A DNA stretch of 64,000 bases from Cyanophora paradoxa CCMP329 (Eukaryota > Plantae > Glaucophyta), in assembly GCA_004431415.1 (NCBI GenBank), contig QPMI01000472.1:186001-250000 (forward strand). Reading direction: 5' to 3'. Both the position numbers and the translations under genes were made by a program. The notes under the pieces were generated by a model, which was given only the letters and a program-made list of their open reading frames with translations, had not been told where the DNA came from and made no database searches. Of this stretch, positions 1 through 64,000 are shown piece by piece. Position 1 is the stretch's first letter. Each line of letters begins with the position of its first letter.

Positions 1-432
1 GAGCCTTTCATGGCTAGACCTTCAGCATTTGGCTGGGAAGCTGGAGCCTATGCTCCTGAACAGATATGGGAAACCCCCACTGAATACCTTCAAGTTGCTT
101 TCCCATATACTTTTGAACTCTCCTCTGTGATTGCCTATGGATCAGGGGACACCAATGCTTTTATTAAGACTTTCAATGTGGCAACATCCACTGATGGGAT
201 CAACTGGTCTTTTATTCGATCAGATGGGCAGAACAAAATGTATATGTGTGAGAACATTAACAATGCTCACAACTCTGGTGATGTGGCTCTATTGAGTGGA
301 TTTCCTCTAAGCATCAAGGATGCTTTTTACATAGGTTTCTCTCTCAGAATTAAATATATTCGCATTTATCCCCTTGTGTATGTGAATGCTCCCACAATGA
401 GAGTTGACTTTACAGGTGCCTTTATTCGATAA
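1..432 (+). CDS. F5/8 type C (discoidin) domain; probable C-terminus of a patatin-discoidin protein (5' part outside window)
   Basis: Motifs EYLQVAF, FIKTFNVATSTDGINW and YIRIYP...MRVDFTG; syntenic with the discoidin end of B's 25680-27171 gene. Confidence 0.75.
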   Translation, partial: EPFMARPSAFGWEAGAYAPEQIWETPTEYLQVAFPYTFELSSVIAYGSGDTNAFIKTFNVATSTDGINWSFIRSDGQNKMYMCENINNAHNSGDVALLSGFPLSIKDAFYIGFSLRIKYIRIYPLVYVNAPTMRVDFTGAFIR

Positions 433-1353
433 ACTCCAACTGAAACGAATTATCGATTCCATTCATATCAATCAGTTCACCAAAGTAATCTTTAAACTCC
501 ACAGTGAGTTCCCTTATCACCAGGTTTCTGTCATTTATCTGAATAAATTCTGCATGTTCACCACTATGGTAAACATAGCCACCTATATCTTTACTCAATT
601 GTAATCTAAGGATAGCTCCCTGGTTTTGTGGTTGCGATTTTGGAATTATATTATGTCTACTTGCAAAGGGGGCAAGCTCTTTAATATGCATGTACAGATA
701 CTGCTCAGCATTCATATCAGACATCCTATTACTGGTGAAATAATACTGCAAGGGCTTTGAGGAGAGTCTGGGTCCTGAGAAGGTGATTCCCCATGCTGGG
801 TGATCAGGTGTAATAGGTTTGCCATCATACTTTAAAAGGTTCTCAGGTCGATATGGAGATCCACCAACAGGAGGAGTGCTATAATACCCAGTGGTGTATT
901 CAGTAGAACTTACACCCAAAAGCTTCCCTATTCGCTTGTTGCTTGCAATAAAACGGAACTCATGGTTACTGTAAAACTCCACTTTATAGGTAGTTGGATT
1001 GTAGAATATCTTGAACTCAAAAAACACAGTTTTATCTGCAATGGTTTTGAAGCTTGAATAGTTCAGCCCATAATTATAGGGATGTGTGACCCCAAAATGA
1101 CCCTGGTTAATGTAGCCACTGGGAAGGGATACACTTTCTGTGTGATGATTTCATTGTATGAACCATCTTGGTAGTTAAAATCAACTGTTAAATGATCAGT
1201 TCCCACACTGTTATAGATACTGTTTGGAATCTCTGCATAGAGAACCCTGCATTCTCTTGGTCTCTCTACTGGAGTTGTGAGGGTGACCCTGTAAGAGTTT
1301 TCAGATTCCCCTTGGCTTCTATCCCTGCTATCAATATTAACAAGTCGATTCAT
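422..1353 (-). CDS. Minor capsid/penton-like protein 1 (frameshift near 1060-1125)
   Basis: N-terminal VNIDSRDR...YRVTL...RVLYAEIPNS and C-terminal YLYMHIKEL...LTVEFKDYFGELIDMNGIDNSFQLEF; homologous to B 24828-25673. Confidence 0.7.
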
Positions 1354-1382
1354 TTTAATATATAAATATAGATAAAAGAAGA

Positions 1383-2392
1383 ATGCCTGTGGATTACATC
1401 GAGGTTAGCTCATTTAATACAATCTCTGGTGATGGTCCCACATCAAGCTTTGTGGCTAGACTCCCAGTAGTTATGAGAATGTGAGGGCTGTGAGACTGGT
1501 ATCAGCCGAATTTTATAACAGCATCCCTATGGTGAGTGGGGAAACCAAAGTAGGAGATGTAACAATCGACAATTCATTTAGTATTTACTATTCTGAAGAA
1601 CTTGCAGGAGCTGGAATTGATGGTATCCCCACAGTTCGCCCAGCTGAGGACTTTGAACAGTGGAAACAAATCATTATAAGTCGCAAAGCCCCCATCCAAA
1701 GCCACCAACAACTGGTGAATGTTATTAATGAAAAGTTCGATTTAAAAAATCCTAAACCATCTCTTCGCTGCAAATGGGATGAGTCACTGAAACGAATAGT
1801 ATTCCATTCCGAAAAACGTTTTTACCTGGCTTTCTCACTTGCTGTAAATCCAAACCTGCAAACAATTCAAAAGCTATTGAGTTCAGGTAGACTGCTTGGT
1901 CTTGATCCTGGAAGATATGGCAATTCCTCAATCCAATCACAAGTGTATGATGCTCTCACTGATGGTATCTTTACTGGAACTCGAGTAAACGGTATTATAT
2001 CTTCATTTGAGCCTGAGAAGACCAGGGACAGTGTTTTGTTTGTGAGAGTAAAAGAGCTGGGTGATCTGGTGCAATGTGGGGATGGTCTTCTGACTGGTTA
2101 CTTCCATAAAATAGTGGTCCCTGACAAAGACTATGGTGAGCATGTAGTTTACAATTCAACAGAGGCTCATCCACTTTACAAATACTATAATAAGAAAGTT
2201 GGATTATCCACTTTCTCGGTTGATATTGTAAATGCTATTAATGAACCAATTGATTTTGAGGGTCAACCTGTTCATCTTACCTTTGAAATTCGCTATGGTG
2301 ATGAGCCAGCTGGGGACCCAGTTTATGAATACTTTAAGATGAGAATGTCACAGCTTCACCCTTCCTATCCAGTTATTACAAGCTTCGCATAA
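1383..2392 (+). CDS. Minor capsid/penton-like protein 2 (1-nt frameshift in C run near 1463)
   Basis: ATG at 1383 (MPVDYIEVSS); one extra C gives LPSSYENVRAVRLVSAE, matching B's LPRRYDNVKSVRLVQA; C-terminal FSVDIVNAINEPIDFEG...LTFEI. Confidence 0.7.
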
Positions 2393-2445
2393 ATTAAGGA
2401 TCATTGGTAGATTTTTTATGTTGCAGTATAATAAAAGAGAATATA

Positions 2446-3812
2446 ATGGATATCACTTCCACTCTTCAAAGACTTTCGCTGAAAGAAGCCCTAACAACCC
2501 CAGAGGAGGCGAAAGCCTTTTTCCTGGATAACTCCCTTATGCTTGGTCTCGAATCCAAGTCTAAGCCAGTTCTAGTTGTTGTGAATCCCAGCAATACTTT
2601 TGAGAATAATGTAGGAAATCGCATTTCCTTCAAGCTACCTCGCTACAATTTCTGTGGAAAACTCGAACTTGCTTTCGACCTACCAGAAATCACTTTTGCT
2701 GGTGAAGATCTAGTTCGCAATGGATACACTCGCCCAGTTGGTGCTTTAGTTCAGCGACTTGAAATTACCTATGGATCTTACACCTACCACATCCCTTCTG
2801 ATTTCCTTGCTCAATTCCCCCTGGTCTATTATTCGGAGGATCAACTAGCTAAAAAGAAACGCTCAATGGGCATGGTTCATGGTATCCCTGCTCATGGAAC
2901 CAACCGACTTGGTGGCTCATTTTTCGTTGAAATCCCAGTGCCTTGGCTAAATCACTATCTTCCCCTTGGTGCTTTATCTGGTGAAATGGTTGTTACTGTT
3001 TGGTTTAAGGATGCTGGAAAGGGTTATGTTGAAACTTCCTATGGTGGTCGCTCTCTCCCTGTTGTTGGTGGGACAGCTGCTGATAAGACAGAAGATGATG
3101 GTCTTGGTGATACTGCTAATGCTACACTTGCCCATGTTGGTCAAAACATCACCACTTTCAGTCTTGGTGCAACAACCCTGCTATTTCAATTACTTCTCCT
3201 CGCCTTTACATGCATGCTATTAATGTTTCTGATGAGCTTTTCGCTACTGTAATTGAAAAAGTAAAGACAACTGGCATGGCTATTCCCTCCCTTGATATTG
3301 GATTTGTAGATGCCATTGCTTTTGCTGCCAAGGGCAATGCCCAGCCCAATCGAATTAACCTCTCTCAAATCTCAGGTCTTGTCTATGCTCTGCTTGTTTC
3401 AGTTCGTGATTATGAGACTGTTGACAAATCCAATGGCTCCCACAGTGTTCTTAAGACCTATGCCAACTCCAAAGAGATAACATTCACTGTGGAAATAAAT
3501 GGTCAGCGTCTCTATGCCACTGAGCCAATTTCCCTACTCAAAGGTGCTGAGCTAATTGCTGATGCATTCAAATGCTCTAACATGGACAAGGTCGCAGATA
3601 AATATGTCCTTTCAGGTTTAAGTTTCTGCATTGATGGAGAGAAGGCGATTCGAAATATTGCTCAAAGTGGATTTGTTGACCTGACAAATTCCTCATCTTC
3701 ATTCCTCACACTCTACATGCCCACAGATAAGACAATCAATGTTCAAGTTCGCGCTCTCATGCATAGTTTCCTCATTATAGACGGTTCAGGTGTTCGTAGA
3801 ATCAATTTATAG
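2446..3812 (+). CDS. Major capsid protein, double jelly-roll (1-nt frameshift at about 3176-3178)
   Basis: Colinear with B MCP over both ORF halves; GNRISFKLPR...LAFDLPEI and YLPLGALSGEMVVTVWF resemble NCLDV MCP motifs; lies upstream of the A32 ATPase. Confidence 0.8.
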
Positions 3813-3871
3813 ACCATTTTCAGTCTCCCTGCATTATTTTTATCTGTCTTTATTTAGGAAGATCTACAACA

Positions 3872-4654
3872 ATGCAAGATTTAGAAGAGTTTAATGTCTC
3901 TGAAATGATTAAAGGTGTTTTCAGAGCCATTTTTATAGGCAAAAGTTGTACGGGAAAAAGCGAATGTGTAAAGTATTGGTTAAAGCAATTACATGATGCC
4001 AAAGTTATTGATGTTGTCCTAGTTGTGAGTGGGACCAGCTTCAATCATTTCTGGAGAGAGGTTGCAACAGTAGAACTTGGTAAATGGGATGCCGGTTACA
4101 TTTCAAAGCTTTTGGATGAAAGGCAGGAGAAAATCGAAAAGGGTGAACCTGTCAACCACATGTGTGTTGTTTTAGATGATTTAATTGATAATGAGATAAT
4201 TGATTTAACCAGAGACAAGGTGGTGTCATCTCTGTACAGTAGGGGCAGACACTCGAAAATATCCATTATCTGCATCACACAAAAGCTTAGAAAAGTCTCT
4301 TCGACTATTCGAGTTAATTCTGATTATGCTGTTTTCCTGAGTGCTGCTAATCGCAAAGAACTTGAAGCCATAGAGGAAGAATACAATATAATGCGAAACA
4401 AGGAGGACTTTTACAAAATGTTTGAAGAGTATGTCCACTCCTATCAGTATATCGTTTGGTCCTCTGCTGGCTACTCTGTTAAATACTTTGTAGATAAAGC
4501 TGAGCTTGTCAAAGACTTCCCATTTCCTCGCTTCCACAGAAAGCCAAAAAAGAAAGAAGATGAACTGAAACCACCAGAAAAAGAGGAAGCCCCAAAAGAA
4601 GTGAAAAGCCAAGTCCATAGCAATAAATTGATGCGATATAAACGCGGTTTATAA
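3872..4654 (+). CDS. A32-like (FtsK-HerA) genome packaging ATPase
   Basis: Walker A GKSCTGKS, Walker B VVLDD, SRGRH and ITQ motifs. Confidence 0.92.
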   Translation: MQDLEEFNVSEMIKGVFRAIFIGKSCTGKSECVKYWLKQLHDAKVIDVVLVVSGTSFNHFWREVATVELGKWDAGYISKLLDERQEKIEKGEPVNHMCVVLDDLIDNEIIDLTRDKVVSSLYSRGRHSKISIICITQKLRKVSSTIRVNSDYAVFLSAANRKELEAIEEEYNIMRNKEDFYKMFEEYVHSYQYIVWSSAGYSVKYFVDKAELVKDFPFPRFHRKPKKKEDELKPPEKEEAPKEVKSQVHSNKLMRYKRGL

Positions 4655-4682
4655 AATTATCTCTCATTCTAATAAAGATACA

Positions 4683-5720
4683 ATGCCTCCCAAACGAAAA
4701 ATAGGGATCCCAGCTGGGGCTGTTGGCTATTCAGGTGGTGGAAACAATGGATCTATTAACACTGAACCAATGAAATTCAATGGTATGAACGAAATCAAAC
4801 CCTCACAACCCCAAGAAGACCCCCTAAATGCTGCCTATGAGGAATCAGTCGATGACAAAGCCCCACAAAGTTCAACTGCTGACCAACTCAACATCTCACC
4901 AGAAGCCTCAAAGATGAAGTCTGTTGCTGAGGGTGCCAGGCGAATTATTGGTGCTGCTGATGATAAAGGTTTAGGCTTGCAAGATCTGTCATTGGCTTGC
5001 AAAGGTGAAGGTCTAAGTAAAGAATCAGACAAGGTTATTCAGTCTATGGCTGGTGAAGTCACATACAAGACTGCTCCCACTCAAAATATTCATCGAATTC
5101 CCAAGGCTCAATGGGATGAGATGACTGCTAAACTCAAAGATCTGGAAGCCAAATCCAGTGCTTTGGAGCAGTATGTTGCTGAGAAGAAAGAGAGAGCCAA
5201 GCTAAAGGAGATGCTTCGAAAGGAAGTTTATAAAATGGGAATCACTGGTGTCCCAGATAAACAGTTTATTGCTAAGAAAGAGAACCAAATCGATGAGCAG
5301 GCAGTAGATGAAATGAAAACAAAGACCCAAAAGGGAACCATTGAACCTGGTGCCACCAAAGCTGAAGTAGAAAAGGGAGTTGCCCCAACAGTATATAAAG
5401 ACGAGTTTGGCTTTAATTTTCTCTGTTTTATTAGAGATATGGACATAATACGAAAGTTCTTCGAGATGTTCAGTCTGCATGTGGTGAGCAATTGCCACAG
5501 TGGATGTTGTGAGACAACAGTGGAGTTTGAGATGTCAGATAATGAGGATAATGCCTCAGAAGCAAGAGAGAGAAGGAGATCAACAGTTTCTGTGGAGTCA
5601 ATGCCAGCAGACCCCACAGAGTATACATATGAGCAACAGGAGCAACAGGAGTATCCAAGGAGAAGTTCTCTGCCAGCAGAAAACGTTTTCTCTGGGAATA
5701 TAAATGGAGGATACTATTAG
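4683..5720 (+). CDS. Conserved PLV hypothetical protein(s): coiled-coil protein plus Cys-motif protein (probably two genes, second start near 5439)
   Basis: N-part homologous to B 20133-20816; C-part (EMFSLHVVSNCHSGCCETTVE) homologous to B 19494-19928. Confidence 0.65.
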   Translation: MPPKRKIGIPAGAVGYSGGGNNGSINTEPMKFNGMNEIKPSQPQEDPLNAAYEESVDDKAPQSSTADQLNISPEASKMKSVAEGARRIIGAADDKGLGLQDLSLACKGEGLSKESDKVIQSMAGEVTYKTAPTQNIHRIPKAQWDEMTAKLKDLEAKSSALEQYVAEKKERAKLKEMLRKEVYKMGITGVPDKQFIAKKENQIDEQAVDEMKTKTQKGTIEPGATKAEVEKGVAPTVYKDEFGFNFLCFIRDMDIIRKFFEMFSLHVVSNCHSGCCETTVEFEMSDNEDNASEARERRRSTVSVESMPADPTEYTYEQQEQQEYPRRSSLPAENVFSGNINGGYY

Positions 5721-5949
5721 TTTAATCGAGTTTACCAGTGATGAACCTGTTACTGAGGGTTCTATAAGACACATTCTAGCAATGCAGAAACGATATAGAG
5801 ACGACCCAGCATATAGAGAGTATAAGAAGCAACAAGCCCTGGCATCCTATTATCGCAGAAAAGCCCAAAAAGAGGAGCAGAGACCCAGAGGAAGACCGAT
5901 TAAATATTATTTGCCAACTGATAGTAGCAGTGGACCCCCAGGTCTATAA
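5704..5949 (+). CDS. Small basic AT-hook-like DNA-binding protein
   Basis: RYRDDPAYRE...YYRRK...RPRGRP; homologous to B 18956-19369. Confidence 0.6.
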   Translation: MEDTISLIEFTSDEPVTEGSIRHILAMQKRYRDDPAYREYKKQQALASYYRRKAQKEEQRPRGRPIKYYLPTDSSSGPPGL

Positions 5950-6031
5950 GAAAATTGAGAAAAAGCGGTCTCAGTATGCTACTGAGGCAGCTATAAAAAT
6001 ATATACAAAGGAATTGGCTTTATACTTGCAA

Positions 6032-6259
6032 TCAAGTCACAGATAACTTTTGTAAATATGCTTTTGTTGTTTTTTTTTTTGCATTCTCAGACACTGAAAC
6101 AGTAATGTGAATGTTAACTGATCTATTTCTCTTTGGTTTAGCTGCATACATATTGTAACCTATCAATCTCTGTGACATTTCGATATATGCTCCAATATCT
6201 CCATGCTTTATGCATTTATCTAACTCAGTCATGGTCATCTCATCAAGAGTCTTTGCCAT
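6032..6259 (-). CDS. Small hypothetical protein
   Basis: ATG at 6259 preceded by AAAATTTGA/TACTTAAGG motifs shared with neighbouring genes. Confidence 0.45.
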   Translation of the reverse strand: MAKTLDEMTMTELDKCIKHGDIGAYIEMSQRLIGYNMYAAKPKRNRSVNIHITVSVSENAKKKTTKAYLQKLSVT

Positions 6260-6326
6260 TTTGTCTTCACTATACACAATCAAGTAAGCCTTAAGTATTC
6301 TTGTCAAATTTTGGTCTTTTTCGATA

Positions 6327-6438
6327 GGTGTGACGGGTGTGACAGGTGTGACAGGTGTGACAGGTCTATCCCATCGATTTGGAAGATCAACTTTTCACCA
6401 GGGCTTTCCTTGGGATGGACCTGTCACACCTGTCACAC
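6327..6438. repeat. Inverted 9-bp iteron arrays (GTGACAGGT / ACCTGTCAC) around a spacer; putative replication origin
   Basis: About four left-arm and two right-arm copies, 60 bp downstream of the D5 helicase stop codon. Confidence 0.65.
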
Positions 6439-6497
6439 AAACCATTTTCAGTAAGGCTATAAAAATATATGTAAATCTCAATCATCAATCGTTTTGT

Positions 6498-8825
6498 TTA
6501 ATATTCGGCATCATCTTCATTGTCTTCCTGAACCCTTGTTATCTTTCGAATCCCAATATATCCTCTGGCAAGAATACCATTAACTCGTTTTCTTTCCGAT
6601 TTAACATTGAAGATCTCCCTTACTCTTTTCATCACAGATACACATTCAACTTTATCATCAACACTTTTGTATGATCTGTAAATGATATCACTGGAAACAA
6701 AGTCGTTAGCATTATGTGTAACCTCGAAATTATCTCGAAGCCATTCACCAATCTTATCATTTTCAGCTATAAAGTTAATTCCCTGTTCAATAATCGATTG
6801 AGGGGGACTTCTTAAGATCTCCTCAACCTCTTTGTTCTTCCACATATCCAGTAATATCTTCATGTGAGCCATCTTATACTCATCATCATTGTGAAGAAGT
6901 GTGAACAGAGTTGGATCAGCTTTCTTCTGACCAGCTTCTGGCTTCTCTCTGAATATATTATTGAATCTCTGATAGGAAAGCCTTCTTTGAATTGCAAAGT
7001 CTGGTTTGTTTATAGTCAAATTGTCATTGGTTGTAATGTAAACTTGAAACATTGGAGTGAGGATAACTGGATCTTTGAACAAGGCTCTCACAGTCATTTC
7101 ATTTCCACCTGTGACCTCCTTAATCTTGGAGATCTGCAGTTTATCACCATCTTCAGCCTCATTACTGAATACAAGTCGCTTTCCAAGGAGTTTGGCAAGT
7201 TCAGGAGTAGCCTCTGATGAGTTCTTTTTAGGCTTAGTCCAATAGGATATTTCGAGAGGGCTGTAATAACGACCAGATATCTGTTTGCAGTATTCCTGAA
7301 CAAGTGATTTCCCATTAGCACCAGCACCAGTCCACATGTAGAACTTCTGGGATTTAGTTGATCCACTAAGAGCAATTGCAATGGATGCCAGAAGATACTT
7401 TCGCTCTGCTGGATCATCCACAATCTCTTTATAAATCTGATTGAGATGCTCTATTTTCTTGGGGTCTACATTTTCAGTATAGTCATAACCCACAGTCTTG
7501 CTCACCATATCTTCCAGTTTACCCTTTCTGAAAGTCATAGTTGTCAGATCAAATACACCATTTTCGAATCCAATCACATATGGTACAGTGTCAATCTTCT
7601 CAAAGAATTCATCATCATTCAGCAGTGGGACCAAGTCAGTCAGAAGGGATTTGCGAAATCCTGATTGTTTAAGATTTTTGGCAATGGTCATTAATGTTTT
7701 GGATCTTTCTTCGAAAGTTGCTTTGTTTTCCTCATCCTTTAAAGCTCTTTGACTATAATGCACAGCCCTCCCAAGGTATTGGGGGACAACAAGACGGCTT
7801 ATATCTAGGTAAATCTTTAGGTTTGTGTCATCAAGCTCCCAAATCCCAGTATCAGTATTGAGTTTGAACCATGACTTTTTGGAGTATCTCCAAGTGTGTT
7901 TCAGAACCTCTTTGCATACTAAACTTACATCATAATGAGCGCCACCAGAACCAGCGGATTTATCTATAAGATTGAAGATATCAGATTGCATTCCAATGCA
8001 GATAAATCGTTTTTTGCAATTTCCACTGTAGCTTGACACAATGTATTTGTTATCATCTCCTTTGGCTTTCATAACATACCAGTTATTCGATTCATGTGAA
8101 CCATTGCAGCATGGGCAATTCAGTCCCTTGTTAGCAGCATCAAAGTTAAAGCCAAGTTCAGTTTTAGAGATTATATTGGGATGCATAAATCCCATATCCA
8201 CCAGCTCTTTGATAATATTGTTTTCCAGTTCATCATGTGAGGTAGCATGAGCAGTATACTCGCTCTTATAGATGTAATTGTCTATAATCCACTTTTTGAA
8301 GTCATCAGTAGGCTCATTGAAATCACAGGTATCATCCCATGGGGAGATCACCCAAGCCTTGTTGACACTGGGACAAACATTAATTAATCCAGAAGTTCCA
8401 GTTCCAGTGATTGTTTTCAGGTCAACCTTTTCAAAGCCTTTAAAGCCAGGAGCCTTATCGGTGATTTTGAGTTTAGTGAACTCCTCAGGTCGTTTAAAGT
8501 AGACATGATAGCCTTTTTTAGTTTTTGCCATGGGTTGATTGGCATCAAAGTCATCAGGAAACATATCTCGGAATTTCTCAAAGTTCTCCTCATCATCAAA
8601 GTCAATAACCATCATGTTGTCTGAGAGCAGAATGCCCCAAGATACATACTGATTAGTTGCCAGCGCTTCTTCATACTTTTCCCAGGACCAAGCACCTCCC
8701 TTATGCTTGAAAACAGGGTCTTTGCTGTCAGGTTTCACTGGGATAATCATGTTTTTGGCTAGATCCTCATCAGATCTGAGCCAGTTAGCGAGCGATTTGA
8801 GCGATTTAGTCTGTTTGGCGTTCAT
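6498..8825 (-). CDS. Bifunctional primase-polymerase fused to D5-like SF3 helicase
   Basis: VIDFD and TKKGYHVYF (PrimPol); CPCCNGSH zinc site; IGFENGVFDL (D5_N); Walker A GAGANGKS; VFSNE; ITTND. Confidence 0.93.
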   Translation of the reverse strand: MNAKQTKSLKSLANWLRSDEDLAKNMIIPVKPDSKDPVFKHKGGAWSWEKYEEALATNQYVSWGILLSDNMMVIDFDDEENFEKFRDMFPDDFDANQPMAKTKKGYHVYFKRPEEFTKLKITDKAPGFKGFEKVDLKTITGTGTSGLINVCPSVNKAWVISPWDDTCDFNEPTDDFKKWIIDNYIYKSEYTAHATSHDELENNIIKELVDMGFMHPNIISKTELGFNFDAANKGLNCPCCNGSHESNNWYVMKAKGDDNKYIVSSYSGNCKKRFICIGMQSDIFNLIDKSAGSGGAHYDVSLVCKEVLKHTWRYSKKSWFKLNTDTGIWELDDTNLKIYLDISRLVVPQYLGRAVHYSQRALKDEENKATFEERSKTLMTIAKNLKQSGFRKSLLTDLVPLLNDDEFFEKIDTVPYVIGFENGVFDLTTMTFRKGKLEDMVSKTVGYDYTENVDPKKIEHLNQIYKEIVDDPAERKYLLASIAIALSGSTKSQKFYMWTGAGANGKSLVQEYCKQISGRYYSPLEISYWTKPKKNSSEATPELAKLLGKRLVFSNEAEDGDKLQISKIKEVTGGNEMTVRALFKDPVILTPMFQVYITTNDNLTINKPDFAIQRRLSYQRFNNIFREKPEAGQKKADPTLFTLLHNDDEYKMAHMKILLDMWKNKEVEEILRSPPQSIIEQGINFIAENDKIGEWLRDNFEVTHNANDFVSSDIIYRSYKSVDDKVECVSVMKRVREIFNVKSERKRVNGILARGYIGIRKITRVQEDNEDDAEY

Positions 8826-9038
8826 TTTCAGCGATTGGGGGTCCCTTTTATATATATAGAAGATTTTTCTTTAAGTAGTTTTGGGTCCCCCAATCATTTT
8901 TTGTTGGAAATCGAGAAAGTATCCCTACGAAATTTATCCACATGATATATCGAGTGGTTCAGATACAAAAACGATAAAGTAGTATTTCAGCGAGTAAACA
9001 GCATATCCCCAGCCTAGTAATATGCTGGGAAAAATAAT

Positions 9039-9293
9039 TTAGACATGTTTCGATTTTCTCCCTCTGTTTGAGTAAGGGACATCATACAAATACTTGACAA
9101 AGCAGACTGCATTGGCTGCATACTTTCGCTGACATGAACTTGCTATTTTCATGGCTCTATAGGTATCATCGGTTTGATATAGATCTCTTAGCTGTGTGGC
9201 TATTTTTTCGTTAAACTTTTTGATTTGAGCCTTACCTTTTTCAGTTTGCTGGTACCTCTTCATAGCTCTCTTCTGGGCTTCACTGAGTGGCAT
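9039..9293 (-). CDS. Small basic hypothetical protein
   Basis: MPLSEAQKRAMKRYQ-type N-terminus; upstream AAAAAATGATTTAAAG motif. Confidence 0.55.
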   Translation of the reverse strand: MPLSEAQKRAMKRYQQTEKGKAQIKKFNEKIATQLRDLYQTDDTYRAMKIASSCQRKYAANAVCFVKYLYDVPYSNRGRKSKHV

Positions 9294-9348
9294 TTTCCTC
9301 TGTCTCTCTTAATATATATAGAGAATTCTTTAAATCATTTTTTGTTGC

Positions 9349-9666
9349 TCAGCCAAATGTAATTGTTTCAACATCACATGCATTGTAGTCCAGAATGTTG
9401 AATAAGGTGAACTCTGGATACTGTAATGTGTTTCTACAGAATGGGCATTTTGTATTCCCGACTATTTCCTCTTGCTGTTTCATGCATCCAATACAGACTG
9501 TCTTGAAGCATTGATCACATACAAACTGATCATAGCTAGTCTCATCACATTTACATAAACTGCATAGAATTCGTTTATATTCTGAGTTTTCACAGGTTTC
9601 ATTTCTTTCTTTAATACTTCTCATGATGGCTGAAATACTAAGCGTTCTTTGACCGTCCGGATTCAT
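9349..9666 (-). CDS. RING-like zinc finger protein
   Basis: CSLC...CDQC...CIGC...CPFCR; likely start MNPDGQ at 9666. Confidence 0.65.
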   Translation of the reverse strand: MNPDGQRTLSISAIMRSIKERNETCENSEYKRILCSLCKCDETSYDQFVCDQCFKTVCIGCMKQQEEIVGNTKCPFCRNTLQYPEFTLFNILDYNACDVETITFG

Positions 9667-9778
9667 TCTTGCTATTTGGCTTCTATATATATACAATATA
9701 AAAATTCCTTTAAGTATTTTCGCGTTCGGAATATCCCCATTTAAAACCTCCCCTTTTAGTAGGAACAAGTTAGGAACT

Positions 9779-11116
9779 ATGCCCCGAATCAGCAACAGAC
9801 TCATAAGAGAGAAGAAATGGGAACTCATGGGATTACTAGGAACACTGTATGCAGCCCATGAAATCACAGAGGCTGAATATGACCGGGAAATCGGATTTAT
9901 TTCAAGGGGCAGACCCACTTTAGCAAAATTAACCAGAAAAGCAAATAACCTCTATGACAAAGTTGAAACTCTTGATGAATTGGATCGCCTGAGGCAAATA
10001 GAACCAGAGGCAGAAGATGGAACAGCTATGAATGAATTATATCGCTGGCTCACTTACAGAGCCAGAAGGGAAGTTGTTGTTGATGTGATTGAATATTTAG
10101 ATAGAATTGCAACCTCTCTACCAAAACGTTTAAGAGACAGTCTAGATCAATTCAGGGCAATCAAAGTTCGCTTATCGTTTATCTGCAAGTTCGTAAAAGT
10201 CAGCAATCCACAGGTTTGGATATCGAAATACATTTACAGCGATTATTTTGTATTAACCAAATCGAGAAATATTCGAACTGAGCTGAATAAAGCAGCCCAA
10301 ATGTGTCAGGAGCAGATGAATGTTGTTGATAGCTATCGATTGGAGAGAATCGAAATGCTCAGAGTTGCTATTATGAGTTATGCCCCAACTGGTGGTTGCT
10401 ATGTTAAAACACCTGATTCAATTGCAGCCAAGAGAGCCACAGTGAATATTCGAAATATTGATGATTCTTGCTTCGAAAATGCAGTTTTGGCATGGATCCA
10501 TAGGAAAGATGTGAATTCCCACAAGAGAAGTGAGCTTACACAATATCGCAAATGGAAATACTCACCAACTACATACAATCCTTTGGCACTCAATTTCGAT
10601 AACATCCCATTCCCTGTTCCCTGTGATGCTGAAATCATTGATAAATTCGAATCTCAAAATGCAGGCATCAGCATAAACATATTTGGAATGGATCGAGATG
10701 TTATATATCCCCTACATCAATCCAGCAACCCAGGCAGAAAGCAAAAGATTAATCTCATGCTCATTCATGATGATGAAGGGAATGGTCACTATATTACAAT
10801 CATGTCCCTTTCAAGACTTCTCAGAGTTGCCCTTGATAAAACCAAGGATCAAAAGTTACACTACTGTGATACATGCTTATCTCGATTCAGGTCTGAGGCT
10901 AAACTCACTGCTCATGTGGACTCAAACAGATGCATTGATTGGAGACTCTCAAAAGGAATCACCCCTAAACCTGAGACCACCATAGAGTTTGGACTGAAAA
11001 ACCTTAGGAAAACTGTGTGGCTTCCTGTTGTGGTCTACTGCAAGATTGAACATAGAAGCATCCCCATTGATGCATCGAAATCCAAGAGGGAAGTCTCAGC
11101 AGTCAACATTAGAATA
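9779..11116 (+). CDS. Protein-primed DNA polymerase B of element A, 5' half (interrupted by element B)
   Basis: VNIRNIDDSCF...GHYITI (Cys/His, OTU-like region) and YCDTCLSRF...H zinc finger typical of Polinton pPolB N-termini; joins in frame to 36449. Confidence 0.88.
11111..11116 (+). repeat. Target site duplication AGAATA, left copy
   Basis: Identical 6-mer at 36443-36448, directly outside both TIRs. Confidence 0.95.
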
Positions 11117-11692
11117 GCTCGCATGCAGGTCACCCCCACCAATTGCGCGCGACCATTTTCAATAAGCACATTTACAGCATCACGAATCTCAGTCACAAAA
11201 TCACAAATTCGCACTGAGCCACACTACATTTTTCAAACATCTAACCTCTCCTTACTGAAACCAATCACGAAACCCTTTCATTCTTCATTTTTCTAATTCC
11301 TTACCATTCTCAGTAAGCCCTAAAACCCTCTCTCGATTTCTCAGTAAGGACAGTAAGACCCTTATTTTTACGAAATGTTCCCGATCGTTTCCAGACTGTT
11401 TACAGTTACCCAAATTGAAAAATCAAGGTGACCCCCACCGATAGCCTTAATCCGGATGGATCAAATACGAAATCAAGGTGAACCCCACCGATAGAGTACG
11501 ATAATCGACAAAGTACGACGATAGAACACGATTAATCGATTTATCGCAAGCAATGAAAAATAACGAAAGCAAGTTTGTGCATGAGCAAGCATGCCGAAAA
11601 TGCCCACCTGCACACACTCGCGACTTCAATCGAAATGTTCCATTTAATGCACTGGAACCACTCGCGCCCCGCCCACTATGCAAGATACATGC
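11117..11692 (+). repeat. Left TIR of element B (576 bp)
   Basis: Starts GCTCGCATGCAGG; reverse complement of 35867-36442. Confidence 0.95.
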
Positions 11693-11959
11693 AAACTACA
11701 TGCGAGTTCCATGAAAAACTATAACGATTAAGTCATGTATATATTTCGTATATATGTCCGAACCTCCGTGTGTGTGATCCCGCACAACTTTGATTTTTTT
11801 GTTTTTTTGTTTTTTTTCTCATATGGCGACATATACATATATATACCGGCGTCACCGACATATTCGGGGTCATCATATCGGGGCGATTCCGAAAACATAT
11901 AGCATGCCACAAAGTAGTAATTAATGTTTTTGTTGTGGTATTCGACCAATCACAAGCCA

Positions 11960-12044
11960 CTAGAAAGGGGAATACCGATTTACTAGAAAGGTCTAGAAAG
12001 GGGGGCTACCGGTTTACTAGAAAGGTCTAGAAAGGGGGGATACC
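11960..12044 (+). repeat. Subterminal direct repeats (CTAGAAAGG x5 in about 33-bp units)
   Basis: Directly visible tandem units in non-coding DNA. Confidence 0.7.
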
Positions 12045-12297
12045 TAAAAACTGACAGCTGTTAACAGGTGTCACATGCAAAAAAACCCAGAGTTCGAACA
12101 AAAACTAAAAACAAACAAAATCAAAAAAACAAAAAAACAAAAAGCCGAAAACCGCCATACAAACCGTCAAACCCCTGTATCTCTTCACCAACTCATCGCC
12201 ATTCAAAAATGAAAATAGCGCCGTGACCGTCTTGATGAGACCAGCACGCACATGTAGATATCATATGGTCATTAAAATATTTGTTAAATAATTAATA

Positions 12298-12690
12298 ATG
12301 GATTCCCGATACCGCGGCTACCACGTTATGCTCGACTATATAACCGAGCCGTTTACTGAGTCCCCGGAGGCATGCGCCGAGTGGATCACAGCGAACCTAT
12401 CGCAATATATCACAGATCGCAATATGCGCATCGTGCACCAGCACACATGCATTTTCGATGGCTCTAATTCCCCTCCCGGTTTCGCGATTGGCTTTCTATT
12501 AGATGAGTCGCATGCCACAGCTCACTCTTATAGCGACCAGGGGCTATTAGCGATCGATATCTTTACATGCGGCTCAAATGCCGAAGCGAAGACAATGGGT
12601 ATAGCACAGGACATTAACGATCTCATACAGGAAAGGCTGAAAGTGCGAAAGTGGGACTTACAGGTCGAGCAAAGGTTCCCAATTTCATAA
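12298..12690 (+). CDS. speD: S-adenosylmethionine decarboxylase proenzyme (short prokaryotic-type)
   Basis: GYHVMLD...LLDESHATAHSY...LAIDIFTCG with the ESH self-cleavage site. Confidence 0.88.
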   Translation: MDSRYRGYHVMLDYITEPFTESPEACAEWITANLSQYITDRNMRIVHQHTCIFDGSNSPPGFAIGFLLDESHATAHSYSDQGLLAIDIFTCGSNAEAKTMGIAQDINDLIQERLKVRKWDLQVEQRFPIS

Positions 12691-12715
12691 AAAATGAAAA
12701 AAACGACAGATATAT

Positions 12716-13030
12716 TTAATGCTCCTTGATCGGAAACTTGCCCATTAGCGGGTGATCGAGACCCATGACATACCAGGATTTCATAACGGGATCCCAGCGG
12801 GCTTTCTCAGCCTTCGCTTGATCCTTAAATTCATAAGGAATATCGAGGTAAACCTTCACGTTTCTTTGATACACTTGCTCATAGCTTAGAGTTTTGAACT
12901 GAGAGCATAGGGGGTGATCTTTCTTCATGACATACCAGCATGAATTCTCACGATCCCACTTTCCACCGAGGGATTTCGCAACGTCTTTTTTATCAAACGG
13001 AATATCAACATAATACTTTTCACCCTCCAT
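12716..13030 (-). CDS. Tandem DUF5710-like domain protein
   Basis: Two repeats of Y.DIP(F/Y)..KD.AK....WD....WYV. Confidence 0.75.
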   Translation of the reverse strand: MEGEKYYVDIPFDKKDVAKSLGGKWDRENSCWYVMKKDHPLCSQFKTLSYEQVYQRNVKVYLDIPYEFKDQAKAEKARWDPVMKSWYVMGLDHPLMGKFPIKEH

Positions 13031-13069
13031 CTCTTTTATATTTACCGGAGAAAATAATTTCGGGGTTTG

Positions 13070-14452
13070 TTATGAACGAGAAGACCGAAGAATGCGCGTA
13101 GTAGGGGCTGTGTAGCTTGCGCTCTGATTCTTGAATGATTTATACCACCGCTGACTGTTTACCTCTGAGAGCTTCTCAGTTCCCGCGATCGTTAATTTAG
13201 CGAGCTCTCTCAGCGCCCTCTTTGTCTTTTCTGCGCGATCTTCCAATAATGCGCCTTTTGGAACACTTGCGGCGACATCTATGCCTTCTTTTTGAACCTG
13301 CCGGATAGAAGCGGCTTCCATTTCGGCTGCTTTAATTGCATTTTCTGCGGGCTCGACCACTGCCTCGACCTCTGTAATGATTTGCAATTCGTGCGGCTTA
13401 AAAAGCTTCGGCATTACGTTCCCCGCTGCATCTTGCACCTCTATCGCGTTTCCTCTCCTTCCCGCAATTTTGTAGACCTCTCTGCTATACCTTTGTGTTG
13501 CTCCTTTATCAAACTTTGATCTTGGCAATAATACACGGACGTGGAGACCCGGCTTAAAGTCGCTGAATATATCCTTTACGATTGTGTTCTTCTTTGAAAT
13601 AATAGCCGCTCGGATCCGCTCCATATCAGAAAGCTTAACATCCCCGGGTTTCATTCCTATGGTTCGGTGAATCGTGTTGTTGTAATTGAAAACGAAGTCG
13701 TCCAGCTTGTCCATAAACCGCACAGTATTATATGCGACACAGTAATTGTTTATCATCGTTTTTAGGGTCAAATGAAAGCGATTCATTATTCCCAGCGAAG
13801 TGTGATCTCCGACCTGTTTAAAGCGGTGCTCTATTCCATTGCTTTTAACGACCTCCTGAAACTCCTTCGCGATGAATTCTGAGCCGTTATCTGTCTCCAA
13901 TCGAATCATCGGAGCCGGGAGATCTGTGAGCATCTCCGCAAAAGCGGCGGCAACACTTGCGCCCTCCTTATTCTTTAACTTCTTGGCATATGCTTTTCGG
14001 CTTGTCATCTCAATGAGAGTAAGGACTGCAATGTAGCCGGAATTATAATTGCCATATGAGAGATAAAATATGAGATCCGCTTGATAGCACCACGGCGGGG
14101 CTGTGATGGGAATAAAAGCTGTTTGGGTCGGTGCTGGGGGCTTCTTGTTAATCTGCATAAATTCTTGTTTCGCTGCGACATCTTGCACTTCTTTCAATGT
14201 GAGGCTCTTGTCCTCTTTTCTCAGCTCTTCGTACAATGCCGATGGGTTCTTAAAACCTGTCTTTGGGTCATACATGCGGCGCACGATCTTCGAGGACGGG
14301 TTAGCAATGCTAAAAGGAACATCTCCTAATAAATTTGATTTTGCTTGGCGTTTTGTGATTTTTTGGGGGACTTGCTCAGTTTCAGGAACCGCGATAGGTA
14401 GTATGGTGGTCTCTGTCTCCTCTCCCGCTACCCTTCTGACGATCCGTGACAT
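13070..14452 (-). CDS. Retroviral-like (rve) integrase of element B
   Basis: YQADL, ETDNGSEF, GIMNRFHLTLK and YNNTIHRTIGMKP motifs. Confidence 0.93.
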   Translation of the reverse strand: MSRIVRRVAGEETETTILPIAVPETEQVPQKITKRQAKSNLLGDVPFSIANPSSKIVRRMYDPKTGFKNPSALYEELRKEDKSLTLKEVQDVAAKQEFMQINKKPPAPTQTAFIPITAPPWCYQADLIFYLSYGNYNSGYIAVLTLIEMTSRKAYAKKLKNKEGASVAAAFAEMLTDLPAPMIRLETDNGSEFIAKEFQEVVKSNGIEHRFKQVGDHTSLGIMNRFHLTLKTMINNYCVAYNTVRFMDKLDDFVFNYNNTIHRTIGMKPGDVKLSDMERIRAAIISKKNTIVKDIFSDFKPGLHVRVLLPRSKFDKGATQRYSREVYKIAGRRGNAIEVQDAAGNVMPKLFKPHELQIITEVEAVVEPAENAIKAAEMEAASIRQVQKEGIDVAASVPKGALLEDRAEKTKRALRELAKLTIAGTEKLSEVNSQRWYKSFKNQSASYTAPTTRILRSSRS

Positions 14453-14470
14453 TCTTCTAATTAACCCTGT

Positions 14471-17400
14471 TTATTTTTTGCTGCAATTGCACCCGTGATG
14501 CGCGAGTTGACAATTGTCTTTAAGATGTGGGCGCCTGTTGTTAATGCGATCCACGACGAGCCTATAATTCGGATCTTGCGGCTCAATCGGAATCGGAAGG
14601 GAACAGATCGCACAGGCGCCCTTCTGTTGCTTCTTGCGCTCTAATATCCACTCCGGCGTAATATAATCCGCCTCATCGAAATCGCGCCCGGCACGCTGAT
14701 CCTGGCATTTATAACCGCGGATCTTCGTTTTCAGATATTCGATGTAGTCGCTCTTTCCTTGGAACTTGTGAATCGGTGTATAAATCAGCACAGTGGACAG
14801 ATCGCGGTTACGAGTGAGAGCGGTATAGAACCATTCGCGAGTGGTATAGCGGAACGTAGCCTCACAAATGACAATGCCCGAATCAAGTGTGAGACCTTGC
14901 GTTGAATGACCTGTTCCTGCATAAGGGAGAGAAAAATGTTCTAACATCGCGCACGGAACCTCAAACGTGACACCATCGAAAACGTCCGTTAATGTGACCA
15001 TTTGCTTTGTGATTTTGGTGATTCGATAGGTGTAATTCGTGTATGCGTTTATAGACTCGCCCTCAGACCGCGAAATGCGTAGATACTTGCGGCAAACGAC
15101 TTCCAAACCCTTGTAGAATTTGATGCCATTGACCTCTACGGTTGGGATATTTACTTTGCGTCTATCGTGCATCAGTTTGTTGTAGGCTAAGGTCATTTCG
15201 TTTCTGTAAGCGATGCCAAAGTAGCCGTCGGGAATAGCGCTTAGATCATTAATTGTCGGTAAGCCGTATTTCGAGATAATCTGTGCGGCTTCGAGTCCGT
15301 TTTCGAAGAGATCCTCTTTAATCGCCCGAATTAATTCACGGTCTGTCTCCTTCTTGTGCCGCTTGTTAATGCGTAGACTCAGGACGTTAGGGAACATGCT
15401 CTGCACAGCGCGCTTATAGTAGCCCTTGCGATCAGAAACCGATAGCTCATCATTAATCGGTTCGTTCTGATAGGTATCGCCATTAGCCAAATATTTGATA
15501 TCCGGATAGCGATCGATAAACGACTTGATCTTAGCGAGATCTTTTACAGAATACGCGAATATCTCGTCGAACATAATGTGGCTGAACTCGGAGACAAACG
15601 CCCTCTGGTCTTTTTCGCTCATAGCCTCTTCGTAGGTCTGATCATTTGAGACACGGATCCCGAGAACATTATACAAAGTGCGAACGGTAATATTCTCGAT
15701 TCCGCGGACTTTGAGAGAGTCCCTCAGCTCTGCGCACTGTTTGTTATAGGGGCAAATGACTAAGCAATTTGACTTTTGAGAGGCAAAGCAATTAATACCG
15801 AGGGTCGACTTTCCACTTCCGGGCATGTCAGCAAGGACAAGCATACGATTATGGAGCTCCGCAACCCAATTAAAGCACTCCGGATTAAATTCGTCCCTCA
15901 GCGAGAACCGGTTAATGAGTGTCTCGGGATCCTGAAATTCGAGAGTTACACCCCGTGGTGGGCGGAGTGCATTCTCAGGGCATCTTTTCCCGGGAATATA
16001 GCTGAATTTGCCCATGTTCTCAAACGCATTTCGGTCGAACTCTTTCTTACTTGTCCATGAACCTTCGATATATAGGCAATCCGTTCTGATCCCGGCAACC
16101 TTGTGCCCGCGCGCTGTCAGGCGCTTGTATTGCGCAAACATATTAGCACGGTTGCGATCGTAAATATGAAAGTGGATAGGAAGGAATCCGTTAACGAGCT
16201 CGCGGTGGGAGCTGATCTTAACGAAATAGATGTGACCTTCGAATTCGCTAAGAGTTTTGACACGTTTCGAATTCTTAGGATTGAAAGTAAACACCTCTAC
16301 TGTTCCTCCGCATTCTTGGGCGAACCTCTCAGCCTCGGCACGGTTGTAGAACATTTTCGTGGATGTTTGCGAGTCTTGGAATTTGCCGAGCATTCCGATC
16401 TCTTTCACTAAAATATGCTTCTTATCTGTGGTTTGAATGTCGCTTGACAGCACTTTTTGCATCTCAGCGATCGACGTATTGGGCACCAAATGCGAAGGCT
16501 CCGCGACCGCGATAATCTCTATCTTGTCCTTTACGTCCGCCCAATGCATGGAGAGAGTGTAGCCTGTCATGAAATTATAACAGCGACCACTCACGGAAAA
16601 TGCGCGATCCAGTATAATTTCGATTCCATCAATCTTGCGAGACATGGCGGCATCATAATCAATATCCTCGTCGTCTGCGAAAGTTGCTTGCTCTCTCTCA
16701 AACGCAACGACACGCACGTAGTAGATCGCGTATTCGAGAATATCGCTTCCCGCTTTAAAGGGAACGAAGTCATCGAATACATTGTATTTCGGAAGATATT
16801 GCATGCCTTTCAGTATCGAAGGGTAGCACTTCGCCATATCGACAGCTGTGTAGGTGGCTTTCGGGTTCGGCTTATAGAAAAAGCCACTTAGTGCGGATCG
16901 CTTGTAGTGCGTGAGAATTTCGCGCATGTTCGGGCTGTAATGTGAGATATTCGTCGCATTTAGAAGCGACTCGCGGAATCCCTTCCCGATTTCACAGACC
17001 TTATTATAATACTCCTCTGTTTCGAAATCTTGCTCAATAAAGTGGTCTGTTGTGCGTGGATCTTTGATAGAGAACATCGAGCCATTAGCTTTGAATGTGA
17101 TGCTGTCGATCTGTTTCGATGGTGTTAGCTTCACTGCGGGTTCATATCGCATTTTCAGGAACGTAAATAGAAGACCTTCCAGACCTTCGCGCCCAGTATA
17201 CAGAATGCGGATGAAACTGCGCTCGTCGGGCGATAGTTTAAGTTGCGTGATCTTTAACAAATCCTTGGATGTGTGCGCGAAGATATCGTGAGTAAGACAC
17301 GTCGGAATTTTATAGAGTGCTAACGAAGAGTTCGACTTAGGAACATGATTATCGAGCTCTTCGACCTCCATCTTTGCCATGCGCATTTCGAGCGACTTGA

Positions 17401-18787
17401 TGTTATCGTTGAATATATAGATGTGCTTGTTGTGAATCATAAAGTGAATATTGCGGGGAAAGATGTTTTTGTTAATTGATTCCGCCGCGAATTTGTGTAT
17501 TAACTTTCCGTCGACATCAAAGACGCGGAAGCCTGTCTGAATTCTCTTACAGAATTTCTCGATATGGCGGAGCGTGAGAGCCAGAGAGTCGCCAGGTGTG
17601 CGTTCGCGACCGTGAAAGAATTTATAGAGACCGTCGTAGGACATAGTTAAGTCAGTATATCGCGGTTTTGGCGCCTCCTGACACTTCTTAATGGACGCTC
17701 CCCATGTGGAGATGATCATATCGTAGCCGCAAGCGTTAGATGTCGATGATTTGGGAAGCTCAATAATATCTTCGAACTCAGACGCGTTTGGATTTAATGT
17801 GTAGTCTGTGAATTTGCTCATAATCGCGGTGCATCGCATACTGTCCATTAGCTCCTCATCCAGGAACTCATAGCGATTGCCAGGTATAGCGCCGGCTCCA
17901 TCGTCCTCGACACCTTCGTCCCCATCGATCGCGACCTCATGAACAGTTATAAAGGCATCATCGATACTGCCGCCAAAATCATCGAAACCTTTGCGTAGTT
18001 TTTTCTGTTCCTCGGTTGGTGGTGTCTTAAAGAAGAACATCTCGTATGCTTGTCCGAAAGTTCCCAGACGAATCTTCAATTCATCGTAGTTTTCGAGTAA
18101 ATCGAAGATTGATTCGCTCTCATGCCAATCATGACGAACTTGACCCGGTCTAATTAGAATTTGAGACATTCTATCCATTTTCGCCAGAGCAAAGCTTCGC
18201 AACACACTCACCGAAACTGTCTCTCTTATATTGCGGTAGGTGACAAAGGTTCTGTCTGGTATATTTAATTCGGGAATTCCGGGAATAACAATTACCTCCG
18301 ACGACCGAGCACCGGATCCAGGTCCCCATAGCTTGAACGTAATTGTTGCGAGAGTTTCCGGATCGTATGCGGCGATTGGGTCGAGAATAGTGCGTTTAAT
18401 CGCATCCTCTACCGCTTTTAGTTTACCTCTCTGCTGCTTTGCTTCGAGCTTCGCTTCTTTCGCTCGTTTCTGTTCTTGCTTGCGATCGAAGCGCTGTAAA
18501 CGCTTCGCCTCTTGTTCTTTTTGCTTTTGCTTTTCTATATTAACTTGGGTGCGAGCGGCGCGCTTCTCTTTCCGCTCTGCCCTGCGGAAAACGCGGGGAT
18601 TAATGATGCCATTCAGAGTATCCCGAATGTCGATCAGCGTTTGGAGCTTGGGCTTCCGATTCATTGTGTTGTGCATCGCCCAATGCGCCTGTTCTTCGGT
18701 TAGCAAATCCTGACTCAATCCCTGCATAATGTATCCGATAATTTCATCCCGAACATTGTTAGCGATTCTGTTGGTTGCGCGCGGCAT
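14471..18787 (-). CDS. Fusion protein: divergent family B DNA polymerase + SF1 (RecD/Pif1-like) helicase + C-terminal HNH-like nuclease
   Basis: Pol motifs VDMAKCYPS, KHILVKEIGMLGK, GIRTDCLY; helicase motifs MPGSGKS, FDEIF, GDTYQN, HSTQGLT, YTALTR; C-terminal CAIC...VDRINNRRPHLKDNCQLAHHGCN. Confidence 0.82.
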   Translation of the reverse strand: MPRATNRIANNVRDEIIGYIMQGLSQDLLTEEQAHWAMHNTMNRKPKLQTLIDIRDTLNGIINPRVFRRAERKEKRAARTQVNIEKQKQKEQEAKRLQRFDRKQEQKRAKEAKLEAKQQRGKLKAVEDAIKRTILDPIAAYDPETLATITFKLWGPGSGARSSEVIVIPGIPELNIPDRTFVTYRNIRETVSVSVLRSFALAKMDRMSQILIRPGQVRHDWHESESIFDLLENYDELKIRLGTFGQAYEMFFFKTPPTEEQKKLRKGFDDFGGSIDDAFITVHEVAIDGDEGVEDDGAGAIPGNRYEFLDEELMDSMRCTAIMSKFTDYTLNPNASEFEDIIELPKSSTSNACGYDMIISTWGASIKKCQEAPKPRYTDLTMSYDGLYKFFHGRERTPGDSLALTLRHIEKFCKRIQTGFRVFDVDGKLIHKFAAESINKNIFPRNIHFMIHNKHIYIFNDNIKSLEMRMAKMEVEELDNHVPKSNSSLALYKIPTCLTHDIFAHTSKDLLKITQLKLSPDERSFIRILYTGREGLEGLLFTFLKMRYEPAVKLTPSKQIDSITFKANGSMFSIKDPRTTDHFIEQDFETEEYYNKVCEIGKGFRESLLNATNISHYSPNMREILTHYKRSALSGFFYKPNPKATYTAVDMAKCYPSILKGMQYLPKYNVFDDFVPFKAGSDILEYAIYYVRVVAFEREQATFADDEDIDYDAAMSRKIDGIEIILDRAFSVSGRCYNFMTGYTLSMHWADVKDKIEIIAVAEPSHLVPNTSIAEMQKVLSSDIQTTDKKHILVKEIGMLGKFQDSQTSTKMFYNRAEAERFAQECGGTVEVFTFNPKNSKRVKTLSEFEGHIYFVKISSHRELVNGFLPIHFHIYDRNRANMFAQYKRLTARGHKVAGIRTDCLYIEGSWTSKKEFDRNAFENMGKFSYIPGKRCPENALRPPRGVTLEFQDPETLINRFSLRDEFNPECFNWVAELHNRMLVLADMPGSGKSTLGINCFASQKSNCLVICPYNKQCAELRDSLKVRGIENITVRTLYNVLGIRVSNDQTYEEAMSEKDQRAFVSEFSHIMFDEIFAYSVKDLAKIKSFIDRYPDIKYLANGDTYQNEPINDELSVSDRKGYYKRAVQSMFPNVLSLRINKRHKKETDRELIRAIKEDLFENGLEAAQIISKYGLPTINDLSAIPDGYFGIAYRNEMTLAYNKLMHDRRKVNIPTVEVNGIKFYKGLEVVCRKYLRISRSEGESINAYTNYTYRITKITKQMVTLTDVFDGVTFEVPCAMLEHFSLPYAGTGHSTQGLTLDSGIVICEATFRYTTREWFYTALTRNRDLSTVLIYTPIHKFQGKSDYIEYLKTKIRGYKCQDQRAGRDFDEADYITPEWILERKKQQKGACAICSLPIPIEPQDPNYRLVVDRINNRRPHLKDNCQLAHHGCNCSKK

Positions 18788-18955
18788 CTCTATTAGTTCT
18801 TTTAAAATAACCGGAGAAAATAATTTCGGCGCAATCTACCAAATTCTCCTTTTCATACCCTTGTCGCCAAATCTTTAAGTGCTTTTTTGACCGATACGGG
18901 GAATAAAAATGGAGGTAAAAAATTAATCATTTTTTGCATCGTACGGTACTTTCCG

Positions 18956-19369
18956 CTACGAAGTTTTTGCGTTCTCGACGACATGCTTTCGGGGTCTTCC
19001 AGCGGGCTTTTGCGGCTGGGGCTTCACCGGCGGATTCAGCTTGCGTTCCGCTCTTTTCCTTCGTTGGTATTCACGTGCCTTCTCTCGGATTTTCTCCCGA
19101 TACTCTTCATCGTCTTGGTATCGCTGCTGTTTACGAATTGCGATCTTTTGTAGCTGTTCCGGTGTGAATATAGTAGCCTCTCCGGCGGCTAATCGCTCTT
19201 GCTTTTGTCTCTGATGCTTGTTTCGCTGCCGCTCTGCATCTTTCTCGCGTTTTAGTCTTAATCTCTCCGCTTTCTCCTCTTCTGTGATCACCTTCTTCGG
19301 TCGCCCTGGTCTGCGCTTTTCTTGCTGTGCCGCCATTGCCTCTTGGTTTGAAATCTTGGGTTTCGCCAT
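18956..19369 (-). CDS. Basic coiled-coil protein with two AT-hook-like motifs
   Basis: RRPGRPKK and GRPRK; RYQDDEEYRE shared with A 5704-5949. Confidence 0.65.
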   Translation of the reverse strand: MAKPKISNQEAMAAQQEKRRPGRPKKVITEEEKAERLRLKREKDAERQRNKHQRQKQERLAAGEATIFTPEQLQKIAIRKQQRYQDDEEYREKIREKAREYQRRKRAERKLNPPVKPQPQKPAGRPRKHVVENAKTS

Positions 19370-19493
19370 TTACTATAACCGGAGAAAATAGTTTTTTGTC
19401 ACTCTGTATTATTTCCCTTGCCCTTATATACCTTTTACCGAAACCTTCAATTTTTGCCCTTGGCTCGATACAAGCGCCACCGAAATTCACCGC

Positions 19494-19928
19494 TCAATAA
19501 CCGTTCCAGACGGTTCTTTCTTGTTGCTGAGGATATACATAAGGTTGCTGAGGATAAACATAAGGGTTCGTTACATTTTCATCGTCGCCTAATGGCATTT
19601 GATCCAATCTATACATCGGATAAGGGGAGTCAGCGCGCAAATGACCTTCTACAAATTCAGGACATGAGCGCCTTCTAATATGCTCTACATGCACGTCCTC
19701 TATCTGAGCGGTTTCGATATTAGAACTCATAGCCGCGGGCACAGGCGAGGGCGATCGAGATCGTGGGTGGTTGTGATTGTCGCTGTGGTTAGAATATACA
19801 GAAAGGCGCCTACCTCCATTCTCGTCGTCAGAAATATTAACCTCTACGGTTGTGTCACAGCAAGGACTGTGGCAATTAGACACGACATGAAGCTGAAACA
19901 TTTCAATGCATTGTGTGATGAAATTCAT
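19494..19928 (-). CDS. Conserved hypothetical protein (HVVSNCHSxCC motif)
   Basis: Homology to the C-part of A 4683-5720. Confidence 0.65.
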   Translation of the reverse strand: MNFITQCIEMFQLHVVSNCHSPCCDTTVEVNISDDENGGRRLSVYSNHSDNHNHPRSRSPSPVPAAMSSNIETAQIEDVHVEHIRRRSCPEFVEGHLRADSPYPMYRLDQMPLGDDENVTNPYVYPQQPYVYPQQQERTVWNGY

Positions 19929-20132
19929 CGATCCTACAAGGACGCAACGTATTAAATATCGGAGAAAATAAAAGGGAATGAGGGCTTTACTTGCTCGTGT
20001 GTTCCCCTACGAATTGGTCGAACTTATAATGCTGTTTATGGAGCCGACCTGTCCCTATTGCAAGGGAGTCCACATAAAGACCCGCTCTAAATACGGGCGG
20101 GTTCAGCTTTGCCTTGCGGATATTCACAGCCA

Positions 20133-20816
20133 TTAGCGGATATGGCGTTTACCACCAAGCATTGCGGCATAATTTACGGGTGCAGTCGGCACTATGTGAG
20201 CATATTGCGGGGCGACCGATTGCTGACGAGTTACGGCTTGCGCATCTGTCTTGTCCTCCTTTTTAATCTCCTCTACGTCGACTTTTTGCTTTAATCCGAG
20301 TTTGGAGATCTCTTTCTTTACAAGCCCCTTTAATTTCTTGCGTTCGTTATAATCTTGCATCCATTTCTCGTAGTTAGAGACTTTCATTTCAAGGTCTCGC
20401 ACTTTCTCTTCAAAGCTCATGACAACGTCGACAGGAACCGTGTGTTTTTGATAGGATCCGCGCTTTTTGAGCTCGGTTTCGGCGGCTTTCGGGACGTCTT
20501 GCGTTTTGTGCTGGCTTGCGACAACTTGCGCTTTAATTACTTTGTCGGTTGCTTCATCAACAGAGCCGCCTCCAATCTGTGGTTTTACAGTAGCTAAATC
20601 CTCCATTTGGCGTTTACCGCTATCTTGGTTGCCCTTGTCCGCGGTGGCACTCGCAATAATCGCCTCTTGCTTGGCGACCTCCTCTGGCGAAGTGTCTATA
20701 AGATATTCGGGCATTTCGAGACCGCCGCCCGACGTTAATCCAGACTCTTCAAGTCCGCGATTAGGATTACCAGAAGCGACCGTTTGAATGGTTTGAGGCT
20801 TCTTTCGGTAGACCAT
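20133..20816 (-). CDS. Conserved coiled-coil hypothetical protein
   Basis: Homologous and syntenic to the N-part of A 4683-5720. Confidence 0.65.
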   Translation of the reverse strand: MVYRKKPQTIQTVASGNPNRGLEESGLTSGGGLEMPEYLIDTSPEEVAKQEAIIASATADKGNQDSGKRQMEDLATVKPQIGGGSVDEATDKVIKAQVVASQHKTQDVPKAAETELKKRGSYQKHTVPVDVVMSFEEKVRDLEMKVSNYEKWMQDYNERKKLKGLVKKEISKLGLKQKVDVEEIKKEDKTDAQAVTRQQSVAPQYAHIVPTAPVNYAAMLGGKRHIR

Positions 20817-20818
20817 GA

Positions 20819-21685
20819 TTATCTTTTCTTACACTTGATTAACATTTTCTTTTTCTTGGGCGAAATTTGCGAAAGTTTGGGGATACCTTCAAGCTCACGC
20901 TCAAATTTGGATAAAGTTTTGCATACAGTTGTCGAATCTTTGACAGGCGGCGGTTTTGTAGCTTGCTCCTCTTGCTGTTTGCGCTTCTTTTCTTCAAAAG
21001 CCGCCCGCTTGTGGAATTTCGTAAACGGATGGTCATCGATCATATCGGCTTTTTCGACCCACCATCGCACAGAATACCCGGTATTATCGTGAATGATCGC
21101 TTGGTAGCTATGACAGAATTCTTGGAACATGCGCTTGAAACTCTCCTTATCCATGTTCCCGAACTCTTCGTGATATGCTTCAAACTCTCGCATGTTTGAC
21201 CAGCTTAGGAATATGATATACTCCGCATTGCTGCGAATAATCGTTGAAAGCTTTGTTAGTTTCTGCGATATTAAAGCCACGCTGCAAAAAGTATGACGAC
21301 CTTGCGCCATCAATTTATTTAGCAAATGATCGCGCGAAAGATCGATAGTTCCGGACTCCAAACAATCGTCGAGTACGATGAGAATATTCTTTGGTTTCTT
21401 ACCCGCAATGATGGCTTTTTTGCGGGCTTCTATGATCGACTCTACATATTCCGGTTTCCAGGTATCATGCACTTCGTCTGTTATTTGACCCCAGAAACCG
21501 TTGAAACTCGTTGGACAAAAGACCAGAACGTATGAGATCTGGTCTTCGAGTTCTTTGATCAGCCACTTTAAGAATACCGATTTACCACAATTGGTTTTCG
21601 CCAATAGGAGAAATCGTGCGGGAAGTTTCACCCTCTGTTTCGGGCTCCATTCTTCGAGATCTATGGGCGTCGTCCCTTTTTGCAT
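20819..21685 (-). CDS. A32-like packaging ATPase
   Basis: AKTNCGKS, IVLDD, AQGRH and ISQ motifs. Confidence 0.92.
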   Translation of the reverse strand: MQKGTTPIDLEEWSPKQRVKLPARFLLLAKTNCGKSVFLKWLIKELEDQISYVLVFCPTSFNGFWGQITDEVHDTWKPEYVESIIEARKKAIIAGKKPKNILIVLDDCLESGTIDLSRDHLLNKLMAQGRHTFCSVALISQKLTKLSTIIRSNAEYIIFLSWSNMREFEAYHEEFGNMDKESFKRMFQEFCHSYQAIIHDNTGYSVRWWVEKADMIDDHPFTKFHKRAAFEEKKRKQQEEQATKPPPVKDSTTVCKTLSKFERELEGIPKLSQISPKKKKMLIKCKKR

Positions 21686-21735
21686 TCTTTCACTATAAAA
21701 ACAATAGAAAAATAAGACTGAATGTGGTAATTGGT

Positions 21736-22452
21736 TTAGATTTCGTTTAGGATCGCTTTATCACCCAGAATTTCGGCGGCTTTCTCATTGTAAAATCGAG
21801 CTGCGTCTTCCTTTGTGTCACATATTTTGCGCCATCTCTGTTTGTTATGCATGAAATTCGCTTCCCACTTTCCAGATCTCGTTTGATTGACACCACGATA
21901 ACCACTCGAATTCGTTGATTTCAGCAATCTACGAGTTAGATTTACAGGATCCACATCATTAAGAACCGCAAGATCGCCGAACAGTTCGGTTGCTTTTGCA
22001 TTGTATGCTGCTGCGGCTTCTTCTTTCGTGTTGAAGCATCCGAGAGTATAAGAAATTCCGTTCTTTTGAATTTCAGCTCTCCATTTTCCAGTGTCTTTTC
22101 TCTGCATCACTCCTTTGAGACCTGACTTATTTGTTCGTCTCACGCCAGTGTTAATGACGCTCTCTTGCGGGGTTAAAAAGCGAAGATTGCAACGCCTATT
22201 ATCCAATTTATCTCTGCTAATGTGATCTACAAAGTGCCCATCGCGGCTTCCCATAATCCACTTGTGCATGTCAATATTCTTGCCCTTTCCAACATAGCCC
22301 CATGCGTAACCTCTGACATTATGAAAATACCACTTACTGATTTTAGTGACATGCTCATAGTCTGCTTCATCGACAAGCGCAAATTTGCCTTCTCCATGCT
22401 TTCCATTAAGTGCAATTCGCCTAATGCCTTCCATTTGTCCGCCGTATTCCAT
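21736..22452 (-). CDS. HNH endonuclease with two AP2 DNA-binding domains
   Basis: MHKWIM...VDHISRDKLDNRRCNLR; NKSGLKGV...KWRAEI...EEAAAAYN; NSSGYRGV...KWEA...EDAARFYN. Confidence 0.92.
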   Translation of the reverse strand: MEYGGQMEGIRRIALNGKHGEGKFALVDEADYEHVTKISKWYFHNVRGYAWGYVGKGKNIDMHKWIMGSRDGHFVDHISRDKLDNRRCNLRFLTPQESVINTGVRRTNKSGLKGVMQRKDTGKWRAEIQKNGISYTLGCFNTKEEAAAAYNAKATELFGDLAVLNDVDPVNLTRRLLKSTNSSGYRGVNQTRSGKWEANFMHNKQRWRKICDTKEDAARFYNEKAAEILGDKAILNEI

Positions 22453-22524
22453 AATACTGTAAATTGTCTTGTCCTTAAATGGGCAAAAGATAAAAAGAAC
22501 GTCATTTTTTGTCCGACGAATTCC

Positions 22525-23838
22525 TTAGCTACTCACACGACGGATTCCGTCGGCGGTAATTATCATTATGTTATGAGCGAGGGCAATGCACTGAATTTGC
22601 ATCTTCTGATAAGCGGCACCCGCATACCACTCCTCATTACCGACTCCACCGGCTGTGACACCATTGAATTCGAAGACCAGATCGAACGCCGATGTGCCTG
22701 TGGCATCGATGTAGCCCGTGTTCTCTTGGTTGAGAAGCGACGCCTTTCCGTTTCCAGCACCGAAGTAAATGCCAGTGAGAGCGGGGTAGCTTGTGCTCTC
22801 GGTAAAGATCGCCGAATTATATTTATCTTGAAGTTCGGTCGCGGCAATCATGAGAGGAAGCGAAGTATTCGAGTAAAGGCGGTTATTGTTGAGTTCCACA
22901 TAGAAGTTCACAGCGTTGGTTCGGAGTGCACGAGGAGCCAGAACCGAGAGAGTTCCGTTGTTCACCTTCGTCTTCGCGTTTTGGCGCACAGAGAATACGA
23001 GAGTGTGGATGAGACCCGCACCTGTGAGTTGCGAGAGATTGACTCGCGAACCGGAGGCGGTCGGCTGGAAATCTGTGTGGAGGAAACCGATTTCGTTGTA
23101 GGGGATCGCGATACCAGTCGATTTAACACGGGCAATGGTCTCAGATACAACCGCCTCATCGGCATTTACGACCTTGCAGATAATGCGGGGTTTCAGCACT
23201 TGAAGGGAAGCACCACTGTTTACGACCGAAATATTGCCAACATTGTTTACATCCTCAATGATACCATCACCAATCGCCTTGAATTCGATTTCGACCACGA
23301 TCTCAGAGTTCAGAGCGCAAAGTGGGAACATCGCCTTCTCGAAAGGAGAGGGTAAATCGATTTCGTAGGTTCCACCGACAGTGTTACCAGCGGTTCCGAC
23401 AAGACCACCCACATAGCGAAGTTTCTTATCGAGTTCGCCCTGTTCGGTCATCAGTAGAAAATACTGGGTGACGAAATCCTCTGGGACAACATAGCGGAAT
23501 GAAGCGTGAGAGATTTCAATGCGCTTAATTAGCGATCCAATAACGCGAAGGTAGCCAGTAGTTCCAGCGACACCATTCGTGAGATCAGTGAGGGTGATCG
23601 GGTTAAGATCGAGTTGCAGCGCGAGACCATTCAGGAAATGGTAGCGGGGGATTTTGAAGACAACTCGGTTGCCGAGAGCGCTGGGTGGCTCAGTGTCGGG
23701 GGCGACCAGAACTCGAAGTGGCTTAGTGCCAGAGGACGTTCCAATGACCAGCGACTTGTTTAGGAAATAATCCTTGTAGTCATCGGTGGTGAGCATAGAT
23801 TTCAGCGTTGGGCGCTGGAATTGGCTGTTAGTCTCCAT
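22525..23838 (-). CDS. Major capsid protein, double jelly-roll (intact, 437 aa)
   Basis: Start METNSQ at 23838; GNRVVFKIPR...LQLDLNPI and MFPLCALNSEIVVEIEF; homologous to A MCP. Confidence 0.82.
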   Translation of the reverse strand: METNSQFQRPTLKSMLTTDDYKDYFLNKSLVIGTSSGTKPLRVLVAPDTEPPSALGNRVVFKIPRYHFLNGLALQLDLNPITLTDLTNGVAGTTGYLRVIGSLIKRIEISHASFRYVVPEDFVTQYFLLMTEQGELDKKLRYVGGLVGTAGNTVGGTYEIDLPSPFEKAMFPLCALNSEIVVEIEFKAIGDGIIEDVNNVGNISVVNSGASLQVLKPRIICKVVNADEAVVSETIARVKSTGIAIPYNEIGFLHTDFQPTASGSRVNLSQLTGAGLIHTLVFSVRQNAKTKVNNGTLSVLAPRALRTNAVNFYVELNNNRLYSNTSLPLMIAATELQDKYNSAIFTESTSYPALTGIYFGAGNGKASLLNQENTGYIDATGTSAFDLVFEFNGVTAGGVGNEEWYAGAAYQKMQIQCIALAHNIMIITADGIRRVSS

Positions 23839-23885
23839 GAGCGTTTCTTCTCTTATCTTTGGGATCAGAAAATAATTTACAGGGC

Positions 23886-24811
23886 TCAATAGAAATTCAT
23901 TTCGGGCGGTGCGTCGTAGGTTTCGATTTCAAAAGTGAAATAATGCGCCCAAACCCCGAAATCTAAGAGAGCGCCATCATGGTCGATGAGTTTAATCGTC
24001 AAGCGGTCGAACGATTTTAATTCGCGGAATTCACGAATGAGAGGCACCGTAGTGGACGTGTCGAAGTGGTAGATATCACCATGTTCGAGTTCCTGTGGGA
24101 TTGGAATGCGCATGAAATAACCATCGACGTGCTTGTTGACTGAGCGAATAAACGGCGCAAATTCGTCAATATATAGCCAGATCATCGCCGCCGGGTCTCA
24201 TCTCCACGAGTATAGCCGCGAATGCGTCGATTGAGTGTCACAGTTCCCGTCCCAGGATTAAACACAAGGAATGTATCGCTTGCAAGAGGGGTAAATGTCT
24301 CGTAAACATATAGTTGAATATCTTTGAAACCGAATATTGCGAGTTTCTTAGCGATTGCTTTGCGATTACTGGATTTTCTGAGTGTTTCAGGGGAAGCTTT
24401 GGAGAACTTGAACCAAAAGTTACTATCACTGAAAAACTCATAGATCTTTGAAGTAGTATTATAGCGGCATTTAATATATTTTCCACCAAAATCTGAAAGG
24501 CGAGCTGCTTCGAGTCTTTCTGTGACTTTTGCGGCAAGGTCGTCTTTGGTGTAAAATCCTTTGGGGATTGTGATGGTCACGAATCCGGAATCCGAAGCTG
24601 TGACCGAGAAATAGAGTTCCATGCGCTCGATGGTTGCACCAGTGGCGTCTATATCGTTTGTCACGGTCGAAAGAACATTGGGAACCGTTGCCTGCACCAG
24701 GCGCACCGATTTTACGTTGTCATAGCGACGGGGTAATGTCACTACATACTGGTTTGGCTGAGTAAACTCCTCATCGCGATCATCGCTCGAAAAGCTCAGG
24801 TATTCTTTCAT
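23886..24811 (-). CDS. Minor capsid/penton-like protein 2 (1-nt frameshift near 24193)
   Basis: SFSSDDRD...YVVTLPRRYDNVKSVRLVQATVPN; C-terminal LTIKLIDHDGALLDFG...FTFEI. Confidence 0.7.
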
Positions 24812-24827
24812 CTTACTATAATAGATT

Positions 24828-25673
24828 ATGAAAAGAATAACAATAAATTGCGACAGTAGAGACCTTGAAAACGGCGTGCTGCACTTGAAAACGCGCCTTA
24901 ATAATGTAAGGCGATTTCGTGTGCTATCAGCTGAGATTCCCAATAGCTCTTATGTTGTTCCGCCCGATCAGACAATAACTATAACGCTTTTGAACGAAGA
25001 GCCCACAGTAATCCCCGCATCCAAAATGATAGCACCGATTCCCAGCGTAAACGATTATTATTACGTCGATGCTGATAACGAACGATATCCGAAAGAGAGA
25101 GCTTTAAACAGTGATGCTTTACTCGGTTTTTCAGGCGGTTCTTTTAATCCTCTCGGTCTCTTCCCGGTTTCCTATTCTCTCGCTCTGTCTACGAACCGCT
25201 TCGTGTTCTCATCTCCGAATAGCCCTTTTACATTAGAGTCCTCAGACCAGGAGTTCTGTGACTGTCTCGGCATAGAACCCGGAGTGGTTTACGCCAGCAC
25301 ACCAGAACCAGTGCCGGTTCCACTCAGAGATTACCCCAGTCGCTACGCGATTATATGCCCGAAAATGGTCGACTTTAATGCAATTCCATATATTTACCTT
25401 GATATCGAAGAGCTCCGCCCGTTTACCAAATTCGCAGCGGTTACTGGGAGACAGAACAATTTCGACGACTCCTATCTATTGCGAATTCAGATGAACTCGG
25501 ACTTTGGTAGATATTCCTTTTACCACGAACCGAGCGCAAGCATCCCTTTCGTAAATGTCACATCGCAACTCGATTTAGATCGTCTCACAATATCGCTTCG
25601 AAAATGGCGGGGCTCTGTTGCGGATATAAACGGTCTCTCATACTCGTTCCAGCTCGAAGTGATCACCGATTAA
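24828..25673 (+). CDS. Minor capsid/penton-like protein 1
   Basis: INCDSRD...NNVRRFRVLSAEIPNS; YIYLDIEEL; LTISLRKWRGSVADINGLSYSFQLEV. Confidence 0.72.
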   Translation: MKRITINCDSRDLENGVLHLKTRLNNVRRFRVLSAEIPNSSYVVPPDQTITITLLNEEPTVIPASKMIAPIPSVNDYYYVDADNERYPKERALNSDALLGFSGGSFNPLGLFPVSYSLALSTNRFVFSSPNSPFTLESSDQEFCDCLGIEPGVVYASTPEPVPVPLRDYPSRYAIICPKMVDFNAIPYIYLDIEELRPFTKFAAVTGRQNNFDDSYLLRIQMNSDFGRYSFYHEPSASIPFVNVTSQLDLDRLTISLRKWRGSVADINGLSYSFQLEVITD

Positions 25674-25679
25674 GCGCTG

Positions 25680-27171
25680 TCACACGTAATAGCCCTCGAA
25701 ATCAATTCGGCATGCCGAAGCTACGTTCGTCGAGAGCACCCAGATTACGAGGGTTCTCACAGATCTCGGGTTTGCTAAGAAATGTTCGTCAGGATCGGCA
25801 CTTCCGGCTATTTGATTTGCATTGGTAAACACTCTCGTCGCGCCGGCTTCTGTGTATGTTACAAGCGCCGAAACTCCCGGAGTTAATTGGTAATCGATCT
25901 CAAACGTTTTAATGTAGTTTCCATTCGCAGCCGGCTTCATTTTTATAGAGGAAAGCATAAACAGACGCGGGAAATCGATGCGTAAGTAATTGCCTCCCGA
26001 CCTACTACCTTGCGGCGGGTTAGTAAATCCCACCCACCCCGTAGCATTTGACCAGCGGGCATCAGAAGCTGTGCCAAATTCCGCAATAAAGGCGCTATTA
26101 TCGAGCGGCACCCAGTTAGACTCCGGAGGTGCGCTTACATCTGTGCACCCGGACAGATTAATAATGGGAACGTCTCCCTCTGATATATTCATCGTCAGCA
26201 CTGAATACATCGCATTAAAATACGTTTGCTGTGCGGAAACAAACGCGAGCGCTTCCGTTTCTAAATATTGCAAGTGCGTCGTTGTGATAGTATCGAGGGT
26301 CATTTTATCTTTCGGTAAAGGAACGCTCAGCTTATAGTAGCGATCGTAATTCTGATCATCGTTTCTGGGTAAAAGTTCCAGTAGCTTTACGTGGGCGTTT
26401 AGATCACTCGACTCTAAGAACATGCTGAGAATTGGCGATCCTGTGGCGCTTAGCATCCATTGCACGATCCCCCAATTTTTCATAGTGTCGTACGAATATC
26501 CAGATGTCGCCTTATCAGAGTCTTGGACGTGACCCGCCGTAATCGAGACCACGATAAGCTCCTCTTCGCAAGAGTTTCCGAATAAAGTGCGGGCGAATGT
26601 GTAGCCGCAAACCCCGGGCGAATTATTTCCACTCATGCAACCATCAATTAAACAGTATGTTCTTCCGGCGACTGTGACTTGTTTCGGCTCGAAATAGGTG
26701 GGCGCAGCTGAGGTAGCCCTTGCAGCATCGCGCACAAGCATCCCATTTATGTCTTCATCGTTGCTTGAAATAAAAACGGGGACATTAAGACCGTGTCGAA
26801 CGCAGTCACGATGGTTGGTTTATAGAGATCCGCCATAGTCGCTGAGCCGCAGAGTTCCAGAGCCACAGCTTCTAAGTTAGTTGCTTCGTACTTTGGGCGC
26901 TGTACAATCGATGTAAGCACTCGTGGATTCGCGAAAATCAGCGGTAGCTTTGCTTTGTAGAGCGCCAGAATATCAGTGGCTGTATATTTAGGGGCGCCAT
27001 CGGTTCCCTTGATATTCAATAGGAGCGCGATTAATCCACCTGTGGATGTTCCCGCAAAGCAGTCGAATAGCTGTTGGATTCGTTTACCGGTTTGGGCTTC
27101 AATCTGTGCCAGTATAGCAGCCTCGATTATTCCACGCGACCCCCTCCACTCAAAGCGAGAACGGTCTTCAT
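25680..27171 (-). CDS. Patatin-like phospholipase with C-terminal discoidin domain (two 1-nt frameshifts, near 27143 and 26768)
   Basis: Reconstructed MKTVLALSGGGSRG...FAGTSTGG...RATSAAPTYF...LIDGC; C-terminal YLRIDF...YIKTFEIDY...CRIDFEG. Confidence 0.85.
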
Positions 27172-27214
27172 TATCTTATATACTTCTTATATATCTTCTT
27201 TGTTTATAAAGAGG

Positions 27215-30200
27215 ATGTCGTTCCTGAATCCGCGACCAGATGCACGAGTTATTAATTCGACCACTCAGATAGAGGACACTGATCAGGTAAACACTGAAAT
27301 TCGCGGGTCTCTGAAAATAAACTTCAATGCAGACCGCGAAGATCCAGTCAGTGGAACACCGAGCAGACCCGCAGCTTTGCAGTTAATGAACGTCGAGAAA
27401 GGGGATCATAAACTTGGAATCGACTTTTTACTTGATGATAACGAGCGAAACCGAGTCGCCAGCATTCAGGCAACCCGCCAGCTACCGAAAACGGTGCGAT
27501 ATAATCGTAGGAACATCCCAAAAGCATTCGATAGAGGTCGCTTAAACTTCTTCATTCAAGATGAGAGCGGTTTCCAAAATGCAGCTATGAGAATCGTGGA
27601 TAATAGCACACTTATAGCGGGAGTATCCACACGGAAAACAAAGGTAGAGGTCGTTCATGATCTCTCAGCAGGTAATCTTACGACGAGTAATATTACAGCA
27701 AGTAACATCACTACGGATACCCTGAACGTAAACTCGCTTAACTCCGAGTCGTTTTTCGCCACCAATGTCGCAACCTGTAACCTAAACATCGAATCCTTTG
27801 TGATTCAGAAGAGCGAATCGGTTCCCCAGATAACAGAGGGTGTTTTCACATTAGACCCCGCGAAACCGACCTTAGAAATTGTCGAAAATGGGAACGTTGT
27901 CGATATAATTGGCGCCAATGCTCCGAATGTGAGATCCTTAGCACTTGATAAAACGACTATATCATTTGCAGAAGAAATTCCGGCTTTTACCACAGAGAAA
28001 CAGGCACTGAGAAAAGACCATGTTCACATAACCAGAGACAATATAAACGATCTTTTAGGCAAGGACATCGTAAAGGCGTTTTTGGAGTTTGAAAGGAGCA
28101 AGAACACCAAAGATTCCAGCCAGGATGGAACCCTCACGACCCACACAACCGAGATCGCGGCTTTGCAGTCCGAAATTAATGCACTGTTTGCAGCAGATGG
28201 AGCGCTTGCAATTACCTTAGCCCATATTCTATCGAAAAGGAACATTTACCCCGCGACTGATAACACATACCGAGTTGGTTTATCGAATCTGAGATGGTCA
28301 GAGGTGCATGGAGTTTCCATGTTTGCCTCCAATTTAATCCTTCCATTAAATCACTCACTCCGACCTAATCAGATTCTTACCAATGGTAATGCACTGATCA
28401 GCTACACCGACTATAATAGTAACCTTTCCCGCTCGGTTTCGCAAACTGAGACCTACACTGTCGAGGGATACCCTCAGCAGCTCGCAAATGGGGTCTATGT
28501 CGCTTACGTAGGCAAACCTACATATACATTCACTTGGGATCAGTTGGGTGTCACAGGTTTCGAGACGAATATACCCACTGTTTCATTGGTGGATCACACT
28601 ACTTATTATAATCCTATCTATAACAATAATGAATCTAATAAAGCATTTATCCAAAATGTCACCTCCACAGGGTTTCAGGTTTCGTTTGTCATTAACGAGA
28701 CATACAATTTACTTATCATCCGAAACAACTCATTGAGTTCCGAAGCTACTATTAGTTTCACTCTTAACATCAATTATATCACCCCTGAATTCGATAGCAA
28801 ACCCAGAGTGAAGGTTTACCGAGATTTACAAGGTAGCAATATCGTGCCCTTCTCACAGAATTTCGATCTTGGGGCGAATTCTTTGAGGTGGAACACAGTT
28901 TATACTTTGAATGCAAACACCTGTAATATTGTGGTCGCAGGGTCATCGGCTACTATTGGAGATCTGACCGCCCCTTTCAAAAAGGAGTATCTTAAAGAGC
29001 TGTATATTACAAAGTCTGATTTACCAGATGCTATTTCGTTGGTGCTCTCCCCGACTCCCAGCATCTCATACCACAATGTGAAAGACACAAGTAATGTAGT
29101 GCGGAGTGGAAGCAAAGTATTCCAGGCATCCGAGATATCAGCAACAACATATAGATATCTTGCAGGGGTTCCAGCGAATTTTAATTTCACATTTGAGACA
29201 CCATTTGTTTCCCCTCCTACTATTGAAATAACAGACACGAATTTGTATGTGGTCAATGATGGGTCAGCTACATCACTTCAAAATGCACCAGCCGGCTACT
29301 CCCCATTTGTTGCAACTAACATAACAACCACCGGCTTTACACTTGTAGGAAATGCAACAGTGACATATGCTCTGACATCATACCCTGTTGGGTTGTATTT
29401 TTCGAAATTTAATCTCTCTGTTATCCCAGCAGTGTCCCTTGCTCCTCCCTTTACTATCAGTTGGAAGGCAACAGGAACTATTCCGCGATTTGACCCCGAA
29501 GATCGATTAAAAATAAGGTATCCTCTCGATGTTACAGACATTCACACTACGAGGATCAATGGGCAGAATTTCGTGTTTAATGGAACCAATGCTACTCTGA
29601 TCGATAATCGAGTTACAAATAATTACTTTTTCGATTCTCGATACATTAATACTTGCAATATTGTCATACAAAACACGTTTGAAAATCGCAGTAAGACCTT
29701 AACAGTCACCTTGCCCACTCACTCGAATGTCTCAGATGGATTTCACTATTATCTTTTCAATCGTAATTACACCTCATATATTCCATATCCTTCTGAGACT
29801 GTCAACATGAGCTATCCCAGAGTCACCCTAACATCGACCAATGCTGACTTCTTTGGATCCACGGACTTTATGACCTTCTTTGCTTTCACATCGTCCACAG
29901 ATGGTCTCTTAGTTTATTACACTTTCAGATATGATGCTGTTTGGACTCAGCTTGACAGCCACCCAAATACAGATGTAATCGAAGTGGGCGATAAGAAATA
30001 TATTAAAACCGCTTCCCCATGGGTGTGCACTGTCCGGCTTGATGACAGATACACTCCTAACCTAAATAACATTGGATTGCATTCGACATGCAATATTTAT
30101 GTGCAAGGTGCGATTTCGGCTACCAAATATTTTGAGGGTGGAAATTGTGATACAGGACATAGGTTGCTATCGCGAAATGGACTCTTTGAGTCATTCAGTG

Positions 30201-30937
30201 GGACGGCTCTACCGCCTTTTATCAGGGATACAGTATATGATACCACATGCAATATTTGGGTGTGTCGATCTGTGAGCAATCCACCTGTGACACAGGAATT
30301 ATACAAGTATCTCGCAGATACCTATGGTGCAATCTCAGGATCCTCCACAGGAAATCCAGCGACGGCTCCAATCGTGTTTGCGAATGCATACACAGCGCCA
30401 ACCTCATTAGCAGGGTCGACGGAACCGCCACCAAACGATCCAAATCCGAACCAGCCTAACCCAGATCCCGATTCACAAGATCCCCCTACAACTAATCCAG
30501 ATCCAAACACACCACCTAATAATCCCACGAATCCTACAAATCCAGTCGGGGCACCGGGAACAGATCCAGGAACGTTAGTGCTTATGATTCTCTTGCCGAT
30601 TCTCGGTGCTCTTGGGCTTGTGCTTGCATACAAATTCCGAGCTTTGTGTTGTGCATGCATAGACAGAACCATTGCAGGAGCAGGTAATAAATACTCCACA
30701 CCAGAGCTTAATGTGACCCAAACAGCCGAAGGAGATGTGGGCTTAGAGGTGAGATCAGCCGAGGGGCATGGTCTTAGTGTTGTGAGGACTGACCGACCAC
30801 CAGCAAATAGGGCAGCACCCAAAAAATCACGAGCACAAGAATTGGCAGAGCAAACGATGAACAATGATAGAGACTTTATGGCGGAAATGGCACAGCGAGA
30901 AGGGAGAATATATGAACATGTTCCAAACGTTATGTAA
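27215..30937 (+). CDS. Large fibre/spike-like protein with C-terminal transmembrane helix
   Basis: Likely start MSFLNP; phage fibre-type motifs IYPATDNTYRVGLSNLRW and FDLGANSLRW; Pro/Asn/Asp linker; hydrophobic LVLMILLPILGALGLVLAY. Confidence 0.65.
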   Translation: MSFLNPRPDARVINSTTQIEDTDQVNTEIRGSLKINFNADREDPVSGTPSRPAALQLMNVEKGDHKLGIDFLLDDNERNRVASIQATRQLPKTVRYNRRNIPKAFDRGRLNFFIQDESGFQNAAMRIVDNSTLIAGVSTRKTKVEVVHDLSAGNLTTSNITASNITTDTLNVNSLNSESFFATNVATCNLNIESFVIQKSESVPQITEGVFTLDPAKPTLEIVENGNVVDIIGANAPNVRSLALDKTTISFAEEIPAFTTEKQALRKDHVHITRDNINDLLGKDIVKAFLEFERSKNTKDSSQDGTLTTHTTEIAALQSEINALFAADGALAITLAHILSKRNIYPATDNTYRVGLSNLRWSEVHGVSMFASNLILPLNHSLRPNQILTNGNALISYTDYNSNLSRSVSQTETYTVEGYPQQLANGVYVAYVGKPTYTFTWDQLGVTGFETNIPTVSLVDHTTYYNPIYNNNESNKAFIQNVTSTGFQVSFVINETYNLLIIRNNSLSSEATISFTLNINYITPEFDSKPRVKVYRDLQGSNIVPFSQNFDLGANSLRWNTVYTLNANTCNIVVAGSSATIGDLTAPFKKEYLKELYITKSDLPDAISLVLSPTPSISYHNVKDTSNVVRSGSKVFQASEISATTYRYLAGVPANFNFTFETPFVSPPTIEITDTNLYVVNDGSATSLQNAPAGYSPFVATNITTTGFTLVGNATVTYALTSYPVGLYFSKFNLSVIPAVSLAPPFTISWKATGTIPRFDPEDRLKIRYPLDVTDIHTTRINGQNFVFNGTNATLIDNRVTNNYFFDSRYINTCNIVIQNTFENRSKTLTVTLPTHSNVSDGFHYYLFNRNYTSYIPYPSETVNMSYPRVTLTSTNADFFGSTDFMTFFAFTSSTDGLLVYYTFRYDAVWTQLDSHPNTDVIEVGDKKYIKTASPWVCTVRLDDRYTPNLNNIGLHSTCNIYVQGAISATKYFEGGNCDTGHRLLSRNGLFESFSGTALPPFIRDTVYDTTCNIWVCRSVSNPPVTQELYKYLADTYGAISGSSTGNPATAPIVFANAYTAPTSLAGSTEPPPNDPNPNQPNPDPDSQDPPTTNPDPNTPPNNPTNPTNPVGAPGTDPGTLVLMILLPILGALGLVLAYKFRALCCACIDRTIAGAGNKYSTPELNVTQTAEGDVGLEVRSAEGHGLSVVRTDRPPANRAAPKKSRAQELAEQTMNNDRDFMAEMAQREGRIYEHVPNVM

Positions 30938-30974
30938 CAACCTTAATTTTTGTAGTATTCCATAATAGAGTATA

Positions 30975-33900
30975 ATGACTGAACCCATAGTAGAAACGAC
31001 AATAAAGAATGCTGTCTTGGATAATCAATTTTATATAACCCATGCCAATATACCCAGTGAATCCAATGACCTGATAGTAGATCTAAAAGGGTATGTGATG
31101 GGAGCTATGGCTTCCAACCTGTGGAATGACATTTTTGGTTACGAGTTTGGTCACATATATGACATAGCAAATGGGATTGGCTATGTGGATGCAATGGCGG
31201 GAACAGTCTTTCGAAATCTAAATTGCAACTGTGTGGGTGGGTGGATGTTTCAGATCTGTTCAAACGTCGATCCTACTATTGATCCAGCTACTGTGACCTT
31301 TGATTGCAATCTATTCGCCCCTAAAACCATTTTCTCCATCACTTGCAATCTCGTTAATTCGGATGTGCCCATAATAGCACCTGTAATAGGTGCATCAAAT
31401 ATGTATATTCAAAGAAACCCGGTCGTGCATACAGGCGCCGAATTTATATTAGGCGACAACACCCCAATTAGTCGAATCGAACTACCCAATTCTCACAAGC
31501 ATTTGTGGGAACATATCACCAATGCCCCATTAACCTATCCACCCAGTTCTCACGAGCATTTGTGGGAGCATATCACCAATCGACCATTAACCTTCCCACC
31601 TGATCCACACACTCATGATTATTTGTCTCTCAAAGGTGGTGTTATTTCATCTAATCTTACAATTTCATCAAACCTTACAGTTACAAGTAACATTTATGCC
31701 AGTAACATTTATGCCAGTAACATTTATGGCAGTAACCTATGGGCAAGTAATATTAATGGAAGTAATGTAATAGTCGATTATCTCACTGTGAAGATTGAAG
31801 CAAACCTACCAAATCATCCGACATCGAATGTTGTTTTAGATTGGTTAGCAAAGCAAAAACACACAAAAGCAGATATTACAGATTTTGCACACACTCACAC
31901 AAAAGATCAAATAACAGATTTCGCCCACACTCATTTATGGGAGCATATCACGAATCCGCCATCGACCTTCCCACCTGGAAAACACACACATGATTACTCA
32001 GAGATAACTAATAGTAACCACAGGCACCCATGGGAGGAAATAGATGAGAAACCACGTTTTGCATCGACAGGTGATTTAGTAAATGGTGACGGATTTTATG
32101 GGGTTAGTTTCTATCAGAGTGACACCATTCCTGAAAGATTACAATTAAGTGAATACTATTTACACCGAAAAGGAATTGAAGCAGGCACCACAATGGAAGG
32201 AGAGCTATATGTTAAACAACCCACAAGAACAACATTAGTAGCAGCTGGTGGCGATGCATTAATAGACACCAAACCAGGTATATTTTTAACAAGTTATTAT
32301 AATGCGGATATCCCAGTTACAGCAGGTTTACCACCGCTTCCATCTGATCCAGCAACTTATGATGACAAAGACGCCATTTTACAAGTGAATGTAACAGATG
32401 TAAGCGCAACTGATGGTTCACGTCCGAAAATTATATTTAGTCGCTCGAAATTCAATTACATCCCACTTGTGGGACAACCATACGATGATCACGGTAAATG
32501 TGAGATGGCGTGGATTAAAACGACATCAGGAGGCGCCTTAGAAGTCAATCAAAGAATGGCGGCGAAAAACTTACACAATACAACCCTTTCAGGTGTGGTA
32601 ACAGATGATTACCTCGAAAGCAAAAACTATGTAGATGATACAGAACTTGCAGCAATTCTTGAAGATTATGTAACAGATACCGAATTAACGTCGGCTCTTG
32701 GGAATTATTTACCTCTAACAGGTGGGACTCTTACAGGTGATGTGCATGCCCCGAATTTCTTTGTCGACACTCCACATGATCAAACATTTCCTGTTGTCCA
32801 CCTTGGTGCTGAATATGTTTTAGATCCAAACACCCCATTTAGTCGTCTTGAATTACCCAATGTTCACAAGCATTTTTGGGAGCATATTGTCAATCCCCCA
32901 TCGACCTATCCACCTGATTCACACGATCATGATTATTTACCACTAACAGGTGGAACAATTGCAGGTGATGTGCATGCTTCTAATTTCTTTGTTACTACTC
33001 CGAATGATCAAACATTTCCTGTTGTCCACCTTGGTGCTGAATATGTATTAGATCCAAACACTCCAATTAGTCGCATTGAATTACCCAATGTTCACAATGT
33101 TCGACCATTAACCTTCCCACCTGATCCACACACTCACACAAAGTCAGAGATTACAGATTTTTCACACACTCACACAAAGTCAGAAATAACAGATTTTGCC
33201 CATACCCACACAAAGTCTCAAATTACAGACTTCCCGACATTTGCGACTGTGGCAACAACTGGAAACTATGATGATCTGATAAATACACCAACATACACTT
33301 CACCAACTGATTTTGACGCTACAAGTGGTATTTCCACAGACCGCACAGGAGATTGGAGAGATTATTTTGGGCAACCACTTGTAGGTGACACAAGCACTTG
33401 GGCAAACACATGGATTGATGGTGATGATGATTGTAGTAGCTGTAAGATGTATTGGACTGTTCCAACAGACATGAAATCATGTTATATCTATTATACGTGT
33501 CAGTATGACAGTAGATACTTTGATGTTGTTGGAATTGAACCATCAAACAATACTTATACTCGTTTACGAGTAAATGCCTATGCTCCTGGAATTAATCCTG
33601 TAAGAGATTTTAAACAGTTTGTTGCAATAAATTGTGAAGGACTTGTTAAAGTTGGTGTTCATGGACAAATAGGAAGAATTTATCTTCCAGGTCCGATTAC
33701 TGTTGGTTGGAGCAAAAACCCGCTATATCGTCACACAGTGGTTTCCTCCATTGGAATAATATATACGGGAAGCCAACAGCTTCTACGACTGTCGGTCCTC
33801 ACTCTCATTTTAAAGCAGATATCACAGATTTCGCACATAGTCACACAAAGGCAAATATAACAGACTTCGCCCATACTCACACAAAATCGGAAATCACGGA

Positions 33901-34449
33901 TTTTCCAACCTTAGACCCATTTGTAGCGAACACGATCACAGCAAATAATACCATGTATGTGGGATCCGGTCAAATTTACCAACCAGATGCACCACTTTAT
34001 TTAGAACAATGGTTTTTCCACAATTCCGCAAATATATACGATAAAACGTTATTATGTCGGGGAAATGCTTACGCAAGAGCATATTATGCAATGGATGAAA
34101 CAGATAATACAAAGATCGCAAAACTTGTTTCAGAACAGCGTGTCAATAAAGACCAGTATATACAAACAGGGAAATTCTCAAAATCTTTGACAATCACAGG
34201 TCCGGGTCATTGGGGATTTCCACAGGTTGTCACATTCCCGAAAGCATTTGCGGAAGCCCAGAAGTGGTTCTCAATCTGATACAAGGATATAATGGTGGTT
34301 CATATGTATTGGTATATGGTGTCACAAGTTCCACAACAACAACATTTACTATTCATGCAACAATTTCGGCAAATAGAGAATACAATGAAAGCATTGGACT
34401 TTTCCACTATCAAATGAGTTATATAGCAACAGGGAAGATGGTAGCATAA
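30975..34449 (+). CDS. Phage tail fibre-like protein with HxH repeats (frameshifts near 33716 and 34252)
   Basis: Repeats HTHTKxxITDF, HLWEHITNxPxTFPP, YLPLTGGTLTG, ATVATTGNYDDL; three ORF pieces rejoin with one extra base in homopolymer runs. Confidence 0.78.
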
Positions 34450-34504
34450 TATTCTCACGTAATAATAATAATATTCTCACGTAATAATAAAGAATAATCA
34501 AAAG

Positions 34505-35503
34505 ATGTCGACTGTGTTTACCCCTGTGTTTTCCTTATCAGCCAGTGCTGTCCACAACGTGCAACACACTGTATATGATCTAAGCGAGTCATTCCCTTCG
34601 ACTGAGACAGCGAAAACCGATTCTTTCAATGAGACCTCCATACTCAGAGTCAAAGAACTCAGAGCCGACAAGGCTGGTGGAATCGTCAAAGCTACTCAAA
34701 TGATCGTATCGAATCGACCCGCAATATCTTCGGGGCTGGTCACCAAAGATAATCTATATGAAGGTCAAGCGGATTATAAAACAGCTTTTAATCCGGCTGA
34801 TAGGAAATCAGCGGCTTTTCAAGTAGTTAGTGGCGGGGCATGGATCGGGACTGGACTGAGTGTGAATGGAGCAATTACAGCGACTTCCTATGGGGCTGTG
34901 AGTGCAACCACTGGTGGGTTTACTGGATTACTCACAGCAAGTGGTGGAGTGAAAACAAACTCGATTGAAGCTGTGGGTGCAAGCGATAATATTGCACTGA
35001 AAAGGAATGGAGCCACAATAGCTACTGTTGCCTCAAACGGGATCTCTCTGCCCCAAAACATGTATTTGATTGCGCCAAATAATTGTCGGTTTAAAGCTTA
35101 TGCAAATCAGACCAATCAGACATGTTCAAACTCATGGGCATTTATTAATATATTTGGTGCAACACATGAAAATGTGGGAAATAACTACAATACAACTGGG
35201 AAATATTTTGTAGCTCCTGTCTCGGGAGTGTATATTTTCACATTGGGTATCACGAAAATTTCCGGAACAGTTAGTAAAGTATTGACCTTTTACAGCACTT
35301 CACACACTACAATATCAGGAAGTTTAACTGGAAACTATTTACATGGTGGTATTGATCCTGTTGCATTTAACAGCACAGTATTTATGAAGGTTGATGCGAA
35401 TACAACAGTTGCGCCTTGGATATACGTGTATGAGGGAAGTATGGTAATAACTGGGAACGATCCTGCGGTTATCTTTCAAGGTGCTCTACTTTATGCTGTT
35501 TAA
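34505..35503 (+). CDS. Fibre/receptor-binding protein with C-terminal C1q-like domain
   Basis: NVGNNYNTTGKYFVAPVSGVYIF...FQGALL; N-terminal domain shared with 44467-45294. Confidence 0.8.
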   Translation: MSTVFTPVFSLSASAVHNVQHTVYDLSESFPSTETAKTDSFNETSILRVKELRADKAGGIVKATQMIVSNRPAISSGLVTKDNLYEGQADYKTAFNPADRKSAAFQVVSGGAWIGTGLSVNGAITATSYGAVSATTGGFTGLLTASGGVKTNSIEAVGASDNIALKRNGATIATVASNGISLPQNMYLIAPNNCRFKAYANQTNQTCSNSWAFINIFGATHENVGNNYNTTGKYFVAPVSGVYIFTLGITKISGTVSKVLTFYSTSHTTISGSLTGNYLHGGIDPVAFNSTVFMKVDANTTVAPWIYVYEGSMVITGNDPAVIFQGALLYAV

Positions 35504-35539
35504 GTGCATTTGCGAATTTTTTTATAATGCGTTATATAA

Positions 35540-35800
35540 ATGGCGACTATAACTATTACGTTAACTCAAACAGAACTCAATGCTATGGAGTATGCTGCTG
35601 CTTCGGCTCAGGAATGGATAGAAGTTGCTTTGAAAAATAGGGCGAGAATCGCGATTGATGAGATTGTGGACAAAGAAGTTAAATCGTGTATTGCCGCTGG
35701 AATTCCGATTCCACTCACAAAGGAAGCGATTGTAGAGCAAGCGTTTGCAAGGGGGACTGTTCGAAAGGCAAGCGAAATTACTGTGAGTGCTCCTATGTAA
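35540..35800 (+). CDS. Small phage-type protein (possible fibre chaperone)
   Basis: ITITLT...MEYAA...EW...NRARIAIDEIV...IP.TKEAIV..AF.RG resembles small genes following C1q fibres in aquatic phages (recalled, not searched). Confidence 0.55.
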   Translation: MATITITLTQTELNAMEYAAASAQEWIEVALKNRARIAIDEIVDKEVKSCIAAGIPIPLTKEAIVEQAFARGTVRKASEITVSAPM

Positions 35801-35866
35801 AGAATTCGAATTCGAAGAATGAGAGATGGGTTTATTGTTATTTTTCATAGATCATGCATAAGAAAG

Positions 35867-36442
35867 GCATGTATCTTGCATAGTGGGCGGGGCGCGAGTG
35901 GTTCCAGTGCATTAAATGGAACATTTCGATTGAAGTCGCGAGTGTGTGCAGGTGGGCATTTTCGGCATGCTTGCTCATGCACAAACTTGCTTTCGTTATT
36001 TTTCATTGCTTGCGATAAATCGATTAATCGTGTTCTATCGTCGTACTTTGTCGATTATCGTACTCTATCGGTGGGGTTCACCTTGATTTCGTATTTGATC
36101 CATCCGGATTAAGGCTATCGGTGGGGGTCACCTTGATTTTTCAATTTGGGTAACTGTAAACAGTCTGGAAACGATCGGGAACATTTCGTAAAAATAAGGG
36201 TCTTACTGTCCTTACTGAGAAATCGAGAGAGGGTTTTAGGGCTTACTGAGAATGGTAAGGAATTAGAAAAATGAAGAATGAAAGGGTTTCGTGATTGGTT
36301 TCAGTAAGGAGAGGTTAGATGTTTGAAAAATGTAGTGTGGCTCAGTGCGAATTTGTGATTTTGTGACTGAGATTCGTGATGCTGTAAATGTGCTTATTGA
36401 AAATGGTCGCGCGCAATTGGTGGGGGTGACCTGCATGCGAGC
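35867..36442 (-). repeat. Right TIR of element B (576 bp)
   Basis: Ends CCTGCATGCGAGC; reverse complement of 11117-11692. Confidence 0.95.
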
Positions 36443-36448
36443 AGAATA
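36443..36448 (+). repeat. Target site duplication AGAATA, right copy
   Basis: Matches 11111-11116. Confidence 0.95.
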
Positions 36449-38356
36449 GTCACTGGGGCAGATGTTCAGGAGTTTCGATTTGAGGGTCAGGATCCAATGG
36501 GAGGTCTGTTTGAATGCTTGGATTCCAAAGCAAGAGAGCTAATTGACTTCCTGTTTACCAATATTCCCATGAATGAACTCACAGATGAGCAAAAGGCTGT
36601 TTACAGGGCTACTAAACACTGTTACCTTTGCAGTGAGAGGTTCACTAAGGAAAACTTCAAATGCAGGGATCATGATCATCACACAGGTCATTACATTGCT
36701 CCTGCATGCAGAAACTGCAATCTCCATAGGAGAATCTCAAAGCAAACCAAAGTTGCAGTTGTTGTTGATCAAATGGATGACTGTGGGACATTCATTTTCA
36801 GAAAAATAGCAGGCATGGGTGATAAAAAGCGAATCGAAATCCTTTCGAAAAACTTTGATCAATACCTTTCATTGCAATGGGGTCTTTACAAGTTCATTGA
36901 TGCAAGCAATTTCATGGATTTCGGAGCTGCTGATGTGACTGAGTTAATGAACAAATTCCAGGCTTTTAGAAGGCTTTCACACTCAGTATATGGACTTGAC
37001 CCAGTTCATTATGTATCTGCACCTGGGCTATCTTGGGATGCTATGTTAAGGACCACCAAGGCAAAAATAGAGCTTATAAGTGATGTAGAGCAATACGAAT
37101 TTGTTGAGAGGGGAATCAGGGGTGGCTTTGCAACAATGCCTTGTAGGTATGCTGAGGCTGATGGTGAGAACTCCCATATTATGCTGTTTGATGCTAACAA
37201 CTTGTATGGCTACTGCTTGAGTCAGCCAATCCCAGTTGGTGATTTTAGATGGGAGACCGAATTCAACCCACAAGATAACAGATCCAGTTTCCTGGAAGTT
37301 GATCTGGAATACCCAATAAGGCTGTATCTAGATCACAGTGATTTCCCTCTAATTATTAACAAGAAAATAGTAGAATATGCAGAATTATCACAATATCAAA
37401 AAAGCCTATTGGATCTCTCAGGAGAAGAGCTTGATAAGACCCCTAAGCTAACTGCAACCTTTGGTTCTGTGACAAACTATGTGATTTCTCAGCCTCTTCT
37501 ACAGTATATCCTGACCAAAGGGGTGAAACTTAAAAAGGTTCACAGGGTCCTATCATTTACTGTGGCTCCTGTAATGAAACTCTACATTGAACTGAACACT
37601 GATATGAGAAGGAAAGCAGTGAATAAATTCGAGGCTGATTTCTATAAACTGATGAATAATTCAATCTATGGGAAATGCATTGAATCATGTAGAGGTAGAT
37701 CTGTGGTCAAGATTGCAAACACTGAGAAACTATTTATGAAATATGCTGCCTCTCCTTTAGTGAAATCAACAAGTCCCATAAGTGAAAGAGCAGTTGCCTT
37801 TGAGTTTTACACAAAACATGTGAAGCTAGATAAGCCAGTTGCTATTGGGGCTTATGTTTTGGATGCTGCCAAACTGCATAACTACAAGTTCTTCTATGAT
37901 ACTGTGAGGTCCCAATGGTCCAAAGCCAAGTTACTATTCCATGATACTGATTCCTTCTGTCTATATATCGAATCTAAGACCCTTGAAACAGATATAGAGA
38001 ATATATCCTATGCATTGGACCTTGGAGGTGATTCCAGAATGACCCCAGGTAAATACAAAAATGAGATGCCAGGTTCTGCTATATTGGAGTATGTGGGTCT
38101 GAGAGCCAAAGTTTACAGTTTCAGAACAGCTGAGATAGAGAGAAGTAAGCTTTCTGGGACTTCCACTGAGGAACTGCAATTCAATGATTTTAAGCAGTGT
38201 TTATTTGCAGGTATCAGCAAGACTGTGACTGCAAAGCAGAAAAGAAGGGCAGATCACACAATAATAGATACTGTGAGTAGAAGGGTTGCCCTAAACTGCT
38301 TTGATGCAAAGAGATACATCTTACCAGATGGTATTAATTCTGTTCCTTTTAATTAA
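36449..38356 (+). CDS. Protein-primed DNA polymerase B of element A, 3' half
   Basis: RDHDHHTG...CRNCN insert; YGLDP..YVSAPGLSWDAML; motif A DANNLYG, motif B KLMNNSIYGK, motif C HDTDS; GLRAKVYS. Confidence 0.93.
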   Translation, partial: VTGADVQEFRFEGQDPMGGLFECLDSKARELIDFLFTNIPMNELTDEQKAVYRATKHCYLCSERFTKENFKCRDHDHHTGHYIAPACRNCNLHRRISKQTKVAVVVDQMDDCGTFIFRKIAGMGDKKRIEILSKNFDQYLSLQWGLYKFIDASNFMDFGAADVTELMNKFQAFRRLSHSVYGLDPVHYVSAPGLSWDAMLRTTKAKIELISDVEQYEFVERGIRGGFATMPCRYAEADGENSHIMLFDANNLYGYCLSQPIPVGDFRWETEFNPQDNRSSFLEVDLEYPIRLYLDHSDFPLIINKKIVEYAELSQYQKSLLDLSGEELDKTPKLTATFGSVTNYVISQPLLQYILTKGVKLKKVHRVLSFTVAPVMKLYIELNTDMRRKAVNKFEADFYKLMNNSIYGKCIESCRGRSVVKIANTEKLFMKYAASPLVKSTSPISERAVAFEFYTKHVKLDKPVAIGAYVLDAAKLHNYKFFYDTVRSQWSKAKLLFHDTDSFCLYIESKTLETDIENISYALDLGGDSRMTPGKYKNEMPGSAILEYVGLRAKVYSFRTAEIERSKLSGTSTEELQFNDFKQCLFAGISKTVTAKQKRRADHTIIDTVSRRVALNCFDAKRYILPDGINSVPFN

Positions 38357-38359
38357 GAG

Positions 38360-39745
38360 ATGCCAGCAACTGGAAGAATAGTTAGGAGAACCACTGAGCA
38401 ACTGCAAGGTAACCTACTGCCTATCACAGTTCCAAAGGAGGAAAAAGGGGAATCTCGAATTGTTAAAAAGTCTGAAATGAAAGAGCTTGTCCCAGTAGAG
38501 ATCCCAGTTGCTATTGCAGTGAAAGAAACTAGCAAGATTGCCAAGAGATTCTATGATGTGAGAACTGGTTACAAAGGGCTTCAAGCTATGAGGGCTGAGT
38601 TACCAGATGAATCCTACAAGCAGTTGCAAGAGTTCTATAAAAAGCAAGAGGTAGTTCAGATCAATGCACCTGCTATATCTAGGAAGAGAGATCCCATGGT
38701 TCCAATAAGGCAACCCCTTGATACCTATGTGATTGATTTGCTCTTTTTCCCAGCTTATAAGAAACAAAACAATGGCTATGATACTTTTATGACTGCAATG
38801 GAATCTACACTGAGAACTGGGTATATCATACCTATAAGGGATAAATCAGCTCTCACTACATTAGCTGCATTTAAACAGCTTGAGATGAGAGTAGCAAGAC
38901 CCATAATAAAAGTTCAATCAGATGCTGGGAGTGAATTCCAAAATCGAATATTCCAGGAGTATTTATCTAGTAAATACATAGAACACCAAGTGAGTGGAAC
39001 TGCAGACCATAGGAGCCAAGGTCGAATTGAAGCCTTTAACAAGCAGATTAAGAGACTGATCACAAACTACTGCATAGCCAATAATACAGCTAGATTCTTT
39101 GATGTGTTAGGTGATATTGAGTATAATTACAATAATACAGTTCACTCAGCTACTAAGATGAAGCCAGGTGAAACTACAGAGGAGCATTATAGGTATATAG
39201 TGGGATTAGAAGATGAAAGATTCAAGAAATCAATAGCTTATCTTGATACCATGCAGCCTGGCATGTTTGTTAGAGTGAAAGTTGAGAAGAATCCCTTTGC
39301 TAAACAGGGTAACAATTGGTCTAGGATGGTTTACACTGTTGATAGTAGGGAAGGCTTTAAGTTTAAGCTAAGGAGTCCCACTGGAGAGATCATAGATAAC
39401 AGGTTTGCATTCCATGAGCTGTTGCCTGTGAATGCAGTTGAGTATCTGGAAACCCCTACAGTAGATGCCTTAGAGCAAGCCAAAGAGGAAGCTAGGGTTG
39501 ATGCTGCTATAAGAAGAGAGGGCATAGAAGCTTCTAATGAAGCCCCAGATAAGCCTTTAATAGAGGCTAGGAAGGAGAAGGCTGGGAAAGTTAACAGGGA
39601 ACTCAAAAAGCTCACTATAGCAGGCACACAGAAACTTTCAGAAGTGAATAGCCAGAGATGGTATAATGACTTTCAGACTACTAAGGAGTCATATACAGCC
39701 CCTAAACCTCAAAGAACACTAAGAGAAAGGACCAAAACTAGCTAG
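38360..39745 (+). CDS. Retroviral-like (rve) integrase of element A
   Basis: YVIDL, QSDAGSEF, GRIEAFNK with D(35)E spacing; YNNTVHSATKMKP. Confidence 0.93.
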   Translation: MPATGRIVRRTTEQLQGNLLPITVPKEEKGESRIVKKSEMKELVPVEIPVAIAVKETSKIAKRFYDVRTGYKGLQAMRAELPDESYKQLQEFYKKQEVVQINAPAISRKRDPMVPIRQPLDTYVIDLLFFPAYKKQNNGYDTFMTAMESTLRTGYIIPIRDKSALTTLAAFKQLEMRVARPIIKVQSDAGSEFQNRIFQEYLSSKYIEHQVSGTADHRSQGRIEAFNKQIKRLITNYCIANNTARFFDVLGDIEYNYNNTVHSATKMKPGETTEEHYRYIVGLEDERFKKSIAYLDTMQPGMFVRVKVEKNPFAKQGNNWSRMVYTVDSREGFKFKLRSPTGEIIDNRFAFHELLPVNAVEYLETPTVDALEQAKEEARVDAAIRREGIEASNEAPDKPLIEARKEKAGKVNRELKKLTIAGTQKLSEVNSQRWYNDFQTTKESYTAPKPQRTLRERTKTS

Positions 39746-40680
39746 TTTGCTAGGCGAAAACTCGTTTTTTCCAAATATATGTATGACTGATATACATATA
39801 TGCATATGATATACACATAGTCTTGAAGATCTTATCAAGCGCTTCACAGCGCTATGCAGAACGTTGCGTTTTGATGATCTGGTGATGAGATATAACAGTT
39901 TGAAGATGCGAAAGTCACTTGCCATAGTGGACTTGGTGAAACACTAGCCCAGGAATCGACTTGTCTGAGAACCGTTTTTGGCTCAGAGAATAGAGCGCTT
40001 GATTTCTGACTCAAAACTACGCGGTTCAAATCCGTTCGGGAACCTTTACTTCGTTCGCCGTGAAACTTGAAAAGTAAAAAAAAAACGCGGTTTTTTCTAG
40101 ATTAATGCTGTACCCGTCTAGAAAATCGATATTCACGTTTGCTACGATATCTCAACACCAACTTATCAAATCGATGCGCTTTAAACGTCATAAAATCGAG
40201 CATTTCAAGGCGGTCTGAGCGCTTATCAGCCATATCGACATTTCGATAACCCTGACTCGAAATCGCGATGAAACCGATTTTGAATTTTGATTTTAAATTC
40301 GATTAAAATGCATTAAACGTGAGTTTTTAATATAGATCACCAGGAAGTTATCAAATCGATGCACTGGCGGTAAAATATAATGACATATATCATACATAAC
40401 AATAACTTGCAATCACATATACGAATCTCGATGTGTATACATCGCTATTACGATTAAAGCGAGTTTTGAAATTCAAAATAATTCGATTAAATTCGATTAT
40501 AACTCAAAAATCGCGAGTTTTAACCATATACTTATCAATTCGATCAACGTATGATATCTTATATTCCGCTATATTGTATTGCTTCGATAAACGTGATCAC
40601 ATATATGAAAACATCAATCTAACATTGCATTTAGTAAGCATCTCCCCTAGATTCCCCCTATTATATAATATTTATATTAA

Positions 40681-41198
40681 AGTGGACTCAAGGTTGACTC
40701 ATATTAATCGTAAAAGTAGTAATAGTATATGGATTTTGTTACGAATTCAATGCAAGGGTTGACTAAGTGGGTTGAGTTGACTCAAATTTCACAGGAAATA
40801 TTTGGGACCAAAAGTTTTCTAAAAAGGATTTCAAAAAATGTGTCAACTCCCCCCACTTAGTCAACCCTGACCATAAACAGTAAGGATTTGAGCTAACATG
40901 TATCACAAAGTGAACATTTTGAGTCCACTTAGAAGATCCACCTAACAGTTTAGAGTCAAATTTACTTGGGAATTCGATTTGTATAAAAAAGTGAGTCCAC
41001 CCTGACCATATTCAATAAGCATTCCTCTTAATCCCCTTGTTTATATTTACATTGATAAATATTTAATACTAAGTGGACTCAAGGTTGACTCATATTAATC
41101 GATAGTATATGGATTTTGTTACGAATTCAATGCAAGGGTTGACTAAGTGGGTTGAGTTGACTCAAATTTCACAGGAAATATTTGGGACCAAAAGTTTT
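40681..41198. repeat. Subterminal direct repeat (about 130 bp, two copies, partial third at 43147) containing a 17-bp inverted repeat
   Basis: Units start near 40681 and 41071; AGGGTTGACTAAGTGGG (40755) pairs with CCCACTTAGTCAACCCT (ends 40868). Confidence 0.8.
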
Positions 41199-43140
41199 GC
41201 ATGGGCAGGCACGTACGTTGGCAGGCTGCGCGGGCTTCAAGAGAACAACAAGGCTGAGCTCCAGGCTGCGATCGTCGCCGACGTGCTCGCGGCGCAGGGG
41301 GTGCGCCTGCACACGGACAGTCAGAACGTCTGCACGTGGTTCGATAAGTTCGTGCTGAATGCGCACGATATGCACATGCGAGACTACATCCGGAACACGT
41401 GCAGCGCTGAGCTGTACGCGTGGTCCAAGTTCCGCGCCCTGGTGATGGGACGGGATCGGCAGCGGCCGGCTGCGGTTATCAAGGTCAAGGCGCACAGCGA
41501 CGAGGATATGCACGAGCTAAACGACGCCGCCGACAGAGCGGCCGATCAAGGCGCGCACCTGGAACAGGAGGAACTGGACGAGAACATCTTCCTGCCGCCC
41601 GAGTTCAGCATGCCGGCAGTGCTGACGATCGAGGGACCGACCGGGATAGTCAGGCGAGTCGAAGGCGACCCTCGGCGGCACGCCGCTGTGCTTCACGCGC
41701 ACCACACGCACTTCGCGTGGGCGAACCAGCTCAAGGCCGGGAGTGGCTACGGCTGCCAGTGGATCACGGCGCAGTATACGATCAGATGGCTATGGGGCCC
41801 GCCGAGTCGGAGTGAGCCGAGAGAGCAACTGCTTCCGGGGTACGCACATGAAACTCGTTTTGGGTACGGTGGCGACGGCCCTCGTCCGCAAGCGAGACGC
41901 GCCCGAGCTCTACAGCGAAGTGAACCCGGCAGGACTCTGTGCGCTCTGCAGCACACGGGAAATCGATGGCGACGGCCGGCCCCAGCTTGTGACTGGGCCC
42001 GAGGAGACGCTGGAGCACGTCCTCACCTGCCCCAGCGCGGTGGCGACGGAGGCGCGCACCGCTGCGGAAGCACGCATCGCAGCGACGGTCAGCGAGGCCC
42101 TCGAAGGCGCGCAGAAGCGGTCAGTGCCACACGCGCTCTCCAGCTCCCTGAAGGTCACGAGAGTAAACGACCCGACGCTCACGGCAGCTGAACGGCAGGC
42201 GCAGATGTGCGTGCTACGGGGCTGCCCCGGCGGGCCTCACCGATATGATTCGCGAGACCGTCACGGACGCCAAGAAAGCTGCCCAGGTCGTGCGCAAGCT
42301 GACGACGGCCATAGGCGAGCAGGCCCATAAAACGTGGGCCGCCAGATGCCAGGCGTACGCGGAGTGGGAGAAGGCGTGCGGGATCACGAAGGTCATGAAA
42401 GAACGTCGCGCCAAGGCGAAGCGCACTGAGGCGCGCGGGCGCGAGGCCGACGCGCCGCCTGACGATACGGCTGGCAACGCTCGCAGGAAGCGCGCGGATC
42501 CGGAGCCCCGGCAGCGGGAACGCTGCAGGGAGTGCGGTGCCCTCGAGTCCCGCCACCAAGGCGGGGAAACCCTAGCCCTCTCACACCTGAGCTGCCCGCC
42601 AGACGACTACGGCTGGGTCCGGGCTTCAGCGGCCATGCAAGTATACGACCATACGAACAGGTATGCTTGGGGCGTGGGCACACAGAGGGCGCGCCCGCGC
42701 TAGAGGGAGACACTGGGGGATTGCGGTCTGGGGCGGGGCCGGAGGACGCAACACCAACAAATGGAGGCGGCGGAGGCGACGGCAGGAGGCGGCCAGTAGC
42801 CCAATCTACTGGGGCTGGCGAGGAGCCTGGCACACGGCGCGGCGAGGCCCTTGGGCAGCGCTGGCGGCGGACATACCATGATTGGGAGTCTTTTGTAGAG
42901 ATAGGACCTCGTAGCCGGGAGTTTAGGTTGGTTTAGAAATCGATACAGCTAGCTTCCACATCATTAGTATTAGTTAGAAACCTCCTTAGCTAGATATCTA
43001 GACACGAAACCTTCAAACCTTTCGTTCATTTTGTACTTTCTAAAGCACAGCATACGACGGTCCTCGATAGTATCTAGTCGGAGAGATTTATTGGGCGATG
43101 TGAAACTCATTGTAGTTGTGTTGTGTGCTAATGCAAGAGA
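41199..43140 (+). mobile_element. 5'-truncated non-LTR retrotransposon (RNase H, zinc finger, 3' UTR)
   Basis: Abrupt GC rise; NNKAELQA...HTDSQ...KVKAHS...NDAADRAA (RNase H); CALC...ETLEHVLTC; 3' end shared with 52442-52543. Confidence 0.85.
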
Positions 43141-43146
43141 TTTTAG

Positions 43147-43913
43147 TTGACTAAGTGGGTTGAGTTGACTCAAATTTCACAGGAAATAACAATGAATCAG
43201 AGTATAAAATGCATTTTTTGAATCAACTACACCAACTAACACTGAGATTTTCACAATATATGAGGTCCTTACTGAATATGGTTTGTGTGACAGGTGTGAC
43301 AGGTTTATCCCGTGGATTTTAAAAATCAATTTCTCACTAGGACTTTCCTTGGGATTGACCTGTCACACCTGTCACACCTGTCACACCCAAAATCCTAAGG
43401 GTCCCCCCTTAGACTCAACAAAACAATGATAAAATCATATAAGTTTCATGTATAATTACGATTGAATTCAATAAGAGATCGATTTGTTAATATAAACAAA
43501 TGAATCATTTATGGATCTTAATCGAGTTAAGCGATATATTTCCGATTAAATGAATTAAATTTAATTAAATTTAATCGAGAAAGTACATGAATATAATATC
43601 GATTAAATCAATTAACAAAAAGACCAATCACACATAGTAAAATGCGGAGTTTTAACCAGAGGCAAGATCTAATTGAGATTCAGTTATATTATTCGGAAAT
43701 ATATACAGATTATCGATTAACTCAGTAAGACTAATCGGAAAATAAGAGAAATTTACGATAAAATATCGAAAAGAATACAAAATAATCGAAATAAATGAAT
43801 ATTCGATAAGATATACACAGATTATCGATTGATTGAAATAGAATATACGAGATATATCAACAAAATCAATTAAGATTAAGCCGAGGGTTAAAACTCCGCA
43901 TTTTACTATGTGT
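43147..43913 (-). repeat. Terminal repeat (outer part of right TIR) of element A
   Basis: Near-identical reverse complement of 63005-64000 apart from a 245-bp indel; contains iteron block 43285-43387 and a 30-bp internal inverted repeat (43628-43657 / 43886-43915). Confidence 0.8.
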
Positions 43914-43915
43914 GA

Positions 43916-44443
43916 GGAGCATTTATTGGTGGTGGTTGCAGAGTCTCAGGTCAACTCTCTTCATCAATTGCATACAATGATGTCCCAGATACTCTACCCC
44001 AAAATGTAGAGGATCCTCAACGAATTCGCTTGTATGCTCCTGTTTCCCAGCAACCTTTCATTCAGTTCTTCAATGAAATAACAGTTACACTTCTTAACTC
44101 TGTGGTTCCTGAGGGATTCCCAAATGAGAGAGTGGTTTATAATAATCAAGTTCCCATGGCTTTACAATCTCTCTGTCGTCCTGCAAACAATCAAATCGGT
44201 CATTATTACTTGTATTTCGTCCAACCTCACTTGCATTTCGGTCGGGGTTATTGCTCTGTTGGAAATGGGGGAGCTGCTTCATATGATCTGCATGTTACTG
44301 ATCTTGGAACCTATCGAATTCTGATTGTTGGAGCAAGAACAGATATTGCTGCTGTGTCTGCTCTTCGTGGGTATAATCCCAATGACATTTTGAATACAGC
44401 ATTTTATTCCGAGCCAGGTATTATAGACGACCCCACCCCATAA
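43916..44443 (+). pseudogene. 5'-truncated fibre gene, paralog of 44467-45294, cut by the end of element A
   Basis: Frame open from the junction: GAFIGGGCRVSG...DPQRIRLYAP versus GAYIGDGLRVGG...DPNTRIRTYVP in the paralog. Confidence 0.75.
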
Positions 44444-44466
44444 AAGATATATCTGTTTAATGTAAA

Positions 44467-45294
44467 ATGGCTGCCCCAGTAGAGCGAATTATTACACCCC
44501 AACTCTCATTAGCAGCACCTGCGAATCACGTTTTGCAGCATGCTACCTTTGATGATGTAGAAGGTCTCCAATCGACAGAAGTACAACCTACCATGAATAC
44601 ATTTGGTTCCACCCATAAACTGAGATTGCAGGAACTCAGATGTGATAAAAATAATGGAATAGTTAAGACAACGAAACTCCTTGTCACAAATGCAAACTTT
44701 TCTGCCCATTATGGAGACCCAGACAGTTATGGTGATCCTCTGTCTACTTATTCTTTTGAATCTCGGTCGGGAGCTATTAACTGCAAAACGGGGGGAGCAT
44801 ATATTGGTGATGGTCTTCGGGTTGGTGGAGCTGTTGGTGCGCCTCTTTTCGTAAATGATCAACCCAATCCCATTGATCCAAACACCAGAATTCGCACCTA
44901 TGTCCCCAGTATGAATGCACCATATATTATCAAGATCTTCCCAATTGTTGTGAATGAACAGACATCAGTAGTTGATTCTCTTGTTGAAATTGGTGACCAC
45001 TACAAGGTGGTCGTGGATATTCCACCAGATGTTTATGCTGTCTGTCAAGTAGAGGGTGGAACCCCAAATATTGCAGTTGTGATCACCCCATATGACAATT
45101 TCGGAATTGCTTATCATGGAGTGAATTTCGGTCTTGAAGATTACCAGTTCTTGGTGAGAGCCACCAGGTTTGGTATCTACAAATGCATTCTCTATGCTGA
45201 GAGAACCGATGCTATTGCAAAACAGAATACATATGCAGAATATTACGGCACAAATCGCTACTTCCTCATTTTCGGGCAGGATACTGCTCCATAG
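44467..45294 (+). CDS. Fibre-like protein sharing its N-terminal domain with B 34505-35503
   Basis: LRLQELRCDKNNGIVKTT versus LRVKELRADKAGGIVKAT; GGAYIGDGL versus GGAWIGTGL. Confidence 0.72.
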   Translation: MAAPVERIITPQLSLAAPANHVLQHATFDDVEGLQSTEVQPTMNTFGSTHKLRLQELRCDKNNGIVKTTKLLVTNANFSAHYGDPDSYGDPLSTYSFESRSGAINCKTGGAYIGDGLRVGGAVGAPLFVNDQPNPIDPNTRIRTYVPSMNAPYIIKIFPIVVNEQTSVVDSLVEIGDHYKVVVDIPPDVYAVCQVEGGTPNIAVVITPYDNFGIAYHGVNFGLEDYQFLVRATRFGIYKCILYAERTDAIAKQNTYAEYYGTNRYFLIFGQDTAP

Positions 45295-45319
45295 AAATCT
45301 CAGGTATATATAGAGAGGG

Positions 45320-45592
45320 ATGGATGATAAAACAAAGAAATTCATAGAATCTGCAATGAAGGTTCATGGTGATGCTAAATTCGATTATACTGAGACAGTG
45401 TATAAGAAAGCACAAGAGAAGGTCTCTGTTAGATGCCTTAAATGCAACAAGATCCTGCAAACCTACCCATTTAATCATGTAAGGGGCAGTGGATGCAGAG
45501 AATGCAACAAGAAATCCTCTCATGCATATAGAAAAAAGACGACATCAGGAATTGTGATAGATGATAAACCAGTGGTACTGTACTTTGATTAG
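45320..45592 (+). CDS. Stand-alone DUF723-like zinc-ribbon domain (endonuclease-associated)
   Basis: FIESAMKVHG..FDY...Y....KV.V.C..C......P.NH.RGSGC..C. Confidence 0.7.
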   Translation: MDDKTKKFIESAMKVHGDAKFDYTETVYKKAQEKVSVRCLKCNKILQTYPFNHVRGSGCRECNKKSSHAYRKKTTSGIVIDDKPVVLYFD

Positions 45593-45738
45593 ATCTTTGA
45601 GAGAGAGATGAGGATCTTGCCCCATTTTCCCTTTGTGATTATGCATGTATCAAAACAGTTTGGACAGGTCTTATGGTAATGCAGCAGGATGATATCCACC
45701 AACTCATAAGGTAGCACTCTTGCTAAGATGGTTCGCAT
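45589..45738 (-). CDS. 49-aa ORF with F-box-like LPYELVDIIL motif
   Basis: Fills the gap between neighbouring genes exactly; motif is weak. Confidence 0.3.
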   Translation of the reverse strand: MRTILARVLPYELVDIILLHYHKTCPNCFDTCIITKGKWGKILISLSKI

Positions 45739-45778
45739 TCTACCAATCGCGTTTTTAATTTTTCTAAATTATTCATAA

Positions 45779-46180
45779 ATGAATACTCATCGAGGCTTCC
45801 ATGTGATGCTGGATTACAAATTCAGAACCCAATTAGCAGTAGGAATGGAGGACTTGGAGACAACAACCAGGTGGTTAATGCAGTTCTTGCAAACTATTAT
45901 TCAAGAGCAAGGTATTCGAGTAGTTCACAAGCATTGCGAGATTTTCGATGGTGGTATTTCTCCTCCTGGTTTTGCAATGGTTCTTCTGCTGGATGAGAGC
46001 CACTGCACTGCTCATTGTTACTCAAATGAAGGTATGTTGGCGATTGATATATTCAGTTGTGGATTAGAAGCAGAGAGAAAAACCACGAGAGTATCTCATG
46101 AGATAGATGAGAGAATAACAGGTGTGTTTTCAGGGTTGGAGAAATCGGAGAAACATAGAGTATTGCGATTTCCGAGTTAG
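45779..46180 (+). CDS. speD: S-adenosylmethionine decarboxylase proenzyme (short prokaryotic-type)
   Basis: GFHVMLD...LLDESHCTAHCY...LAIDIFSCG; clear homolog of 12298-12690. Confidence 0.88.
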   Translation: MNTHRGFHVMLDYKFRTQLAVGMEDLETTTRWLMQFLQTIIQEQGIRVVHKHCEIFDGGISPPGFAMVLLLDESHCTAHCYSNEGMLAIDIFSCGLEAERKTTRVSHEIDERITGVFSGLEKSEKHRVLRFPS

Positions 46181-46236
46181 TTGACACTGAGAAATTCAGA
46201 ATTTCAGATGGGCTTACTGAAAATGGTCCGATAATC

Positions 46237-46652
46237 GGGTGTGACACCTATTTAATTGACTGTGACGCCTGTGACAGGTGTGACACCTATTTTCAAACTT
46301 TTTAAATTTTTCAAAAATGACAGACTTTTGAAAACACCTGTCACACCTGTCACACCCGTCACACCAAATTAACAAAAGACTCTATTTATTACTGAGATTG
46401 TCAAGAATTTATTGTTGTCTTACTGAAAACAGTCTTTGTGACAGGTGTGACACCTTCAAAATCCACCCAACAATAGTCGATTTCATGAATACTTTTCTGT
46501 CTTACTGAAAATGGTAAGGAGATCGGGTGTGACAGATAGTTTAATTGAGTGTGACAGGTGTGACAGGTGTGACACCTATTTTCAAACTTTTTAAATTTTT
46601 CAAAAATGACAGACTTTTGAAAACACCTGTCACACCTGTCACACCTGTCACA
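46237..46652. repeat. Duplicated inverted iteron blocks (GTGACAGGT / ACCTGTCAC) around an AT-rich spacer
   Basis: Blocks at about 46237-46365 and 46525-46652 with identical spacer. Confidence 0.75.
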
Positions 46653-47137
46653 GACATTCTACCCCTCTTACTGACTTTCTCAAAAACAAATATATCTCTT
46701 ACTGAATATCATTTGAATACTACCTGTCACACTTGAATTCATTTATTATGTTTTATAGAACATATGGAATCTAATCGATTGTTCAATTGGAGACCATGCA
46801 ACTCTGTGACACTTTTTGCGTTTTTCGATACAGAATGGGCGGTGGTCTACTTCAATACATGAGAGATATATCGAGTTTATGCGAATTTATGCGAATTAAT
46901 CGCGATTATATCGTTCTTTAAGTAGTTTAATGTTAATCTATCGCAGATTTGTATGTAAACAACAAAGTACATAATCAATCGATAAAAGATCAATTGAATC
47001 TATCGAAGTTTAATCGAAAATATGCATTTTGGTAAACGCGTTTTCATTTTTAATACAAAGTTTGCATTATTTTATACAAAGTTTGCATAAAAAGTTAAAG
47101 AAATTAATCGAAAAATATGTATTTTAGTATTAAATTA

Positions 47138-47222
47138 ACACATATTGAAAAACGAATTTAAATCCAGGAGCGAAGCGCGAAGCGCGAAGCGGAGGGATTT
47201 AAATTCGTTTTTCAATATGTGT
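47138..47222. repeat. Terminal hairpin of element C: 28-bp perfect arms, loop with 3x GCGAAGC
   Basis: ACACATATTGAAAAACGAATTTAAATCC / GGATTTAAATTCGTTTTTCAATATGTGT; loop AGGA(GCGAAGC)3GGAG. Confidence 0.9.
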
Positions 47223-47936
47223 CGCAAGCTCCGCTCCACGCCGCTCGACGTCATCGCCAACGCGGCGAGCCTCGGCGGGGCCGCCATGGGCGCGGCCGGG
47301 CAGGCCCTCCTATGGCGGCCCTCCTCGCCTACCTCTTCGCCAAGCGCTTCCTGAGAGTGCGCCCGGCCCTGCAAACCTCAGCGTTTACCGTAGCCGATGG
47401 ACTCGCAGCGCAAGTTCGGGATCAGGGCGGACGAGACTGGCGACGACGTCCTTGCCGGCGGAGAGGCGCAGGCCGCGGAGCTCTTCCCCCGCGGCCCGCG
47501 CGAGCCCGCGCCCGCGCGAGAGCCCGCGCCCGCCGCCGTGCAGCGGCCCCCCAACGTCAGCGCCGCGGGGCCCCGGAGGCCCCCCAACGTCAGCACCGCG
47601 GGGCCCCGGAGGCCCCCCAACGTCAGCGCGGCGGGGTCCCGGGGGCCCGCCGACGTCAGCGCGGCGGTGCCCCAGAAGCCCGTGCACCTCTGGGGCATGG
47701 GCCTCGACGCGGGCGATGCCAAACCCAACGGGGGGCAACCGAAGCCGGGGCCGGCGAGACGCGAGTCGGTCTTCAGGTCGGCCCTGGCCCTGCCCCCCAG
47801 CCGGTACCGGTACCTAGGCCTACCGGTGCCCTCGACGAGCGAGGAAGGCAGCAGCGCGGACGGCGCCCCGGACGCCGCCGCCGGCCGCCGGCGGCAGGTC
47901 GCGAGCCTCAACGACATGCAAGCCGTCTACCTGTGA
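47223..47936 (+). CDS. 3' exons of a host membrane-protein gene, interrupted upstream by element C
   Basis: GC-rich; hydrophobic segment (AALLAYLFAKRF), GT..AG intron near 47357-47393, last exon with 33-bp tandem repeats (PPNVSAAGPRR). Confidence 0.5.
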
Positions 47937-48769
47937 TTCGCTTCCCACGCCCCTCCCCGCGACCCATGACGTTCCTTCTGCTCTCTCTCATTATTAGCAT
48001 GTATAAATTTCGCCCCTGCCCCTCTTACCGAAACCCTTATATTTATGTCCTCTATGAACTAGCTTGATTGTATAATTTGAGAGATATAAGAGAGAAGAAG
48101 AGGGAGAGTCTGAGACAGAGGAGAGAGAGGAAGGGGTTGCGACAGGCATGCTGCGCTGGAGAAGCGTTGCAATTGGGTGTCAATGGGGTGTGGGATAGTG
48201 GGATGGGTGTCAACGACGGCGAACGAGCTAGGGCGGCGGTAGCTATCATCGTATACGTATAGGCGTTGATTCTCAGTACGTATACCGGCCGCGGGGTATC
48301 AAATTACTATCAATGCATGTGCGAGGTCCACTTTTGCAAAACGCCTCCGACGAGGTGCGCCGTACCCCTTCTTTTTTCCGCCGCGCCAGCCTGGCAGCGT
48401 GAACCCTTCGCAGTACCCCTTCCGGCCCGACTCGACGGGCGCTGCGCCCTCGTCGCGGGGGCGGTACGGGCGCTGGGGCAGCCCCCCGCGAAGCTTCCCC
48501 GTCTACCGCATTCTCGGTTTTTCGTTTTTCATTCGCAAATTTAAAAGAGAACTGAGCAGCAAGAATATGAGTATTGAATGCTTTCGGGCTCCCTCCGAAA
48601 AGACTGGACAGCAAAAAATGAGATGCGCAAGCATTACTGCACATGCAACAGCTACGCTGTTGTTTTGATCCGATGATCGCAAAAATGCCGAACTTCTATC
48701 TAGACCTGCGACACTGCACATGCAACAGCTATGCTCTATAACTATATGCCAATCGCAACTATATGCCAA

Positions 48770-51700
48770 CTATTGGACGACATGAGAGAGATCTGACCGA
48801 CGGTCAGACGGGTCGTCCCCAGGATCTGGGGGACCCAGATGGGAGAGAAGGGGCGCGGGTCGAGAAGGAGGAAGCGGGGGCCCGCTGGAGGGGGCGGAAC
48901 CGGCGCCGACCCCGGCGCTGTTGCTTGAGTAGCTCGCGGCGCGGAGGCCGATGCTTGGCACCGACAGGGCGGAGCTGGGCGAAGGGGCTGACAGGGAAGC
49001 CGGCAGCGGGACAAGGCTGTACCGGCGCGCCAGCGCCGCGGTCGGTGCCGGCGGAGGTTCCAGCAGGGCGGCCGTGGCCGCGGGTTGCGCCAGGAGGCTG
49101 TGCCTCCGGGCGCCCGCCGGCCTTTTCGCACCTAGCGACGGCGACGGCGCTAGGCTGCCCCGCCTGGAGCGTGCGCGCAGGTCCGGCGTGGATGCCAGTG
49201 GCTGTACATGTGTGGCACTGGGCAGTTTCTGCACGGTCACGCCGACGGTCGCGGACATCGACCGCGGCGGGACATCGATATCGATCGTGGACGTCGGAGG
49301 CGGCAACTGCAGATCCAGAAAGCTCGCCCTGCGCGCGGCGGCGGCGGCGAGCGCTGGCGCTGACGGCGACGCCGGAGGCTGCACGCTGGACCGGCGCGAG
49401 GGCGCGGCCGTCGTGGCTTCGGCTTCGTTCGCAGGAGGCGACGGCCGCGGTGCCGCCAGCTGCAGGAGGCTGTTCCTGCGCGCGGCGGCCGCCGGCGACA
49501 TGGCCGCGTTCAGAGCCGTGAAGCGCGAATCGCGGAGGCCGAGGTGGCTGAAGCTGTAGGAAAAGGCGGGGCCGGACGTGTGGTGAATGAGCGGGAGAGA
49601 GCTCGAGCGGCCGCGCCGGAACTCCGGCTCTGGTTTCGCGGGTTCCGGCATTGGCGGGTGCCCGCTCAGCTCGATCACGGAGGCCACCCGCGCCCGCCGC
49701 AGCGGCGGCGGCGGCGGCGGCTGCGTCGGCAGGGGCGCCGAAGTTGAGGGTTCGAGAACGTCGCCGCTGGGCTCAGCGGCGGAATTCGAGGCCGAACTCG
49801 CAGGCGCTGACGGCGGCGGATCCGGAGCTGGCGGGTCCGGGCTGGGGGCGGGAGGATCCAGGGCTGCAGATGGTGGGGCGGCGTCGCCGCCTCGACCCGC
49901 GCTCCCGATGCTGCTCGTGCTCGCGGGCCACTTGAGTTCCAGGACCGATGCCGGCGCCGGCGCCGGCTGCGGCGGGTCCGAGGGAGACGGGCTCGGGAGG
50001 GTGTTCAGGGCGGGGGCCCGCGCGCCCTTCCCGCGGACCCTCTCGAACATCGCGGCGCGCATCTGCGCGCACGACTCGCATCGAACTCGACACCACAAAA
50101 GCTTCGCGGGGCTTCGGTTACCTGGGCGACCCGCCGCGCCGCGAAATACGCGAGGACGATCTGCCCGCCGGCCGCCAGGGCCGTGCCGATCAGCGAGGCA
50201 AGGTCGGCGGCCGTGTCCAGGTAGCTCGCGCGAATGACGCGGGAAACCTGCGTGCCAGTGCGCGCTCGGTTCGCTCGCAAACAGAATTAATAATGGTACA
50301 ATTATAGTCAATGTACTTGCTATAACTTTGATAATGGAATAGACTATTTGCATTTAGAAAACTTTAAATTAGTAAATGAAGATATTATTAGATATGATGT
50401 TAACTGAGACTTCTCAAATTTAAAGCCGCTCACGAGGAGGTAGACTTCGTTGACCGCCAGCTCCGCGCGGAAGCCGACGGACTCCACAGAGGCGCACGAC
50501 GGGTCGCTCAGCTGCCGCGTGAGCGAGCAGAGGCCCTGCGTGTGTGGCGACCTCACTGAGTCAGACAAAGGCACGCGAGGAAATGAAAGCTTTGAGCCGC
50601 GCACGAAGGAGGTCTCGTCGAGCTCGGCGTCGCGGTTGCTCGCCTGCCGCAGCGCCGCGTCATACTGCGGGACGCCGTCCGCCGCGTGCTCGAAGTGGAC
50701 GGGCGTGAGGAGGACGGGCACGGCGACGGGCCGCGCCCCGCGGAAGACCGTCAGCTGCTTCAGCTTCTCGTCCCTCGTGGACGTCGTCACCACGCCGCGG
50801 ATCGACGCGTACTTGGGCACCTGTTTACACAACATTAACGAATTCTCTAACGTTGTTTCTCAAATGAAGGAACCTTGACGGAGTAGCGGATGGCGACGGC
50901 GAAGGCGAGGCGGGAGACGAGGCGGAAGTCGACGGCGGCGGCGGCGGAGGCGGTGGACGCGACGCGGCAGGCTTCGCAGCGCCACGTCACCCTGCGGCGC
51001 GTCTCTCTAGACAGTCGGGAGGACGAAATCAAAGAAAAGGGCGCACGTGCAGGTCCGCTCGGAGACGTTGAAGGCGGCGGAGGCGACGCCCGCGGGCGCC
51101 TGCGTCTCGTTCACGGGGGAAATGGCGCGCCAGGAGACGACGACGCCCTCTGCCGTCGCGTTCGTTAAGGCGCCCCTCGAGGCGTTGGCCGCCGCCTGCT
51201 CCCGCACGAAGCAGGAGGGGCCCGCTGCCATCGCGCGCTCAGCGAAAACTTCGGAAAGGAATGGGAAGAAGCGCACCGGACCAGCCTAGGAAGCTGGCGG
51301 AGACCTCGACGGGACCCGCAATCGCCGCGGCCGAGGGCGACGTGCCGGACAGCAGCGTCTGCACCGTCTCGTAGTTCGCGATCGCCTGCGCCGCGTCGGC
51401 AGGGGAAAGGAAAGCGGAATTCGAAGGTTTTCGCGCACGAATTGGAGGACGACAAAGGAGGCTGTACATGTGCGCAGGAAATCAGAATTCGAACAATTCA
51501 AGAAACGACTGAGCGGAAACGGAGCGACTCGCCTGCGAGGAGGACGAGGCCCACGCCGATCACTGTCGCGAACGCGCCGGCGACGGATTTCGCGGCCTCA
51601 GTCTGCGTGGGCCCGTCCGTAGGTTCGCCCAGCTCCGATACCGGCGTAACGTTCCCAAAGGACACAACGCCGACGCTCCCGCGGCGGCCGGTGCGGGCGG

Positions 51701-54700
51701 CCGGCCCGAGCGGCCCGGAGGGCCCGATCTCGACCACGCTGCTCGCACGGCGACCGCCGCTTAGCGACGCGACGCTGGCCCTCCGCGAAACGCCTTCGAG
51801 CTTCGCCGCGCCGCCCGCGACCAACTGCCGCGCCGCCTCTCTGGCCGCGGCGCGCTCCGCGAGATCCCTCTTCGCGGCCGCGATGTCGTCCGTGTACAGC
51901 ACGTCCAGCCGCGAAACCTGCTCGTAATCAGCCCTCCGAACAAAGCGAAAAGCGAAAGAGCGCCGGCACGCACCTGCTTGCGGCGCTGGAGGCGCCGCGC
52001 CCCGCGCGAAGTCGCGCCCACTTTCGGTCGGGTCGGGACCTGCCACGGCACTAAGATGGAGAGAGACAAATCGAAGCCCGCGCACCCCGAAGCGGATGTA
52101 GCATGCCATGAGGAGGCCGACGAGGAGAACCGCGCCCCCGGCGGCGCCAGCCACCACCGCGAAGATGCGGTACAGCCGCTGCTTGGCCGCCTCGTCCGTC
52201 TTGATCTCCTGCCGGCCCCGGTGTCGCTCTCTCGAAGGAGCATCGCGTGGGATCCGGATAGCGCACTGCCCGGGTGACATTTGCGCTGTTCGTGTCGTAG
52301 ACGATGGCTTCGGTGACCAGGTCGACTTCGTCGCTCTCGAGCTCTAGATCTGCCCGCCGCGCGGCGCCGGCCTCCGCGCGCAGCGATCGCGACCGGCGCC
52401 TGCCATTCAAGTCAGAGATCCAAGCGCCATCAGTACGAGGGGAAACGATTTGCATTAGCACACAATAACAATTACTAGGAGTTTCCCATCGCCCAATTTA
52501 TCTCTCCGACTAGATAACACTGAGGACCGTCGAGTGCTGTTGTCATCAGTACGAGGGCGCGACGGACCGCGATCGCGACGGGGCCTGTGTGGCGATCGCC
52601 TGGGCCGCCTGCCCGATCAGGTTCCTGAAGAACGACACGTCGATCGGCTCCGACGTCGCCTGCGCTTCCGTTGGAACGCGAATCGCTCCAAAAGGACGCA
52701 AAAGCGCACCAGCGGGCACAGTTGCGCCTCGCTGCAGTTCCTGCAAGCGGTCGCGCCGGTTTCCGGCGTGAACGTGCCCGGCGGGCTGCGCAATAGCAGT
52801 TTCAGCCGCAGGAAGACCTTTTTAGAAGAGCAGCAGGCACCAGGGCGTGCAGTAGGCCATTGACGAGTTCCGGAACGTGCCCGGCGCGCAGGCCGTGCAG
52901 AACGTCTGAACGTCTGAACGCTTGAGAAAGAAAGAAAGCAAGCAAGAGGGAAAGCCGCACCACGGAACCGGCCTCACAGGCCGTGCAGCCCGTGGAGCCC
53001 TCGGCCGAGACCGAGTTCCGGGGGCACTCCGAGCACTCCTGGGAGCCCGGCGGCAGCTGGCGCCCCGCGGGGCAGGCAACGCAGCTGGTCCGCGAAGGAG
53101 GAGAGAAGAAGCCGGAGGGGCACCGGGAGCAGGCAGCATCTGTCTTGCAGCGTCAGCCTCCGAAAATGGGCCTCGACATGGATCGGACCTCCCGCGTTGG
53201 AGACGTTCAGCGGGCCGCAGAGGGCGCACCGGCCCGCGAGGGGGTAGTACCCAGCCTCGCAGTCTGCGAAAGAGCGAATTTGAATTACAGCCGGAGCGAA
53301 AGATTAAAGCAGAAGTCACTTTGGCACTCCGCGCGGTCGTCCCTCGGTACCTGGCCGGGCGGGCTGCGGCGCGATCGAATCGACCAAGCAAAATGCAATC
53401 AAGCGGAAGTAATGCAAACCAGGGGGCGCAGGCCGCGGATCCTGCCGCTCTGGCGACGTGCGCGGCTGGGCACGGCTCGCACGTGTCCACGGACGACCTT
53501 GCAGGCCTGAAGAACCCCTGCTCACGCACGGGGGCGTCGACTGAAAGAAATGCGATGCGGTTACACGCGTGGCGGACGGGGGCGCAGGGGAGGCAGGAGC
53601 GGCGGTCTGGCGATGAGGTGAAGCCCTGGTGTCAAACGGTCAGTGCTTTGGCTCCAGCGAAAGCGGCTCGCGCACCGCTGGGCACTCTGTGCAGTTGAAG
53701 GGCGTGCCCTCTCGGGGCGCGAAGCGACTCCTTGGGCACTGCGAAAAGACGTTCGCGGCCGCGAAACCGCCTGAAGACTTCGCGATTAACTGGGAAAGTC
53801 GCACCGTAACGCACTGCAGGGTCCCTTCGGGCATGAAGGTGCCTGCGAGCGATGGGGCGTGAGAGGCCGACAAGATCACCACTCACTGCATTCTCCGTCG
53901 CACCCGAACCACATCTGCGACAGGTATAAGGAGACGATCGAACGACCTCTAAGCCTTTAAAGCACTCACGGGATGCATCGCGTCGAGTCGTTCGATGGGT
54001 ACCACCCTGGTGCGCACTCGAGGCAGCCGCCGGCCGTCGCGGGCGGCGCCCACGTTCCCTGCTGGCGGTCAGCGCGGCATAATAAAGGGAGCGACAGTGT
54101 GCCGAGCACACCGCCTTGCAGGGGAGACACGAGCTCTGCTCGGGCGGTCAATTCAAGATGTATGTCGATGAAAAGGGCACGATGGCGGGCCGCCGCACTG
54201 TCCCGTCTGCCTGGAACGTGCCGCCGCCGCACTCGACGCACCGTGTCCTTTGCAAGCGCCCCTCAGTACAAATCAGGAAAAGCTTCGAGGAAGAAATGCA
54301 CCTGTCCGCGTTGCTGATGTGGCCGGGCGGGCACGCTTCGCAGGAGTCGGAGCCCGCGGCGCTGAAGAAGCCGTCCGGGCAGGGCGCCGCGGCCGACGGC
54401 GGCACGCAGTAGAACCCGGCCCGGCACAGCTCGCACGACGTCCCTTTCCGCGCCTCCGTCCCCGGCGCACTGCGAAAGAGCGGGCGTGAACAAATGCACA
54501 GCGGCACGCGAGAACTAGCGCACCACGGCGTGCAGGCGGCAGCCCCTTCCTTCGAGACGTATCCGGCGAGGCACTGCGGTCGGCGGTCAGTGGCAGTGCA
54601 AACAGCGTTCGTCGAGGCTTGCACCTCGGAGCACGAAGACATGTTCGCAGAGCGGAAGGTCCCCGCCCGGCACGGCCTGCGCATACGCGGCTCGGGGCGC

Positions 54701-57700
54701 GAAAAGGCGGTTGGAACCAGAGCGCACGAGCAGCCCTGGCCGTCGGGGTCCACCACCGTCCCCGGCTCGCTGCTCGCTGCGGTCAGCGGCGCGGCGGAAT
54801 GGGCCGGCGCCGTTCGGGCCGCACCACTCGAGGCACGCGGTGCGGCCCGGAACGGGCGAGAAAGTGTTGCCGACGCAGGCTTTGCACTCGTCCTCCACCT
54901 CGACTGTGCCTGCACGGCGCCGTGAGACGAACGCCTTGAGCTGTTCCGTCTCGAATTCCGCACCAGGCTCACACGGCTCGCACGCCGTTCTTTCGAGGTC
55001 CGGAACGGTCCCTGGCTCGCAGACAGTGTAGTTGCGGGATCCAGGGAGCGCGATGGCGCCGCGCGGCGCCTGGGCGCACGCCGCCATCGGCTCGTGCCTG
55101 TAAAAGCCCGCAAGGCAGGCTGCGCGAGCTTCAGCTGCGCTAACGACAGAGCCAATGAGTGGGCGCACGGCTGCACTCCTGGCCGTCCACGGAAACGAAG
55201 CCCTCCTTGCACAGATTGCAGGCGGTGCTGCCCGGGAGCGGCGCGACGCTGTTCACGCCGCACACAAGGCAAGTCTCGTTCGCCTGGTAGCTTCCTGCGC
55301 GCCCGCAGTCAGAAAAGCGCGCGAGCAAAACGGAAGCAAAAAAAAAAAGAAATACCGGGACCGCACGCGACGCACTCTGACTTGGGCCCGTTCGGGACAG
55401 TGCCGTCCTCGCAGACTTCGTACGTCGGGCTGCCAGCCAGCGCAACGGCGCCGGGCGGGACGGGGATGCAGTCCGACGCATTTTCCGGACGGTACAAGCC
55501 GGTGCCGCACGGGACGCACTTCTGCTGGTCAGCCGCTGCGACGCTGCCGGGCGGACACGCCTCGCAGGCGGTGGCTTTGTCCGCAGAGGAGATGTGGTTG
55601 TGCGGGCACCTGCAGGATTGCGTGCACGTGTGAGAGCCGGCACGAACAGAGGCATAGCAGCAGGACTCACGTCTCGCAGAAGCCGTCGTTCTCGTAGCCG
55701 CCCTTCAGACAAGGCGCGCAAGCCGCTTTGGGGCCGTCGGGCACCGTGCCGGGGAGGCAGAAGGTCGGCTCCGCCTGCCCGGGACCCGAGACGCTCTTGG
55801 GGGGGACGGGCTCGCATCCCGTCATGTTCACGGAGCGATAGCTGCCCGGCAGGCAGGGGAAGCAGTTCTGCGCGTAAACACCGTGGCACCTTCAGACGGA
55901 GATTAAGGAGAGCTCAAGGATTCAAAGACCTGCGAGCTCGCGTCCGCCACCTGCCCGGGCAAGCACGCCGTGCAGCTCGCACTCCCAGCAGACGGGGCCA
56001 CGTGATTCAGCGGGCACCTGCGCGCCAGCGGTCACGGGCGATCAAAAAAGCAAGGGGCAGGAGAAAATGCCTGCTGCACGTTGTTACATTGCTCTTGAAG
56101 CTCCCTGTCAGTCGTTTTCAGCGGGCGATGAGATTGAAGGGCGCTGCAAAGAGAGGCTCACCTTTCGGACAGGGCACGCAAACGTAAGACGAGCTGAAGA
56201 CGTTTGGTATGCTGCCGGGGCCGCAGGCGGTATAGCCCGCGGAGGCGGCGGGGGCCATTGCGCCCTCGGCAACGCGCTCGCAGGTTGCCATCGCCGCCGA
56301 CCGGTACTGGCCTGCGGGTTTTTCCGTCTCAGCACTGGAGCGATGCTTAAGCTTCTGCGCTCGCACCGCTGGGGCACGGGAAGCACGACTGCGAGTCCGG
56401 CGCGCTGACGTAGCCTGGAACGCAGCCCGTGCACGAGGCCAGGCCCTCCGTCGGTGCGAACGTGTTGAGGGGGCACCTGTGCCGATGGTTGTGCTCAGCT
56501 ACGCGCCGAGGGTTCGGAGAACGGCGCACCTCTGGCAATCGCCGCCCACCGAGAAAAGTCCTTTCGGGCAGCGCATGCATCTGTGCGAGAGATTTAGATT
56601 TAGCGAGCGCTGCGCAGCGGAACAAAAGGGCGCACTCGCTCCGCTCAACGTTGGGAACCGTGCCGTTCTTGCAGACGGCGCTCGCGTTCGAGGCGGCTGG
56701 CGCAACGCTAACTGCGTCGGCCACCGGTACGCAGACCGAGCCGCCGGCCGCGCGGAACGTGCCTGCAGCGGCGCGTGAGACGAAGACATTCAAAAAAAGC
56801 GCCGCAATCAGCAACGCACCCGGCCCGCAGGCGAAGCACAGGCGCCGGTCATCGGAGGAGAACATGCCCGGGGGGCACGCCGTGCAGTTTCTCGCTCCGG
56901 CAGTCGACACGGCATTCAGCGGGCAGCTGGCGCAGACGCCCGGGAGCGCCTCGTACGAACCCGCCGGGCACTGCGCGGAACTCAGCAAAGGCAAGCAAAA
57001 GGAAAGCGCCGCTGCCCACCGGCGTGCACTGCAGCCGGTCGGGGCCGGATACGAAGCCCGGACCGCAAGCGATCGGACTGCCCAAGCCGGAGGGGCACAT
57101 CGTGTCGATCGGACACAAGCTGCACTTGTTCGTCCCGTTGACTACGTAGAACCCGGCGGGACACCCCTGGCACCCGTCCTGCTGTGGTGCAGTGATCTGA
57201 CCCTGAGAAGAAAGATTCAGCCCGCAGATGGTCGAACATCAGCGATGCCGCGGTGCGAACGGCGGGACAGCTGAGACAGCTTCCATTGCGGCCGGCCGGG
57301 CTCCAAGTCCCTTTGCGAGGAGACCAGTAAGGAATGATGCCCCTCCGAAGCAGCGCAGCGCACCAGGCGGGCAGTCGAGGCACGTGATGTTGCCTTTTGG
57401 CAGGAACTGCCCGGCGGCGCACGGCTCGCAGTCGGTCTGACCCGCGTTTGGAACGTAGCCGGGCGGACCTGCGGTAGCGCTTCGTTAGCGGAGCTGCACG
57501 TCGACAACTTTTGCAGCCGACGGACATTTTTCGCAGCGGGTTGCGCCCGCCGGAGACCACTCGCCGGGGTGGCAGTCGAAGCAGCTCTTGATGTAAGAAA
57601 AGTAGGGATTCGTCACGAGGTAGGACCCCGCCGGGCTGCGCGCGCGCGGCGGGTCGAGGGCGACATTGGCGGCGAAGATTCCATGCACGTTCATGCGCAC

Positions 57701-60700
57701 CACTCGCGGCAGTCGCCCGTCGTGCCCAAATTGAGCGTGAGGCGGTTCGCGGGGCACGGCGTGCATGGCTGCCCCGGGAAAATCGAAGAGGTCTGCAGCG
57801 GGCACTCTGGCGCGGCGCCAGTGAGCTAGCTGCTGCAGGCCGTCGAGCAACGGCGCAGCGCACCGTAGCACGACAAGGAGCCGTTGTTGGACCACATGCT
57901 GCGAACCGTCTGAGAGATTGTCGCACGAATGGATGGCAAGTCTTACCCCCAGGGGCACGGGGAGCAGGCCGTGCTCCCGGCCTTACTGTACGTGCCCGCC
58001 GCGCACAGCGGCGCGTCCGCATCCAGCAGCATCCCCGCCGCCGGCGAGTACCGGCCTTCAAAAACCGCACTCAGCTGCGTGCTGGAGCAAACAAAGAGCG
58101 GGCGCACCCGCCGGAAGGGGCCTGCACAGGTCCGCGGTCGCGATCGACTGGTTGAAGAGGGCGGCCTCCCAGTTCCAGCGCGTCCCCGCAGCGCACCGCG
58201 TGTGCATCTTCACGAACGTCGGCCTGCGACAGCTCTTACAGACTTCAGAAGAATGAGACTGGAGCGGAGCGGACGGCTCGGAGACGACGAAGACGACGAC
58301 GGGCGACTCAGCGGAGGGCATCGTCGGGTCGGTCTCGTTCCCGTAGCCAAAGACGCGATTCGACGTGAAGTCATCGAGGACGTGCACGCTCAGCACGTTC
58401 GCTGCTCGCGTCAACGAAAGGGCGCAGAAGGAGAGGGGCGGTGAGAAGCACCCGGGAAGGCGGCCGTGACGACGGTCGGGGACGCCCGCGCGAATCCGTC
58501 CGAGTCGACGCCCGCGAAGCGCAGCAGCTGTGACGTCGGCGCACGCTCGTTCTCCCGGGCCAGCCGCTTGCGCTCGACGAGGCGCGGCCGCGGGCTGTCG
58601 GCGGACGCAAACGCAAAGGCGCGAGTGGTGGACGGCTCGTGCGCCTCGCGGACGACGAAGAGCGACCCGTCCTTGTACACTGCCGCCGCCACCTGCGCGC
58701 CGTTAACCAAGCGCCGATTCGCGACGCACGGCCAGCGCACGGAGGTCCAGGAGGCCAGGGTGCCCCTCGCCCCGTACGAGAGCGTGGCGTCGACGTCGCC
58801 CGCCATTCCGCTCTGGTACGAGTTGCGCTTCCTGCGCGGAAGACGATTACTGCTGCAATCTTAGGCGATGCAAGGACCGCACCGTATCCGGAAAATCTTA
58901 TCGCCAGTGACGTAGAACGCGAATCTACCGCCGGGTGGGTCGACGAAGCGACCCTCCAGGTACTGAGACGAGGAGCGTGAGCGCGCGGAGCAAAACGTTA
59001 ACTTCGGAAGCCCGCGCACGCCGTTGCCCGGGCCGCCGTTCAGGGGCCGCTCGTTCATCACGATCCACGAGTCGGAGAGCGGGACGCTGTCGGTGCGGAG
59101 CACGCGCGGCGGGCCGTGCAGCACAACGCCCGTGCGGTATGTGCCGACGACGGGCGTGCCCGACTTGAAGGCCCGCGCAGGGGCGGCCCGCGTTTCGAAG
59201 GCCGACGCGTTGACGGCCCTGTGGAAAATCGGATAGAGCGTGGGCCGAATTAGAGGCTCGAAATGTATCCGGAAAGACAGAATCATAAACCTCAAAGTAA
59301 AATCTTAGAAGAGGCGAGCGCACCAGGAGAGCATGGCCGTCACGTAAGAGACATTGAGGCCGCGGCAGACGACGCCGGTGACGAGGCCGCCGGCGCAGGC
59401 GGTGCTGGAGGGCCCCGACGGGAAGAAGGGCAGGCGGACGAGCGCGTGGTAGAGCAGCGGGCCGTTCCGCTCGACGCGGCCGTCGGCGGCCATGGCGACG
59501 ATCGACGCCGCGGGCGGGTACAGGTCCGCGTGCCCAGCCGTCTTGTCCGTCGGCCAGCTGCAAAAGGAGCCTCAGGCGAGAATCCGAAGCGTGCGCTGCA
59601 CAAGAGCGCACAGCAGCTTCGTGTAGATCGAGTCGGCGACGTTGGTTTGATTAGCGGGGGCGAGGGCGGTGAGGTTGAAGGCGAGGAGGCCCACGCCGTC
59701 CGAGAGCGAGCACGTCTGCAGCGGCGGTGAGACGAGAGAATTTGTGTATCGTGGATGGCCGCTCACCTTGATGATTGGAAGGACCGACACGGGTGGGGCT
59801 GCGAGCGAAGAAGGCGCGTCAGAATAGCAATCGCAGTGCGTTTCGCGGCCCGCGCACTGCGAGCAAACGATGCGAAGAACGCCACGCCGCGGCCCGCGAA
59901 AGCGAAGAACTGTGCGCGCAACATAAGCCGTCTCGAACCGCTGCCCTCTACTTTCTATCTGCACCCGCTGGTCCTGCAGCAGCAGCGCGTCGAACTACCC
60001 GTTGTATGCGCGCTGCACGTCGGCGGCCGCCTGGGCGCCCTCGAAGGTCCTGCCCGCCGACGCCGGCTCCGCGTCGTAGAAGTCCAGGCAGTTGGTCATG
60101 CTAAAGAGGTTCTGCTGGCCGGTCGCGCCGTCGGCGGCGGCCGCGGCGGCGGCCTCCGATGCCGCGCCGAAGCTCAGCAGGTCGGTCTGCATGGAGGATC
60201 GGATCCGACTCCGCGCGAAGGTGGTCAACGCGGGCGCTCACGTGCACTCTGTAGAAGCGGTCCTTGTAGGCGGCGATGCTCACGTTGCTCCCCTTCGGCT
60301 GTGGCGGAGCGTTTGCGAGTGGACCGCGGCGGAGCGGCGGAAGTCTAAAGCGCACCAGCGGCCGGAAGAGCTGCAGCGTCCCCAGCATCGAAGACCAGCG
60401 GTACCTGTGTGCGCGTTAGGAGGCCGCTTCGTCTGACGCGCACGGCACGTCGCCCTCACTCTTCTTCAGCTTGCGCGGCGAGCACTCCGGAGACCTACCG
60501 AGAGAATCAAACATCGAAAGAAGAGGGTCGCCTTGAGTTTCAAGAACGGACCGACTCGTAGAAGAACCGCTCGTAGAGCGCCCGGTAGTGCCGAAAGTCG
60601 GTGCTGAAGTTTGCCGCGAAGGCCATAAAAGCAAAGGGGTCGGCCGCGGGGCACGCGCCGGCCGGCCACGGGCGGACGGCCCCGAGCTCTCCAAGACTGC

Positions 60701-62961
60701 AGCCGCTGTAAATCGAGTTGACGAGGCGCTGGGCGCCGTAGGCCGCGCAGCCGCCGCCCGTGCAGCCTTTGGCGGGTTTCAGGACGGCGCTCGCGGGTCC
60801 GATCAGGTCCGCGAGACCGAGCTCCGTGTAGTTGGCGGGCCACCGCCAGTCGCTCTGTTGAGAAGGTCGGCTTGCAATCGATCACAGCGTCACAAGTGCA
60901 CTGGTTTTACCTTGTACGCGGACAAGTCGTTCGGCGGCGACCGGTTGTCGGGGTCCTTCGCGCAAGCAGCGTAAGCTAGTGGGCTCGAAAGCACCACCAC
61001 CGCGGGGAACGGGGACCCGTAAAAGCACCACCGCGGGGAACGGGGACATCGACGCGAAAGCGAACTCGACGGGCCGCGACTTGCCGAGCGATGTCCCGTC
61101 GGGCTGCGCTCCGTCAGCAAAGCGCTCGCAGCAGCGGCGGAGCGCGCGGCGGAGCGCGCGGCAGGCTTTGAAGCGGACCGCGGAGAGGGTCCTGGTCAGC
61201 AGGCAGACCGAAGCCTCGAGGTCGTAGTCGCAGTACGCGAAATCCTAACGCGGCGTCGGCGGTGCGATCGAGCGACGCAACGGGAGGGGCACCTCTTTGT
61301 AAAGGAAGACGACCGCCAGGCGGATCTTCGGCGGGCGGCGGGCCACGGGGTGCGAGGGCAGCGGCGCCGCGAAGACGATGCGCGTGCGGTCGCTGGCGGC
61401 AAAGTCGAGCGCCACTCGGCGAAAGGCGTTCCGCAGACGCGAGTCACCCGGCGGGATGATCGCTGCATGAAGTTCAGTCCGCAGAATGTCGCTGGAACAG
61501 AGCGGGCGCGCATGCGCACCGCTCTGGGAAACGATGATCGGCCCCTCCGGTATCGTCACGGTCTTGGCCGCTGACGCGGGCGACATGGTACCCATGCTCG
61601 TCGACGCAAGGGCCGTGCAGGAGAGGCTGTAAGAGCCGCCGAAGGAGAGCGCGACGGGTACCGCAAGCGTCACGCCACTCGACATCGCGTCCGTCACCAG
61701 CTTCGAGGCGCGGTACTGCGGCGAAAATCAGCGGGTCTTTGGTGAGAAGAAAGCGACGCGTGCACCGGTCCGCCGAAGCCCAGGCAGCGCAGCTCGACGG
61801 AGGTGATCGATTTGCCCTTGACAAAGCTAACGAGGGCCTCGAGCCCTTGCGGCCCCGTTGCGTCTGCCGAGAGAATGCTCGGCGCGGCGAGCGGACTCGA
61901 CGACGCTGGGCTGCTGCACTCAAACGTCACGTCGCCGTCCACGCGCCCCGTCAGCGAGTACGGCGACGTGTCCTCCACCGTCTTCGAGTACCTCTGATGA
62001 GCGCACGGCGGTAAGCGCACGTCGTAGAGAGTCTCGCACAGCTTCGGACCCCAATAGAGCCGCAGTCCCACATGGGGTAGGCGAGAAGCATGCCGCCGTT
62101 GTGGTAGAGGCCGCTCAGGTACGTGTTCCGAGCGACGTTCTCGTCAGTTAGATCGCCCGAGGGCCGCCAGATTCGGAACTGGTAGAGGACGGCACCCTTG
62201 AGGTTCGGTTGCCCCTGCGCGCGGCCCATTGTCTTCCAGTCCCCAACGCTGCATCGGGACAGAGCGCGCACCCACTCGTTCGGGCGGCCAATGTAGTTGA
62301 GGGCGCGCGACTTGCTCGGGATCGCGCTCGAGCTGATAGTGTCGACCCTTATGCCATTCCGTCGCGACTCGAACGTCCCGTCCTGCCAGTAGAGGATCAC
62401 GTACGTCCAGGTGTTCCCCTGCGTGGCCACGGGTCGGAGGCGGCGCGCGGGCGCGAACTCTGTACCCCCACCTCGATCGATTGCGAGTAGGAGTTGAACG
62501 CGAAGTAATTTGCGATCCGCTGCGTGCCCTGGAAGATCTGTATCTGGAGCCCGTAGTTCCCGGAGTAGACCTGCGTTCCGAAGTTCGGCTGAAAAAAGAC
62601 CGTACGCGTCAAAGCTGGGGCATCTGCGGACGCACGCTGCATGGACCGGACGGGCAGAGCGAAATGATCTGCGGGCAGGAGCTATATATGAACAATCGCA
62701 GAAAGCTTGCGACCGGCGCGCCGCACGAGGTTGTCGCTGTTGAACTTCGTTGGGACCGTCGGTGCGTTCCCGAGGTCCAGAATCCTCGCCCCGTTGAGCT
62801 GAGGGGCGGTGACTCGTATCCTACGGTAACTCATCGGCCCGCATAAATCATGTCAAAAAGAACGGCGGCGCACCAGAACTCGATCGCCAGCCGCGGCCCG
62901 CTGCCGAATGTCAGGGTGGGGATCGTGATGGAGGGCGGCCCGTTGTAGTTGAAGGTCGCGC
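48770..62961 (-). CDS. Multi-exon host gene(s): LamG-like domain, many Cys-rich GCC2/ephrin-receptor-like repeats, transmembrane helices, Pro/Ser-rich tail
   Basis: Repeated CxxCxxGxF motifs over 52600-58200; LamG-like WTYV...NYIGR...QFRIW near 62170-62420; TM segments near 52100-52170 and 51535-51590; short GT-AG introns. Exon boundaries not resolved. Confidence 0.65.
52442..52543 (-). mobile_element. 102-bp 3'-end copy of the non-LTR retrotransposon with 14-bp TSD
   Basis: Homologous to 43047-43136; flanked by CATCAGTACGAGGG at 52428-52441 and 52544-52557. Confidence 0.8.
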
Positions 62962-63004
62962 CTGAGCCGAACAAGTAAACAAATTAAACTTAAAGGGACT
63001 GAAA

Positions 63005-64000
63005 ACACATAGTAAAATGCGGAGTTTTAACCCTCGGCTTAATCTTAATTGATTTTGTTGATATATCTCGTATATTCTATTTCAATCAATCGTTAATCTG
63101 TGTATATCTTATCGAATATTCATTTATTTCGTTTATTTTGTATTCTTTTCGATATTTTATCGTAAATTTCTCTTATTTTCCGATTAGTCTTACTGAGTCT
63201 ATCGATAATCTGTATATATTTCCGAATAATATAACTGAATCTCAATTAGATCTTGCCTCTGGTTAAAACTCCGCATTTTACTATGTGTGATTGGTCTAAA
63301 AGTTAATTGATTTAATCGATATTATATTCATGTACTTTCTCGATTAAATTTAATTAAATTTAATTCATTTAATCGGAAATATATCGCTAAACTCGATTAA
63401 GATCCATAAATGATTCATTTGTTTATATTAACAAATCGATCTCTTATTGAATCCAATCGTAATTATACATGAAACTTATATGATTTTATCATTGTTTTGT
63501 TGAGTCTAAGGGGGACCCTTAGGATTTTGGGTGTGACAGGTGTGACAGGTGTGACAGGTCAATCCCAAGGAAAGTCCTAGTGAGAAATTGATTTTTAAAA
63601 TCCACGGGATAAACCTGTCACACCTGTCACACAAACCATATTCAGTAAGGACCTCATATATTGTGAAAATCTCAGTGTTAGTTGGTGTTAAATCTTTCAG
63701 GCAGCATTTATTTGTCAGGCATTAAATCTATCGATTTTCATAAAGTATTTTATTTTGGCTAAGTCATTGTTTGGATCAACAATGAAATTTGAATTATAGA
63801 AAAGTTTTCTAAAAAGGTGCCTGACAATGCCTGACATACTATATAAGTGCCTGACAACTATATTATAGTGCCTGACAAACCATATATGGTAATACTATAT
63901 GATATCTTCTACTTTCTCAGTGTTAGTTGGTGTAGTTGATTCAAAAAATGCATTTATACTCTGATTCATTGTTATTTCCTGTGAAATTTGAGTCAACTCA
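63005..64000 (+). mobile_element. Left end (TIR) of an A-family PLV, element D, in a host intron
   Basis: Starts ACACATAGTAAAATGCGG; inverted copy of 43147-43913; about 40 bp from the minus-strand splice acceptor at 62962-62963. Confidence 0.8.

What the first reader, a model, noticed from the sequence alone, without database searches (positions are those of the whole stretch)
9779..38356. A complete PLV is inserted in a related PLV's polymerase, and its excision would restore the gene
Seen: B has matching 576-bp TIRs and TSD AGAATA. Deleting it gives ...AVN-IRI-VTGADVQEFRFEGQDPMGGL..., one uninterrupted 1081-aa pPolB. Because the TSD is 6 bp and codon-aligned, even a footprint-leaving excision stays in frame (adds Arg-Ile). 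Inference: a recent virus-in-virus insertion that silences A's replication. It could reflect competition between PLVs, or act as a switch tying A's activation to B's excision.
Basis: partly seen in the sequence, partly recalled or inferred. Interest (0 to 1): 0.85.

Follow-up and report, generated by a model that had tools for sequence, protein, structure and literature searches.

The report
Algal provirus inserted inside another provirus
One 25-kb integrated virus sits inside the DNA polymerase gene of a related integrated virus in an algal genome, but uninterrupted sister copies of that gene exist and such viruses are very abundant there, so this is likely ordinary chance nesting rather than a switch or an attack.

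Summary
The anatomy is real. Element B (11117-36442; 576-bp TIRs, 100% identical; AGAATA on both sides) splits element A's protein-primed polymerase at codons 445-446; the two halves add up to 1081 aa and match one 1083-aa relative end to end. Contigs of another run show the uninterrupted site with a single AGAATA, so misassembly is unlikely. Any 6-bp duplication keeps the frame (stop-free at 3055 of 3117 sites tested in this gene), so codon alignment carries no information. The uninterrupted contigs differ from this locus by one base, so they look like sister copies, not excision products. Both families are high-copy, A has a second replicase, and B's capsid is near-identical to capsids published from Cyanophora paradoxa, where such viruses were estimated at 7.3% of the genome. 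From those totals about 13 nestings and about one hit in some polymerase gene are expected by chance; for this particular pair of families only 0.04-0.12. Nested PLVs are already reported in Halocafeteria. Targeting and excision could not be tested genome-wide. Verdict: a clean new example of a known kind.

The parts
11117..36442 (.). Element B, 25,326 bp, 44% GC; PLV of the Tlr1-like type
11117..11692 (+). B left TIR, 576 bp
35867..36442 (-). B right TIR, 576 bp, identical
11111..11116 (+). Target-site duplication, copy 1 (AGAATA; codons 445-446 of A's polymerase)
36443..36448 (+). Target-site duplication, copy 2
9779..11116 (+). A pPolB, first part (446 aa): terminal-protein domain (aa 91-201), vOTU domain (aa 210-345; Cys231, His337), zinc finger, first two exonuclease-fold strands. 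The frame reads on into B's TIR to 11296 (505 aa)
36449..38356 (+). A pPolB, second part (635 aa): rest of the exonuclease fold, endonuclease VII-like insert, palm with motifs A, B, C intact
38360..39745 (+). A rve integrase (D-D-E intact), 37% identical to B's
6498..8825 (-). A second replicase: AEP primase plus SF3 (D5-like) helicase, 775 aa, motifs intact
2446..3812 (+). A major capsid protein, in two frames in the window (break near 3175, in a C run where most contig depth shows one more C; likely an assembly error); 57-61% identical to P0122
3872..4654 (+). A packaging ATPase (Pox_A32)
1..2392 (.). A discoidin-domain ORF and two minor-capsid-like ORFs; A continues past the left edge of the window
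13070..14452 (-). B rve integrase, 460 aa; Asn at the third acidic position
14471..18787 (-). B replicase, 1438 aa: pPolB-type palm motifs plus SF1 helicase (Tlr1-like)
20819..21685 (-). B packaging ATPase (Pox_A32), 37% identical to A's
21736..22452 (-). B HNH-AP2 protein
22525..23838 (-). B major capsid protein, 437 aa; near-identical by eye to two C. paradoxa capsid entries in PMC10120064 Table S2
23886..25673 (.). B minor-capsid-like ORFs (one split near 24185)
25680..35503 (.). B patatin/discoidin-like, fibre-like and C1q-like ORFs
12298..13030 (.). B AdoMet decarboxylase and DUF5710 ORFs

Best explanation
Element B is a 25-kb integrase-bearing Polinton-like virus that sits in the polymerase gene of element A, a related endogenous virus, and it likely landed there without specific targeting because such viruses fill a sizeable share of this algal genome. 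Shown: B's identical TIRs, the 6-bp duplication, the split of one polymerase gene, the uninterrupted allele in other copies, high abundance of both families. Inferred: a retroviral-type integrase (B's own or a sister's) made a 6-bp staggered cut; the insertion breaks the exonuclease-like domain so this copy makes no full-length polymerase; the damage costs the host nothing and the A family little, because intact sister genes could supply the enzyme in trans, so the insertion persists until it decays. The open frame after any excision is an arithmetic by-product of a 6-bp duplication.
For: 6-bp TSDs are the usual product of rve integrases in PLVs (PMC12220804, passages). Any 6-bp duplication in this gene is in frame and stop-free at 3055 of 3117 sites. 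Uninterrupted site in 3 contigs of run X2, whose consensus has A where this locus has G at 36469. Both families are covered in all 30 bins in all three DNA runs laid, at depths of hundreds to thousands, against 68-90 (X1) and 11-25 (X2) for the lowest-depth long contigs shown. Published estimate for C. paradoxa: 366 capsid hits, 7.3% of 99.9 Mb (PMC10120064 Table S4 row); from it about 13 nestings and 0.7-0.9 hits in some pPolB gene (rough). The polymerase is 20.5% of A's visible length. The neighbourhood is a pile of repeats: A, B, a retroelement fragment and a third TIR element within 47 kb. Nested PLVs (5) and virophages (9) are reported in Halocafeteria (bioRxiv 10.64898/2026.07.28.741278, section 8).
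Against: For this pair of families alone the uniform expectation is only 0.04-0.12 B copies in an A polymerase and 0.2-0.6 anywhere in A, and those figures use contig depth, which the tool warns is no copy number. I have one insertion site in full and one 19-base flank, so a preference is not excluded. A related case of targeting exists: 91% of type 1 Ngaro retrotransposons lie in virophages (PMC8547959, passages). Complementation in trans is untested, and PMC12220804 calls it unlikely (passage).
Confidence: 0.76

Rival explanations
1. Targeted interference: B's integrase prefers A-type elements or their polymerase gene, which disables a competitor or gives B a safe site.
For: Low pair-specific chance expectation, 0.04-0.12. 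The two integrases, ATPases and capsids are 36-37% identical, so shared factors are conceivable. Element-into-virophage preference is known for Ngaro.
Against: One event only. The other B-family flank seen (run X17) has no match in the window at up to 3 mismatches. No sequence specificity was found for virophage rve integration (PMC8547959, passage). A and B share almost no DNA similarity (one 71-bp match). Knocking out one of many copies would do little.
Confidence: 0.1
2. Reversible block or switch: when B is activated and leaves, repair gives back A's polymerase, either exactly (through the 7-bp repeat) or with two extra residues, so A's activity depends on B's exit.
For: Both outcomes keep the frame. 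The site lies near the end of a strand before a turn, in a stretch whose length varies from 45 to 75 residues among 39 relatives, so two extra residues may be tolerated. Precedent: virophages whose genomic copy held an Ngaro were recovered without it after reactivation (PMC10945749, section passage).
Against: The precedent is a tyrosine-recombinase element; B has an rve integrase, for which I found no demonstration of precise excision in the passages read (excision is a model). The empty-site contigs differ from this locus at 36469; no footprint allele appears among the loose ends shown (24 of 323 rows). Intact sister genes make a switch at one copy unnecessary.
Confidence: 0.07
3. Intermediate in gene shuffling: the nested state leaves an intact terminal-protein/vOTU half and a separate polymerase half, or sets up a deletion that swaps replicases between A and B.
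For: The first part keeps both domains; a 619-aa ORF starts at 36497. Split TP genes and tandem or multi-replicase elements are described (bioRxiv 10.1101/2024.03.18.585575, passage; 10.64898/2026.10.13.758929, section 13).
Against: Natural splits fall between TP and vOTU, not inside the exonuclease fold; the downstream ORF would lack three core strands. No expression of this allele is shown.
Confidence: 0.04
4. Misassembly of two abundant repeats.
For: Both families are high-copy; the window has many one-base differences in homopolymer runs; no junction-spanning record was displayed.
Against: An assembly error would not place the same 6 bases at both exact TIR ends when the uninterrupted allele has them once. 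A 678-bp low-depth fibre segment of B is matched without a difference in two runs.
Confidence: 0.03

Closest known systems
Nested PLVs and virophages of Halocafeteria seosinensis (bioRxiv 10.64898/2026.07.28.741278; section 8 read)
   Same: Complete TIR- and TSD-bounded viral elements inside other viral elements (5 PLVs, 9 virophages).
   Different: Other host; the section read does not describe a PLV inside a polymerase gene or discuss restoring a frame.
Ngaro retrotransposons in Cafeteria endogenous virophages (PMC8547959, PMC10945749; passages)
   Same: A mobile element interrupting viral genes, once a pPolB; apparent removal on reactivation.
   Different: Ngaro is a tyrosine-recombinase retrotransposon with a measured preference for virophages; B is a capsid-bearing virus with an rve integrase and no preference shown.
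Cyanophora paradoxa endogenous PLVs (PMC10120064 Tables S2, S4; PMC12220804 Table S6; single rows seen)
   Same: B's capsid is near-identical to listed entries, A's is 57-61% identical to P0122 from this species; the gene set (rve, pPolB, SF1 and SF3 helicases, AdoMet decarboxylase, discoidin-patatin, no protease) matches the tabulated profile.
   Different: I found no description of this nesting; the per-element coordinate table was not held.
Tlr1-like PLVs (for B) and Polintons with TP-vOTU-exo-palm pPolB (for A) (bioRxiv 10.1101/2024.03.18.585575; passages and section 9)
   Same: B: rve integrase plus a large palm/SF1-helicase protein. A: pPolB with TP and vOTU domains next to an rve integrase.
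   Different: A's polymerase lacks the acidic exonuclease motifs, A has a second AEP-SF3 replicase, and no maturation protease is visible in either.

Membership tests
Tlr1-like PLV (element B) | Long terminal inverted repeats | tested here: met
   576 bp, 100%
Tlr1-like PLV (element B) | 5-6 bp target-site duplication | tested here: met
   AGAATA twice here, once in the uninterrupted allele
Tlr1-like PLV (element B) | rve integrase | tested here: met
   PF00665 E 3e-13. Third acidic site is Asn, as in 1 of 8 relatives and locus L004; Asp in 4 and Glu in 3 of 8; activity untested
Tlr1-like PLV (element B) | pPolB palm fused to SF1 helicase | tested here: met
   Motif matches at aa 650, 795, 898, 984, 1073, 1292 (patterns written from the sequence and from recall); weak Pfam SF1 hits, best E 8e-4; not folded
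Tlr1-like PLV (element B) | Double jelly-roll capsid and packaging ATPase | tested here: met
   Atlas neighbours with Capsid_N in 12-33% of members; near-identical entries HHpred-matched to capsids in PMC10120064 Table S2; Pox_A32 E 2e-10
Tlr1-like PLV (element B) | Minor capsid protein | tested here: inconclusive
   Candidate ORFs resemble each other and A's; only a weak DUF5901 hit
Polinton/Maverick (element A) | pPolB with TP, vOTU, exonuclease and palm domains | tested here: met
   PF03175; model of P0001 matches phi29 polymerase E 6e-17; first half matches little-finger (Z 8.3, rmsd 2.7, 96 aligned) and OTU folds (Z 7.1, rmsd 4.0, 105 aligned). Exonuclease acidic motifs absent
Polinton/Maverick (element A) | rve integrase | tested here: met
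   PF00665 E 1.6e-4, D-D-E aligned
Polinton/Maverick (element A) | Capsid and packaging ATPase | tested here: met
Polinton/Maverick (element A) | Maturation protease | tested here: inconclusive
   No Pfam hit among the 36 ORFs scanned, but A runs off the window; protease columns are 0 for glaucophyte elements in PMC12220804 Table S6
Polinton/Maverick (element A) | TIRs and TSD of its own | not testable with these tools
   Left end outside the window; no genome held
Excision-controlled gene switch (recalled examples: sigK skin element, nif excisons) | Site-specific recombinase and a recurring fixed site | tested here: not met
   B has an rve integrase, no recombinase hit; a second B-family flank differs
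Excision-controlled gene switch (recalled examples: sigK skin element, nif excisons) | Restored allele arising from the interrupted locus | tested here: inconclusive
   Empty-site consensus differs from this locus at 36469; table cut, contigs drop rare variants

The most novel reading that the evidence does not exclude
B-family viruses preferentially integrate into A-family viruses and leave again on activation, so that A's polymerase is restored exactly or with two extra residues: a reversible virus-on-virus block in a glaucophyte alga.
Probability: 0.07. Interest if true: 0.8.

Novelty: new member of a known kind. Interest (0 to 1): 0.27.

Why it matters
As it stands, it is a tidy example of nesting among endogenous viruses and shows the order of events (B after A). 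Its use is practical: how rve-bearing PLVs leave a genome is not established in the passages I read, and this locus is a ready reporter, since its own variants tell an excision product from a sister copy and an exact repair from a +6 footprint. If targeting or reversible blocking were shown, it would be a new kind of interaction between endogenous viruses.

Tried and rejected
Genome-wide list of B insertion sites: no genome held; B's TIR end had 0 matches in metagenome contigs; B's capsid had no confirmed relative in viral contigs; four viral loci with 31-34% polymerase identity were too distant; the coordinate rows for this species in PMC10120064 Table S5 are not in the stored part; AGAATA had 0 hits in the supplements of PMC12220804. 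Codon alignment as a signal: rejected. Splicing B out as an intron: 16 of 36 GT/AG pairs near the junctions are frame-compatible, near the third expected, none at the exact ends, and a 25-kb intron is unlike the short introns seen by eye in the neighbouring host-like gene; the 'net aa' column used a baseline 2 aa too low and is not used. A as a decayed copy: 15 of the 17 listed one- or two-base differences that I looked up sit in homopolymer or dinucleotide runs, so they are more likely assembly errors; not proven. B's integrase as dead: Asn at that site recurs in relatives. Expression: no RNA holder listed; runs guessed as RNA gave a few contigs, one of which covers 10787-11117 and stops at the junction; not used as evidence. 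The bacterial promoter scan is not applicable. Sequence search of solved structures with the second half gave nothing. Earlier findings by place or sequence: none. Literature searches returned no report of a PLV inside another PLV's polymerase in this species or of such targeting; bioRxiv supplements were not available and may list such cases.
Full report
Observation. The window holds a 41-kb AT-rich block in a GC-rich background. The longest inverted repeat has arms 11117-11692 and 35867-36442, 576 nt, fully complementary. AGAATA lies directly outside both arms. It forms codons 445-446 of the ORF starting at 9779, and the sequence after the second copy continues in that frame to 38356: 446 + 635 = 1081 aa. 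A search with the second half found P0001, 1083 aa, which matches the first half over residues 1-429 and the second over 445-1077. In run X2 three contigs follow the window to 11117 and go on with the sequence after the second AGAATA, so an uninterrupted allele with one AGAATA exists.

The two elements. B (25,326 bp, 44% GC) encodes an rve integrase, a 1438-aa protein with polymerase palm and SF1 helicase motifs, a packaging ATPase, a capsid, minor-capsid-like and fibre-like proteins, the layout of Tlr1-like PLVs (bioRxiv 10.1101/2024.03.18.585575, section 9). A (39% GC) encodes capsid, ATPase, an AEP-SF3 primase-helicase, the split polymerase and an integrase. Integrase, ATPase and the first part of the capsid are 36-37% identical between A and B, with almost no DNA similarity. 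A's left end is outside the window and its right end is unresolved.

Host. B's capsid is near-identical, by eye, to two Cyanophora paradoxa capsid entries in Table S2 of PMC10120064, and P0122, 57-61% identical to A's capsid, comes from that species. The host is therefore very likely this glaucophyte alga. That paper's Table S4 row gives 366 capsid hits in 99.9 Mb and an estimate of 7.3% of the genome; PMC12220804 Table S6 tabulates the same gene types for glaucophyte elements. The families are thus already catalogued.

What the insertion does. A model of P0001 (mean pLDDT 80) matches phi29 polymerase and adintovirus-type polymerases. A model of the first half has a little-finger-like domain at 91-201 and an OTU-like domain at 210-345 (middling Z, but both as described for polinton polymerases). 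The site maps near the end of the second strand of the exonuclease fold (P0001 437-446). This copy can therefore make the priming and protease domains but no whole polymerase. A and P0001 both lack the acidic exonuclease motifs, while the other 38 of 39 alignment rows keep the first one; the palm motifs are intact.

Is the in-frame duplication special? No. Six is a multiple of three: a 6-bp duplication placed at every position of the two halves gave no stop at 1254 of 1272 and 1801 of 1845 sites. Six bp is the usual duplication of rve integrases in PLVs (PMC12220804, passages). The flanking repeat is 7 bp if B's first base is included, so an exact repair is also conceivable, but that is a one-in-four coincidence.

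Is it more than chance? Contigs of three DNA runs cover both elements in all 30 bins. Taking a low-depth segment of B as the unit gives roughly 53-75 for A's polymerase and 24-41 for B; the tool warns that such depth is no copy number, so these are orders of magnitude. With them, uniform insertion gives 0.04-0.12 B copies in an A polymerase and 0.2-0.6 in A-type DNA, which counts somewhat against pure chance for this pair. The polymerase is a fifth of A's visible length, and the surroundings hold two more mobile elements. The single other B-family flank visible (run X17) has no match in the window. I could not list insertion sites genome-wide.

Switch or competition? The uninterrupted contigs carry A at 36469 where this locus has G (consensus of 3, agreement 0.96), so they look like sister copies. 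No footprint allele is among the 24 of 323 loose-end rows shown. With intact sister genes and a second replicase in A itself, loss of this one gene need not stop A, though supply in trans is untested and PMC12220804 calls it unlikely. For the switch there is one real precedent: Cafeteria virophages were recovered without the Ngaro element that interrupts their genomic copy (PMC10945749, passages), and some Ngaro types prefer virophages (PMC8547959, passages). Those elements use a tyrosine recombinase; B does not.

Comparison with what is known. Viral elements nested in one another are reported as frequent in Halocafeteria (bioRxiv 10.64898/2026.07.28.741278, section 8); retrotransposons in PLV genes are reported in cryptomonads; tandem and multi-replicase elements in bioRxiv 10.64898/2026.10.13.758929 (section 13). 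Of PMC8502044 and bioRxiv 10.1101/2025.10.09.676808 I saw passages only. Six searches found no description of this nesting or of PLV-into-polymerase targeting. Two earlier unchecked notes of this scan describe similar nestings in other genomes; they are leads, not support.

Verdict. A real, recent, cleanly bounded virus-in-virus insertion; most likely untargeted (0.76). Targeting 0.10, reversible switch 0.07, shuffling intermediate 0.04, misassembly 0.03. New member of a known kind; interest 0.27.

Noticed in passing
window 9779-11116 and 36449-38356; P0001: A's polymerase and its closest relative both lack the acidic exonuclease motifs, which the other 38 of 39 aligned relatives keep at motif I, and have a shorter exonuclease region: a likely proofreading-deficient lineage.
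   Followed up: partly
window 6326-8825: A carries a second replicase (AEP-SF3) ending next to a 93-bp hairpin (z -7) that is 88% like a hairpin in the repeats at 43285-43377 and 63540-63632; contig depth over this gene is lower than over A's capsid genes, as if only some A copies carry it.
   Followed up: partly
window 605 and about 40320: A 1151-bp contig of run X17 joins these two places (loose ends): a likely internally deleted A-family derivative.
   Followed up: partly
window 43146-64000: Inverted repeats (43161-43913 and 63005-64000, 97-100%) bracket 4 kb of AT-rich viral-like genes without capsid or replicase plus about 15.7 kb of GC-rich, intron-rich host-like DNA with a cysteine-repeat gene: captured host DNA or two separate remnants.
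   Followed up: no
window 41199-43144: A 2-kb GC-rich, multi-copy retroelement fragment with RNase H; a contig of run X19 skips three 50-89-bp stretches with CT..AC ends, i.e. introns on the opposite strand.
   Followed up: no
window 13070-14452: B's integrase has Asn at the third acidic site; among 8 relatives it is Asn in 1, Asp in 4, Glu in 3.
   Followed up: partly
window 6400-19000, runs X1, X2, X16: The depth of B's long contigs relative to A's primase contigs is about 1-2 in X1 and X2 but 3-7 in X16 (table 8), a hint that B's abundance differs between cultures.
   Followed up: no
window 12298-12690 and 45779-46180: AdoMet decarboxylase genes in B and in the third element, 48% identical.
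   Followed up: no
window 43047-43144 and 52468-52540: A short repeat at the retroelement's end also sits in the host-like gene and has very high depth in the runs guessed to be RNA.
   Followed up: no
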